From Trichoplax adhaerens (taxonomy: Eukaryota > Animalia > Placozoa), in assembly GCF_000150275.1 (NCBI RefSeq), contig NW_002060944.1, positions 7,826,735 to 7,890,734 of the forward strand: a stretch of 64,000 bases of DNA, in the 5' to 3' direction. The notes beneath the pieces were generated by a model. The model saw only the letters and a program-made list of their open reading frames with translations. It searched no databases and had not been told where the DNA came from. Shown one piece after another: positions 1 through 64,000 of this stretch. Made by a program: the position numbers and the translations under genes. Each line of letters starts with the position of its first letter. The stretch's first letter is position 1.

Positions 1-138
1 TGCGATCGGGTACTTTTAACTATTAGTATAATTTAATTATTTTTATGTCGTTGCTATTTCTTGTGCGACTGTTGATATTTGATTTTTGGTCGGTCAATAT
101 TGAAAAGTTAATTTTGGGGGAAAATTTTTAAATTATAG

Positions 139-503
139 TTTCCAGAACTAGATGCTATGATTATGAGACGTTTTACTCAAAGCGGTGACGTACAGAGAGC
201 TCGTGAAATAGTTGATCAGGTATTAATTAATTTATTTTGCATCTATCATAGGTAATACGGTGTCTGCTTTATGTGCATATTGTAATTAGGTAGATGTTAA
301 CGAAGGATCGCTCTAAATGCCTCGTAATATTAACTGTTTTCATTGAATGTTCTTATGTACAGAGCGATGGTATGGATCAAACTAAACGTCTAGCTTGCTT
401 CCATCGTGATGAAGCAATCCGATTTATATCTCAATTAGGAGAATCAATGGAAAGAAATGCTTTAATTCAATTGTCCGACGACGTAGTTACCAGACATAAA
501 TAA
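139..503 (+). CDS. PDSS1: Decaprenyl/trans-prenyl diphosphate synthase subunit 1, last two exons (139-219, 363-503); gene starts upstream of window
   Basis: AG/GT-bounded phase-0 exons translate FPELDAMIMRRFTQSGDVQRAREIVDQ|SDGMDQTKRLACFHRDEAIRFISQLGESMERNALIQLSDDVVTRHK*. This matches the recalled PDSS1 C-terminus (FPEMNAMIMRRFS..GDV.RA...QSDG.QQT...EAIR.IS.L....ER.ALIQLS..V.TR.K). Confidence 0.93.
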
Positions 504-1191
504 AATATTTTATCATCTTTACCAATAAATTATTATGTATGAATGTATGAATTAATGTTTTAGATTGGCTAATGTACATAGATGGCTAATGTTATTATAT
601 GTGGAGTTGCTAGCCTGGATTGATAATAGACTTAATCAAGGTACCTTGGTACCTTCTTATGCGACGATTAAAAATTTACTTGGAGATCTTTTAATGAATC
701 GCAGAAACCGAATCATTTGCTAAAAAAATTACCAAGCTTTAAGTTCCTCATTTCAGTTTCTCTCGGTTGTCAGCTTGTATGAATTATTAACGCGTCCGCT
801 GTTACGATTGTCGTAAATCGATTGTTATAGCATTTTATTTAGTTCAATCTAGCAGTTACCGTATGGCAATAGTAATTAGGTTAAAATACTTTTGATTTTC
901 ACGGATAAGATACTGCAAAATTTTACTATTATAACTGAACAGAAAAGTCTATCATCAAATAATTCATATAATACACATTGGAATTATAATTTTGCTCAAG
1001 AAACAAATTGGTTGGCTTTAAACAGGTTTCTTGATATTATTGGATTATGTATGCCACACAGCTGAAAAAGTAGCCTGCGATCGGGTAGCAATAACCAGGT
1101 TGACGTGATAATACTAATGTCAATAACATCAACAGAACTGCTGATTGCAGAAAGAATATTATACCCCTAGATAGACGCAGTCATCGACCGT

Positions 1192-3077
1192 CTAGCTGGC
1201 GGCAGCCATGGTCATATGTGATTGATCGTTACCACTGGCAGTAGAATCGGGATTACCGAAGTTAGGTACAATCTTTCCACATATTCGCCAGGGCGAATTA
1301 GGCTTTGCGAGATGTCTCTCAAAAACGACATACTCCGTCGGCTGTTTATAACGATCTTCACTTCCAGTCAATAAACGGTTATATTGATCGTAAACTGCTA
1401 AAATCTATGCGTTTTGTATCGAATAAAATAGAGAATTAATCTTAAATTAGAATAAGATCCAAATTATTTCATTAAATCCGACACACTTGCATGTGTAGTA
1501 CCACGTCTAAATATGGATTGTACATTTAATTCACCAACCTGTTTTAATTGTAACTTAACAGTGATTTGGGCAAACGTATTGGTCTTATCTTCCAAGGGTA
1601 TAACTCTAATGTTAATAATACGTGGTGCAGAAGCAGTTCCTAAGCATTGCCACTTTATCTGTCTGTTCTTGAATGCACTCCTCAATTCCTTGTAAAGACA
1701 AGATGATATTATTGATACAGTCGGAAATGAATAATTTCTTATGGAAGAAATGTTTAATTTCTAAACTTACATGAAATGCTATTTCTGTTGTTAATGTATG
1801 TAATCTGGTTTTATCTTGGCTGGAGTATTAAGTATAAAACAAGTAAATTGATTACGCAACTTTTTTATTATGAGGTGAATAAAATGTGGTTACTTTATTA
1901 AAGTAAATACCTGGCTAAAGCTTCATTTGTGGCAATATATATTTTCTCAGCTTGCAGTTTAAAATCAGAGATATTGAAGGGTTTAGCCTTTCTTTTAATA
2001 ACAGCCACGCTTTATACATCAAGATTGATCAAGAAATTGATATTAGCTGTGAATTAACATGAATTACTCAACCTTATGAATAATGATATTCATTCTAGTA
2101 TAGATAACGGAAAGCATAAATGGAATTTATAATATGCAAAACGTACCAGTAGGTCGATTTTAGAAATGATTTAAATGCCTGCCATCTCTGCTTCAAGCCC
2201 TTTTAGCATTAAGAATTGAAAAGTACGCGTATGATTACTTACGCTTTTTACCAGGCATAACATGAGTACATTTAGTTATCAATACTGTCTACGTTACGAA
2301 AATTTGGCGTATTACAACATAAATTGCAGTGCTCTAATTGAGCGAAGGTCTTAGATGAATTAGTCAAGTATTCTATCTGATTTCTAATACAGACCGTTGG
2401 TGATAGGAAAAAGTTTTTCTTAGATAGAGGGATATAAGGATCAATAATTTGACCTAGTTATTAAAATAGGAGGCATACAGACAAGGAAATGCGCGTTATT
2501 AGCGAAGCAACAATATTAATATTGTATAAACTAATTTCCTTTAAGATGTATGAATTGATGATAGGTGGATCAGTTCTGAATCATAAAAACAATTAAAATA
2601 GCCTATGTCTATTCAATTCACCTAAGGTACTTATGACAAGAGGTCTTTTCTTGAGATTTCTTCTCGATTTACTTAGGCCACTGCGAAGGAATGCATCATC
2701 GATCATCTCCATTTGCTTGGCTTTGGCTTTGCGATTCTTATCAGAAACTGATGGATCTTTTTTAGTGTAAGCTGAAGATACTTTACTTCGATTTGGCAGT
2801 ACCGTTGCAATTGCTAAGAACTGAGTTTGAGATGCCTTGGAAGCTGATGCTACAACGACCCCTCTTCTACTTTGTAATCGTAAAATAGTCTGCAAATTGA
2901 AAACGACAAAATACGATCTATTTAACTCCATTACTAACGAGAAATGTCCAAGTGCTTACTTCAATTTTGAGTCATGATTGAAAATTGAAGACCAGTAATC
3001 CTACTATTCTAGATAAGTACGAACATTCTAGTTGATGACAGTCATTTTAATACCTGCAATCTCGTAAATGTCGCCAT
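1192..3077 (-). CDS. MRPL45: Mitochondrial ribosomal protein L45 (Tim44-like domain), 8 exons, ~304 aa
   Basis: Exons 3054-3077, 2622-2889, 2395-2453, 2147-2199, 1911-2009, 1771-1819, 1539-1688, 1192-1404. All introns are GT-AG and phases are consistent (915 nt). Motifs IIDPYIP, F..QAEKIYI, RLHTLTTE, FAQITVKLQLKQ|ILAVYDQYNRL..GSED....EYVVFER...PWRICGKIVP match MRPL45. Basic N-terminus fits a mitochondrial presequence. Confidence 0.92.
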
Positions 3078-3194
3078 TGATGTGGTTAATTTCAACCTTT
3101 TTCTTAGCTTGTATAAGTTAAATTAGAAGGATTCTGCAATCCAACTTAGCAGCAACGCATAAGTCAAGCCTGATCGTCGGCAGCACACTTTCCG

Positions 3195-3330
3195 TTTTGA
3201 CTGTACCATCTGTACGCTGTCAGTCTACTCCGTACTGTCTGTACCCATGACTTGACGGTACCGTACCGTTACGTGTGAGGTTGATACTGGTACAGTACTG
3301 TACTGTACTGTACAGTACTGTAGTACAGTA
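3195..3330. repeat. Low-complexity (TACTG/TACAG)n palindromic tract upstream of MRPL45
   Basis: Many GTAC/TACTG/TACAG units, e.g. TACAGTACTGTACTGTACTGTACAGTACTGTAGTACAGTA at 3291-3330. Confidence 0.7.
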
Positions 3331-3474
3331 CAGGGTGTAGAAATTCGATCTAGATTTAAAAAAAACAGATAAAATGATCAAATCTTTAAGCAGATATACA
3401 GTTTTATGGGTTTTATTCGAAAATAAATCATAAAAATATTCACTGACTTACCTAAAAAGAAATTCTACACCTTG
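3331..3474. mobile_element. Putative 144-bp Tc1/mariner-type MITE
   Basis: TA|CAGGGTGTAGAAATT ... AATTCTACACCTTG|TA: imperfect TIRs with TA on both sides. A similar end (AAAGAAATTCTACACA) recurs near 3737-3752. Confidence 0.55.
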
Positions 3475-4583
3475 TATGTACAAAAGGCTACAGTACATAG
3501 AAAAGTAATACTGTACAGAATGAGCTTCGTACTGTACTATACATTGCCGTAAAATGGCGATTTTTAGAAGAATTAAGGGTACACTGTTCATCGTCCAAAA
3601 AAAACAGTGGAAGGCTAGTATTTCACTAAAATAAACTGCATAAACAAATTCACCAGACCTTCTTCTTTCTAAACGTTTAAAATTTTGAGAATTTTACTAC
3701 AAAAATCTTCATAAAAGTATGCACCTATTTCTGTAGAAAGAAATTCTACACACTAGAGATTGAATTATACAAGTTATCCTAGCTCGACTACTGTAATCGA
3801 TAATTATAATGAAATACATAAATTAGTCTATTTTCTTGTTCTGTAGCTCATAATAATTATAATTGTTCTGCTTATACGTATCGCCACGGATAACAAAAGC
3901 TTTTCAATCCGTTTACACTTGTCATCATTATGTATATCGTCGATATACGTACGCCTATCTATAAGCGTACGGTATATATTCTTGTGACAAGGATACATCA
4001 GACGCACTCGTATTTCCCTGGTCTTCTTTTATTGTAAAGTATTCTTCACGATCATTACTTCGTGATAACTATAAACCTTTTACTCAAACTTCACATCAAG
4101 GCAAATATAGACCGTCTCCTTACGCGTAAGCAATAAATTAATCATGATTAAACTTTTATTTCTTTGTGCATTAAATTAAGATTCAATACTGTTAACACGT
4201 TTCTTATGCAACTCTATTTGCGCAAACCATGAAACACCGGTCATATCATCCGAGGCTGATAACATACTCGTATTACTACTTTATGTCGAAATTAAAGAGC
4301 CTACTGTCACCATAGAACACTAATTAATATTATCCAATTAATACAGTACATAGTCTTATTATATCATATGCAAACACTCACCATAATAGGTATTAATCTA
4401 ACTCTAGAAATATACATCTGTTATATTATCTAAACATAGTATATGTTGCAGCTATTTCTAGCATAAACAGAACCATTTCTATAGGATCTCTGGTGGATTG
4501 AGTCAAGGACTACTAGAAGAAGATCTAAGATCTATCAGTCATTAACTAAGTCCTACCTCTATGGTAGCACTGGCAGGCAGTAC

Positions 4584-5069
4584 TGTTACAAATTTCAATT
4601 CAAAATCAGAACAGAATTAAAATTACAACCAGGGCTAAACACGATAAGTCTACTGTCAGCTTTGTCCTTCCCAACATCTACCTATCGTTAGGGGGAGCAG
4701 AAACACCGCTAGTCTCTCCTAGACATATACTGAACACAAATTTTATTAAAATGTTGTCTAATTTTTAGTAAATCTACGTAAAATATTACTTATATTAAAT
4801 TCTCAGTTCAAAGACAATATTGTAAATTTAACTATAAAACAATAGATAACGTCATCGATAATGCTATTCTCCAAAAATATCAAAGGATGTTATCAGATAA
4901 AAATAATAATATAGGTATTAGTTAGCAAAATCAATTCGCGATAATGATCTATACAGGTTTTTGGAGTATTGAGACCACCGTAGAAATATAAGAAAATGTC
5001 TACGGAAACTACTAAAGAAAAATTTCTTTCTCTCTCTATCTTGATTACCGGTAGTTCGTGTCAGCGGCA
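4584..5069. mobile_element. Degenerate TG...CA (solo-LTR-like) element related to 8531-8870
   Basis: Starts TGTTACAAATTT. Shares CTAGTCTCTC.TAG, ACTGAA and TAGTAAATCTAC blocks with 8531-8870. Right boundary is tentative and no TSD is seen. Confidence 0.4.
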
Positions 5070-8000
5070 TGCTCTAAGAGTATGTCAGCTCAATGCTACA
5101 AGCTGAAAATACGTCTATTATTACAGTCTTCAGATTGGGAATCTGTTACCAAATGAAACTAAATTAAGCGATGACTAAAAATGAGAACAATACCCGTAAT
5201 TAAACCAATTTTTTCTTCCATTATTCAACACCGTAATAGAATAACACACAATACAGGAAACTGCCAAATTAGAAACATTGGAAATGATCATTTACGTAAA
5301 ATTTAATTTTGGTGACTCAATTTACGATAGTAGCCACTCATTGATTTTTGATTTAAACTACAGTATAGAATCTGCTATATAGAGATTAAAGTTAAAATAC
5401 TCCTGGAATTCTCAAAATATTCTAGTATAGCTATGATTGAACAGAAGGCCTATTGAAATTATAAATTTACTAGAGACTATTTTAAGGGATAAAAGACAAT
5501 GGCATGATAAAGGCCCTCCAAAATATTATAACAAGAACTACGATGACTTGTAAAATTTTACTTTATTACAAGATTAATTCGTCTAGTAATATCAAGAACT
5601 ATCTATTTTCGATGGAGTTAATTATAATAGTTGTAGGATTACTTTTAGCAAATGTGCCATATCTTGCCGATTAAATCACAAATTATTTTGATGTTAAGCT
5701 AATTTTAGGACAAAAAAGTGATACATTTAGACAGGTTGGGTCGTAATCATAATACGTTACAGGATATCGGATAAATTAAATTTCTTATCTTTAGATTATG
5801 TAAAAATTTCATCATTGCTTATATTGTATCCATATTAATCAACCGCGGATTCTTATACTAGCTTGTTATACAGGCACTTTCTTTTCTCTTTCTCAGCCTA
5901 GGAAATGGATTAATGTAATAAATTTTAAAATCATTAGACAAAATTATTCTTAAACTCTGCAAAATTACCATGGATAAATACTTCTCTACTTGTTGTCACG
6001 GTAGTATTGCCGTTGATTAGCTATAATAAAACTTACTTTCATATTAAGTGTAGACTTAATGGATAAAATCTTATTAATGCTAACCAACTCTTAAGTTAGG
6101 AATAGATAGATTAAAATAGTAGTTGCGAACTAGTTTAACCAGAGTTTATTGTTTTCCTTGATGATACTAAATACTAAAAGCATAATTTTTAAATTTAAAT
6201 GAAATGTTCCAGTACGGCAGCCTTATATAAGTTTACTAAATTATCCAGGTGTTGATTAATTTTCATTCTAAAGCAGAAGTTTAAGATGTTAGACCGTACT
6301 TTTGACGTTGGAAGTCAATGAAGGTTTAGTAGGATTAATTACGTAGTTTTGATTATCATCTAACTAACTGCTAATTTGTATCGGCCAAAAATTTATCGTC
6401 TAGTTATTCCTGGAGTTTTAAAGCACCTCACACCACATAATTTGATTTGTGTTACATATTAAATCGATTTTCGGCTGTCTATGATAGCAGAGCTAGATAT
6501 GATGTATACTGTAAGTAAATAAGACCAATTCCATTGATGGCTAAATATGTTAATATTATAATTATCGATAGGCGATTATAAGAGGTATTTTATGATAGAG
6601 CTTATACTATTCCGTAAATGTAACGTATTCAGATATATGAGCTACGCAAGGAGGAAGGAGTATTAAGTACATTTTAAAATGTTTAAAACTTGGATAATCA
6701 AGATGTGCGTAAAGAAATTGAGGCTTTATGTTAAAAAAGCCGAAGGCACAAGATATGTCATAATTCTTTACTTTAGGGTATTATTCATACTCACTTCGTT
6801 TAGTAAAGAATAAGTTTTATAGTTCCAGTACCGGAAATGAGCTTGAAAATAATCAAGTCATTATATGATATTCAATCATTCAGCTACAATTTACGAAATA
6901 TTCGCAATTGTAACCTCTCAATTATGCAGCTAAAATTGTAAATTACTAGATGTAAGAGAACTATTCTAAAAATAAAATTTTTGGATTTAATAAAAGCGAC
7001 GTCGATACGCATTAACAAGATTTTTATAATAACTTATATTAATAGATAAACAATTTTAACGGATTAAATGACAGCTAAAGTCTATCACGAAAAAAGTACA
7101 GTCAAATACATTATTAAAACTACATCTGTAATCCTTATCCATTATCATATTGTTCAAAAAGTAATTACTATGAACTCGACAGACTTCGTGTGAACATATA
7201 GTTCTAGATGTTATAACTTGTTTTATTATAATTTCCTGGTGAACGTATTCATCTATGATTTTAGTTGACATTACTTAATATAATTTAATTTATATAATGT
7301 ATAATTCACAGTACGTATATTTTTCAGGTGCTATTACAGTTGTCTTTGTAACAATTTGATCAATACATGTATGGCATCGTTCAAGTTTTAATCATACTGT
7401 ATAATGATGCCTTTCTACAACGAGACAGCCAACGTTATATAAAATATAATTAATTTGTGATACTGATACCATTGAAATAAAATAATTATCATTAAAATAT
7501 TTTATTTTTGATTTGGAAAGCTTGAAGAAATTCAAATACTGTTATCTACCTATAGATCATACATTTAACGCTCCATTTGCGCCTACAATATCCAAGCGAA
7601 ACACTTGGAAATAAATCCTTAAGAAGGCTAGTGAAGATAAATCTTGCTGTGGAACCAATCACCTAGAAATAAAAAAAGATACAACCATGTTTTTCCGGTT
7701 TTCATAATTAATGAATAGTATGCGTATCTATTCATCGATTTGAATTCAATTAGCTTAGTCATTAACATCTATTCTTGCTTAGAAAAATTTTGATTAAAAA
7801 TTTTCAATTCACCTCAAACTTCAATTTCGGAAGAAAGCTGGATTTAATTTTCGAATAGATCAATCAAATTTCTCGTTCTTTATTGTATAGTGTAAAAACG
7901 GTATATGAATGTAAGATAAACGTACCGGTTTGGCCAATGATTTGAAGTAGATGACTTAAGAAAACAAGAAATCAAAATCTCATTTGGTATCGAAAAATAA

Positions 8001-8165
8001 TTTTTCCTGAGAGTTACTTGATCCAAATTAAAACTTAAGTTAGGCGATCAGCCTATCAAGCCTACTTCGAAAGGATAATATTCGTCTTCAAGCAAAATTT
8101 ATAGACAGGATTATTTTATTTGGCAAATCTTTCTTAAAGAGAGCCCTTACATTAATACCGATATA

Positions 8166-11100
8166 ATGATAAAATTCATTATTAAGCTTCAATTCTACGT
8201 GCTGCTTTACTCCTTTTCCAATTATGGTAAGACTTAAAATTTTATGATCGCATTCCTATTTATTAACTCTGTTACAGCAATCTTATTCTGTAACTGATTA
8301 ATTTACCAAAAGGTTAATTTAAATTGAAAAATTCTCTTAAATTTAACCTCCATAAATATAGACTTTAAGTTTTACTTGCAACAATGTTACCACTGTGTAG
8401 GCAAACGCAAAATTATAAGTATAGTAAATAGATCAATTGATCTGCATCAACAGCAGTTTTGTAAAGCAAAACCGCGAGTAGAATAAGGAAAATGTTGTGT
8501 TTATTTATAAAGTTGCATACTACGCACTATTATTACAAATTTAAATTTGCAACGAAGAAAAGTAAAATGCCCACTATCAGGTTTATCCTCCTAACATCTT
8601 CCTACAGTACGAGACTCTAATTGCCGACGATCGGAGATTGTCAGGAGGAATAGAACTCCACTAGTCTCTCTAGCACAAAACTGAATCCAAACTTGATTGA
8701 AAAATCAGTCAATTCATAGTAAATCTACATCAAGATTAATTATAATTATCAGATTATAGATAGTACTATACGTCTATCTAGTTATCTATTAAAAATACGT
8801 AAAATGCCGTAGATAAATAAATACTAACACATTTCTAGATAAGTTATCTCACGGAAATTATATCACGACAGTTATGCAAATATTACTACACAATACCGCT
8901 ATTATCATATTATCATATTATTGCCTTAAGTATACTATTAATTTCAAAGATTTTAGTAGAAATACGGATAAAATGTTATAATAATGTAATATACCAGATA
9001 AATCGGATCGAAAGACGTTTGTTCATTACGCCCCTAAACTATTCCTAAATCTTTAAATATTCTATATGCTTAGTACTAGTTACAATCTTAACTGATTGAC
9101 AGCGATAAGATGGAACTCCATCCGAGGATTTTATTCGTATTAATAATGATTTACAATATTCGATATCATCGTTTTTCATGTCCATGATGATTTTAAGCTT
9201 GAGGATATTATAACAATAATTTGCACTAACCTTTTCAACTTGAATCACATTACATCAATGTAGGTTACAGTGTTATACACTGTAATATCTAGATTAGAGT
9301 AGAAATATCTATGTTAGGATAATTTTGTTGATTTACCCTTGTTCTAATAGTTTCTAATTTAGATATATGATGTTTAAATATAGCACTAGCGTTTATGTGG
9401 ATATATATAATATAGATACAGCCTACTGAAATTAGAAGTTTAATTAGGAAATCGAGAATAAACTTCTTACAATTTAAATCACTGTGATTGTAACTTACTT
9501 ATGGTAGATTGTAGATTATCATAGAAATGTTCCGTGATAGAATATATTGTAGTCTGACAATTTTGTATTAGTCATTCGATGTCTATGTTCCGTAAATTCT
9601 CTTGTCTTCATTAGGTAGCAGTAGATAAAATTAGCTTCTGATTCATTAGCAGGTTTAACTTTAGTATTACTAACTAGGATGCCTTTGCTATTGCAAAAGA
9701 GTATTTAAATACGATATATCGTATAATAAAGGGAGTTCTTAAGATTAGTGTTAAACATAAGATACGAGGCGTCTAAGTCTTTTTGTAGTCTACTAGTCTA
9801 AGAAAAGTGTTCCTAAAAGAGTTGATATTGCTCCCTGATACGTGGTTTAAGGAATCGACTTATTGATCGTACGTTATGTTACCTTGTTGCAAAGCTATTT
9901 TGTAACAATATACGACACCACTGCTATACTTTCTAGGTATACAAAGTAAAACGCCTGATTGTGCAATGTATTGCACTTGCCAAAAGGAAAGGATGGAATG
10001 CCATAGCTCTAATTTATATACCATGCCAACTGTAATAGCTGAAACTCAATCGAAGCTTATAACTTTGTGAGAATAAAAGGATATAAGACATAATAAGAAA
10101 TACTAGTTATTAATCATGACTCTATTTTTTTACCTAGATCTTACATTACTATATAGCTTCTTTTTAACAATATCTCTTATATAATTAGAAAAATTCTAGG
10201 AACGGGAATAAGAAAATTATCGAATGCGAGCTTTTTATCCTATCAACGGCTACGCAATCTGTAAAATAACTTCCATCCTCCTTTTAATATAAGGAATTAT
10301 TCTATAAATAATAAGAATTTTAATAAATTTTCGCATATTTTAATAGATATTTGGAGTTTAATAAGATTCAATCAATTGAGGAAGGTTCTTTTATTGGCTT
10401 GGAAAGATTAACTAGACTGTAAATCAGTTGATAAATCTATTGTATATGTCGAATTCACTCTTGACTGATTAAAGTGTTCTATCCGTTAATACATCTGCTT
10501 GATTATTAAAATTCTTGAATTATCTTTCTTATTAAACTGATAAAACTAAGGGATAATTTTGTACTTTTATGTGCATTAGCGATTTAACTGGCAACAGAAT
10601 TAGCATTTTATCCCAAAAGATGTTTACTGGATTGAAGAACCTCCAGAGATTGTAAATTGGAGATTTTACTATCGTTTTCGTTTTTATTACCAAAAATTGG
10701 GGGAAAATTTCTGTTAATATATTCTAGAAGCTTTACTGTAGCGTAAAAAATCAAAATTAAAATTTGATTTCTTAATATCATGTTTCTATGCAAAAAATTT
10801 CATTAAGCGAAAATATATCCGTACCCATGATAATCACTAATAAACTACCAATTTAGTCATTTAGTTATTTTAACCATTTGACAATGCTAGACGATTAATA
10901 TGCTATTTTTAGTTGTATGCTTCAATGCAAATAGGTGGAAAGTTTATCGATAACAAGTAGTTTTGTCTAAGTCTTCATTAACGATTGATCTTGATGTGCT
11001 TATAAATTTATAGAATTTTAAAGGATAACACAATCACTCAAATCTTTGTCGATACATTTAGCCAACTGAAGCAATTGAGATTGGTGTTAAGTATTCAACA

Positions 11101-14100
11101 TAAAATATATCAATGACTATAACTTTATATATCTTTTATTATTATATTTCTCATATAATTTTATTTCTTTCTTAAAAATTGTTTACAGAAACTTAGATGT
11201 TAATCGAATTACAGAAATCAAATCTCGAACATTTTATTATAATAATCAAATATACTTTTTGTATGTATTATAATTGTCATGATGAGCTGAGAATAGTATT
11301 TAATGTCTTTGATATCAAGTGATCCTATATGGATTAATTACTGATTACTGGATTTCTACGTATAATTTCATAAGTCAGGAGTTGCTTTATTCTACTATGA
11401 TAAAGCAAAAATTTCATCGTGGTCGTTACATGATTACATCAGTTTCCAATATTTCAACTAATTATATACCATTATGTCATTTACTGTCGCGTTCAGTTGA
11501 TTCGATTTTAAGTTAGCCACTATTAAAGGTAGAAATTATGCTATTGTGAATTTATTCTACTGTATAATCAGGATTTATCGATAAATTAGACGAGTAAAAT
11601 TACTGATTAGGTATATTATCTAAAAAAATTTTAGTGTATACTTCTAATCCCTGATTGGATTTATTCTAATTAATATTAAGAAGATATTTGTACTAAGAAG
11701 TAACTGTTTGGTTTGATTTCTTAAGTATCAGCACCTAATACTTTTATTTTTTGATTTAAAAGAAACCTCAGGTATAACTTTATCAGGAATTTTACCCATG
11801 CAGCTTTTAGTGAAAACAATGCACTTAAAACTTTGTAAGCAAATTAAAAATCGAAATATTTTTATACTGAACAAATTATATAATATTGTATTTTGAATAT
11901 AGCCTTAATATTCTAGCACGACGCATGTCATACATGCAAATATTAATGCAGTAAAGTGGACTACTAGGTTATTTTAATCTTTATAGCCTACCATTTCTTT
12001 TCGAGCAAGCCTACTTGTTAATCTTGTATAAATTTATCACTGTTTATAAATTAATCTAATTTAGAGCTTTGAATTATTTCTTCTTTCTATTTTAAATATA
12101 ACTAAGGAAAGTAGTTCGATTTATTTTTAACAACTAAAAACTATTCCTTCGTCGTTAAGTAATTCATCAATCCTGTTCTATAGTGAAAATTAACACATTC
12201 CACTTTCAAAACTATCTTAATTTATCATTTATTACGTATTTTTCCTTCAGGCAGCTCAATGACAATTCGATTACTCAACTTCGACCAGGAACAATTGACA
12301 GACTTCAAAATCTAAGTTCTTTGTAAGTTAAATATATATAAGGTTAATGTTATCCTAATCATATGTTAGTTTTATCATTGTTACGGTGATATTTAAGCTG
12401 ATATTATAAATTTCTAAGCCGTCTCAATGAATTATTCGGACAATTAATCTTAGCAGAAATATTCAAGATGATCGTTACAATCGCTAACGGGTTATTCGCA
12501 GTTTTTTAAATCTACGTTGGATTTCTGTCAGAGTCAAATTCAGATAATAACTATTTGTAATACAATCGTAATTTTATTAGAGTACATTAATGCAGAAATG
12601 AATATTGATGTATTATTTCAGCAAGCCATTGTTATAAATCCAGATTTTTAACGAGCAACTTAAACTGCAACTAATCTAATATCAGGCTTATTTTCCTTGA
12701 TAATTGCCTACAGTATGACTCAATACTCATGATCTCTGATAATTATTAGGAGGCGATAGTAACTATATATCTCTTTCGAAGTAAACTATAAACTCAAACT
12801 CAATTGAAAAACCAACTAATTTATAGTATAATTAAACAAAATGTTAATTATCAGTATTTAGATAACATAAAATTCCGCTAATATCTATGTAAGAACATTT
12901 AAAACGTCATAAATAAATCGTTACTAGTGCATTCCTAAATAAGTTACCTTACAATAACTATGTCTTAGCCGCTATATAATAGTTTATATTGACTCGAAAT
13001 ACCCACATTTTCTTGATCATAAAACCCTGATTGCTGGTTTATATAAGTTAATTTCCCTATAAGTATTCTAAAAATAAACACAGTGTGTATTTATTACATT
13101 CCTAGGTATATAGGAGGGAAGCATTTCACAAGATTTAAGGCTGACGATTTAAAACAATTCAAAAATTTAAAATTATTGTAAGTTCACTATCAGTAGTAAA
13201 TACTTCTTTTGATTTTGAATAACTTTGAACAAATAAGTATGCAAATTATGGTAAAATCACTAATTAAGTTGGACTATTTTACCGAATAAGTAGGTAAATG
13301 AAGTATTTAAAATAGTAATAAATTGATAGAATATTATTTACGTTCTTTTTGCCTGGTAAATATATTGAAAGGCAGTCTACGCACTCTTACCCTGTAATAT
13401 ATATGAAACAACATTAGAACATTTAAATCCGTTGCATATTTACTTAGTGATGCTTAATGGAATAATTGTTACCATTTTTAGATTATTTGTTTAAAATTTT
13501 AAATTATGATCAATTGGTTGCGGTAGTGCACATAAGTTCATTATAATAATTATCGATTTCAACACTAGTTTCGTCACGATAGTGTCCTTGTGTAATATGC
13601 AGTAACTTTATGAAGGACTTATCAAATCAGAATAGAGTATAGTTGTTGCTAATACTACATAATAAAAATGGCTGAAACTAATATGTAACATCTTGGACAT
13701 GATAGATACGTCCAATTTGGAAATTTTTCTTCTCCTCGGATCAACTTTCAAGCATTTGGCAATTTACGTGCTTTAAGTTTTTTGTTAGTAGCTAATAGAT
13801 CTGCGCAGAAATTATTCAATAACTGCATCAAGCCATAATATAGGACAAATAAATTGTCGATTTTTAAATTATATTTTAGAGCTTAAAATAAATTTTCTGT
13901 CAATGTCAAATACGCAGATTGCGAATTATTTTTTTAAATCTTTGGTATTTAGATTCATCAAAGCAATTGATAATGGGATGGTTACGATCACCTCGAGTGC
14001 ATTTTCAATGAATCCAAATTTAAGAATACTGTGTGTATTAGAAAATAAAATATATTCAGTCTAAATTTAAAAAGTTGCTGTTGATATATTAACTTAGTTT

Positions 14101-17100
14101 TTACGAATTCCTTAATTTTAGTTCATCAGTAGTGTTGTCTATTGAATTTTTTAAGCTCCTGATATCGAGCATGTAGTCACATTTACTTTGAATATAATTA
14201 ATACCGATTATAGCTTCTACAAAGTTAAATATCAGAAATTAAACAATATTAAATACGTTTGAACTTTCGAAGTGTACAACTGGCATATGCTATAACGTGC
14301 TTTTACTTTAATACAAAAAATGCAATCTTATCGCTAAATTCTATGATTCATACTTCACGATGTAAATGGAATTCTGACGCTACTAATAGCGTAATTGTGT
14401 TAAATAGAATCTCGATTTGACATTTTTTATATGTTGCTCTAGTTTTATAGAATATTGCTATGGTGTTCGGTATATAGAGAAAGGAGCTTTGGATAAATTA
14501 AAGAACCTTAAGTTCGTGTAAGTTTCTTACTCAATTTGTTTCGAGATTGTATTTCTTGCATACTTATTTTAAGCAATATTATAGCAATATCATATACACA
14601 CAAGTGGAAAATTTACCAAATGGTCTATTTAGTGAAAAACCGAAATTGGCAAAGTTGTGAGTTGACTCTCTTTTTACAGGCACAAAAATAATATTTCTAT
14701 TTTGATATGCCTTGATCTAGCAATTTCTTCGAGATACGAAAGTGAATTTAGCAAAATAAATCTAGGGAGTTAATAGCTTAGTTGAATGTCAGAATTTGCA
14801 GCTAGTATTAGAATTTCGGCATTCTGGTGCTTAGAAAGAGATTCTAATTTGGGATTGATAGTCAATCATTTAATTTTTATATTGTAGAAAGCTACGGATG
14901 AACAGCATTAGAGCAATACCTTATGGACTTTTTAATGGCTCAACAGCAATTCGAGAAATGTAAGTTCTCACCGTAGCGAGTTATCAAAGGTCTTAAAAAT
15001 AGTTATCTGCGAAACATTATAAATTCACTGTAGTAAGTATTAATTTCTTTATTTTATGCTTTAATTTTATTTTTATTGTTGGTAAAAAAATTTAAATCTG
15101 CATCGTATTTACTGTAGCTAATTCTATGCCCAATCAAAACTATTTTTATTAAGAACAAATAAAAGAAAGAGAGCACGTATATCATGTTTTCTAGGTGAAT
15201 GGATGCAATTTCGCTGTACCTAGATTTGCAATAATCTTGTATTGATTTCCGCTAATTGTAGTAGTATAGCAGGTGGCTAATAATAATAGCAGGAGACTAT
15301 TACTCGGTCACTACAAATGTGCAACCCAGTTTTAAATTACTCTTTTAAGGGTTCTGCATAAAAAATCGAAAGAAATCATATTTGTCCAGTTATAACCGGT
15401 TAAAGTATTAAAATATCTCACTCAGAACTTTTTCAAATCCAGCGAAGCCTAAATAAACTCAGATTATGTCTCAATCACGTTTACAATTCAAAATTATCCG
15501 GAGTAAAACTAGATTCTACTCTCGTAACCTCTCACCTAGCATCTCTAATACACCGTACTTAGTTTAGGACCTTAGTCACAGCCAAACACAGATTTGAAAC
15601 CTAGTTAAATCATTTTATTACAGAGATAACGGGCGCTGCTAAGTAACTCCGATGACAACTCGTCTTTAATTACTTTAGTATCTGACTTATATACCTGTAT
15701 ATCGCTATTTACAGATTTTCGTGTAAGGAAATATCAATGAAAAATTTAATAGATAAGTTACTTGACCGAATTCGGTACAATCTCTATGCTAAAAAATCAT
15801 AAATTACTTAGACTGCTAGCACTATTTATGGTTCTAATAAATTTCGAAGCTCGCATTGACGTTCTTATAGAAGTATAGCCAAATTACTAACTTTAGGCTA
15901 GTAAAATCATAATACTACATCAATCACTCATTGTTGTTGATATCTCTAACTTTCATTACACCCACTTATTTCTCGTGCCGAAATACATCCTACTCCAAAA
16001 CTATTGCAAAAACTATAGCGCTCTACTATTGTGGTACTAGTACAGCAATTATCCTTTGCATCCTCTTATTGTCAAATAAATACGAAAATTTATTTTGATA
16101 ACAATATCTAGTTAAATAGTAATCTCCTAACTCAAATGACGAGCTTACTTTCAGCTTATTTAACAAAATAATATTGAATGTAAGCTATGTGATAATACTT
16201 GTATGCAGTGATCATAAATTGAATAAATTTCATGTATAAGAAAATGTCATCGTTTTGGCTCGTGTACTAAAATCTGAAATAATATGCATTTATGTAGGGA
16301 CTTGTATAAGAATCGAATTGCATTGATCCAAAATGGAGCGTTTCGAGACTTAGCCAATTTGAAGTATTTGTAAGTAAATTTTAATAAATTTGCTTTCGTG
16401 CTAATTATTGATAATATCAATCAAACAAGGTTGATCATTTATTTACGAGAATATGTACAATTTATTATTTATCAATTTTCATTTTCTAAGATGGTATATT
16501 TAAAGTAATGTGAGACTACGAATTTAGATAGTAAGTTGTTGACACATAATTGATGATATTGCGATTTAGATACTTGAATAGTAATAACATCAAAACCATT
16601 GGCATGGAAACTTTCGCTGGCTTAACTAACCTTCAGCGTTTGTATGAATTTAATAAATAAGAAATATTATTTTACTAATTGATAATTATTATAATGCCCG
16701 TATTTATATTAAATTGCGTATTTGCTAGAATTTGCTCATCTTAGTAGAAATTATATAAGAAATTGACGGTAATTTACAGTACGACGTATTAATGAAATAC
16801 CCATCTGTAAATATGCTTTACGTTAATAGTATCTGATATTAGTATTCTCATTTCTGATTAGAGACCTCAATCATTTGCTAATATAAATTTCATCTTACTA
16901 TAGCTTAACTTCTTTATGGCGAGGATATAGTATACTTTGGTGTACTTCATAAAATCTATTATTTACTTCTATCGCCATTACATATGGACTTTTTTAATTG
17001 GCTTATTGCTTACGTTATGAATATATATTTTGATGTGTTGATATGTACGCGGTCGATATTTACATTTTACGTAAACATTAAATTAATGAGATGGTTTACT

Positions 17101-20100
17101 TTATAAACATTGCCGTAGCTTAATAGTAGTCTCATTATAGGAGGTTTTCAGGCCGATTACATTGTCGTTTTGAATGTAGAACCGCCGTTGTCCATTTCTT
17201 ATAATTTCATACTTCTTAGTTACAGAATTATTATGTAGCTTAAAAATTTCATTCCAGTCGCATTAGTATAATTTAACTATCTTCTTACATTTTAAAATTT
17301 AGAAAGTTATCTTCCAATCAAATCCCTCAATTGGTTAATAACACTTTTTCTGTGCTATCTTCACTTGAAGAGCTGTAAGTCTGGTTCAAATATAAATATT
17401 ATAGTAAGAAACTTTGAATAAAATTATATTTTTTGGATTGCTGAGATCATGCTTCATGTTAAATGGAAAATTTAGGCTGTCACCTAGCCAGACATTAAGA
17501 TGTTTTATTTTCATTATTAATAGTGAATTGTCTAGTAACCTTATTGAGATTATTGAATATCATGCATTTACTGGCTTGATTAGTATCAAGATTATGTAAG
17601 TGGTAAATTGATTTTAAATATAACCTTATTTCATCGTCTGAAGCTATTATGAGAGCAACGACGATTTTAAAAAATAATAGATGTCTTGGTTAAATATGCT
17701 CGAATAGTAGGGTTAATAACTTTTGAATTATAAAATCATAAAATGTTATGACATATATTAGAGCTCTTTCAAGTAATAACATCAGCAGGATTGAATGGCA
17801 AACTTTTGCAGGTTTTCCTAAGTTGGAAACGTTGTAAGTATATCTTATATAATCTTGGTAGCATTACCATTTAATACTCATTTTGCAAATAAACTTGGAA
17901 AGAATTTCTAAGGAGTAAACAATATATGTTTAAGTGAGCAAATCATTATAAGATTAGATTATATACTGATTACTACCTTCATAACGCACTAGCCTTTGCA
18001 TTACTTATAAGGTATTTAGATAATAACGCCATAGACAGCATTGAAACTGGAGCATTTGATGGCTCAAGTAGATTAAGAGAATTGTAAGTTCTGCAGATTA
18101 TTGTCGTATTTTGTATCACAGTGAAATTAAGTTTGTGAATTGTCATACTCATATAAATTAAAATTTAGATGGCTACAGGGAAATAATTTGATCATTATAA
18201 GCAGTGGTATGCTATCGGAATTAAATTATTTACAGATCTTGTGAGTATCGTTACAACTATAATTTTATCAATTTGAATTTAACTAAAATTAAATATCAAA
18301 CGGAATAAGTTCAAGTCCTATTTTTATTATCGTACGTGCTTGTATCTCTATGTGAATATTTCAGTCAAATGATAGTCTTAAGGCCAGATATATAAATATT
18401 TTTTTAGAATAGTACTACTGTGATGAGTTAATTGAGATTATACTAGGTATTATAGTGGATGATTTATCTAATTTATTATCTTAGACAATTATCCGACAAT
18501 CAAATAAGTCATTTAGATAATACAAGCTTAAATTCCCTAATTCATCTGAAGCTGTTGTAAGTAGCAATCCGACATATTTAACTAGAAGGGTATCATGATT
18601 TCTATAGGCAAAAGATTATAACTGAATTGACTAGTGGTTATACGGTATTTAATACGGGTGTTATAGTTACTTGTGAAGTACAGTATATATAGCTCATTAT
18701 TTAATAGCATTTATGCTTAACTGGTAATGTGTTTATTCCTTAGGAATTTGGCCAACAATAGACTTGCGAGTCTTTCTGCCATTGCCATGAACAGTTTAAC
18801 TTCTCTAAATGTCTTGTAAGCATTAAATATATTGATCAATCTTGTAGTTATGATGAAGTAGATTTAACAGTACTAGATAAATGCGAAATGTATAACATCG
18901 ATACAATATACTGTCATTTCTAGTTTATAACAATTTTGTTGTATGAATTTAATATATCATATATAACATGTTTGTCTAGATACTTGGATGAGAATGGACT
19001 AAAAGAATCTACTTTTATTCAAAAATTACGTTTACCTAAGCTGCGTCAATTGTAATAGGATACTTAATTGTTTTAATGTCAAATTACTCTGAAAACTATC
19101 TTATATGGACGCTGATTTATGATTTGCGATTGGTCTTGTTTTCTCTTTGGAAGATATTTAAGAAACAATCAGATTAGGGTTTTGGGACAAATTGTAATAG
19201 ATGAATTATACCAGTTACAGGCTATGTAAGTGCTGCTTGACAAATTATAATTACATCCCTAAATTATCATTTCTAGAGTATAAGTGGAACTTAAATTAAC
19301 CTTATTACAAAGGCTTGAGCTTTAAATTGCATCACGGATGTCGGTTGGCTACTCACCATTTCAATTTCGTTATTTCGTTTATAGAGCGTTAGATGGCAAC
19401 TTAATTGCCAGTTACGATAGTATTTTATCGACTCATAATATTAAAAAGATGTGAGTAAAGACTACATTTTATATGCTTCCTTACTTTTATAAATTCTATT
19501 ATAAGGTCAATTCAAGCTGTATGTTTTTTCATCACTACATAGTATTGACAGACATACATAATATTGTTATTTCATATCTAACTTTTCTTACCATTATTAG
19601 ATCGTTATCCAGGAGTAAGATTAGTAACCACTACCGCCAATTGATGAATATTTCCTTAACCTGTCGTAAACTGTATGAAAATTATAGTACACAATAGAAA
19701 GAGATTGAAAGTTGCACATATATCGAACATAGTTTCTTCCATTACAGATTTCTTGATATTAACTTAAATAAGGATTATTATTCAATAACTTTTTATCGAA
19801 AAGTTGTTGAATGGAATAGATTGATTGTAACAATCATTGGCAATAACAAATATCGAAATATATTGTCAATTGCCATTTAATGGTACAGCATCTAGGAGTA
19901 AAGCTAATATATCGTACTCTTGATGCTATAGGGATCTATCGCACAATTTTCTCTATGACTTACCTCAATTTAATCCTCAAGATCAAATAAAAATGTTGTA
20001 AGGCTACTTTTGTTTTTATCAATCAACATTGACTAGATTTTAAATTGTTGAAATATGATATTTAACATTATTGCTTAACGCAGGTAAGTTTTAGTCCATA

Positions 20101-23100
20101 AATGAACATTAGTTCATTAGACTATACTATTGAAATATCGGAATTATATTCATTTAATCTTACAGAATTATAGTACCTGCTATTAGAAGATTATTCAGTT
20201 AATGCACACATATGATATTGATAGTAATACACAGTAAATTTTCGGTATTCGATTCAAACCATTTTCCTATTTTCCTTTAGAAATTTATCCTATAATAGAA
20301 TAGCCTTTCTTACCGTGAAACATCTATCAAGTTTAACTTTTTTAGAACTACTGTAAGTTTATAAGTCTCATGTAGGCTAGGATATAGCACCATTTTTTGC
20401 ATAATAAAGGCAATTACGATTTTTACTAGTGATTTAAGAGGAAACAAAATAGCAAGTATTCCAACAGGATTTTTTCAAGGGTTAACTTGTCAAAAGTATC
20501 TTACAGATATGTAAGTAGTAATATATATATAATTTATGCTCGTTATTCAGGCCGTAGTAGATCAATCTAGATGAAGATTTAAGATCTAGCTTTTATCAAA
20601 TACAAGTGATTGCAAAAAATAAAAATCTGAATTGTCTTATGGTAACCTTAATGTATAGCAATTTATAAGGAAATCGGCTTGCTCATTTTTATGGAAACAC
20701 ATATAGTTCATTAAGCAATCTAGATTGTCTTATTATAACCTTATTGTATAGCAACTTATCAGGGAATCAACTTGCTTATCTTCGTGGAGATACATTTAGT
20801 TCATTAAGTAATCTAAAGCACTTGTAAGTTTAATTGAGATATAGAGAACTTTCAATTTAGGTGTTTTGATGGATTTAGTTCCGTACACAAACATCAGCTA
20901 TTAACTGTATTTTCTCGTCAATCACAATTTCTAATAAATTTTCTTTCAGACGAATTGATAGTAATCCCATCGACTCTAAACCATTTCTTAAGAATGTTTC
21001 AAGTTTGATAAGCCTGTAAGTTACATTATCTCTTTTCTATTGTTTATTTCCCAAGCAGTATAGTGAGCTATTACTTATCTATAATAGTAGATTAATAGCA
21101 TATTTTCATCATATATGAATTCTCTCCCTGTATTAAATAGGACATTAATCAATAACAAAATTAAATGCCTTAACGAAATCGTTATCAATGATTTAAAAAA
21201 TTTGCAAAACCTGTAAGTTAACCAATAGTTAATTCGATAAACTGTTCGATGCGTAGTCCAAATGTTTCTATATAATAGCAGAAATAATCTATAGAATTCA
21301 TCTTTCTATCTTTAACCGCTAGGGTGGAATTTCTTTGCAGATAGACAAATTATTTATTTCTACTAAAATATGATATCTTCTAGTTATATTCTGCAAAATA
21401 ACTAATCTATCGATGATTTTACTTTTAAGATCTGTACGACAAAATTTCATAACAAAGTTAAAATCTGCTTTATTTAAATCGCTGAAGAATCTTACTCTCC
21501 TGTAAGTTATAACATCTAATTGTATTAAATTATTTAATCGCTACTTTTAGCCTACTTTTTTCTGTCTTTTTCATGTCGATGCTATTATTTTTCGTACGTG
21601 TTATTTTTATCAATCGCATGACATCTTAAAACTAATTAATTTATTATTTGTTGACCTTACTACTGTTAATGTATATAATTGAATACTGCTATTTCTCAGA
21701 AATTATTATTGGTAAGCATTACTATTTGTAATGTGCTTATGAGGATTTAAGACGTTAAGTTTAATTCTATCCTAGCAAAGATGCCGATTTAAGTAAAAAA
21801 GGATGAAGTGTATAAATTATTCAGTCTCTTAAAACTTGCAAATTTTACGTATATATGTCACAAACCAGCTTTGTGACAAAGATAACGTAAAAGAAATCTC
21901 GAAATTACTATAGTCTCCAGGATTCAGTATCTCTTAACTATCTCACAAGAATTTAGACGCCTTTGCTTCTACGTTAAACAACTATAGAACTCTTTTTATT
22001 CTACTACCTGCCGAACTTGAATATCCTTCGGCAGCTGCTATCATATATGAGTCATAACAGTTCATGAAAATTAGTTCATATTGGATAGCTAAATTAATAC
22101 AGAAATTATTCATAATCTTAGACATGTACTGAACGACTCTAGATAATTAGATTACAGTATATCCGTACACAGAATTATTTATAGTATCATCTATAATTGA
22201 ATATCTTCAGGATATTCATCACAAGCCTTACAAGATATAACACTGTACACTACAATCAATTAATATTAGTTACTGTATAAGAACTCTTACCACAGTACAG
22301 CGCAATTTACTGTAACAAAATAATAACTTCTGCAGTTCTTACTGTAAGTTATTATTAGTTGTCTCCATATATAAATGTTAACCACCAAATTTAATCATTT
22401 AGTCTTCACGGTAGTTTGTACCGTGGCAATATAATACTAATTTTTATGCTCTACTTACCTTGGCCAAATGGCTAATACCTTAAAATTTGGTTGTATGGTG
22501 TCACGCTTAATTTTTCGTAACTCTGTAGTAAAATTATCTTGAAGGGGAATTCTAAGGTTAACCTTTGTTAAATCTCACTGCCGTAAATGCAAAAAGCTAT
22601 AAATTAAGATAGAAAATTTAACGTGTCATCTCAATGTGGCTGATTAAAGCTGTAGTTAGATTTTACTGAAGAAATAAAATTATAAGCGATATTAGAATTA
22701 GAATGTATTTGATGTAGGTCCTCAAAACCTGTACTTGATTATTAGAGACCTCTCTTCGAATAAGATCAGTATCATCGAGAACGGTACTTTCGATGGACTG
22801 TGCCAACTTCAGCTCCTGTAGGTATCTAGTGTATAGCCAAAATTTATGCTATAAGATATTTGAAAAAATTCACTCTTTCAATACAATAGCAACTTGAGCA
22901 TAAGATATTATATATAGCTGTTGATTTCCCATTCTATAAAGTTTCAAATTTTCTACCTTATAGGTCTTTAAATCATAATCGAATAGCAAGTTTAACATTT
23001 CTCCGCTTTTCCAGTTTAAAGAATTTGCAGAAAATGTTAGTTATACTCAAAGCGAATTTGATTGATAAAGCTGAATAAACTTGACTTTTCTTCACAGATC

Positions 23101-26100
23101 GTTAATTGATAATCAAATTAAAGAATTAGATGAGGAAGATTTTAAAAGTCTTAATGGCCTAGAAGCAATGTTAGATATAGATCTATTATTGATAATAATA
23201 ATGACATTTTCGATTTATTTTACGATTCTAGGAGCTCATGATTACGGCGTAAAATTATACTTATTCTATTTATCTTCGTAGTTATTTGGATTACAATTCT
23301 ATTTCGAGCATAAAAGATACAAGTTTTACTCAACTTAATAAACTTCAAATTCTGTAAGTAGCGTACTATTATGAATGAGAAAAAGCGTTCTTCAAACACA
23401 TATTCTGTTCCTGTATTAGTAGTTTGAAAACTAAGCGTCAATTTAATTCGCTGCTGATTTCAATCATTATTTCCATATTTCTAAATTAGTTCCGTAAGCC
23501 ATAATAACATCAGAGAATTAATTTGCAAGTGTCGTTACCACCAACTACCAGAAATCTCTTTAAAATCAATGTAATTCGTGAGCCATAAATATACTTGAAA
23601 GTGAATGCGTTAAATCATGATGTAGATTATCAATATGGCTATTCATTTTACTAACTTTCCGCCATCAATATTATTTTCACTGGTTAAGGTTCCTAAAATA
23701 TAATAATATTGAATTCATATCAGATCAATGCTATTCCCTCTTTGAAATTCTGACTGATGAATTGTAAGCTTCATGGAATATTGCGTACTTAATTATTAAG
23801 GGATTAAATATAAATATTCAGTATCTATGCGAGAATATACTTTAGCGATTTATGGTAGCATGTTTGTTATTTAACTTACGATTCTTTTAAATTTCAGGGA
23901 TGTCAGTTTTAATAAATTGGCTTCTAATGTCCCTGAATTTGTCGATCAAATATTTCGTCGAGATTTAAGACTTATTCGGCTGTGAGACTAAATTTAAAAA
24001 CGGATACTAATTTTAATCATCGAATGTGCTATGGAAATGTGTCGTTAATATTTTAAACCGTTCTGTTCGAAGAAATAGATTATATTGGAATGACATAATT
24101 AAATATGTTTTACATAAAACTTTTTTTTATAGTGGAATTAGCGGAAATAGAATTACACATTTATGGCAAGCATATCAGAATGGTCTCTTTAGAAAAGAAA
24201 TAGGATTGTAAGCTGTTCAATTTATTAGATTAATTACTGAGGTTTTCGGTAAATTCATTATCAATTATTGAGTTTGTCATGATATAAATCTCCAATTTAA
24301 ATCTTGGTGCTATTTCTTTCGTTCCAGGGATATTAGTTACAATGATTTACCAATTGATGAAGTACAACGTTTGATTAGCAATGTGTTCCCTCTCCACTCT
24401 TGTCATCGCAACGCAATAAATGGATGGTATAATGTCTTTGTTACACCATGGGTCTTCCGCTGTTGGTTTATGTACTTGTATGTTAGATATGTTTCGTTTT
24501 AATTCTTTGCTGTTATATATTCTAAATTTATATGTAAAATTTCTACAAATATATAAATTGGGATAGTAATCTATTTGTGCTACTACTACTGACAGAGGTT
24601 TAAGCGGTTTAAAGTTACAGAAACTTCCAACCAACAGTTTACGAAATCTAGAAGGTTTAATCTACGCATTGTAAGTAGATGCTAGTCTCAATTTTAAGCC
24701 GTTTGGTAGTACTGTATAGTCTAGTCAGAAATGGAAGCTATTATACTTATACTATGTTCATGGTAGTTAATATCTAGTTTGAAGAACTTTTAACCGGTGA
24801 AAACAGTGATTGTAATAAGTCCTACAGTTTTATAGCAACCCTTTATTAATATAATATGATCATTCTCGTTGCTTTCTCATTGCTATATACTGTACTTACA
24901 TAAAAGTAATTTTAAATTCATTTGGGTTTTAATATTTCCACGATCGCTTATCTACGCAGCGTGAATTTTGCATAATTTTCATATAACTGCTAGTACTTGG
25001 CTCATAAAGTAACAAACTACTAGTCTTTTTTTGCAATATGCCTAAATGTAAGGTATATCTAAATTCTTACTAACGTTTTGAGATGTCTGCTTCGTATTAA
25101 GTTTGGAATTTACCGTTATACATTGTATAATTGTATAATAATAATATTAAGCATACGGTATAAATTTGTAGCTAACGTGAAATATTTAATTTAGGTATTT
25201 GAACAATAATAATTTGACTGAGTTTGATGTTGAAGATATTTTTTATGGAAGCGATAGTAATATGCGGGAACTGTAAGATCGGAAAGCTAAAATTTATAGC
25301 GAAAATTAATGCTTCTACGTTTGCTCGCTTGAGCAATGAATAAGATAATCGAGTAGTTTGTGATAGTCTCTTTATATTTAAAGATATACATAATTTGTCG
25401 TTTAAAATATATCCTAGCCAACTTTCCAGTAACAACTTGAAAGCTATTACAAATAGACAGAATATTCGCTTCTTAAAATTGCAGCTCTTGTAAGTTCACA
25501 AACATAACGATTATCATACGTAAATATATTTATCAATTTTAGTTAATACTCGACAGTCTACCTGTAGTCTCATACTTGTCCTTGTTTACATCTATGAATA
25601 TATCTTGAAGTGGTAGCTACAAAGTTTTCACTTCATAATACAAAAAATACTTGAAGCAATAAAAATATATGCATTACTGATTTGCTCCAGGAATATATCG
25701 GACAACGATATCTCGAACTTTTGCAATAATGACTGGCAGAAATTTGCTCCAAAGCTAGAAATGATGTATGAATTTATGATTAATGCAAGCATTAAATGTT
25801 TAAATTCTTACTTTGAAATATGAATGCTATATGTTATCCTCAGATGATTAAAAAAAATTAGCCGTTATTTATTTGAAGGAATACTTTTACGAGTATATAA
25901 CATATCTCTGCATTATATATATAATTAATTAATTAATCGATAGTTTCGTATCGATAAATTTGGAGTAGAAAATGCATATTGCTCACTTCTTTTTGACTGC
26001 TTTTTAATTATTTCATACTATAATAGCTATGCTGATCGATCAAATATCAAAGTGTTACAATCAAGGTGTCTGCAAAGGTTATCTAATCTTCGGTTACTGT

Positions 26101-28446
26101 AAGTACTGTCTTTTGATGATTTTAATCGATTTAACTATAAATTAATTTAAAAATATTATACCTGTACTAAAAGATCATTAAAGGATAATCCATTAACATC
26201 AGTTCATGCGCAGTCTCTTTATGGGCCTCTAGACTTATCAACAACGTAAGTTTAATTTAGGAAGCTATAAGAACGCATTAGGGAATAGAGAACTAATAAA
26301 TATTGAATAGCACAAATGTTTTCATCCTTAATCTTGAAATAGCCTCGTAATTCCTTCCATACTAGCACTCTGACTGTCAGTAGGTGAAATTCTAGTTAAT
26401 ACGTAAAGCAAACTATTATATTAGAACATACCTATGTCGAACAATGTTCTTATTTTCACCATAGCTTATGCTGTAACGACAATTGCAACACAGATAATTT
26501 CTCTGTTGAAAGTATAGCTAGTTCTAAGTTGGCTGCTACTAAGCGTTTCTAGTCATAACGACCTAGCTTTACTACATTAGTCAGCTAAATACTTAAAAAT
26601 AGCTCCACACTAGGCAAAAAAGTCTTTGTAATAAAATGGATTTTCACTACGGTTTCATCTAACATTTCTCTTTACATAGTTAATTATGAAACTCTTATAT
26701 ACCTTTAACAAGAATAGCCTGTACATCAATGATATTTAAAACATATATAAATTATATAGTCTTTATAAGATAAAATTAGTATAGATTTATGTGAGACGCA
26801 TTCTTATTAATTCATTTTACTCGCTATTCAGCTCGACAATTAACAACTAGCTATATTTTCTCGCTCTGTTATACGAAAACAACCATTTTAAATTCTATCA
26901 CTCCAAATTCCCATTAAAAGTATAATTTCTTACCAATATTTATTATTATAACAGTTTCTGAAAATTAACAATTTAATCATATTTTTCATTAACAGTTTTA
27001 TGAGTGCATTAATGATTTTATTATATCTTTAAGATATCTATACCGCAACACTTACTAACTTATAGTAACCCTTTAGTATTTATTTGACTACTGTAACATC
27101 TCTTCTAAGATAATCTATTAGAGTAACCTTAATCATGCTTTAATCTACGGCAAACAAGACTAATGCAAAATTGAAGAATATATAATTATAATTCTTTTAG
27201 CGTTATAGGAACATATAATTTAATTTAGAACAAACTAGGTCTATGAATCTTTCCACGACTATTACGTTACCTAGCTTTAGCTATTACAGCTATTTTTTAA
27301 ATTAATCAATTCCATCTTTAATATCGCTTTACTTTGGAATCTAGTCTGACGAACCGTGACTACTTTTGCTGTATGGTTCCGGCTAAAGTAACAACGTGTC
27401 AACCTATAATTATTGAGTCATTATCAAGTTGTCAGCATTTATTATCTCATTTATCCCTGCGACTCTATATCTGGATTGCTGGTAGCATGGCATTTGTTGG
27501 TAATATATTGGTATTCTGCTCCCATTGGAAAACTTCAGATAAAGATCGATCGAAGAAAATTTTTCACTTACTCTTAATTAATTTAAGTGTAGCCGATTTT
27601 TTAATGTCTATCTATTTGTTTATAATCGCGATTGCTGATCAATTTTATCATAATCAATATGGTCAATATTCAGAAAATTGGTTAAGAAGTACACCTTGTC
27701 TATTAGCCTTTTTTTTTGGTAGTTTATCGAGCATCATGTCGGTCTTGATGATGTTGCTAATTAGTATTGATCTTCGCTTACGTACTGTTCACCCAATTCG
27801 ATATCGAAGCCGAAATCATAAATATAACAGTTTCAGAACGATAATCATCCTGTTCTGGTTGTTATGTATATTCTATGTCGGAATAGCTACGATTACAAGT
27901 ACTAATGCTGCTGGTAACGATCGAATTTATAAATATAGCAGCATTTGTATGCCCAATAATATAGAGAATGCTTATTTTAAAACGTGGATTTTAATTATTA
28001 CATTTTTAACCGTTTGTACATGGTTAATAATTTGTGTATTATACTATTTAGTCTTCAAAAAAACATATCGAAGTAGTGCTTCAGTATATCGCACATCAGT
28101 AGCATCAGATCGAAAACTAGCAAGGAAATTATCCGTCATATTATTAACTGATTTAATGTCGTGGCTTCCTTACTATTTTATCATGTGCAAAGTTCTCTTT
28201 ACAAATTCTCTGGATATCTTTGAGCTAAAATTTGTAATCATAATTGCATTACCGATTAATTCAGCTCTTAATCCGTTCTTGTACAGTTATAATTATTTTA
28301 TTACGCCATGTATTTGCCGAATAGCTCAGGACGGTAAATCAATGGCACCACATCAATGTAGTAGATTACCGGCTTCAGTTCGAGACACGAATCTTAATCG
28401 AACTTTTACTATGAGTCATGGTCGTTATGAAGAATATAGAGTATAA
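8166..28446 (+). CDS. Giant LRR-containing GPCR (LGR-like) gene A: signal peptide, LRRNT, 48 LRR exons, hinge, rhodopsin-class 7TM; ~1623 aa
   Basis: Signal exon 8166-8226 (MIKFIIKLQFYVLLYSFSNYG) and LRRNT exon 9937-10066 (C..YCTC......C). Phase-2 GT-AG LRR exons start at 10189, 10347, 10580, 11014, 11189, 11763, 12251, 13106, 13706, 13953, 14443, 14585, 14888, 16298, 16570, 17303, 17524, 17762, 18012, 18169, 18485, 18744, 18980, 19154, 19385, 19601, 19932, 20281, 20430, 20752, 20950, 21141, 21430, 22746, 22964, 23098, 23282, 23490, 23689, 23898, 24133, 24328, 24596, 25195, 25418, 25691, 26027, 26174. They are mostly 72 nt, open, and read xLxxNxI..I....F..L..L..L. Terminal exon 27345-28446 has YFCC...TCQP...SSCQHLL, NLSVADFLM, CMP, TDLMSWLP, PINSALNPFLY. 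Confidence 0.9.
8531..8870. mobile_element. Degenerate solo-LTR-like element in gene A intron 1
   Basis: TATTACAAATTT start and TCACGACA end. Internal similarity to 4584-4790. TSD is weak (ACTAT/GTTAT). Confidence 0.45.
9263..9907. mobile_element. Solo-LTR-like element, family 1, in gene A intron 1
   Basis: (G)GTTACAGTGTTATACACTGTAA ... TTGTTGCAAAGCTATTTTGTAACA, flanked by ATGTA/ATATA. Homologous to 29371-29871 and 59145-59774. Confidence 0.8.
15307..15657. mobile_element. Solo-LTR-like insertion in a gene A intron
   Basis: ACTCG|GTCAC...GATGACA|ACTCG: perfect 5-bp direct repeat around (T)GTCA...TGACA termini. Confidence 0.6.
16108..16179 (+). pseudogene. Dead LRR exon of gene A (counterpart of live gene B exon 39624-39695)
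   Basis: 72 nt ending in an intact GTAAGC donor, but the acceptor reads AT instead of AG and the frame has TAG, TAA and TGA. Reads *LNSNLLTQMTSLLSAYLTK*Y* versus YLNDNQLTKLTSSIFAHLSKLTI in B. Confidence 0.8.
20659..20722 (+). pseudogene. Truncated tandem duplicate of LRR exon 20752-20823
   Basis: 93-bp duplication including the acceptor (AACCTTAATGTATAG vs AACCTTATTGTATAG). The copy has TAA at 20666-20668 and no donor. Confidence 0.8.
21856..22428. mobile_element. Solo-LTR-like element, family 2, in a gene A intron
   Basis: ATATA|TGTCACAAACCAGCTTTGTGACA...CACGGTAGTTTGTACCGTGGCA|ATATA with perfect 5-bp TSD. Homologous to 33474-33915. Confidence 0.85.
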
Positions 28447-29370
28447 GATGATATTCCGAATAGCCCGAAACGAATACATGGCTGAAAGAATTTTGATAAG
28501 TTATAATGCCATGCGGTTTCCTGGAGGTAAACAAAGATCAATTGGCGACCCGTATTTTGGATGTTTAAACTGCGGAATTGTTTCTTCCTATGTGGCAATA
28601 TTTCATAGTATTTTATATCATGGAACTGTTCGAATCGAGTCATTCTAGTATTAGTCGGAGGATTTTCATGACTATCAATATTGTAGTATTAATTTATTTA
28701 TTAAATAAGTCTGAACTGTTAAAATATTAGCATGATTGATTAATGTTCGTCAGTGCCGATAAGTACTGAAGTAAGCTAAGTAGATAATTGAATAAATTAA
28801 TTCTCTAGTCGTATAATGTAAAAACAAAGGTACCGAAGTTCTAGGGAGAAAAGAGATCCTGGATCTCGAAGATTTATTGTTACGTAACCCTCGTTACGCA
28901 ATTGCTTTGCGATAAGATGTATAATCTGAAAAGATTGATAATATGTTATTACATGTTATGCGCTATCCGGAGTTAATCTGCTACTAGTATAACTAGCTCT
29001 AGCAAGCCTACTAGCGCAAATCAACATTTCTGAAGAATGATAATTTAGATATTGTCTACAAGAATAAAGAAACTACTTACATATACACAGTACTTTAAAT
29101 ATTTACAATATAAAGATCATGGATCGAAATTTTCCAATTGCATCTCATAAGACTATCTGTTATACGCATTTGAAAAAATTCTACATTTTTACACGATAGT
29201 AAGATCAACATAATTACCTTGTTACAAATATGGCTGATATGAATTGATTGATGCCAATTTCCAATTAAATTATTATTATGTCTAACTGTCTGGAAAGTAA
29301 TCTTCGTGATGTATACTTTATTTCTATGCTACATTCTATATGTATTGTATTTCAGAAATTTTTACGGTCT

Positions 29371-29871
29371 TGTTACTGTGTTATACACTGTAATATCGAG
29401 ATTAGAGCAGAAATATCTAGGTAAGGATAATTTACAATTCAAATTATTGTGATTGTAACTTACTTGTGGTAGATTATAGATTATCATGGAAATGTTCCAT
29501 GATAGGACATATCGTAATCTGACTAATTTGCATTAGTCATTAGATGTCTATGCTCGTAAATACCGTTGTCATTAGTAGGTAGCAGTAGATAAAATTAGCT
29601 ATTGATTCATTAAAAGGTTTCAATGTAAATATTACTAAGCAGACTGTCTAACTATTGTGAAAGAGTATATAAATGCGGTATATCGTATAAAAATGAGAGT
29701 TTTTAAGATTAGTGCTTAACGTAAAATACGTGGCGTCTAAATCTTTTTAGAGTCTACTAGTGTAAGAAAAGCGTTCCTTATAGGGTAGATATTGCTCCCT
29801 GATCAATGATTAGGGAATCGGTTTATTGATCGCATATTACGTTATCTTGTTGCAGAGCATCTTTTGTAATA
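29371..29871. mobile_element. Family 1 solo-LTR-like element nested in 29287-31032
   Basis: GGTCT|TGTTAC...TGTAATA|GGTTT. The empty site ACGGTCT|CCTTAAT is present at 56454-56467. Confidence 0.85.
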
Positions 29872-30052
29872 GGTTTCCTTAATTGTAACTTTAGTGATTA
29901 GCAGTTGATATGTTAGTAATTTTTAATTTAGGATTTGACAGACCAGGATAGTAATTGCCTATTAGTTTAACAGGGTTGTATCTATCACCTCCAAGATTAT
30001 TAAGATTTAAAGTACAATTTCTAAGTTTAGAGGAAATATCTTAGTAGGATAG

Positions 30053-30662
30053 TGTTACGGTGTCTGACACCGTAAGCTAAATTAATATTTCTAATTGTTT
30101 TTAATGTTGTTTATCAATTCTTGTCAGTTGCGACTCGCTATTGCTAATTGAGTTTCGGATTATTAATATTAGATGTAGATGCACCGTCTATATTGTTGTC
30201 ATAGAATTACTTAGCTTAGTATTAAGTAATCTAATGATAGGCTATAGCACCTATCAAAAATATGTTGATATAGTGTAGAGCTTGAGGGCTTTAATTGGTT
30301 ATTAATTGATTTATTCTAATTAATGTTGTTTACAAACTTTGTCTATACCAAGTCCTGTTGTCAATTGTAAAGAAATTCTAATATAAATTCTAGTAAAATA
30401 AGCAGAGCCCAATTCGCTACAATGCACCAACGGCCTGCACCAAGGGTATAAAAGAGCGAGCTCGGACTAGCTTGTTCAGTTCCTAATTTCGATCGAAATA
30501 GACAGGCCTGCAACCCGGACTTATATATATTTACTAATAAAGTATATTATAAAATTAAAACACTTCAAGTAGTTCTATCCTCGACAGTAATAGCCAGTTT
30601 ACAACGAGATTAATAGTAACTAGAGAAGTTTAATTGCTCACGAAAAGAAGATATTTGTGACA
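30053..30662 (+). mobile_element. Solo LTR, family 4, nested, with TATA and polyA signals
   Basis: GATAG|TGTTACGG...TTTGTGACA|GATAG with perfect TSD. TATAAAAG at 30447 and AATAAA at 30536. The 56375-56993 copy has a single GATAG at this site. Confidence 0.88.
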
Positions 30663-31096
30663 GATAGCCTAATATGTATTTATTAAACTACTATTACGAA
30701 TTGATTAATTTAATACTGATACAGTAAATTTAATAGGATCAGACTATGTTTATTCTGTACAGATAGAGGCTCTTTAGAGTATTTGGTTAATTTCTAATAG
30801 ACGAGGTGACTTGTGTAATTAAACCGATTTTAGGTAGTAAAACCTATATAAGCGGTGACTTCGCCACTAATAAATTAGCTTGTGATTTTCTAGAAAGTTT
30901 GAAGGTCTCTCGGTGTTGAATCCTATCTGCTGAGCAATACCAGCTGACTGGTATTCCAAATAACAACAATGTAGGTCAGGAGATACTCTTTCAACCCTTG
31001 TTGCAAGTTAGGGCTATTCCTAGCTCGCATCACCAACTCTTACAAAATATACTGACAATGACAATTAGTATAATAGCGAAAACTTATCAGGCATTT

Positions 31097-31547
31097 TGTC
31101 AAAAATAATTCTTTGGATTACAATGCGTACAAGTATCCTAAAAATTTAATTTATAATTATCTTTATTTCTTAAAGAGTTTCTCATTGTACAGGGTATAGC
31201 CTATTCGTAAACAAGTTATTGTCGATTATAATTATACTAGTCTTCATTTAGCCTTGAGCCAGTTAATTAATTATTAGTTTATTCTCACGGACTACTTCCT
31301 GACAAGTTTACTAGTCTAACATAAAGCACTTACTTTGAATTGCTTCTACAGATTACTACCCTAATCTGCCGAAAAATCTAATTAGAATATAGTAATGCTA
31401 CTTAACGCCTAATAACTACCCTTCTAAAAGGCTCAAAACCAGTAGACATGCTGTACTATAGTCTACAAAACATACTATAACACTGAAACATTGTCAACAA
31501 CAATACTTTCTTAAACTCTATAATTTAGGCAACGTAGTGCCGTAACA
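31097..31547. mobile_element. Possible degenerate TG...CA element
   Basis: TGTCAAAAA start and GTGCCGTAACA end resemble the other families; TSD ambiguous. Confidence 0.3.
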
Positions 31548-33091
31548 TTTATGCTCTTACCTAATTCTAATTTATCATCACCTCTTGTCTAAATCAAGTA
31601 TTCAGACCTATTGCATCAAATATATCGTTCCATTTATTATAATAAAAACAAATTAAGCATACTTCCTAATAAATTCAATGTCTTAATTAAACAATACTAA
31701 CTATATTTTTGTCTATACTTTATGATGTAAGATAGGCTAGAAATTAAGTTGTTAATGGAGTTTCAAATGTTAATGTAGAATAGCGTATTTTGTACGTTAG
31801 CGATAGATAATGACTAGATATCAATTGTCAAATCTGAATAGCATATAAGATGAATTAATAAGATTCTATTTGATATAAATCCATGTTCAATATGTCTTCT
31901 AGAGATTATACATTTTTTGATGTATTTCAATATTACTTGTGTACGGGCTAACCTTTTTAAAAGTACTAGTAGACTAATCATTCAAATTACTGGGAATTAA
32001 AGTCCGAGCCTGAGGCATACCCTATATTTGAGAGTTCATCATGCAGTTTGATTGAAAGTATTGCTATGCCTGACGTAAAGTATGCCATTGTATATAATAT
32101 AAATAAAAATTTGAATAAAAAAGATCTATTTTGTAGAGTAGAATTATAGGGGAAAACCCAGCTAAATAATAATGAACTGACTTTGAGGTTAGCTTAAGCA
32201 AGCTGTGGTAAAATTTCATTTTGTTTTTGATAAAAGATACATGCATATTCTTGTATTTAATTGACTAATATAGTCTGTAATAAAAAAGAAAATAATCTGT
32301 AGGGCAACTGTGGTCGAGACAATACATAAAAATATACAGTGTCTAACTAGCGCACACAAATCAAGAAAGATACTGTTTACCAAAAGTAATCTTACGAGAT
32401 AAGGATACAGCTCTACTGCAAAGCTAAATACAATTTACGGCAGTATTGATTCTTTTGACAGAAAATGATGACGTTCAAAAATATTGTTTTCTTTCAATTT
32501 TTCTAAGCTCAATCAGAGAACGTCCAATGCTGGGTCTGCCACACTAGAATTGAATGCTCTACTAGCCATCTTGATATCCTTTCGACGGCATACTTCGAAG
32601 ATTAATTGGAAAAAGTGATAGAGACAATTGTCGTGTCAAATAACCTAAATTTCCTTCTTATTAATTATTAAACAGTATATATTGATCAGATTTGCTTCAA
32701 ATAACTTTTGACATCCGCTCATGTTTTGAAGGAACATCTTTGAAAATTTTCAATTTATATCAAGAGCTAGTTTTCATAGTAGGTTGGCTTAATTAAAGAT
32801 TGATTCGGTTTAATATTTCTATTATAAGCATACCTAGCAACGAGAGTTCAGAAATTACGATTAGCCATCAATTGACTTAAAGTGGGCAACTTGAGAGTGC
32901 ATCAAATTACAATCTTTCGCAAGGACATAAAAATTTCTTTTAACTGATCATATATTCGGATTTTAAAACTCCTTGATAGAAGATCATTCTGTTATAGTGG
33001 TTACAAAAAGTTCATTTTCGTGAAGTAACTTATTATCTCAACGTTTCTACTTGGTCAACGTTTCCTTAACGGAGCTACCAATAAAATCAAC

Positions 33092-36000
33092 ATGGAGATA
33101 AAACACATCATTCTACTTTGTTGGTATATTTTACTTTGCTCTCTTTGCAACTACGGTAAAGGAAAAATTTTATGGCCGTGCTATTGCTTTTAAAGTCTCT
33201 GATTTATTAAATTCACCCTAGAATAGATTCATTTATATAGCGTTGACTTGAAATGGAATATTTTAATTCAATTTTAAACTGCATAAATACTTCATACTAT
33301 CCAGTAATTTACTAAGTATTGCTACGGTATAGCTAATATCAAATTTTGACAACGGTAAATATCGTAAGCAAAATAGCTGACAGTGAAATGGGTAAATTGT
33401 TATTTATTTCTGTCTATGATATTCGATATTACAAATTATTTTCGTGCTACGTATAACATTAAATATAATCTTATGTCACAAACCAGCTTCGTGACAAGGA
33501 TAACGCAAAATAAATCTCTAAATTACTATAGTCTCCGGGATTCAGTATCCCTTAACTACCTCACAAGAATTTAGACGCCTTTGATTCTACGTTAAACTCA
33601 ACTAGACAATTGAGAACTACTTTATTCAAATATCTGACGGGCTTATATACCCATCTACAGCAGCTAACATTCACGAGTTATCTTATAAAAATACTTAGGT
33701 GAGAACATCTACTAACTAGTTTTTCACAGTCGGACTACAATATGTCCATTCACAGAATCATTTCAGTGCACATTACAGCACAGCATTAAATTTACTATAA
33801 CACATTTATAATTAGAGTAATTCCTATTGTAAGTAACTAGTTGTAATATAATATCACTATATTATATTAACCAAATTTAGATGGCTATTTCTTCACGGTA
33901 GTTCGTACCGTGACATCTTAATATTACAGTCGATTTTAATAATGATTACGGGAACTTTGATTAATTAAATGATAAAATATACTTGATGGAGTGGATTAAA
34001 GGAGATCTCTTTAGGTGATAGGCCAATTTCTTTATCCTTAGTTTATTATGTGTAATTATCTATCATAGTTTGATTCGTATGAATCATTTCAGTAGAGACT
34101 CATTTTTGTAGCTGAAACAGAATATATTTTTTAAACCTGTCAATTTGAGTTCTATAGAACGACAACAATGCCTCTTAAATATTTGATTTTTCGCCATCAT
34201 AATTTAAAGTTCAAAGGCCGTTAATAGTAATTCAAATTAACCTCTAATAAATACTTTTCAAATACTTTATTTTTTAGGTACGCAGAGTAAAACATTTGAT
34301 TGTGCTGTACATTGTACTTGCCAAAAGGAAATCATGCAATGCCTTGGCTCTGAAATGCATGAAATACCAACTATCTTAGAACGAAATCAATCTAAATTTA
34401 CAACTTTGTGAGGAATAAGGAATAGAAGCAGAGTTATACTAATCAATACTTTGAAAAAATTATTATACTATTTTGCAATTCATGACTTACAAATATCACT
34501 TTTATTTTATCTATAATATAACATAATTAGAAAGATTAAAAGGACAGGAATAGAGAAATTAATAAATGGAAGTTTTTTATCCTATCACGGACTGAGAAAG
34601 CTGTAATTTTTGCCTTTTATCGATAAGTGACAGTATTTCATGATCGGTGACAGCTCTAATGCTTTTGATGTATCTTCTGAAATAGAAACTTAAGATTTAA
34701 TAAGATTCAATCTATTGAAAATAATTCTTTCATTGGTTTAGAAGGATTATCTGAACTGTAAGTTATTTATTCAGTTTATGTATTAAATTTACTTCATTTT
34801 TAGCTAATTAATCTATTTAATCCTTTCGTTATGATAATACGATTATTAAATTGCTAGAATTATTGTCTTATTAAGTTGATAAAATTTGAGTAGAAAAATT
34901 ATATTTTTATTTACACTAGCGATTTAACTGGGAATAGAATTAGCGTCTTATCGCAAGAAATGTTGACTGGACTAAAGAATGTATGGAATTTGTAAGTTAA
35001 ACTTGTTACTACATGTTTAATTTGTTATTGAATATCTCTCGGATTTACTTTATCATATATAATAAATAGTAAGGATTAGTAGTTACAGCTCAATATTGTG
35101 TTTATTTAAAAAGCTAATATTTAATTGAGATATGTTCGTATCGTTGACAACGGACAACAATGGACCATTTTATATGAAATAGATCAATATTTCATAGATC
35201 TGTGATGAAAAATTTTCGCGAATCTATATTAATAACTGACAATGATGTGATCTAAATTTATAGAATTTTAATGGATAATTTAATCACTCAAATCTTTGTC
35301 GATACATTTAGCCGACTGAAAAGTTTACGTGTGCTGTTAAGTATTTGGCCAAACTTCAATTTCTATAGCTCTTCAATTTTCCATACGTACGCGTATTTAC
35401 ATTATATTATTTTTATATTCTTATTTTTTGAATATAACGTATAGAAACTTAAGTTATAACCGGATTGCAGAAATTCAACCCAAAACATTTTATTACAATA
35501 ATAAAATGTTCTATTTGTACGTATAAAAAATATCATGATAAACTTAGAATAGGATTTATAGCTCGAAGATACTCAGTAATCATATCCAGAGCTAAGTACA
35601 ATTTTTTATTAAATTGCCAAATTCTTTCACACATCATCTACTTCGGGTATTGTATAATAAGGATCTCATATTAGTTTTCATAAAAATAGTTATGTTGACT
35701 ACAATTAAAACGTAGCTGTCAAAGCAATTACATTGTTGCCGCAAAGCTAAGACTTTACTGCAACCGCCAAATAGTTACACTGATTTTGATTATGTTAAGT
35801 ATTTAGGTATATACGTTCTAATTACAGTTCTTAATATTCGGTAGGCGAGTACTACAAATTAATTTTGTAATAAAGTACGTTAAATCTTTCAATGTCGTTT
35901 TTGAATAGCATAGCTATTAATAGTTTTAGAAACAATTCCATGGTTACAACGTAAATATCTTATGACTAAATATAGTATGCGTAGACTACATAATGTTCAT

Positions 36001-39000
36001 TTGAGAGACTGCTATCAGCAGTAAGTACTATATTTAATAAAAAAACTTATACAAACTAGAAATTACCTGAACGGGGCTAAACTAACAAAATTATTCGAAC
36101 GCGGTAATGACTATTGATCACCATAGTAGCATAATACTGTAATAGGAATGTTATTATATTAGATAACGTTAGAAAGCTCAGAATATTTGATCATGAGCTT
36201 ATTTCGTAACCAGAACTCCGTCGATATTTTGTAGGAGTACAATTATTGATATTCTTTTCCTTAAACTTTTTCAGAACATATCTTCAAAAAATTATCCAAT
36301 AGCTAATTTTATCTATTGAAATCAATTAAGAGATATCCGTAATACCTAAATTTTTACCTTTTACTGATCAGTATTCATACCGATATTAATTGATTTAATA
36401 GGAACTTAAAACGTAATTTTATGCGAAGTTTTACATCTGAAGCATTCAGTAAAAACAATACTCTTCAAAACTTGTAAGTTGGTGAAAAATAGTTTAATTT
36501 TGAAGATATTCTTGTATTGCTGTTTTTTTGATTTGTGATAGTGGATAATCATACTGGAAATAACTTTATTTATTTATGCAGTTATATGACATTTCTATCT
36601 TCAATTAAGTCATCACTTCTGTTTACAATAACAATTAAACAGTTTTCATTTCATTACTATCTTAATTTACAGTCTATTGTATATTTGTAAATTAGAAAAT
36701 TGCACGATAATTTCATGGTGCAACTTCGTCAAGGATCAATGGATACAGTTCCGAACTTGAATTATTTGTAAGTTGAATAGATAAAAAATTGAATGTATTT
36801 TAGCCACAATTTTAGCTGCGGTCTTGATGACGGTGATATTTAAATTGATTTACTAAATTTTAAAGTTATAATCTGAGCAAATATGGTACCGATAATTGTT
36901 TTTTATGTTTGTATATCTTTCCTGTCTATCTAAAGAATCTATAAATGTGATATGATTACTACTATAGAAGTCTTAGCCGATCAACGAGATAGTCAATATT
37001 TTTGTATCTATATATACATGCTCTCAAATCATAATTAAATTTTGATTGATCCTTCTCTAGAAGAATCGCTTATCTTAATCTAAGGCTATAGCAGATTAGT
37101 CTTAATTTCCAATCTGTTGAAGATCATTATATCTAACATCAATTGGATCAGTAATTACGAAAAGATCCTTATATTTTTATTTTCATTCGCTTCATCACCT
37201 TTCTATTGATTTAATGCAGCTTCATCAATAAAGCTATGTATATATAATATACGTGCATCTGAAAGTTTTTAATGTAGAAATGACAAATCTTATCTTACTT
37301 CCGGAACTTTTTAAAATTAATAATAAATGTCTTACATCATTCTCAATGATGCAACATTAAATGATGTTTATTCATCTTTTAAATCTTAGATTTAAAATAT
37401 AAATTACTCAATAGCGATAACTTTATACAATCATAGTTTGGTTACTGGGTAGCTAAGGTCATAATGAATGCTAGTATTTCATATAGCCATATTGTTGCTC
37501 TTGTATGCTTTATTTCTTGGTTTAATTATGTTAATTTCTATAACAGAGTTTCCGGAATTCATTATAATCTGTATAATTACATATTTAGGTATATTGGAGG
37601 GAAGTTCTTCACAGGATTTGACGCAAACAGTTTACATCAGTTTAATAATTTAAAATTATTGTAAGTTCCCTTAGCGATATTAATATTTGAACCACATTAA
37701 AATATTTTAAGCCAAGAAATAATGCAGTTGTCAACGATTTTATTGATTAGCTAAACTATGACCTATAATGTGCTGAAATAATGCTTGCTATTGCTTCAGA
37801 TTATTTGTTAGATGTACCAGTATTTTTTAAAGGCTAGAATTTTTGCGTAGGTTTATTGTAGATTTTTACTTTACTTTAGTTAAGGTTAAACTAATATGGT
37901 TGGATTTTATTTTGTTAAACGTGACTGTATTCGATCAGATTTGACTAGAGAAAAAGGTATTATTGATATTTGTAGAAGATAAAAATAGCTGTAGTCAATA
38001 TAATTTTTTTGTCGTTGCAGATACATTCGATTTGGAAATTTTTCCGCTCTTCAGATCAATTCTCAAACATTTGCCAATTTATCTACTTTGACTGACTTGT
38101 TCGTAATTTTTTAAATCTATGTTATTCAAGAATGACATAAATATTATTGTTTATTAAAACCGAGTTTTGATTTCTAATATTTGATAATATATCGTAAATC
38201 TTGGACTATGATCTAATTTGCAGATTACGAATCAGATTTATGCAATCTCGATATACTTTACTATAATTAGAAACATCGGAGCAATTAATACAGGGAAGAT
38301 TACAATTGCTTCTAAGGCATTTTCGATGAATCGAAATTTGAAGAGACTGTGAGTAGCAGCCAGTAAATTTTATGCGTATCTTTCATGTGGTGTACTTTTA
38401 TGCTGTCATAAAGTAACGGTAAAGTTATGGTGTAGGATTAGACATCAAATTGTAAGTATGTTTCTAGTACGTTAGAATATTGCAATGGTATCTGCGGTAT
38501 AGAAAATCGCGCATTGGACCGGTTAACGAAACTCTTTTCGGTGTAAGTTTTTTATTTACAAAGTCTAGTCGAGTTTATGTATATCAGCGCTATGATTTGA
38601 TAAATCAAAATAATTATAATTTAAAGTTTGTTTAAGCGCTAGATAGTTAGATCTTGTTGACATAAATTAAATTCTAATTATAACTATATTAATTCTTACT
38701 CTTATTGTGCATTTCTTTTATAATTATTACGTATAATTTCAAAGTAATATCAGGTACACACGTATAGAAAATTTGCCTCTTGGATTATTCAGTGAGAAAC
38801 CAAACCTAAGAATAGTGTAAGTTGGCTTTCTTTATGCAGTACAAATGTGCAATGGATCGAATCATAAAATAAGCATGAGCTATTTTAAAGTAATTGCAAT
38901 TATAATAAAAGTAAGAAAAAAGCTATGCGGTTCTTTGATGATTTCATAGCTTGATAGTAGAATTTGGTATGCTCTTTAAGAAGTTGTTACCCTCCTGATT

Positions 39001-42000
39001 GATTGTTAATCATGCATTTTCCTATAATTTCTATACTGTAGATACCTACAAATGAATAAGATTAGAGTAATACCAGATGGAATTTTTAATCATTCAACAA
39101 GAATTAGTAAAATGTAAGTTGCTTTTTCAAATAGTACTTGTAATGTTGTTAACGAACTAATTATTAGCGTAACTAGCTAAGTATACCTATGGTGGAAATA
39201 AAATTTATTGAAATAGTTGAAAATGGATTACGATCCTAAAGCATGGCCGAAGCATTAACATTTCGCTCTCGAATATCCTTCAAGAGTGAAAATTTAAGTC
39301 TATGACATGTTGTCAATTCTAAACTTGCTGTAAATTTGTAATGGATATGTATCATATCTGAGAGAGTAACCTTTATCATATAGAATCTTTATATCGTCAC
39401 TACTAAGGCATACAATGTAATGGCTCATAGCGCCAATGTTCATCTCCATTTATGTGAATAAGTTTTATAACTTTATTCGTCCTTTAAAATTGAATGCTTC
39501 TGTGATTACAATAACTCTCTACACGTACAGTGTCGTGTTATCATGTCTTTACATGATAAGCGATAATACCTAACATTTGCGGTACTTATCAGAGAATTTA
39601 CATGTTTTCTTTGATTGGAATAGATATCTAAATGATAATCAGTTAACTAAGCTAACAAGCTCCATTTTTGCTCATTTATCAAAGCTAACTATAATGTAAG
39701 TTATAAAACGAAATATCTTTATGTAAAGTAAAAGATTGAAATAAATTTCAATCGTAGGGGACGTTACAAATATTTAACGTTCAAATTAAAATTCGAAACA
39801 ATTTTATGTTTATATAGTGATTTATATAATAATCGAATTGCATATATCCAAGACGGAGCTTTTCGGGGCTTAGCGAAGTTAAAATATTTGTGAGTTGTCA
39901 TAAAATGTCACAATTTCATCTTGCTAACTAATAATTACTCGTCCAGCTTCTAACGAAATCGAATAATATTATTAATAGCTATTCGTTAGTACATATTATT
40001 CATTATATTACCTTATCATGATTTAAAGATAAGTATTTAAATCAAGTCGGACCTTTATTTCTCTGGTCACAATTTAGGTTATTGGACAGAAACAATATCA
40101 AAAGTATTGATATGAAAATCTTTACTGGTCTAACCGGCCTTAGACAGTTGTATGATTTGTTCTAAATAGTAATAACTGTTTAGCAATATGTTATCAATGC
40201 TTATATTTATTGAAAGTCAACCAGAATTGTTTTAGCAGCAAAAGCTATGCTACATATGAATGCTATATTTTTAAATTTTTCGTTACTTTATTTACCTATT
40301 GCTAGATGTATTATTAATACATGCTTAGACAGAAGAATTCCACGTAGCATAGACAGATAGTTTAATTCTTAGGAATCAGCATAACAGACACATATCAAAG
40401 ATTAATAATATAATTTTAATTTTATAGCTTAAAAATAATTTAATAATGATTTCATTATCGAATGTCATTCTGGGGAAATTATATTGTTAGACCGTCGCAT
40501 TTCGAATGTAGAACACTGTTTTCATTTCTTATACGTTTATATTTGATCTCTATAAATTTTACATTCACCGTAATTAACAGATTTTAAAGTAAATATGTGT
40601 GTTTCAAAGTAGAATATTGCCCTAATTAATTGGCTCTTTTATTTTGAAATTCAGGAAGTTATCCTCTAATCGAATCCTTAAATTGGTTAATAGAACTTTT
40701 TCCACGTTCATTTCACTAGTAAAACTGTAAGTTTATTGTACGGATAAATCTAAATAATATCATAGAATAATATCTAACAAAAATATTGCTTTAAAATTGT
40801 AAAGATATATGTGATATTAGATTAAAAACTCGAACTATTGTCAATCAGCTATTGAGCATCATTTTATATTAACAGTGAATTATCCAGCAATCTCATTGAA
40901 GTTATTGAACGTAATGCATTTACTGGCTTGATTAATATTGAAACTATGTAAGATTTTATATGATTTAGCTTTTAAAAAGATGTTCGTTCATTTCAGTTTA
41001 AACAAAAAATTTTCAATCACAGAAATAATTAAATTTCTTGATTAAATACAAATGTATTGAGAACATTACCTCACAATATGATTCATGATAGAGATCTGTC
41101 AAGTAATAATGTTAACAAGATTGAAAGTCAAACTTTTTCCAATTTATCCAAATTAAAGACATTGTAAGTATATCTATATTACAATCACAGTTATCATTTT
41201 CTCGATTCAATATTTCCTTTGCTATTGCGAAGTGAATATTAAATTGTATCGTTAGACAGAAAAATTACTGATCGAGCTACATATATGTATCTTAGTCTAT
41301 CATAAGATAAATTCGCCTTTGCAATTATATTTTCGGCCTTAACTTAACTCTTTATGAAATTTTTTGCAAGCAGAAAGATAGGCAAGATATTGACGCTTAG
41401 CTGTTTTACGAGTACTTATTTCATACAATCTTAATAAAATTTGGCGGCATTCTTTACTGTGCTATATTCCTTTCAGAGTTAATAAGCTAGATACTTAGAG
41501 CATGAGTATATGACAGCAGTACCAAGGATTTACCAATCAGTTTTTAGGATCGTTCGCCTCGAGGAAGGCGCACTGTTAGCATCTTGATCAGCAGGTCTAA
41601 ATTATTAAAATAAATTTACAAGTATTTCTAGAACCAAATCGTTTAATCTATAAAAAGCATGATAAGAGTTTGTTTACGAAAGGTTATTTTGTGGCTTTCA
41701 TATTTTTGAATTAAACGATGCATCCGTTCGGTACTGATTAAAACCGTGTTGAATCTCTAATCTTAGCGTAATACTTGAAAGATTCTTAGATAATAATGCC
41801 ATCGACAATATTGCAGTTGGAGCATTTAAGGGATTAATTAGATTAAGAGAATTGTAAGCTCTTAAGATTTTGAAGTATTTTCGTCTTATATTTCGAGATA
41901 TGTCTTTTTGTAAATTAATATGTACATTGAAATTTAGATGGCTGCAGGGAAATAATTTGGCATTTATTAATAGTGGTATGCTGTCATATTTAAGCAATTT

Positions 42001-45000
42001 ACAAATCTTGTAAGTATTATTAGAATAATCATTTTCTTAAGTCAAAATTAAATGAAATTAGATATAAATGAGATTAGATATAAATGAGATTGGATAGATA
42101 TTTTCATTCGTATTAGTGTCTATTTCCGTTTGTTACTCAAATTCTTAAAAGATATGTATTAGTTATACGAACATTTATTAACGGTACTTAATATTTACGA
42201 GAATATAGACTGCAATAATGATGAGCTGTTTAAGATTAAATTAGTTATTTATAAGTAATTTATTCCTAATTTGCTAATTTAGGCAATTATCTGACAATCA
42301 AATAAGCTATCTGGATAATGACAGCTTAAGTTCCCTAATTAATCTTGATATGTTGTAAGTATTAAATTGTTACATTTTATTTGTGGGATACTTAATATCG
42401 AGCGATTGCATTTAAAACTAATACGAGATATAAAGTTTATTGTCTTAACTATCGAATAGAATTCAAGTTTAATAGGTATATATTTATTGCTTAGAAATTT
42501 GGCGAATAACAGACTTACTAATCTCTCCTCCGCTGCAATGAATGGTTTAATTGCTCTAAGTACCTTGTAAGTATTATAAAAATATTTACTGGCAATGTAA
42601 TAATTGTTGAGTAACTTTGCTATTGCTTACAGTTAGCAGCATAATTTATTCTGTAACATCATTCCTTTGATACTGCTAATTTGATAAGGTACCAATCTTC
42701 TCTCACTTTAATTTCCATTAAAATGTGATATAATAACTAGGTATTTGGACGAAAATAGGCTAAAACAATCTAACTTTATTCAAAATTTACATTTACCAAA
42801 ATTACGTCAATTGTAAGCGCGTACTTAGCTGTACGAAAATCAAAATATCTAAATTGAAATTATCGTACAAGTACTGGAGTTAAAGGTTTACAATATTCTA
42901 TTACTTTTGAAAGGTATTTAAGAAATAATGAGATTAGAATCTCGGGACAAATTGTGATAGACAAATTATATCAGTTAGAGATGATGTAAGTGTTAATAAA
43001 TAAATGATGCTAAAGTATATTTGTTTTATTCTTTCTTATTACATCAAAGTATAATGTCAACTGACAGGTATTACAGATATGTCTTAAAGTTTATTACAAA
43101 AGTCAACAACTAATTTTAATCTCATTTCCTCATATTTAGTGCATTAGATGGGAACTTAATATCCAGTTATGATAGTATATTATCATCTCAAAATAGTATC
43201 ATTAAAAACATGTAGGTTAAGATAGAATTACATCTGCTACTTTTAATTTAAATCTAAGCCTTAATGATACTTATAATTCTGTTCTACTATAGCCCTAAAC
43301 AAGAAATAACAGGCTTTAATTATGCTGGAATATAGAACTTTGTTATTTAATGTCTTCTGCTTTTACAATATTAGATCGTTATCCAGGAGTAAGATTAGCA
43401 ATCACTACCGTCAGCCGATGAATATTTCCTTGAAATGTCATGAGCTGTATGAATTCCATACTTAAATATTGAAAAAATTTAATATATTTAACTTAAGTTT
43501 TCTGTTTTACTTCTAATATACTGTATATGTAATTGATGTATCGCTTTAAAGAAGTGTATTTGAAGTTTGTTTGGATGATATATTACCTAATCGTAGTGAT
43601 GCACCCATACTTGATTAAGTTGATCACTATATTTGATATAACTGAATTAAAATTATTAGATGTTATCGTGTTGCTAATATTAGAAATAATCCTAGTTCTA
43701 AAATTAGTCATTGCTGATTTTCGATTATTTTCGAATATCTGAATATGGTTTGTGACCTATAAGAATAGATGTGCTGTAATTGTGAAGATATCCAACACCT
43801 TGCGATGTTGGACTATTAACTTAAGAGTAATCATACCTCTTAAGTAAATAGATTTCTACCGTAGAAATGTTGCTTATTTATTTGAAGAGAATAAAGAAAT
43901 TGACTATCAATCATATTAAATCTCTTTTGAGATTGGTAAACCTTATATATACGTACTGTATGTATTTTTATATTGCAGGGATTTATCATATAATTATCTT
44001 CATCATTTACCGCAATTTCATGGGCAAGATCAGATAGAAAGGCTGTAAGGCTACATTTATTGATATAAGTAAATTCTTTTTATTATTTCTAGCCAGCTAA
44101 ATTGCTGGTTCCTTGAATAGTATTTATTAATATAGCGCAGACTTTGCTTAATTATTATCATGTAATTCGTGGTCTGTAACCAGATCAACAGAAATTACGT
44201 GGTTACTTTAGTATTAGTAGATGAGCGTAGCACGGTGGAACAAGGTAGCGTAACAATCAGATTATTTTGATACAAGGATTCCATGTATTTACTTGCATAA
44301 AATTATCTTCTATAAAAGGAATTATTCTATGAATATATGAATTTAATCTGTTACTATAAAAGTAGATTTTATATTATTTTAACACACTGCTTATTTTATG
44401 TCATCTAGAAATTTATCCTATGATAGGATATCTTTGCTTTCAGCGGACCGTTTATCAAGTTTAAGTTCATTAAAATTGTTGTAAGCTTATAAATTCTCAT
44501 AGAAGCTAGGATTAACGCCATTTGTTGCACCTAAATTTAAGATAGTTTCATTTGTCAGTGATCTAAGAGGAAACAAAATAACAAATATTCCAGTTGGATT
44601 TTTTCAAAGGTTAACAAGTCAGAAATATATCACAGATATGTAAGTTGGAAAAAATACTTAAATTTAGCTGTTTGTCGAATGCCAGTGATAGGAAGAGCTA
44701 ATACATCTATCTCATATAGCAATTTATCAACGAATCGCCTTGTTTTTTTTCATGAAGATACATTAAGTTCATTAAGTGAATTAAATTACTTGTAAGTTTA
44801 ATGGAAATATTGTTAGATTCGCAGCTACGAGTATTTTAAAGAAAATAGTACGTAGGTGTTGATGATGTACTAAATATAATTTATACTTTTACTCTTTTTG
44901 ATGCTTTTCAGACAAATTGGTAGTAATCTTCTTGATTCTATCCGATTTTTGAAGAATGCTTCAAGTTTGATAAGTCTGTAAGTCAACTTTGTATCTTAAT

Positions 45001-48000
45001 GTCACGGTACGAACTACCATGAAGAAATAGCCATCTAAATTTGGTTAATATAATATAGTGATATTATATTACAACTAGTTACTTACAATAGGAATTACTC
45101 TAATTATAAATGTGTTACAGTAAATTTAATGCTGTGTTGCAATGTGCACTGAAATGATTCTGTGAATGGACATATTGTAGTCCGACTGTGAAAAATTAGT
45201 TAGTAGATGTTCTCACCTAAGTATTTTTATAAGAGGACTCATGAATGTTAGCTGCTGTAGATGGGTATATAAGCCCGTCAGATATTTGAATAAAGTAGTT
45301 CTCAATTGTCTAGTTGAGTTTAACGTAGAATCAAAGGCGTCTTAATTCTTGTGCGATAGTAAAGGGATACTGAATCCCGGAGACTATAGTAATTTAGAGA
45401 TTTATTTTACGTTATCCTTGTCACTAAGCTGGTTTGTGACACCCATCTCTCTATCTTTGAATTTTTTTAATGTGCATGATATTATAGTGCATTGCTCTAA
45501 ATTTTACTCGTAGTCAAGATACAGGGCCGTCTTTCCTAACACGCTTTTTACTTTGTCTTATACAGGACGTTAATCAATAATAATATTGATCGCCTTGACA
45601 AAATTATTCTGGACGATTTGAAAAAATTGCAAAAACTGTGAGTTAATTAATGATTCTTTCACTTAACAACTTTAATAAATAGCCATATATTTTATATTGA
45701 TAAAGAATGGTGATTTATAGAATTTACTATAGTTTGCACAGCATTTGTTTAGTTTTCATAAATCTCCAGCATTATGATTTCTTTGCGATACATTTTAGAT
45801 AAATAAATAAAAATAAACTAATCCATCGATAATTTCACCTTAAAGATCTGTGCAACAAAACTTTATAACAAAATTAGAATCTGGCTTATTCAAATCGCTG
45901 AGAAACCTTACTAATCTGTAAGTTTGAAAGATCTTCTATACTTGCTACGTTATTTTTGGTCATCAAATCTAGTTTATTTTTGTCTTAATAAAATACTGCT
46001 GGAATTACTTTCGCACCCATTTTTTTGGACCATGCTATTCCTTAAATCTTAAATTATTTATTTCTATGGATCTTACTGCCAGTAATTGAGCTATAACTAC
46101 TCATCAGAGATTGTTATCAGCAAGTATTAACGTGAATATTTTGTGTTCTGTGCATTTAGCATTTTAAATCTATTTAATTTACCCAATATGCTAATTTCAG
46201 CAAGATATTTTTCGGGTATGAATAGCTTAATATGTTGTAGCTTAGCCCATTTCTTGGTCTGCGATATTGATTTTAAGGAAGTACTAATCCTGTATAAATA
46301 ATGTAGTGTCTTGAAAAGTCATGCATATAATTTATGATTCGTGAGCACTATTTAAGTTCAAGCTAGTATCATTCCATTCATTTTTATTCAATTTATTGTG
46401 CCATCCTGAGACTTTTATATATTTCTCTTTTGTGGCACCAACTATCACAGATATAAAAAATTTGGACATTTTTCATTATTCTAGATACGAAATCTATAGT
46501 TATGATTGTAATCGTAAGATAATTTTGATATCAATGGATCTTTTAGTTGGATTGTTCCCTTAATAGAATAATGTAGGCCATACTAAAATCATTTTGATAT
46601 AGATTTTGCGTTATTTATTGTAATTCTTGCATAATAGAGATCTCTCATCAAATAAGATCAACATCATCGAAGAGAATGCTTTTGACGGACTAGATCAACT
46701 TCAACGCCTGTAATTGTCTTGCTTATACATGATCTAGATATATACCATAAAATGTTTAAAATTTCGCTTTCCAAAGTATCTAACAATTTACTGTAATAGA
46801 CAATAGTATTTAGACTCTACTTTTCTGTCTAGTCTAATCAGTCTTCTTATTTCTATTTTAAAGATACCTGGACCATAATCAAATATCGGACTTGACATTT
46901 CTACGTTCTATTAGTTTAAGAAATTTACAGTTAATGTTAGCAATGATCTAGGTCAATCGTCCGTTATAGCTGGAGTAAATTGATTTTTTCACTCGCAGAT
47001 CGCTAAGGGAAAATCAGATAAATGAATTACATGGCCGAGATTTTAAGACTGTTCTTAGTTTAACGGCAATGTAAGTTTATCGACCAGTCGATGGTAACCT
47101 TGTTTCGCGTTTTTCAATCCTAGATTTACTTTATTATAAAATTTTTTACTTTATTTATCTTTATAGCTATTTGGATTATAACAATATTTCAAGCTTAATG
47201 GATACAATTTTTAATCAGCTTTACAAACTTCAAACTTTGTAAGTGACGGTATTAGTTAGAGTATAGGTCTCTCATTTTATTTGTGTCTTATTCCACTCTT
47301 ATATTTAATTTATTTTTGTCTAAACTATTTTTTCCTTATTTCTAAATTAGCTCCATAACCCACAATAGAGTAAAATCATTAATCTGCAATCGTTATTATC
47401 ATCAAATACGTCGAATTTCTCTAAAGGCTATGTAAAAATGACATAAATATATTTTTGTGATAATATGTTAAAGGACTATGTAGATTGGCAATAAATTTCT
47501 CCATTTTATTAACATTTTGCGGGCATACCATTTTTTCTGGTTAAGGTACCTGACATATAATGATATTACATTCATATCAGACCAATGCTATTCACTTTTT
47601 GAAAATCTGTTGGGTTCGCTGTAAGTTTCATGGGCTTACATGTATAAAATGATGTTGCATATTTAATTTTCAGAAGAATGAATTATCTAAAAATATTTCA
47701 CATTTGTGCTACGATTAATATCTTAGTGGTTCATATCTATAATTTGTTATTTTAAAGCATATTTTCTAAATTCCAGGGATATTGGATTTAACAATCTGGC
47801 TCAAAATATTCCTGAATTCGCCTATCGCATATTCCGCCGCGATTTACAACTGACTCGGCTGTAAGATTAAACCTATTTTCCTGTTAATTTAAAAATGGTT
47901 TATGTCATGAACTTGTTTATGAAATTATTACGGTATAACTTTTCTGTAGCAACTTGTACATGGTTATGATATGATAACTTATGCAATATTATAGTTATAA

Positions 48001-51000
48001 CGGTTTATCCATGACGTTACATAATTTCTATACTGTAATGTAAGATCGTATGATAAGCAAAGGTTAGAGAGGACAGGCCTGACAGCAGGCTCATAGCGTG
48101 CTTAATTTTCTCCTTTCAAATCTCGATTTTGTAATATGGATATTGGAGATATATCGTTGATTCAATCTTAAAATTAAATATTTTATTGATTTAATTCCCT
48201 CTTAAAATTAGATGGTATCAAAATTGATAATAATTACATTATGAAAATCTTATTTCGTAGTGGGATCAGTGGAAATGGATTTACTCACTTATGGCAGGCT
48301 TATCGTAATGGTTTTTTCAAAAAAGAGATCGGATTGTAGGCGACTCTATTTGATTGATAGATTTTTAAAATTTCTAGTTATACAAAGTCTTATTGATATC
48401 TCAATTTTTCATTCTATAATTTCTTATTTATAACTATTGATATCAATTTTGTTTTAGAGACATTAGTTATAACAATTTACCAGCAGATGAAGTAAAAAAC
48501 CTGATTGGCAACATCTTTCCTCTTTACATTTGTCGTTACTTCAGAAGGATTGGAAGAGAAAGTATATTATTATACATGTCTCGTTGCTGGTCTACGTATT
48601 TGTAAGTTATCTTTATTAGACTTTCTACAAAGAGTCACAGAATTTCTAGAATATATAATAAAATTACGGTAGCAAATACTTACGAATACACTCTCACTTA
48701 CAGAGGTTTAAGTGGTTTAAAATTACGGCAACTTCCAGGCGACGGTTTACGATCTCTAGAAGGCTATATTTATGCCTTGTAAGTAGAAATCAACAAGTGA
48801 TTGAAATAATTATATGATAGAGTAAATAATACTTGATTTAAAAAAATTTTAGCCGGTAAGATTAGGAATTACTATATATGTACTATTATATAGTGACAAA
48901 TACTTGACGACGCCTCTATATACTTTCAAATTGGTAAAAGTTACAATAAATATAGCAACATTTTACCATATTTTACATATATTCAGATTACTATTAGAAA
49001 TAACATTTTACAGAGGACTATTGGCAATCCAATTTAGAAATGCCTGCAGTATTTGCGTAGATAATGTTTCTACCATTCAGAGTATAGTAAACTAACAATA
49101 TCCTGATATATGAATTATATTTCTATTTTTGCCTCTAACTTTAATAGTAACGCGGCACTCTACTGCATGTGCTTATCTGTGCTCTAGCGTAGAATCTTGC
49201 AATACAGTTTATAGCTTTGAGCTACTAAATCTATCTTAATATAAATATAGAAAGTTACGCTATCGTATATCGTACTAAATATGGCTAATAGTTTACAATC
49301 CCAATACTAAGTTACGTTTCAAACATATATTAGAGCTATTATAAAAATCAATACAGATAAAAATATCGATGCAATTACTCATCTAAGGTGCACTTACATA
49401 ACGCTACTTTGATTTGATTATTCGACCTATGAAGCAATGCAACAGAAGTCTACCGTAGTAAAATTGCAGTTCACAGTAAACATCTATTTAAGTTCTAGAT
49501 ATCTGGCTAGAGCAACAATTTGGAATCTTTACAATCTTAAATTCTATTATAGCATAAAAAAAGCAAGCATTAATTTGTAGCAAATGCGAATTGTATAATT
49601 TAGGTATTTGAATGATAATCAACTTACGGAATTTGATGTCGAAGATATTTTTTATGGAAGTGATAATAATATGCGAGAACTATGAGTCGAAAAAAAGATT
49701 GTAATAGTTAAAATAGCGACTGTAAGCTCTACCTTTAGCTTACATGGAGCAATTAACGAGTTGGTGGCATCATTTTCTAGCTATTATTTTACGTTTAGAG
49801 TTCTATATGAATTACTGTTTTAATTGCATTATAGCCAACTCTCCGGTAATAAGTTGAAAACTATCACAAATAGGCAGAATGTTCGCTTCTTAAAATTACA
49901 GCTATTGTAAGTTTATAAAAAGGATGATAAAGACTAAATTAGGGGTAAAAACATTTTACTGCTTTAATTATTTGGCTAATAGTATTTTTGAATATTTTCC
50001 TTTATTAATAATATTTCAAGTCTGCAGCTAATATATTTTTGCATTGCAAGGCTCACGCTGAAGGGTGTAATATTGATAGCGTTTCTCATTTCACTTCAGA
50101 AATATATCTGATAACGCCATCTTAAATTTTTGCAATAATAATTGGCAGAAGTTTGCTCCGATGTTGGAAATGATGTAAAACTTGATATCGATACAATTTA
50201 ATTTCACTTTAATTTTGAAAGCTTTATTTTTGAATAATAAACCTAGTTCATTTTCTGAATACACACAGATATGATGCATTTTTGCTTTGATGCATAACTA
50301 ATTATTCTGTATTTTTTATATCCATAAGCATAGAATACGAAAAGTTTGTATTTTTCTATCTAATATATTAAATATTATATGTTGTGAATAGCTATGTTGA
50401 TCGATCAAACATCAAGGTATTAGATTCAAGGTGTTTGCAAAGGTTATCAAATCTTCGACTTCTGTAAGTGCTGGCCTAAGAATTGATTTAAATGTGAATA
50501 GATTTTTGAAATGTTAATTCTATACGGATAGATCACTGAAAGACAATCCACTGACATCAGTCGATGGACAGTCTCTTTATGGGCCTCTAAAATTGTCCAC
50601 CATGTAAGTTTAATTCTGGGTAATTGTTATAGAATTATATTAAACTATAGATATCTATTTTAATGTTACAGAATAGATCGAATCTACTTATTTTTATTGC
50701 AATTTTTACATACAATCTATTTTAATAGTGTATAAATAGATTCATTCGCCTTATTTTTGCAATTTTTATATATAATAAACCATATCTTGCAATGACCGTC
50801 AATGAAGTAGATTACAGTAAACTTGTAGATTATAAATCTATTAGTTTAGATGTCTATTTTATTATACAGTTTAAATTGGTTCTCTTTATTTTAACAGTTT
50901 TATACATATAGCAATCTCTATCTTGCTAGAGCAATAAACGTCAACGAACGAGATTCTAGTTAATTTGTAGATTACAAATCTATTGATATCGATATCTATT

Positions 51001-52798
51001 TTAATTGTACAGTTCAAATTAATTCTCATTATTTTTCCAGTTTTGCTTATATAGTAATCTCTATCTTGCTGGTGCAATGAACTTCAATAACTAGATTATA
51101 GCTAATATGTCGATTGTAAATCCATGTATTGAAACGTACAATGATCACTGCACTTACTCTTTATGATTTTGTTAGCTATCAGCATAGGACTCATTATTTG
51201 CAGTCATCCTTTAACAATTACTTAACTGCCTTAGCACTAGTTATAAGCCACTCTTAGTTATTGGAGCTAGCCTTATTTTCTTTAACAGTAAACAATATCG
51301 ATTGATTAAATACCAGATTGTTGTCGATTAATAATTCCATTGTAAGACAACAATCAGTATTTTGGATATAACAGTTAATTTTAACAAGGAAACAATAGCT
51401 ACGGAATGCACATGTAAGGTTTTTCAGTAACATGATAACTTGCACTTTTATGCAAGACTAATGGCTTTATCTGATCTATTCGAGACTATTATATTACTGC
51501 AAATAGCTTTTACATATAATTGTTGCTTACAATGCTAACTAAATCTTTTAATATTATTACTGTTGGAGTATAGCCTAACAACACGCGACTATTTTTGCTG
51601 TATGGTTCCGGCTAAAGTAACAACATGTCAACCTATAGCTATTGAATTATTATCAAGTTGTCAGCATTTATTATCTCATCTATCCCTACGACTTTATATC
51701 TGGATTGTAGGTGGCGTAGCATTTATTGGTAATATATTAGTATTCTGCTTTCATTGGAAAAATTCATGTAAGGGTCGACCGAAGCAAGTATTTCGCCTAT
51801 TGTTATTTAATTTAACTGTAGCCGATTTTTTAATGTCCATCTATTTGTTTATAATTGCGATCGCTGATCAATTTTATCATAATCATTATGGCCAATATTC
51901 AGAAAATTGGTTAAGGAGTACACCGTGTCTATTAGCCTTTTTCTTGGGTAGTTTATCGAGTATTATGTCGATCTTGATGATGCTGCTTATTAGTATTGAT
52001 CTCCACTTACGTACTGTTGATCCGATCCGTTATCAAAGTCGGAATTATAAGTATAACAGTTTTAGAACTACAATTATTCTATTCTGGTTGTCATGTCTAT
52101 TGTATGTCGGAATACCTACTATTACAAGTGCTAATGCTGCTGGTAATGATCGAGTTTATAAATATAGCAGCATTTGTATGCCAAGCAATGTAGATAATAC
52201 TTATTTTAAAACATGGATTTTAATTATTACATTTTTAACTGCTGGTATATGGCTAACAATTTGTGTATTATACTATTTAGTCTTTATAAAAGCATATCGA
52301 AGTAGTATTTCAGTACAACGTACATCAGCATCAGCAGACCGAAAATTAGCGAGAAAACTATCCATCATATTATTAACTGATTTAATTTCATGGCTGCCTT
52401 ACTATTTTATCATGTTCAAAGTCATGTGTACTAATACCATCGATATCTTTGAGCTAAAATTTGTAATCATACTTGCATTACCAATTAATTCTGCCCTAAA
52501 TCCGTTCTTGTATAGTTGTAATTATTTTACTACTCCATGTTTTTGCCGAAATGCTCAAATTGATAAACCAGTCACAGTTCGCCAACGTAGTAGATCGTCT
52601 GCTTCAGTTCGAGATACTAGCCCTAATCGAACTCTTGCTACTAATCATGGTTATTCCGGTGAAAATAGAGTCCAGAATAATTGTAATAGTTCAAAACGAA
52701 TGAATGCCTTAACAGAGTTTGGTCAATCTGAGACACGTCATAAAGTAATGACGATAAGAAGTAATGTTCAGTCGATGGCTAAAGTTTCAATCATTTAA
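33092..52798 (+). CDS. Giant LRR-containing GPCR (LGR-like) gene B, paralog of A: 49 LRR exons, ~1689 aa; one exon has a non-canonical donor
   Basis: Signal exon 33092-33155 (MEIKHIILLCWYILLCSLCNYG) and LRRNT 34278-34407. LRR exons from 34531 to 50603 are colinear one-to-one with gene A, plus an extra exon 39624-39695. Terminal hinge/7TM exon is 51574-52798 (ORF 51563-52798). Exon 49604-49681 is followed by AT instead of GT. Confidence 0.88.
33474..33915. mobile_element. Solo-LTR-like element, family 2, in gene B intron 1
   Basis: TCTTA|TGTCACAAACCAGCTTCGTGACA...CACGGTAGTTCGTACCGTGACA|TCTTA with perfect TSD; 442 bp. Confidence 0.9.
45000..45441. mobile_element. Inverted near-identical copy of 33474-33915 in a gene B intron
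   Basis: 442 bp reverse complement of 33474-33915 with about 14 substitutions by eye. Flanks CTTAA/CCCAT do not form a TSD. Confidence 0.9.
50620..51130. repeat. Degenerate tandem repeat (~140-bp unit, ~3 copies) in the last intron of gene B
   Basis: Recurring ATATAG.AATCTCTATCTTGCT..GCAAT, GTAGATTA.AAATCTATT and GATATCTATTTT..T..TACAG blocks. Boundaries approximate. Confidence 0.6.
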
Positions 52799-52899
52799 AC
52801 TTTGGGTTCATTTCTATTTTTAGTGGAATATTTCCTAACGGTTATGATATTGTTTAAAGCGCTATTTAGTAGTAAACCCCATAATTGATAAAATTGGTA

Positions 52900-53100
52900 G
52901 CTGTATTTGATTTGTTTGGTTAAAAAATGCTAGATATTATTGCCTTACTAATATCAGAAAATATTTATTGCTGTATCTAATTTGTTTATTTAAAATATCA
53001 GATTTATTATTTTGCTGATATCAGAAATATTGATTGCAGTATCTGATTTATTTGGACTACAAAATATTAGATATTATTGCGTTGCTTATATCAGATAAAA
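52900..53100. repeat. Tandem repeat (~70-bp unit, ~3 copies) 3' of gene B
   Basis: Repeated TAGATATTATTGC...ATATCAGAAA..ATTGC.GTATCT.ATTT.TTT blocks. Confidence 0.6.
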
Positions 53101-54231
53101 TTTGGAATTGCCGATATTGGTCGTTGTTGATTATTAATAATAGTTGATCTAGCTATAGTATTCCACATAGCCTGTGCGAATGGATGCACTGTAGATATGA
53201 AGATGATCAACATCATTCTTGCGGCGTTGGACATGAATAGAGAAATAAATGGTATCTTAAATAGATAGATTCGTACTGCAGAATGGATTGCTTATCTACT
53301 ATGAGAAAAATGTTCTGTTTAATTATCTTAACCTGATTACATGTGGTTTTGTGGCTCTGAATTGATCGGTTAAAATTATTTAAGAGCTGAATGGGATCTC
53401 ATGTAATTTATTTGAGTTCAGAGCACTTTGCAATAGATTTATACTACTAGGTAATTATAATTATTGCTCTACTACTCTCAGCCTCGATATGAAAGCCTCT
53501 CTTAAATTCTCACTTGATTTAAACAATTTATCTTGTGAGAATTAGATTGTTTAAATCCCATAAGGTTAGATAGAATAATTGCATATTTTAATTACACGCC
53601 GATACCTACAAAGATTTCAGTAAATGCTAATAAATCCTAACTTTCTATAGATTAGAAATGATGATAAATTTCAAATTGCTAAACTGATTCTGCCATTAGT
53701 GCAATATATCAGCATCAAAAGAATACAGTTCGAAAAATTAATGTATAATTGCATTAAATGAGTATTTAATGCTGATATTAGCTATTTAAATTACCATTAG
53801 TAAATAATTTCTGTTTCTGAATGGTGCATCATCACATATTAAATAATATATTAAGGTTTAGTACTCGCAGCAAAAGATCCGTTTCTATACTGTAAGTGAA
53901 GCTTTACACTATGTGTTTTTCTTGTCGAAAGATTTTGATTAAATCATTAAATTTTAACGTTAGTAAGCTTATATAATTCCCGACAAACATCGACTCATAA
54001 GCTGTATCCCATGACTTGTTTAGTGTTATCTGGCGATATGGGAAGGATTTCAGCTATTGATGATGCTTACTTGATTGGCTTCCTTGCAAGCTTCATTAAA
54101 TACATTTAAATGCTCGTAAATTTAAATTGTGTTTCATTCTTGAACTATGAAATAAATACATTTCCATCTTTTTTCTACAGTAGTTCTTTTAAGTCTGAAT
54201 ATGTGACAGAAATTGACTGAAACTTCATGCA

Positions 54232-55167
54232 ATCAATTTTATCATAATCATTATGGCCAATATTCAGAAAATTGGTTAAGGAGTACACCGTGTCTATTAG
54301 CCTTTTTCTTGGGTAGTTTATCGAGTATTATGTCGATCTTGATGATGCTGCTTATTAGTATTGATCTCCACTTACGTACTGTTGATCCGATCCGTTATCA
54401 AAGTCGGAATTATAAGTATAACAGTTTTAGAACTACAATTATTCTATTCTGGTTGTCATGTCTATTGTATGTCGGAATACCTACTATTACAAGTGCTAAT
54501 GCTGCTGGTAATGATCGAGTTTATAAATATAGCAGCATTTGTATGCCAAGCAATGTAGATAATACTTATTTTAAAACATGGATTTTAGTTATTACATTTT
54601 TAACTGCTGGTATATGGCTAACAATTTGTGCATTATACTATTTAGTCTTTATAAAAGCATATCAAAGTAGTATTTCAGTACAACGTACATCAGCATCAGC
54701 AGGCCAAAAATTAGCGAGAAAACTATCCATCAACATAATTAACTGATTTAATTTCATGGCTGCCTTATTATTTAATCGTGTATAAGGTTCTATTTACTAA
54801 TAATATTGATATCTTTGAGCTAAAATTTGTAAACTTACATGCATTACCAATTAATTCAGCTCTTACTCCGTTCTTATATAGTTGTAATTATTTTACTACT
54901 CCATGTATTTACCGAATTACTCAGGCTAACAAACCAACTATGGTACGTTAACATAATAGATGATCGAGCGCCGTTCGTGATACTAGCCCTAATCAGACTT
55001 GTGCTACCGGTCATAGTTATTCGGGTGAAAATAGAGCCCAAGATAATAATCCTAGTAGCTCGAAATCAATGAAAGCCTTCGAGAATTCCGATGAAGCTGC
55101 ATTTCAATATGAATTTATGACGATAAAAGCTAATGATCGATCGACGATTCGAATTTCAGAAGTTTAA
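54232..55167 (+). pseudogene. 5'-truncated, frameshifted LGR 7TM exon copy (ECL1 to C-tail)
   Basis: Begins mid-exon (QFYHNHYGQ) with no acceptor. Matches 51867 onward, frameshifts near 54732 and 54835, and ends at a TAA equivalent to the gene B stop. Confidence 0.88.
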
Positions 55168-56238
55168 ACTATGGATCTACCTCTAACTTAGGGAGTAATA
55201 TTTCAGTATGTTAGCGATGATATTATACATAAAGTGTCCAAGGCTCATTGATATTTCTATAAATTTTAATGCCCCATAAATAAATTTTAAGTATTGGAAA
55301 CAATGGTAGACTCTAACTTACCGAATTTTTGGCAATACTGGTATAGTAGTCAGTGATGACGAAAAATTGGTGGTTTAATATAAGAAATTAGTAATTATAA
55401 TAAAATGAATTTTCATGTGCCAACTGTAATATTTGTACTATTGACAAATAATTTCTGCTTACATATGAGATGCCATTGCCTATTTATTACTTACGTTGAT
55501 TAATTATTTGTGTTAGAAGATTCCATGATGTATCACAATGACACGATTAAGGTTATGACACTAGAAGATGCTATGAAATAAATATATTTTACCTTTGTTG
55601 TTCTAGTAATTCTACCTCGCGTAACATAACTTAGTATAAGATTGTAGATTATTAGTTTTGTTCATTGTGATGTACGGTGTTGCAGCCTTCCACATTTATC
55701 TAAGGCATATTTAGTAGCTCATAGTCATAGACTGTAATTAAATTCTATGTTTGAGTATAGATGATCATGTACAGTTGGGTATAGAGTCAATATTGGTGCC
55801 AGAAGTAAAAATAGATATGTAACTTATATATTAGGTTATGATTAGTTCATCATACTTTGGCTGGTAGAGATAATATCTACGTTTTAATACTGTAGCTGTT
55901 GCCGCGTTGGATTAACTATTATCGATGATCCATTGTAAAGTCTTGTTACGATTAATCATCTGAATGAGTGTAAAATCTGGTACCAAGTGGTTATGCTGAT
56001 TGTAGCTGCTAACACTAAAAAATAATATAAGCAGACGATTTTAGATTATTCGATCGTTCTATTCAGAAATTTTTCTAGTAATAATTATATTCAGCTAAAG
56101 ATCAGTGCCGTTAATGTAGTTTGACGAAAAATTAAAAATGAAAAAATTAGTAATAAGTTGTAACAAAATTTCATGTGCATAATATAATAATTATACTAAC
56201 AACAAATGATTTCCGTTTATATTTATAAAATGATTACA

Positions 56239-56340
56239 GCTAATGAAATTGATATCTTCGAGCTTAAAGTTGTTATTATACTTGTTTTAACTATTAATTT
56301 GGTCTTAAATTCATTTTTATTCTGCAATAACTTTCATTAA
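56239..56340 (+). pseudogene. Old relic of LGR TM7
   Basis: ANEIDIFELKVVIILVLTINLVLNSFLFCNN versus TNTIDIFELKFVIILALPINSALNPFLYSCN in B. C-tail-like GATGATATTCCAAAT resumes after the 56375-56993 insertion. Confidence 0.75.
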
Positions 56341-56374
56341 TTACTATCGTATAGTTATAGTATCTCATCGTAAC

Positions 56375-56993
56375 TGTCGTGAAAGTAATCTTCGTGACCT
56401 ATACTTTATTTCTATGTTACGTTCTATATATGTTTATATCTCAGAAATGTTTTACGGTCTCCTTAATAGTAATTTTAGTGGTTAACAGCTCATATCATTA
56501 ATTTAGGATTACATAGACTAAAATAGTAATTGCCAACCAGCTAAACTGGATTATATCATCGCCTTTATGGTTGTTAAGGTTCAAAGTACAATTCCTAAGT
56601 TTAGAGGAAATGTCTTAATAGGATAGCTTTATATGTATCCGTTCAACTATAATAAGCATTCAATATTTTAATACTGTTACAGTAAATTTAATAGGATTAG
56701 ATTCTATCTAATTTGTACAGATAGAATCTCTTTAGGTATTAATTCAGTTAATTTCTAATAGACGAGGTGACTTGTGTAGCTAAACTGGTTTTAGGTCCGA
56801 AACCTATATAAACGGCGAGTTCGTCGACAATAAATTAGATTGTGATTTTCTAGTAAGTCTTGAAGGTATCCCTGAGTTAAACCCTATCTGCCCTGGAATA
56901 CCAATTATCTGGTATTCCAAATAATAGTAGTAAAGGGTAGAAATCACTCTCTCAATCCTTGTTGCAAGTTAGGGCTATTCCTAGCTCGCAACA
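56375..56993. mobile_element. Solo-LTR-like element, family 3, uninterrupted copy
   Basis: GTAAC|TGTCGTGAAAG...CCTAGCTCGCAACA|GTAAT. Homologous to 29287-31032. Confidence 0.82.
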
Positions 56994-57132
56994 GTAATAA
57001 AAAAAGAACTGATGATATTCCAAATTAGGCAGAAGATTGTCATCATGACCAGTCTCTAAATTCGAGTCAATCTGATTATTACACCAGCCGAACACAAGAC
57101 AATATTTATCCTCGTGACTTCGTATAATATCT

Positions 57133-57635
57133 TGTTAAGGTATTACCTGACCGTTAAGATAGTTTAATAGTACTAGTTAAGATAACTAATACCTTAACGT
57201 GGATATTGTTTGTAATAGTTTATTGCGTATTTGATTTTGATTGTTATTATATGTATAGATAGTAGGAAGGTGATTCAAGTTCTGGATAATGATAGGTGAA
57301 CTAGACAACATACTTAGATTAAGATTAAGTATGAGAGATAGGTTAAAAATATTTACTGATAGAAAAGCTATGTAAGGAGCATCTCAGTTCGAGATGTCTC
57401 TCCTGGTAAGGTATAATAATAATAGTGTTATTTACAAATTAGACGGTTCCTATATAAATGGGAAAATTTTGAGTTATGTTAAGGTGTGAAAAGTTGTAGA
57501 AATGGCTATGCTAATAAATGCTCCGCTCCGTCTTTATGGTAGTTTGCTATATATGTTTAACGTTTAATAAAAAGTCAGTAGTTATTTATAGACTTTTACC
57601 TTACATTTCTTTGTCGCAGAGTTTAAAGTGTGACT
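57133..57635. mobile_element. Possible degenerate solo-LTR-like element
   Basis: TGTTAAGGT...ACCGTTAA start and TTGTCGCAGAG...GTGTGAC end resemble the hairpin termini of other families; no TSD. Confidence 0.3.
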
Positions 57636-59144
57636 TCGTCTGATCAGAGATTGCATTATATTACGATTATGTCATGGTTAATAAATTCCAATACGCGATA
57701 ACGCGAGCATCTAATGTTAAAACCATGAATACTTTTTAACATCAGTTGGAATGGCAATCTTGTAATGGTAGGATTTATTAAGATCTAATAAAATAATATT
57801 ATATTCTTAATCCATATTATAGCTCATGAGTAACTAAAATCTTTAATTACAGGACAGTCAACGGTATTCGATTGCTTGATTACGACTTACGTGAGTAACT
57901 TTAACTGAAAATTAAAAGTTAGAATTGAAATTGTATCTTATTAATGTAGTGGCCAATGCAAATTCTATGTTGTAAGATGTTATCACGATGTTAAATTATT
58001 TCACTAAGGTATTGTACGAATTACAAATGGATTAATTGACGGATACCATTGTGGATTACTGCTATTGGCTGGTGCTATTTTCTATGTTGTTTATAAGACC
58101 AATAAGAAACTTTAATATGCTAATTGAAATAGATAGCTGGATGATTATTTAGATGCTAAAATACCCTAGTAATTGCTTTCACTTCGAAAGCTGCAATTTA
58201 GCAAATAACATCAAACTTTTCATCTCACAGTTCCTTATTAAAGCTTATCTATAATAGGTTTCACTTGTTTTTAGTTTAAAATCATGCCTGATTAACATTC
58301 TAATCCTCTACATAGTATCAATATATTCAAGCATAGTAAAAAAATCCACTGTTTTACATTTACTGTTTATTAATTGAATGATAACTTAAACAAACTAACT
58401 CTAAACCATTAATGCTTATTAACCTATAATTTGTAGCACCTGCTTCATTGTTTAGTACCGATCAGCAGGTGCATTTACAATAAAAGTTTTCTATTTGTTT
58501 TACGTTTTATTAATTTGGCAGAGTGTGAATTATTGATAAGCACGAACATTTGTTTTTTTACTACTTTGCAATATGTCTCAACGAAAGTGGTCATTTTAAA
58601 GCGGATGATAATGAGAATTGCAACCTAGCGATGATGATATCAGCAGATTCTATTTCAACTATAAATTAATTATTTTGAAAGACTATTATTAAACTGTCAA
58701 TCAAATCATAGTTGCTATTTGCAGCGATAGAACGAGAACACATTTATTTAGTAATCAGGAAATGATCGCTGGAAGCAGAAAATTTCCAATAAAAGAATTA
58801 AAATTAAAGTGCCTGATCAACGAAAATAGAAAATCATTATTCTTGTTTATCAGGTTTATATCTTTCAGTATAAGCAGGTCAATCATACTAGCTAATACAC
58901 AAGCATAAATAGTAACAAATATTGGTATGGTGTATTCATATATATCTAGTGATAATAAAATAAATTCAATAAAGAATTATTAAAGTTATCAAATAAATTG
59001 ATTTTTATTTTAAAATGTAAATTCAAAAATAAAGCAAGATTAATTAATCTGAGAAAAATGATTAGTAAACTCTTGATTTCGTTATATGATTTCAATTTTA
59101 AATGTAACAGTTAATTATATCAAATAATTGCCATAGTCAACATT

Positions 59145-59774
59145 TGTGACAGTATTATATACTGTATTAGAGTAGAAATATCTATATTAGGATAATTCTG
59201 TTAGCCTATTCTTATTTAGTTAACTTCTAATTTGGATATACTGTGTTTTAATATAGCACTGACTTTTTATGATAGTGACACATATACACATACTGAAATT
59301 AATAGTTATAATAGGGAATGCGAATCATCTACTTACAGTTCGAATCGTTGTGATTGTAACCTACTTATGGTAGATTGTAAATTATCGTGGAAATGGTCCG
59401 TGATAGGACATATCGTAATCTGACTTTTCTGTATTAGTCATCAGATGTCTATGTTCGTAAATACTGTTGTCTGCATTAAGGGAGCAGTAGCTAAAATTAA
59501 TATTTAATTCAGTGAATGATTCCAAAGTTAATCATACTAACTATGACTCATGAACTATTGAGGAAGAGTATATCAATGCAGTATATCGTGTAATAAAGAG
59601 GATTCTTAAACTTAGTGTTTAACGTAAAATACGAGGCGTCTAAGTCTTTGTGTAGTCTGCTAGTAGAGCAAAAGTATTTCTGATAGTGCAGATATCGTTC
59701 CTTGATACGTGGTTCAAGGAATTGACTTATTGATTGTACATTACGTTATCTTGTTGCAAAGCTGTTTTGTGACA
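59145..59774. mobile_element. Solo-LTR-like element, family 1
   Basis: TGTGACAGTATTATATACTGTA...TTGTTGCAAAGCTGTTTTGTGACA. Full-length homology to 9263-9907. Confidence 0.82.
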
Positions 59775-60519
59775 ATACTGTACTTGTTTATGTCTAATAA
59801 TATCATATGCGGGCAGATCTAAAGATGACAGCAAGTCGGATCGCTTTTGTTTTTGGTATAGACTCATGATTATTATTTTATAAGCCGCATTGATGCCGCA
59901 AAAGAATATTATTTAAATAGATAATACTAAAATTTCTTCTTTCTTCATTTACCTTATTTGTCAGTGAAATACTTTATACCGTAATCAGCAATGTCAACTT
60001 TAACCCCAATCTCTAAAGCTGATTGTATATATCGATGTTGCAAACGGTCGTTAGTAGAAATGTACACAGGGCTTTATTTTGTCATTTACTACAGAATAAG
60101 CTGGTATGTTATACGCGTATGCGTATAATTATATATCACCGTGGGTACATGTGGAACATTATATTTTAATTTCATAATTAAAATTTTGCATTTTACTTAT
60201 TTAACATTGAATCAATTTTGTTTAAACTAGAAGCCTTAAGAATGGTTTGTGAAGACGTTCATCTTATGATCCCGGAACATACCAAAATCATGATTGAAAG
60301 GCAACAGATATTATGACAATATATTTCTTAATCTATTTTTTTTTTAAATTCTATCATTAATAAATAAATTCCAATTCCAATACAGAACTCTAATTGTTAT
60401 TTCTTATTATAATATAAATAGAGAAAATCCTATTCATTTTTTAATCAGTTCCCTACGACTGTAAGACTTTCCCCATCCGCTTTTTCTTAGTTATTAAATC
60501 CATCTAGTTACTTTTCGCC

Positions 60520-63212
60520 ATGAAAATAAGGTTACTATCATCATTTCAAAGTTTGATCATCATCTGCATTGCTCTATTTTGTGGTAAGAGGACATTAAGT
60601 TTGTACGATGTAAATTTGATATAAATAGGTACGGCCTAAAATTCACTTAAAGTCTGTTTAATCTTAAATAATAAGACAACGATAATAGGTAACTGGTGTC
60701 ACAAACTCCCGTGTGACAAGATAAGGTTGTGATCTAATCTACGATCTCTTAATAATTCGTACGCCTTCGATTTCCGTTATACTTTTAACCTTAGGAACTA
60801 AGAACTAACTTTTATTAATTTGTCCAATCGTTTAAATAGATTTTATCTACAAGCTTTTACACACCTCTTAGAATACTACTAATCCAACTATAGATATAAA
60901 TGACCTTTAATACATCACAATTTAAATCGTACCGTCTACAATCTATATCTGGTTACATAATCTCCTCGGCTTACAATATCATTGTACCCGCAAAGCATGC
61001 TTTATTTTGGTACGGTGAGTTAGCACCGTGACACTGGATAAAATGTTCAAGTATAAATTTGGTGCTAAACTTTATTTTATGCCGTAATCATATCTATATG
61101 ATATTCAGATAGGCGGTTTGCCTAGCTAAGTGCAGATATTGTCAAGGTTTTAAAGACCATCTTTAACTATAAATGTCTTGTTTTGATCGTTATACTGATA
61201 GTACATGAATTAGAGGAGTTTAGAAATCTACTGGTAAGATCGCCGTATTTTTCTAGGCATTAATATGCATATCTCAATTCGTTTTTCGATTTTGTCTTAC
61301 TCTGCCCATTAAATTGGTTTATCTCAACAGCTTGTTTATATATAGTACTATATCTGATAACAATAGTTAAATAATTTCAAATTTGATATAATTGCAACTC
61401 TTTAACATCTTGAAATGGAAAAACTCATTTTTAACCGAGTAATTGCAATGATAAAATGAATTTTTTCCAATATCTCAGAAATTAACTTACGAGTCGTATA
61501 GTATAGAACTGAAAGTTAAATACTTATTAGCCAATTCCTTACGAAATAATCTGCTTATACTTGGTAACTATATAATAATTTTCAAATGAACCAACTTATT
61601 ATTATTTACGTAATTTATCGGAACCGCATGTTCAGGTAGATGCACTCTATTTTGTAGAATAAAAATTTTAAATAATTTTACGTACATTTATAGTTATTTT
61701 TGTGGTAGTAAACCGTCATAATCATCGTTATACGTTTATATTCTATAGTTTTGGCGTTATTTCTTAAATTGTCTATTTTTCAAAATGTAAGTAAGAGAAA
61801 AATAAATACTGTTAACGAGTACAGATTGACGGATTGGATGGTTGCAGAATTTATAAAGTGATGGAAATTGTGATTGAGAGAAAAGTAATGCTTTCCAGTT
61901 TGTTGCCGCTTTAAATATATATATACTACGGCTATGCCTAAGTATAGAGTGAAATATGATCAGATTCATTCAAAAAATACTATTGAGGGATTGAATTGGC
62001 TATGTATGAATAACATGATTAAAGGGATATCGAACTTCAAGAACCGTTGTCACAACCCTCACTTGTGGCAAAGGAAAGTAAAGAACTCTAGTGTAGTTAC
62101 TTAAAACTTGGGTTATTTCTCCCAGTACTTTCAGTTTCTATGAGAGAAGTATTTGAGAACTCGATTTCTCGGCTGATCTCCACAGATAACTGACTAATTA
62201 TTACACTATTCTTCACGATATGAGTCTTGCCGTTTCTTGAGCAATTACCTTCTTTATTCTACAAACACACGCGCTTAAATAGGTTTCTACAGTGAATCCC
62301 AATATTAACGAGTGAGAATTCATGCTTTATAAGTACATTAATTAGTATAATACCATTACTAAATATACATGTCGATATTCTCAGACTTAGATAGCTACAA
62401 GCTATCAGGTGTTAAGACGCTTAACCTTCGTCCATATACAGCTCAANNNNNNNNNNNNNNNNNNNNNNNNNNNNNNNNNNNNNNNNNNNNNNNNNNTTTA
62501 ATAAAGTCCGTCTTATTTGAAAATGCATACCCCACAGTACAAAATATAACCTGCAATGACATTCATCTGAGTTTCAATTTTGATCAATTATACTGATTAA
62601 TAATTAACCATGAGAACATATTGAGAGTGCTATCGAGAAGGCTATATTTTCTAATTCGATAAACTTTTTAAATATGCAATCGTCAAAGAATTTAAATGGA
62701 CAATTTAACATATATATAACTTTATCAAACTTTTAGTTTCTACAATTTATGATAGAATATAATCAAAATGATGATCAAAACCTATCTTTAGTCACATTGT
62801 AATTTATTACATATGGGGAGATATCGAAGCATACGTATTCTTTTTAATTTATGAAATGGATGAAGTCGGTCCATATTCAAATATGATAGTGATAGTAACA
62901 GTTTGATGGTAATATCAAGTGGATCAGAGTCTTTCTCACTTTCTTGTTACAAGAATAATAATAATATATGTAATAGACTTCTTATTGGTAATAATTTTTC
63001 ATTTTTAGCCTTCTTTATTTGCTAATAAAATACATTCTGTTGATTGATAATTAAAATTAATATCTAGGTATGAAATCAAACTGTCTTATGAATGTAAGTT
63101 GCCCTTCTGAGTGCGTTTGTGAGACGTCCGTTATCAAATGTACCTTGTTCAGTATGCACTCAGTACCTATTTATATTAGACAAAATGAAGATGGATCAAA
63201 ATTTGAGAAGAT
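60520..63212 (+). CDS. 5' part of a third LRR receptor gene (gene C): signal peptide and LRRNT exons; continues beyond window
   Basis: Exon 60520-60583 (MKIRLLSSFQSLIIICIALFCG, phase 1) and exon 63068-63212 (MKSNCLMNVSCPSECVCETSVIKC....SVP, ends phase 2). Same phases as exons 1-2 of A and B. The window ends on an acceptor-like TTTTCTCCAG. Confidence 0.75.
60697..61033. mobile_element. Solo-LTR-like element in gene C intron 1
   Basis: CTGG|TGTCACAAACTCCCGTGTGACA...ACGGTGAGTTAGCACCGTGACA|CTGG with 4-bp TSD. Confidence 0.8.
62048..62446. mobile_element. Probable solo-LTR-like element running into the assembly gap
   Basis: Starts with hairpin terminus TGTCACAACCCTCACTTGTGGCA; other end not visible. 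Confidence 0.45.
62447..62496. other. Assembly gap (50 N)
   Basis: Run of N. Confidence 1.
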
Positions 63213-63214
63213 GT

Positions 63215-63405
63215 AAGTGCATTTTAGACTGTTTCCAAGGATACAATAGTACTGTTGATGAGAATTTGAATTAAGCTTTCGATTACTCAAAGATGAATAT
63301 TCTGACAAGATAAAAGTGAATTTAGACTGTTTTCAAAGTTATGTCGGTACTGTTGATCGATATTTGAATTAAGCTTTTGGTTAATCGAAGATTAATAGAT
63401 TCTAA
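63215..63405. repeat. Two-copy ~99-bp tandem duplication after gene C exon 2
   Basis: AAGTG.ATTT(T)AGACTGTTT.CAA...GTACTGTTGAT..ATTTGAATTAAGCTTT occurs at ~63215 and ~63314. Confidence 0.7.
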
Positions 63406-63429
63406 ATTCTATAGTTTAGTAATTTCGGT

Positions 63430-63928
63430 ACGTTAACGAGTGTATACTAATAATATTGATGCACAAATTTAGATATCATTAGATATTATTCCCAATTTAA
63501 AATACCAAACAACATTCACGCAGGGTAGTTCCAGCTGATATCATTTTAGATAAATTAAATCTCTCACTAGGATATGTATACTTCACAGTGTAAGTCGCTA
63601 CGTCAAGAATATTCACAAGTGCACCATCAGCGTTGGCCGAGACTATAAAAAGCCGAGCACTAGCTTAGCTGCTCAGTTCCATTTAATCACTTGCAGGATC
63701 ACTTGACTGTTATTGCTAAGAATATTCTTACGTTTTTCTTTAGTACATTTTACGACTAAGATTAACTCAAATAAAGTGAAGTAAATAAACCTATTGCTCA
63801 TTAGTAGCTTATTTGTGTAGCTGAGAGTTAGTTCAACTACGATAGGTCCCTAAGTTAGCTGGGAACACGAGTACTAGTGAAGATAGTGTTTAAGACCCGT
63901 TTTCTAGTTACAAAGGAGATTTGTAACA
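63430..63928 (+). mobile_element. LTR fragment related to 30053-30662
   Basis: Shares TCGCTAC, TGCACCA, TATAAAA (63644), CGAGC..ACTAGCTT..TCAGTTCC and AATAAA (63770). Ends GTTACAAAGGAGATTTGTAACA. Left boundary uncertain. Confidence 0.6.
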
Positions 63929-64000
63929 AATGGGTATGATTTTAATCAATTTTGAAACATTGACTTCAGTAACTTTAAATTTAAAATTGCTTTTCTCCAG

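Follow-up and report, generated by a model that had tools for sequence, protein, structure and literature searches.

The described receptors that come closest to the genes reported here are from the same species. Trichoplax adhaerens possesses 46 LGRs, 41 of which are placozoan-specific and have "unusually high" LRR numbers (Hauser, Koch and Grimmelikhuijzen 2022, PMC9545775). The hinge of the placozoan-specific receptors has been described as family-specific, their position in the tree is outside types A, B, and C, and a type B LGR was not found in T. adhaerens (PMC9545775). The present genes share with this family (for example, Tadh-LGR-15) the species, an LRR ectodomain combined with a rhodopsin-class 7TM, many LRRs, an own Cys-rich hinge, and a place outside the three types; the family and its high LRR numbers were published in 2022 and are therefore not new here. 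However, the worked example in that study has 34 LRRs, as compared with 48-49 in the present genes, and the study contains no description of this tandem array, of the coding of one repeat per exon, of the pattern of selection, or of the change from DRY to D-L-x. This motif change is the new detail.

Type C LGRs (RXFP1/2, GRL101) resemble the genes in the 7TM, for which RXFP1 is the best match, and in a hinge that can be aligned; moreover, NCBI calls the public models from Trichoplax sp. H2 'GRL101-like'. In contrast to type C, the genes are devoid of LDLa, have 48-49 instead of approx. 10 LRRs, and exhibit D-L-x at TM3, and the published tree puts the family outside that type. Type B receptors (LGR4-6) provide the best whole-molecule fold match of a gene C fragment, have a solenoid longer than those of types A and C, and offer a parallel for possible G-protein-independent action, but their 7TM similarity is weak (E 1.6e-9), their hinge is different, and their LRRs number 17. 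Type A receptors (FSHR, LHCGR, TSHR) bind a protein hormone on the concave face of their LRR ectodomain and show 7TM similarity at E 1e-23 to 1e-25; they differ in that they have 9-11 LRRs, keep the ERW motif, and possess a long hinge that includes a sulfated-Tyr region. Finally, TLR, VLR, and plant LRR receptors also possess a long LRR solenoid; in the present genes, however, the output is a 7TM, with no TIR, kinase, or GPI anchor, and neither concave hypervariability nor somatic assembly was found.

Architecture of the tandem array

The window, a stretch of 64,000 nucleotides of T. adhaerens contig C1413, contains a tandem array of LGR genes, of which A and B are complete and colinear and C is present by its start only (Table 1). 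They follow a common plan, in which a signal exon and an LRRNT exon precede 48-49 exons of one repeat each (mostly 72 nt and in phase 2), and a short hinge with four Cys leads into a 7TM that is encoded by one exon; the predicted receptor length is ~1,620-1,690 aa per gene. An LRR-exon HMM gave 80 matches on the + strand and 11 weak matches on the - strand, so the array is more than a chance pattern. All three genes have the same exon order, with the odd-length exons at the same places, and exons 42-50, which are membrane-proximal, are the best conserved part of the LRR region. The LRR ectodomain contains 17 N-glycosylation sequons.

The joined reading frame of gene A is 4,872 nt long, with 0 internal stops and AG/GT at all splice sites. 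Its exon 1 is homologous to that of B (both end in ..NYG), and the frame would stay open upon joining to 9937. The acceptor and frame of the LRRNT exon are conserved with B 34278-34407, and its match to Pfam LRRNT is weak (E 0.017) and below the cut-off. The LRR exons measure 72 nt in 33 of 48 cases and otherwise 66, 75, 78, 81, 84, or 150 nt; the 150-nt exon has a 144-nt counterpart in B (48458-48601) and in C, with an A-B identity of only 0.45. RNA contigs from four studies contain 15 consecutive GT..AG joints over A exons 36-50 (LRR part 22746-26245), strictly in order, with neither skipping nor shuffling of exons and with near-zero differences among the contigs of the four studies in these exons. 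Three runs show the last LRR exon spliced to the 7TM exon (26245->27345); the LRR ectodomain and the 7TM of A lie on one polypeptide.

In gene B, 48 LRR exons are colinear with those of A, one is extra, and a possible 50th is located at 35876-35950. At exon 46, where the reference offers only a GC donor, the Trichoplax sp. H2 model reads ..NNMRE as if a GT donor existed there; a partial model from the same source, RDD37289.1, matches the 7TM of B at 100%. Beyond the window, C is colinear for 47 of the 48 LRR exons of A, and its 7TM exon lies ~17 kb past the window end; its public partial model is TRIADDRAFT_53796. All public models of the three genes are fragmentary (400, 691, and 952-1,270 aa out of ~1,620-1,690). 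The earlier note, written from the sequence of the window alone, had described a tandem array of giant receptors with LRRs and a 7TM, comprising two complete colinear genes of 48 and 49 LRR exons and a third gene from 60520. The open frames, AG/GT sites, and RNA joints bear this out, as do the exon-pair chain of A and B and the signal exon, LRRNT exon, and continuing chain of C; the three are real genes with the architecture that it proposed.

The two relics that it had also listed were upheld in part. One is a gene-level relic, a 7TM copy with 88% nucleotide identity to 51867-52805 and with stops inside the own-genome match; no LRR exons were detected upstream of it by the LRR-exon HMM, which gave only noise-level matches in 1-8165, 28447-33091, and 52799-60519. 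A second relic gene was not found, but A contains a decayed exon homologous to the extra exon of B (local alignment score 68), which is interrupted by in-frame stops and differs in length by 2 nt, and at which the AG and GTAAG flanks remain. In this respect, the note was right, as traces of the loss of a gene and of an exon are present. A 647-bp block found in intron 1 of A and in two intergenic regions was also considered as a duplication scar or second relic and was rejected: it is a dispersed repeat, with at least 666 candidates in an own-genome DNA search, the 40 scored ones being 83-88% identical.

Table 1. Positions of genes, exons, relics, and repeats in the window.
Feature	Position	Strand	Details
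Gene A	8166-28446	+	51 exons, 1,623 aa
A exon 1, start codon and signal peptide	8166-8226	+	61 nt, ends phase 1; ATG, hydrophobic stretch, GTAAGA donor
A LRRNT exon, Cys-rich cap	9937-10066	+	130 nt, phase 1 to phase 2
A LRR-type exons (48)	10189-26245	+	all phase-2 symmetric, one repeat per exon
A decayed pseudo-exon	~16108-16179	+	homologous to B extra exon 39624-39695
A double-length irregular LRR exon	24328-24477	+	150 nt; two conserved Cys; RNA joints 24207->24328, 24477->24596
A last exon, four-Cys hinge, rhodopsin-class 7TM, and tail	27345-28446	+	Pfam 7tm_1, E 5e-23; TM3 D-L-R
Gene B	33092-52798	+	
B exon 1, signal peptide	33092-33155	+	64 nt, GTAAAG donor
B LRRNT exon	34278-34407	+	exon chain and frame shared with A
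B LRR-type exons (49)	34531-50603	+	48 colinear with A, plus extra 39624-39695
B exon 46	49604-49672	+	reference CT where A carries GT donor; sole usable donor GC, 9 nt upstream
B hinge and 7TM exon	51574-52798	+	Pfam 7tm_1, E 5e-24; TM3 D-L-H
7TM relic	54232-55174	+	5'-truncated copy of B 7TM exon, TM2 onward, with stop codons
C exon 1, signal peptide	60520-60583	+	64 nt
C LRRNT exon	63068-63212	+	gene runs on past window end
Dispersed 647-bp repeat, transposon-like	9264-9910 (A intron 1); further copies 29372-29869, 59146-59777		

Family membership and the TM3 motif

The 7TM exons of A and B match Pfam PF00001 (7tm_1) above cut-off. Among solved structures, RXFP1 is the best match (E about 3e-29 to 4e-29, with the hinge aligned too), followed by LHCGR (3e-25) and by TSHR and FSHR (~2e-23), as compared with 1e-9 or weaker for non-LGR receptors; by sequence similarity, the 7TM is nearer to known LGRs than to other class A receptors. 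The hinge aligns with that of RXFP1 over C..P..V..C.P....SS..LL, and the RXFP-like hinge and 7TM reported previously were recovered. The hinge pattern CC..P..C.P..C, however, is family-wide and common to 26 paralogues, the cysteines being invariant, and it is this hinge that PMC9545775 describes as family-specific. As had been noted, LDLa is lacking: neither an LDLa-like motif nor a Cys-rich ORF was found in the 5' regions of A, B, and C, and the signal exon is predicted to splice in frame straight to the LRRNT exon. The D.SDE motif is likewise absent from placozoan models.

A search of the genome of T. adhaerens itself gave 104 matches, more than 50 of which are intact single-exon 7TMs, in agreement with the large lineage-specific expansion that had been postulated. 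The 7TMs of A, B, and C cluster with other T. adhaerens paralogues apart from deuterostome and mollusc outgroups (support 100). By species, LRR number, shared hinge, and 7TM tree, the three genes belong to the placozoan-specific LGR expansion. No giant-LRR LGR from outside Placozoa was seen among the top 150 representatives; CUB, LDLa, and lectin modules account for the size of the long deuterostome proteins in this set. A scallop protein with 37 LRR motifs is probably not such a giant; the 7TM query matches two stretches, and the 7TM is situated mid-protein, which suggests a fused model. Among public placozoan protein models, the LRR motif count, a rough substitute for exon counts, reaches a maximum of 37 (RDD40123.1, 1,430 aa).

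Most GPCRs use the Arg of the DRY motif to activate G proteins. This residue, Arg3.50 of (D/E)RY, is missing in A (DLR), B (DLH), C (DLY), and two sequences from other samples, P0003 (DLC) and P0006 (DLY), the alignment being ungapped at this site. In contrast, DR[Y/F/W] is kept in all 26 other T. adhaerens paralogues sampled, two further database matches, and three of four outgroups, the fourth having DRL; among the sequences compared, D-L-x is confined to this clade. The 7TM is under purifying selection, so the change has been tolerated and kept. Judged from sequence, D-L-x in A, B, C, and both counterparts suggests non-canonical signalling. The other activation motifs are intact: NPxxY (NPFLY or NPYLY), the TM2 Asp (LxxxD), and TM6 W-x-P (SWLP). 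An Arg occurs three residues past D-L-x in four of the five clade sequences and might compensate. The aligned RXFP1 chain has E-K-Y at the TM3 site, and the receptor class therefore tolerates variation there.

Selection pattern and competing explanations

dN/dS was calculated with our own NG86 code for the three paralogues A, B, and C. Between A and B, the LRR region (68% aa identity) and the 7TM (82%) both have a dN/dS of 0.22; dS is ~0.9 for this pair and saturated against C, so the duplicates are old. At concave x positions, dN/dS is 0.20 (bootstrap 0.10-0.37) versus 0.33 at convex positions, with the qualification that, in a comparison of only three paralogues with dS from 0.9 to saturated, positive selection may escape notice if it is episodic or limited to particular sites. 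Identity at xLxxN positions is 65-77% for A-B and 48-58% for A-C, above most convex positions, and concave minus convex identity for A-C is +0.17 (CI +0.09 to +0.26). In A-B, variability at concave positions does not exceed that at convex positions, and in A-C and B-C, the concave positions are the better conserved ones; repeat positions x2 and x3 vary as much as convex positions. Omega was not raised at concave x positions, and concave identity equalled or exceeded convex identity in all three pairs. In the 7TM tree, A and B group with P0003 (((A,B),P0003), support 96) and C groups with P0006 (support 98); other samples contain one counterpart of A+B and a different one of C.

The earlier note had read the array as a system of variable recognition comparable to TLR, VLR, and plant LRR receptors and had pointed to exposed xLxxN residues that differ between A and B. 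The six pairs that it quoted are present but represent a selective sample, given the overall identity at these positions. In addition, it had named low concave dN/dS combined with orthology as the pattern that speaks against its reading, and this is largely what was found. A birth-and-death family of immune or chemosensory sensors, in which diversifying concave residues bind many foreign ligands and a GPCR provides the output, is consistent with the large lineage-specific expansion, the relic 7TM copy and decayed exon, the stronger divergence of the LRR region than of the 7TM, and the predicted likeness of the LRR part of the model to TLR3, TLR8, and TLR13 ectodomains. Moreover, Placozoa lack canonical TLRs and have C-type-lectin recognition domains joined to GPCRs (PMC6321704). 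Such a family is nevertheless improbable: concave dN/dS is not raised, xLxxN is conserved, the duplicates are old and have separate counterparts, and exons 36-50 of A, read in RNA in fixed order, are nearly invariant among the four studies. Neither rapid turnover nor combinatorial repeat assembly was seen, exon order being fixed, with one relic and one lost exon only. A, B, and C evolve conservatively, under purifying selection, unlike variable immune receptors, and this pattern argues for fixed-ligand receptors rather than a diversifying recognition system.

We consider it probable that the locus is part of the placozoan-specific LGR expansion, with three old tandem paralogues next to one 7TM relic, and that the paralogues encode fixed-ligand giant receptors with a possibly weak or G-protein-independent output. 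A reading that differs from it in output only, namely that these are scavenger, arrestin-biased, or scaffold/co-receptor proteins like LGR4-6 or the atypical chemokine or C5a receptors, is possible, though on the unlikely side. C5aR2, with its DLC motif, fails to couple to G proteins, and signalling by LGR4-6 is likewise independent of them; the restriction of D-L-x to the clade and its retention under purifying selection point in the same direction, whereas the intact motifs elsewhere in the 7TM, the nearby Arg, and the variability of the site in the receptor class point away from it. Long LRR ectodomains frequently mediate cell-surface interactions, and the very long ectodomain with its sequons would suit cell-adhesion, matrix, or self-recognition receptors, whose solenoid binds a surface or matrix partner instead of a diffusible hormone; the closest relatives by sequence are hormone receptors, however, and this role seems quite improbable. 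That the genes are decaying or misassembled and have no function might be suspected from the CT at the exon-46 donor of B in the reference, the relic adjoining B, and the fragmentary public models (400, 691, and 952 aa), but it is extremely unlikely and, for A, already largely refuted by the open frame over 51 exons, the correct RNA joints of exons 36-50 in four studies, and a dN/dS of ~0.2.

Proposed mode of action and significance

Under the fixed-ligand reading, each paralogue would bind its own, probably large or extended, protein ligand on the conserved concave face of the solenoid, and the nine strongly conserved membrane-proximal repeats, together with the hinge, may relay the binding event to the 7TM. 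RXFP1 activation needs its LDLa module; because such a module is lacking here, activation cannot follow the tethered-LDLa route. As Leu replaces Arg3.50 throughout the clade, signalling may be weak, or it may bypass G proteins, for example via arrestin or a scaffold. An AlphaFold model covers the public gene C fragment (P0004), with 23 repeats and a moderate pLDDT of 71. The model shows 23 beta-strands with 24-residue spacing and, after them, 7 helices; the closest folds are those of full-length LGR4 (Foldseek E 5e-29) and then of TSHR, FSHR, and LHCGR, and the LRR part superposes on the TLR ectodomains named above.

It is tentatively suggested that the clade is a conserved placozoan giant-LGR lineage that gave up classical G-protein activation through a change of Arg3.50 to Leu at its base and uses a ~50-repeat solenoid as an arrestin-biased or scaffold-like binding platform; a neuron-less animal would then offer a parallel, of independent origin, to LGR4-6 or to atypical receptors. 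LGRs number ~46 in a placozoan and eight in humans, and placozoans have no neurons and few cell types; to our knowledge, no ligand is known for any placozoan LGR. On function or cell-type expression of these receptors, the literature gave nothing beyond PMC9545775 and a 2014 LGR phylogeny. Full-length models are needed for a ligand search and for single-cell expression mapping, as the public ones cover parts only, and the selection pattern steers such work towards endogenous protein ligands. As the DRY arginine has been lost in this clade only, a simple, testable comparison with DRY-bearing paralogues nearby is available for the study of changes in LGR signalling.

Exon structure and transcription of the tandem genes

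Long open reading frames in the window are limited to three 7TM-like frames, all on the + strand and all matching Pfam 7tm_1. A scan for open exons bounded by AG...GT, followed by a search with an HMM built from those exons, revealed dozens of 72-nt exons, each encoding one LRR; the HMM matched the + strand almost exclusively (80 matches versus 11 weak ones on the - strand). Exon pairs conserved between the two gene regions were chained by dynamic programming, which gave 49 colinear internal pairs for genes A and B (LRRNT plus 48 LRR-type exons), followed by the hinge/7TM exon. Joined gene A comprises 51 exons and 4,872 nt, and encodes 1,623 amino acids with zero internal stops; all of its splice sites are AG/GT. 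Gene B contains the exon set of A plus one additional exon, giving 49 LRR exons, and possibly a further one (see table). The homologue of this additional exon in A has decayed to a pseudo-exon, which contains stops and differs in length by 2 nt; the exons being symmetric, the reading frame survives its loss. The exon-pair chain, the open frame of A, and the extra exon of B bear out the earlier note, which had described colinear giant LRR-7TM genes with 48 and 49 LRR exons and a third gene starting at 60520. The latter, gene C, runs past the window end; further along the contig, it matches 47 of the 48 LRR exons of A in colinear order and terminates in a hinge/7TM exon of 396 amino acids. The signal exon splices to the LRRNT exon in all three genes, and A, B, and C share both their exon order and the places of the odd-length exons (66, 75, 78, 81, 84, and 150 nt).

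Coordinates of genes, exons, relics, and repeats (window positions)
Feature	Gene or region	Position	Strand	Remarks
Signal exon -> LRRNT exon	A	8166-8226 -> 9937	+	ends in phase 1
Signal exon -> LRRNT exon	B	33092-33155 -> 34278	+	ends in phase 1
Signal exon -> LRRNT exon	C	60520-60583 -> 63068	+	ends in phase 1
LRR exons	A	10189-26245	+	
LRR exons	B	34531-50603	+	
Double-length exon	A	24328-24477	+	150 nt, boundaries from RNA joints
Double-length exon	B	48458-48601	+	
Exon	A	25195-25272	+	78 nt, boundaries from RNA joints
Additional LRR exon	B	39624-39695	+	
Pseudo-exon	A	~16108-16179		homologue of 39624-39695
Possible further exon	B	35876-35950		
CT at donor site	B	49655-49690		GT in A
7TM exon	A	27345-28446	+	
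7TM exon	B	51574-52798	+	
7TM relic	B-C spacer	54232-55174		
Homologous blocks	A-B and B-C spacers	29283-31032 with 56371-56993		
Repeat, ~645-647 bp	A intron 1; spacers before B and C	9264-9910; 29372-29869; 59146-59777		non-coding, interspersed
Repeat, ~200 bp	introns of A and B; upstream of B LRRNT exon	21854-22055, 33472-33681, 45236-45441 (reverse orientation)		81% identical between copies

Transcription was checked for the 3' third of A (22700-28500). Several runs contain approx. 0.29 of the words of this region, which is roughly its exonic share; three runs contain approx. 0.85 and look like genomic DNA. Contigs were aligned from one 0.27-0.30 run of each of four studies; between them, they contain 15 consecutive GT..AG joints, from 22817->22964 through 26245->27345, the last of which connects the terminal LRR exon with the 7TM exon. 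All four runs share 13 of the 15 joints; 24670->25195 and 26245->27345 are absent from run X10, and no exon-skipping joints are listed for these contigs in the 3' third of A. The possibility that the LRR and 7TM exons are separate or silent therefore fails for gene A. Contig sequence unmatched before 22746 is the end of exon 21430-21501, and one 2,063-nt contig extends approx. 1 kb further upstream, which would leave room for approx. 14 more exons.

The RNA contigs also differ from the reference at a few single bases in the 7TM exon of A (27609-28279; e.g., 27609 T>A, 27610 A>G, 27846 C>T), common to contigs of several studies, and at almost none in LRR exons 36-50; those in the 7TM exon are probably strain or allele differences. 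The double-length exon has two Cys residues shared by all three genes, but its conservation is otherwise poor (A-B identity 0.45); it resembles a disulfide-bounded loop placed within a single repeat, six exons upstream of the hinge. For the exon ending in ..MRE, A has a GT donor but the reference sequence of B reads CT, and the protein model of Trichoplax sp. H2 continues across this site as though GT were present. The CT reflects one of three things: a difference between strains, an error in the assembly, or the use of a GC donor 9 nt upstream.

Selection on the LRR faces and age of the genes

The earlier note had proposed a variable recognition system, immune or chemosensory, and had pointed to xLxxN positions at which A and B differ. 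The six pairs it quoted are real but selective: positions x5, x7, and x8 are 77, 65, and 77% identical between the two genes. Codons of the canonical 72-nt exons were classed as concave (x2, x3, x5, x7, x8), core (L/N/F), and convex or other. Between A and B, NG86 dN/dS is 0.20 on the concave face (bootstrap 0.10-0.37), 0.05 in the core, and 0.33 on the convex face (0.22 for all LRR positions, with dS approx. 0.94), and the corresponding amino-acid identities are 0.59, 0.90, and 0.57. Synonymous sites are saturated in comparisons with C, for which identities in the same order are 0.41, 0.78, and 0.23 (A-C) and 0.40, 0.76, and 0.27 (B-C). In these two comparisons, identity is higher on the concave than on the convex face, by +0.17 in A-C (CI +0.09 to +0.26) and +0.13 in B-C, and the gap persists without the conserved membrane-proximal exons. 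Conservation is highest in the nine membrane-proximal exons (0.75 A-B, 0.61 A-C; the other exons, 0.61-0.69 and 0.37-0.44). The 7TM dN/dS between A and B is 0.22.

In the 7TM tree, gene C groups with P0006 (support 98) and A+B with P0003 (support 96), both being proteins from other samples, all within a clade of support 100. The separation of C from A/B is therefore older than those lineages. Taken together, the dN/dS values, identities, fixed exon order, and tree form the pattern that old receptors specific for their ligands would show under purifying selection, rather than that of a diversifying sensor family. The variable-recognition interpretation, immune or chemosensory, is not supported. 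A-B dS is 0.43 in the 7TM exons, half of that in the LRR exons; gene conversion of the last exon, or constraint at synonymous positions, could account for the difference.

The spacers between A and B and between B and C contain homologous blocks, and therefore whole gene-plus-spacer units were duplicated. The 7TM relic is a 5'-truncated copy of the last exon of B, 88% identical and with stops, and is preceded by no LRR exons. The longer repeat has at least 666 candidate copies genome-wide (83-88% identity among the 40 scored); the shorter one may be a MITE-like element.

Relatives and domain architecture

The closest proteins in the database are TRIADDRAFT_53794 and TRIADDRAFT_53796 from T. 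adhaerens and "G-protein coupled receptor GRL101-like" models from Trichoplax sp. H2. Public models RDD37289.1 (P0001), TRIADDRAFT_53794 (P0153), and TRIADDRAFT_53796 (P0004) comprise 400-952 amino acids of receptors of approx. 1,620-1,690; in the H2 model for gene B, five internal LRR exons are missing and the C-terminus comes from the adjoining 7TM relic. A search of the 105.6-Mb, 1,414-contig genome assembly (approx. 29% GC) yielded 104 matches, of which more than 50 are intact single-exon 7TMs; this agrees in scale with the 46 LGRs attributed to T. adhaerens in a 2022 review (Hauser, Koch and Grimmelikhuijzen, PMC9545775). A, B, and C belong to this published family, and the models of them given here are new and much fuller. 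Among the top 150 representatives from 1.8 billion proteins, no LGR outside Placozoa has more than approx. 20 repeats in one ectodomain; the scanned deuterostome relatives (1,700-2,900 amino acids) owe their length to CUB, LDLa, and C-type-lectin modules.

Among solved structures, the 7TM best matches RXFP1 (3e-29), followed by a C. elegans LGR, LHCGR, TSHR, and FSHR; the match to LGR4 is only 1.6e-9. The hinge, which the earlier note had assigned to the RXFP/GRL101 type, aligns to that of RXFP1; it also has a CC..P..C.P..C pattern, which does not vary across 12 aligned placozoan models and occurs in 26 paralogues. Unlike RXFP1, the three genes lack LDLa, as had been claimed: their 5' regions contain no LDLa-like motif or Cys-rich ORF, and the signal exon leads directly to LRRNT. 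An AlphaFold model of the public 952-amino-acid fragment of gene C (pLDDT 71) has 23 beta-strands at 24-residue spacing that lead directly into seven helices. Its best fold match is full-length LGR4, followed by TSHR, FSHR, and LHCGR. Taken alone, the LRR part resembles TLR3, TLR8, and TLR13, as well as SHOC2.

Leucine in place of the DRY arginine

At the cytoplasmic end of TM3, D-R-[Y/F/W] is found in all 26 other T. adhaerens paralogues sampled, in two further database matches, and in three of four deuterostome and mollusc outgroups, the fourth having DRL. At the same site, A has DLR, B DLH, and C DLY, and their counterparts have DLC and DLY, with identical, gap-free flanks; therefore, Arg3.50, the arginine of the (D/E)RY motif, was replaced by Leu at the base of the A/B/C clade. 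Leu3.50 has been kept while the 7TM is under purifying selection (dN/dS 0.22), and NPxxY, the TM2 Asp, and TM6 W-x-P are intact in the clade. G-protein activation is often absent in receptors that lack the DRY arginine, e.g., C5aR2 (DLC), and LGR4-6 signal independently of G proteins. The output of the A/B/C clade may be non-canonical, an expectation softened by an Arg three residues past D-L-x in four of the five clade sequences and by E-K-Y at the DRY site of the aligned RXFP1 chain. That the whole clade has lost the DRY arginine constitutes a modest new lead.

What the first reader, a model, noticed from the sequence alone, without database searches (positions are those of the whole stretch)
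24328..24477. Cys-bounded hypervariable 'island' loop inserted in one LRR, six repeats before the hinge
Seen: this exon is 150 nt in A and 144 nt in B (48458-48601) instead of ~72. The flanks are conserved (DISYNxLPxDEV..LI.N.FPL..C and RCW..YL). The segment between the two cysteines is unalignable and differs in length: C-HRNAINGWYNVFVTPWVFR-C (19 aa, 24401-24463) versus C-RYFRRIGRESILLYMSR-C (17 aa, 48531-48587). It appears to be the most divergent coding segment between the paralogs. Known analogues: the ligand-binding island domains of plant BRI1/PSKR near the membrane-proximal LRRs, the lamprey VLR LRRCT insert, and the TLR7-9 Z-loop. Inference: a disulfide-closed, CDR-like specificity loop or protease-cleavage loop in an animal LRR-GPCR.
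Basis: partly seen in the sequence, partly recalled or inferred. Interest (0 to 1): 0.8.

Follow-up and report, generated by a model that had tools for sequence, protein, structure and literature searches.

The report
Cysteine-pinned variable loop in placozoan receptors
Two neighbouring Trichoplax receptor genes, and four more distant relatives, carry a short, fast-changing, mostly arginine-rich loop between two fixed cysteines in their long leucine-rich-repeat arm; it is likely a disulfide-pinned surface loop rather than an antibody-like specificity site, and its job is untested.

Summary
The window has two tandem Trichoplax LRR-GPCR (LGR) genes with 48 LRR exons each. Exon 42 is 150/144 nt, and RNA contigs from three studies carry A's exon whole, so there is no micro-intron. 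The loop is the most divergent A/B segment (identity 0.11, next lowest 0.42). The Cys pair is kept in 6 of 9 paralogs found, around loops of 7-19 residues.

The 'CDR-like' reading is not supported. Loop dN/dS is about 1 (95% CI 0.56-2.1, against 0.21 elsewhere). The loop is identical in 4 of 4 strain/assembly pairs. By LRR grammar it sits in the non-concave part of the repeat. It is not plain drift either: Arg is 12 of 77 residues against 4.4% expected, and 4 of 6 loops hold paired basic residues (post hoc).

Best reading: a likely disulfide-pinned, basic surface hairpin at an Asn-ladder break (0.45). Rivals are a paralog-specific ligand loop (0.23) and a protease-cleavage loop (0.22). The family is published (41 Trichoplax-specific LGRs); the loop was not found in the papers searched. 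Inserts in LRR solenoids are a known kind.

The parts
24328..24477 (+). Gene A LRR exon 42 of 48 (150 nt): strand, amphipathic helix, Cys-x19-Cys loop, start of next strand
   Evidence: (RNA joints)
24401..24463 (+). Gene A Cys-x19-Cys loop (2 Arg, no acidic residue, 5 aromatic, no paired basics)
48458..48601 (+). Gene B LRR exon 42 of 48 (144 nt)
48531..48587 (+). Gene B Cys-x17-Cys loop (5 Arg, paired basics and RxxR)
24596..24670 (+). Gene A exon 43, the repeat after the loop; Leu replaces the ladder Asn
48704..48778 (+). Gene B exon 43, same Asn-ladder break
23490..25272 (+). Gene A irregular block, exons 38-44 (75-150 nt instead of 72), predicted helices on the convex side
9938..28446 (+). 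Gene A: Cys-rich N-cap exon, 48 LRR exons, hinge + 7TM exon (27345-28446); signal-peptide exon not located
34280..52798 (+). Gene B: tandem paralog with the same exon plan; hinge + 7TM exon 51574-52798

Best explanation
Repeat 42 of these placozoan LRR-GPCRs carries a spliced-in insert between two conserved cysteines that likely form a disulfide, pinning out a basic surface hairpin whose exact sequence is likely not read by any ligand. SHOWN: the exon and its splicing; the Cys pair in 6 of 9 paralogs, with the second Cys always four residues before the next repeat's first Leu/Ile; the loss of the ladder Asn in the next repeat; neutral-rate substitution and 7-19-residue length change inside the loop; Arg enrichment. 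PREDICTED (low confidence): a helix-turn-helix in A and B, leaving the solenoid after the convex helix. INFERRED: the disulfide closes the base of the loop, so the solenoid keeps its register whatever lies inside, and indels and substitutions accumulate at the neutral rate. Selection would act only on frame, the two Cys and overall character (basic, Leu-poor, no extra Cys). The loop and its irregular neighbours (repeats 38-44) would form an elbow between the long N-terminal arm (dN 0.21) and the six conserved membrane-proximal repeats (dN 0.10). Any binding by the loop would be charge-based and broad (polyanions, membranes), not paralog-specific.
For: Splicing. Cys pair and spacing in A, B, C (P0004), D (P0006/P0005), G (P0221/P0220), H (P0222). 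D, G and H all give a 40-residue repeat and lie in different parts of a partly unresolved tree, while the 48-50-residue form is confined to the A/B/C clade (100/100), so the long loop is likely an expansion of a short ancestral one. Loop pN 0.527 at the most favourable gap placement, against LRR pS 0.534 (Fisher P 1.0) and LRR pN 0.174 (P 2e-7); dN/dS CI 0.56-2.1. Loop DNA identity with free gaps is 0.66, the same as 26 short introns, 0.66. Loops are identical between the window and the H2 proteins (A, B) and between T. adhaerens and H2 records (D, G). Three of nine paralogs lack the Cys pair, so the family can do without it. Asn-ladder break at exon 43. Models.
Against: dN/dS near 1 on 17 codons of one pair cannot tell relaxation from a mix of positive and purifying sites, and other gap placements give pN up to 0.80. 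The composition departs from neutral intron DNA: Arg 12/77 against 0.044 (P 1e-4), Leu 3/77 against 0.138 (P 0.004), and A's loop GC is above 98.5% of open intron windows. Five aromatic residues in A's 19 are typical of binding sites (general knowledge). Strain pairs differ by only 2-8 residues per protein, so identical loops are weak evidence. The disulfide and the loop's direction were not measured; pLDDT is 47-54 there.
Confidence: 0.45

Rival explanations
1. Paralog-specific ligand loop (island/VLR-insert-like). The hairpin folds over the edge of the solenoid and, with the membrane-proximal repeats, forms a ligand site that differs between paralogs.
For: Most divergent segment, flanked by well-conserved repeats (next three exons 0.81 identical; dN 0.10). 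Aromatic and Arg-rich. Position near the membrane resembles plant islands followed by four LRRs (PMC13006823, passage). The insert ends right before a concave strand. The CI of dN/dS reaches 2.1.
Against: Point estimate of dN/dS is about 1; no allelic change in 4 of 4 pairs (weak). Exposed strand-side positions along the whole arm are also more variable than the rest (0.59 against 0.70 identity over 33 exons), so specificity can be carried by the ordinary LRR face. The loop is only 7-9 residues in D, G and H.
Confidence: 0.23
2. Proteolytic processing loop (TSHR-hinge or TLR7 Z-loop-like). A convertase or extracellular protease cuts at basic residues in the loop, and the flanking disulfide keeps the two halves of the ectodomain linked.
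For: Paired basic residues in 4 of 6 loops. P 3e-4 against ectodomain windows and 7e-4 against open intron windows; with A/B/C collapsed to one lineage, P 0.001-0.028 (motif chosen after seeing the loops). A Cys pair on both sides is what such linkage needs. Precedents: TSHR cleavage into disulfide-linked subunits (PMC5401882, passage); TLR7 Z-loop cleavage with a linking disulfide (PMC9865772, passage).
Against: A, the focal gene, and H have no paired basics; H has no basic residue in the loop at all. Closed loops of 7-9 residues may be poor convertase substrates (general knowledge). Surface loops are a better null than the backgrounds used and were not available.
Confidence: 0.22
3. Degenerate second LRR: the exon arose by fusion of two 72-75-nt exons (144 = 2 x 72, 150 = 2 x 75) and the second repeat decayed.
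For: Exon lengths; a loose LRR-like spacing can be read into A's loop (inspection).
Against: The distant paralogs D, G and H have a 40-residue repeat, not 48-50. B and C show no LRR pattern. Pfam finds nothing in either exon at E <= 0.1. Neither model builds a strand from the loop.
Confidence: 0.05
4. Artefact: micro-intron or mis-called exon.
For: None found.
Against: RNA contigs of three studies run through exon A without a gap; the Cys pair recurs in six paralogs.
Confidence: 0.01

Closest known systems
Trichoplax-specific LGRs (41 of 46 T. adhaerens LGRs; PMC9545775, section 5 read in full, Table S2 read)
   Same: LRR ectodomain with an unusually high repeat number, own Cys-rich hinge, class A 7TM, tandem gene clusters; orphan.
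   Different: The review describes repeat number and hinge only (zero hits for 'insertion'); 48 repeats here against 34 in its example. Which Tadh-LGR numbers A and B are could not be determined from its accessions.
FSHR/TSHR hinge hairpin loop (type A LGRs; PMC4561518, PMC6281744, PMC5401882, passages)
   Same: A disulfide-tethered loop inserted between two parallel strands of the LRR solenoid of an animal GPCR, preceded by a helix; cleaved in TSHR.
   Different: There it lies between the last two strands, in the hinge, and carries a sulfotyrosine that binds hormone. Here it is six repeats upstream, separate from a short hinge, basic rather than acidic, and 7-19 residues long.
LGR4/LGR5 LRR11-12 Asn-ladder break (PMC4561518, passage)
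   Same: Loss of the ladder Asn some six repeats before the hinge, which in LGR4/5 splits the solenoid into two sheets; LGR4 is the top Foldseek match of the B model (E 1e-22, TM 0.39).
   Different: The passages seen describe no Cys-bounded variable insert in LGR4/5; 17 repeats against 48.
Plant island domains (LRR-RLPs, PMC13006823 passage; BRI1/PSKR recalled)
   Same: Non-LRR insert a few repeats before the membrane.
   Different: Four LRRs follow there, six here. The BRI1 island is much longer, about 70 residues (recalled). No homology, and interior folding is not shown here.
TLR7-9 Z-loop (PMC9865772, passage)
   Same: Insert between two LRRs; disulfide-linked halves after cleavage in TLR7.
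   Different: The Z-loop is unstructured and cleavage is required; neither is shown here. The TLR9 fold hits cover TLR9's C-terminal part (chain range 476-792) and tie with unrelated LRR proteins.
Lamprey VLR LRRCT hypervariable insert (PMC3900441, passages)
   Same: Length- and sequence-variable protrusion next to an LRR sheet.
   Different: The VLR insert is in the C-cap and diversified somatically. This one is a germline difference between paralogs, in a repeat, unchanged between strains.

Membership tests
LGR (LRR-containing class A GPCR) | LRR ectodomain | tested here: met
   Pfam LRR_8 E 3e-83 on P0001; 48 LRR exons
LGR (LRR-containing class A GPCR) | Rhodopsin-family 7TM | tested here: met
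   PF00001 E 8e-22; LGR4, TSHR, FSHR and LHCGR lead the fold search
LGR (LRR-containing class A GPCR) | Cys-rich hinge | tested here: met
   CC-x8-C-x10/11-C before TM1 in 8 of 8 Trichoplax proteins printed
Trichoplax-specific LGRs | Unusually many LRRs | tested here: met
   48, against 7-18 in types A-C
Trichoplax-specific LGRs | Clade outside types A, B and C | tested here: inconclusive
   9 Trichoplax rows form one side of a 100/100 branch against 9 GRL101/RXFP-like rows (6 of 15 outgroup candidates dropped); no type A or B rows, midpoint root
Trichoplax-specific LGRs | Own hinge type as drawn in the review's figure | not testable with these tools
   Figures are not held; only the legend was read
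Type C LGR (RXFP/GRL101; the database label) | N-terminal LDLa module(s) | tested here: not met
   LDLa profile from 7 modules: no hit in six frames of the window (best E 0.22), 4 of 4 held-out controls found
Type C LGR (RXFP/GRL101; the database label) | About 7-10 LRRs | tested here: not met
   48
Plant-type island domain | Insert followed by four LRRs | tested here: not met
   Six LRR exons follow
Plant-type island domain | Folds into the solenoid interior and binds ligand | not testable with these tools
   No coordinates returned; loop pLDDT 47-54
VLR-type hypervariable insert | Lies in the LRRCT cap | tested here: not met
   Repeat 42 of 48
VLR-type hypervariable insert | Varies between alleles or cells | tested here: inconclusive
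   Identical in 4 of 4 strain/assembly pairs, but these differ by under 1%; contigs drop rare variants
TLR7-9 Z-loop / TSHR cleavage loop | Proteolytic cleavage in the loop | not testable with these tools
   Paired basics in 4 of 6 loops, none in A
FSHR-type hinge hairpin | Between the last two strands, in the hinge | tested here: not met
   Six repeats upstream of a separate short hinge

The most novel reading that the evidence does not exclude
A large orphan GPCR family in a nerveless animal has evolved a disulfide-closed, Arg-rich cassette six repeats above the membrane that acts as the paralog-specific sensor, either as a ligand-binding island or as a protease bait whose cleavage switches the receptor. 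This would be an animal GPCR counterpart of plant island domains, and would give a handle for finding the ligands of about 40 placozoan receptors.
Probability: 0.3. Interest if true: 0.75.

Novelty: new variant of a known kind. Interest (0 to 1): 0.42.

Why it matters
Trichoplax has 41 lineage-specific LGRs with no known ligand (PMC9545775). This loop is a small, bounded, swappable element present in several branches of that family, so it is the obvious first target for swap, deletion and cleavage assays. If it is a sensor, it shows a third independent use of an LRR insert for recognition or activation, inside an animal GPCR and away from the hinge. If it is only a tolerated excursion, it is a neat natural example of a disulfide-pinned insertion site in an LRR solenoid, and little more.

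Tried and rejected
No whole genome is held for the window, so paralogs could not be extracted genome-wide; only 9 of about 41 were seen, through protein searches. The HMMER search of 1.84 billion representatives was swamped by generic LRR proteins; its best 150 added two Trichoplax paralogs, P0139 and P0188. No placozoan other than Trichoplax appeared in any search. A strict pattern for the looped repeat matched 5 of 303 fetched proteins, all Trichoplax; it misses G and P0005, so absence elsewhere is weakly tested. The ESM Atlas gave only generic LRR clusters. Fold searches of the A model gave generic LRR folds with tied scores: ribonuclease inhibitor Z 22.6 (rmsd 3.2, 309 aligned), LRRK2 22.0, TLR9 21.1; the TLR9 hit was rejected as evidence for a Z-loop. 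A first LDLa profile (1 module) failed its control and was rebuilt. The S-S distance could not be measured, as models are not delivered to the script box. Site-level codon models were not possible with DNA for only two paralogs. A planned six-sequence 7TM alignment as a search query was not made, so the last search used one paralog alone and family coverage is incomplete. No complex prediction was sent, as no binding partner is claimed. No earlier scan notes exist for this place. Literature: searches found no description of this loop. The library lacks most subscription journals, and Image_2.pdf of PMC9545775 could not be read; its other image supplements were not opened.

Full report
What the locus is. 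The window is AT-rich (about 30% GC) and holds a tandem duplication. The long ORF at 27322-28446 matches a Trichoplax sp. H2 protein labelled 'GRL101-like' at 99% (P0001); the second gene matches P0002. Pairing exons between the two genes gave 48 LRR exons each, a Cys-rich N-cap exon and one hinge + 7TM exon; the signal-peptide exon was not located. Pfam confirms LRR_8 and 7tm_1. The database label is misleading: there is no LDLa module in any frame of the window, while 4 of 4 controls were found. The genes fit the 41 'T. adhaerens-specific LGRs' with many repeats and their own hinge described in PMC9545775 (section 5 read whole; Table S2). Exact membership could not be mapped.

The observation. 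The exon is number 42 of 48; the other 47 are 66-84 nt. RNA contigs from 3 of 4 runs laid, from three studies, splice into and out of exon A and run through it without a gap. For B the two joints are seen once each at low depth. The loop is the lowest-identity window of the A/B alignment, 0.11 against 0.42 for the next (1489 windows). The DNA of the loops still aligns above chance (P 0.0025), so they diverged in place.

The family. Four protein searches gave nine distinct Trichoplax paralogs. Six have the Cys pair: A (19 residues between), B (17), C/P0004 (17), D/P0006 (8), G/P0221 (7) and H/P0222 (9). In all six the second Cys is four residues before the next repeat. F/P0188 has a longer, 59-residue repeat without the first Cys. 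E/P0007 has a plain 27-residue repeat. I/P0139 shows none, but its gene model appears to skip exons there. 7TM identities among the nine are 37-82%. A/B/C form a 100/100 clade; D, G and H, with 40-residue repeats, lie outside it in a partly open tree (18 rows; 6 of 15 outgroup candidates dropped; midpoint root). The short loop is therefore likely ancestral (inference). No non-Trichoplax protein among 303 fetched matched a strict pattern.

How it evolves. Between A and B, LRR codons outside the loop have dN 0.197 and dS 0.933; the six repeats after the loop have dN 0.10. The loop has pN 0.527 at the best in-frame gap placement (range 0.53-0.80 over all placements); the highest 17-codon window elsewhere is 0.37. 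Loop pN is indistinguishable from the synonymous rate (Fisher P 1.0) and far above pN elsewhere (P 2e-7); dN/dS is about 1, CI 0.56-2.1. Loop DNA identity equals that of 26 short introns (0.66). The window differs from P0001 at 2 of 1208 residues, none in the loop. B's loop equals P0002's, and D's and G's loops are identical between the T. adhaerens and H2 records; C could not be compared because P0003 skips the exon. These pairs are too close for a strong test. Against pure drift: Arg is 12 of 77 loop residues (4.4% in translated introns, P 1e-4), Leu 3 of 77 (P 0.004), and paired basics occur in 4 of 6 loops (P 3e-4 to 7e-4; 0.001-0.028 with A/B/C collapsed). These tests were chosen after seeing the sequences, and six classes were tried.

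Structure. AlphaFold2 on A residues 499-877 (5 sequences; mean pLDDT 75.7) gives strand 152-154, helix 162-170, helix 176-184, a low-confidence turn, helix 193-199 and strand 201-204, with Cys at 178 and 198. The B model (12 sequences; pLDDT 80.0) gives the same order, with Cys252 in helix 250-258 and Cys270 ending helix 261-270. Loop pLDDT is 47-54. This is compatible with a disulfide at the base of a helical hairpin, but no distance could be measured. The insert follows the convex helix and ends just before the next concave strand, so it may point outward or fold over the edge. The next repeat lacks the ladder Asn in both genes, and repeats 38-44 are all irregular in length. Fold searches gave generic LRR folds for A and LGR4, TSHR, FSHR and LHCGR for B.

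Mechanism. I commit to a disulfide-pinned, basic surface hairpin at a structural elbow, whose inner sequence is free because the Cys pair holds the register (0.45). A paralog-specific ligand loop (0.23) and a cleavage loop (0.22) remain live. The data cannot separate them: 17 codons in one pair are too few, and the focal gene A lacks the paired basic residues that favour cleavage. Fusion of two exons (0.05) is disfavoured by the 40-residue form; a micro-intron is refuted for A.

Comparison with the known. Inserts in LRR solenoids are a known kind: the FSHR hairpin between the last two strands (PMC4561518, PMC6281744; passages), the cleaved TSHR hinge (PMC5401882; passage), the TLR7 Z-loop (PMC9865772; passage), plant islands followed by four LRRs (PMC13006823; passage) and the VLR LRRCT insert (PMC3900441; passages). 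This loop belongs to none of these by position or sequence. PMC4079206 and PMC6321704 (passages) did not mention it. Searches found no description; subscription journals are largely outside the library. BRI1/PSKR details are recalled, not read.

Verdict. A real, apparently undescribed feature of a known orphan receptor family; a new variant of a known kind. The 'hypervariable CDR' label overstates the evidence, but the conserved Cys pair and basic character make it a sensible, cheap target for experiments. Interest 0.42.

Noticed in passing
window 48458-49497, minus strand: One RNA contig (X6, depth about 4) has joints 48591>48702 and 48774>49397 with CT..AC ends and perfect minus-strand GTAAGT donors: possibly a spliced antisense RNA across B's loop exon, starting in a repeated element. 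One contig only.
   Followed up: partly
window 49604-49681: B's exon 44 has AT instead of GT at its donor in the window; an RNA contig splices there (joint read AT..AG). A strain variant, an assembly error or a damaged allele.
   Followed up: partly
window 54232-55174: A third, partial 7TM copy (TM2 onward), 88% like B at DNA level, with a frameshift near 54740; the H2 model P0002 ends like this copy.
   Followed up: partly
window 27345-28446 and 51574-52798: dS between A and B is 0.42 in hinge + 7TM but 0.93 in the LRR exons, hinting at later gene conversion in the 7TM exon.
   Followed up: no
window 13106-14656 and 37589-38816: A second irregular block, LRR exons 8-12, lacks the ladder Asn in five consecutive repeats in both genes; two of the next most divergent windows lie in or beside it.
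   Followed up: no
window 9264-9910, 29372-29869, 59146-59777; 21854-22055, 33472-33916, 44999-45441: Two families of dispersed 200-650-bp repeats, likely transposon-derived; one pair is 97% identical and inverted (33474-33916 against 44999-45441). One copy sits just upstream of A's N-cap exon.
   Followed up: no
P0188 (Trichoplax sp. H2 paralog F): It has a longer insert at the same place (59-residue repeat) without the first Cys: a different loop type in the same slot.
   Followed up: partly
P0001, P0002, P0003, P0005 database gene models: Public models skip several LRR exons, and P0003 skips the loop exon altogether, so repeat counts from databases are too low.
   Followed up: yes
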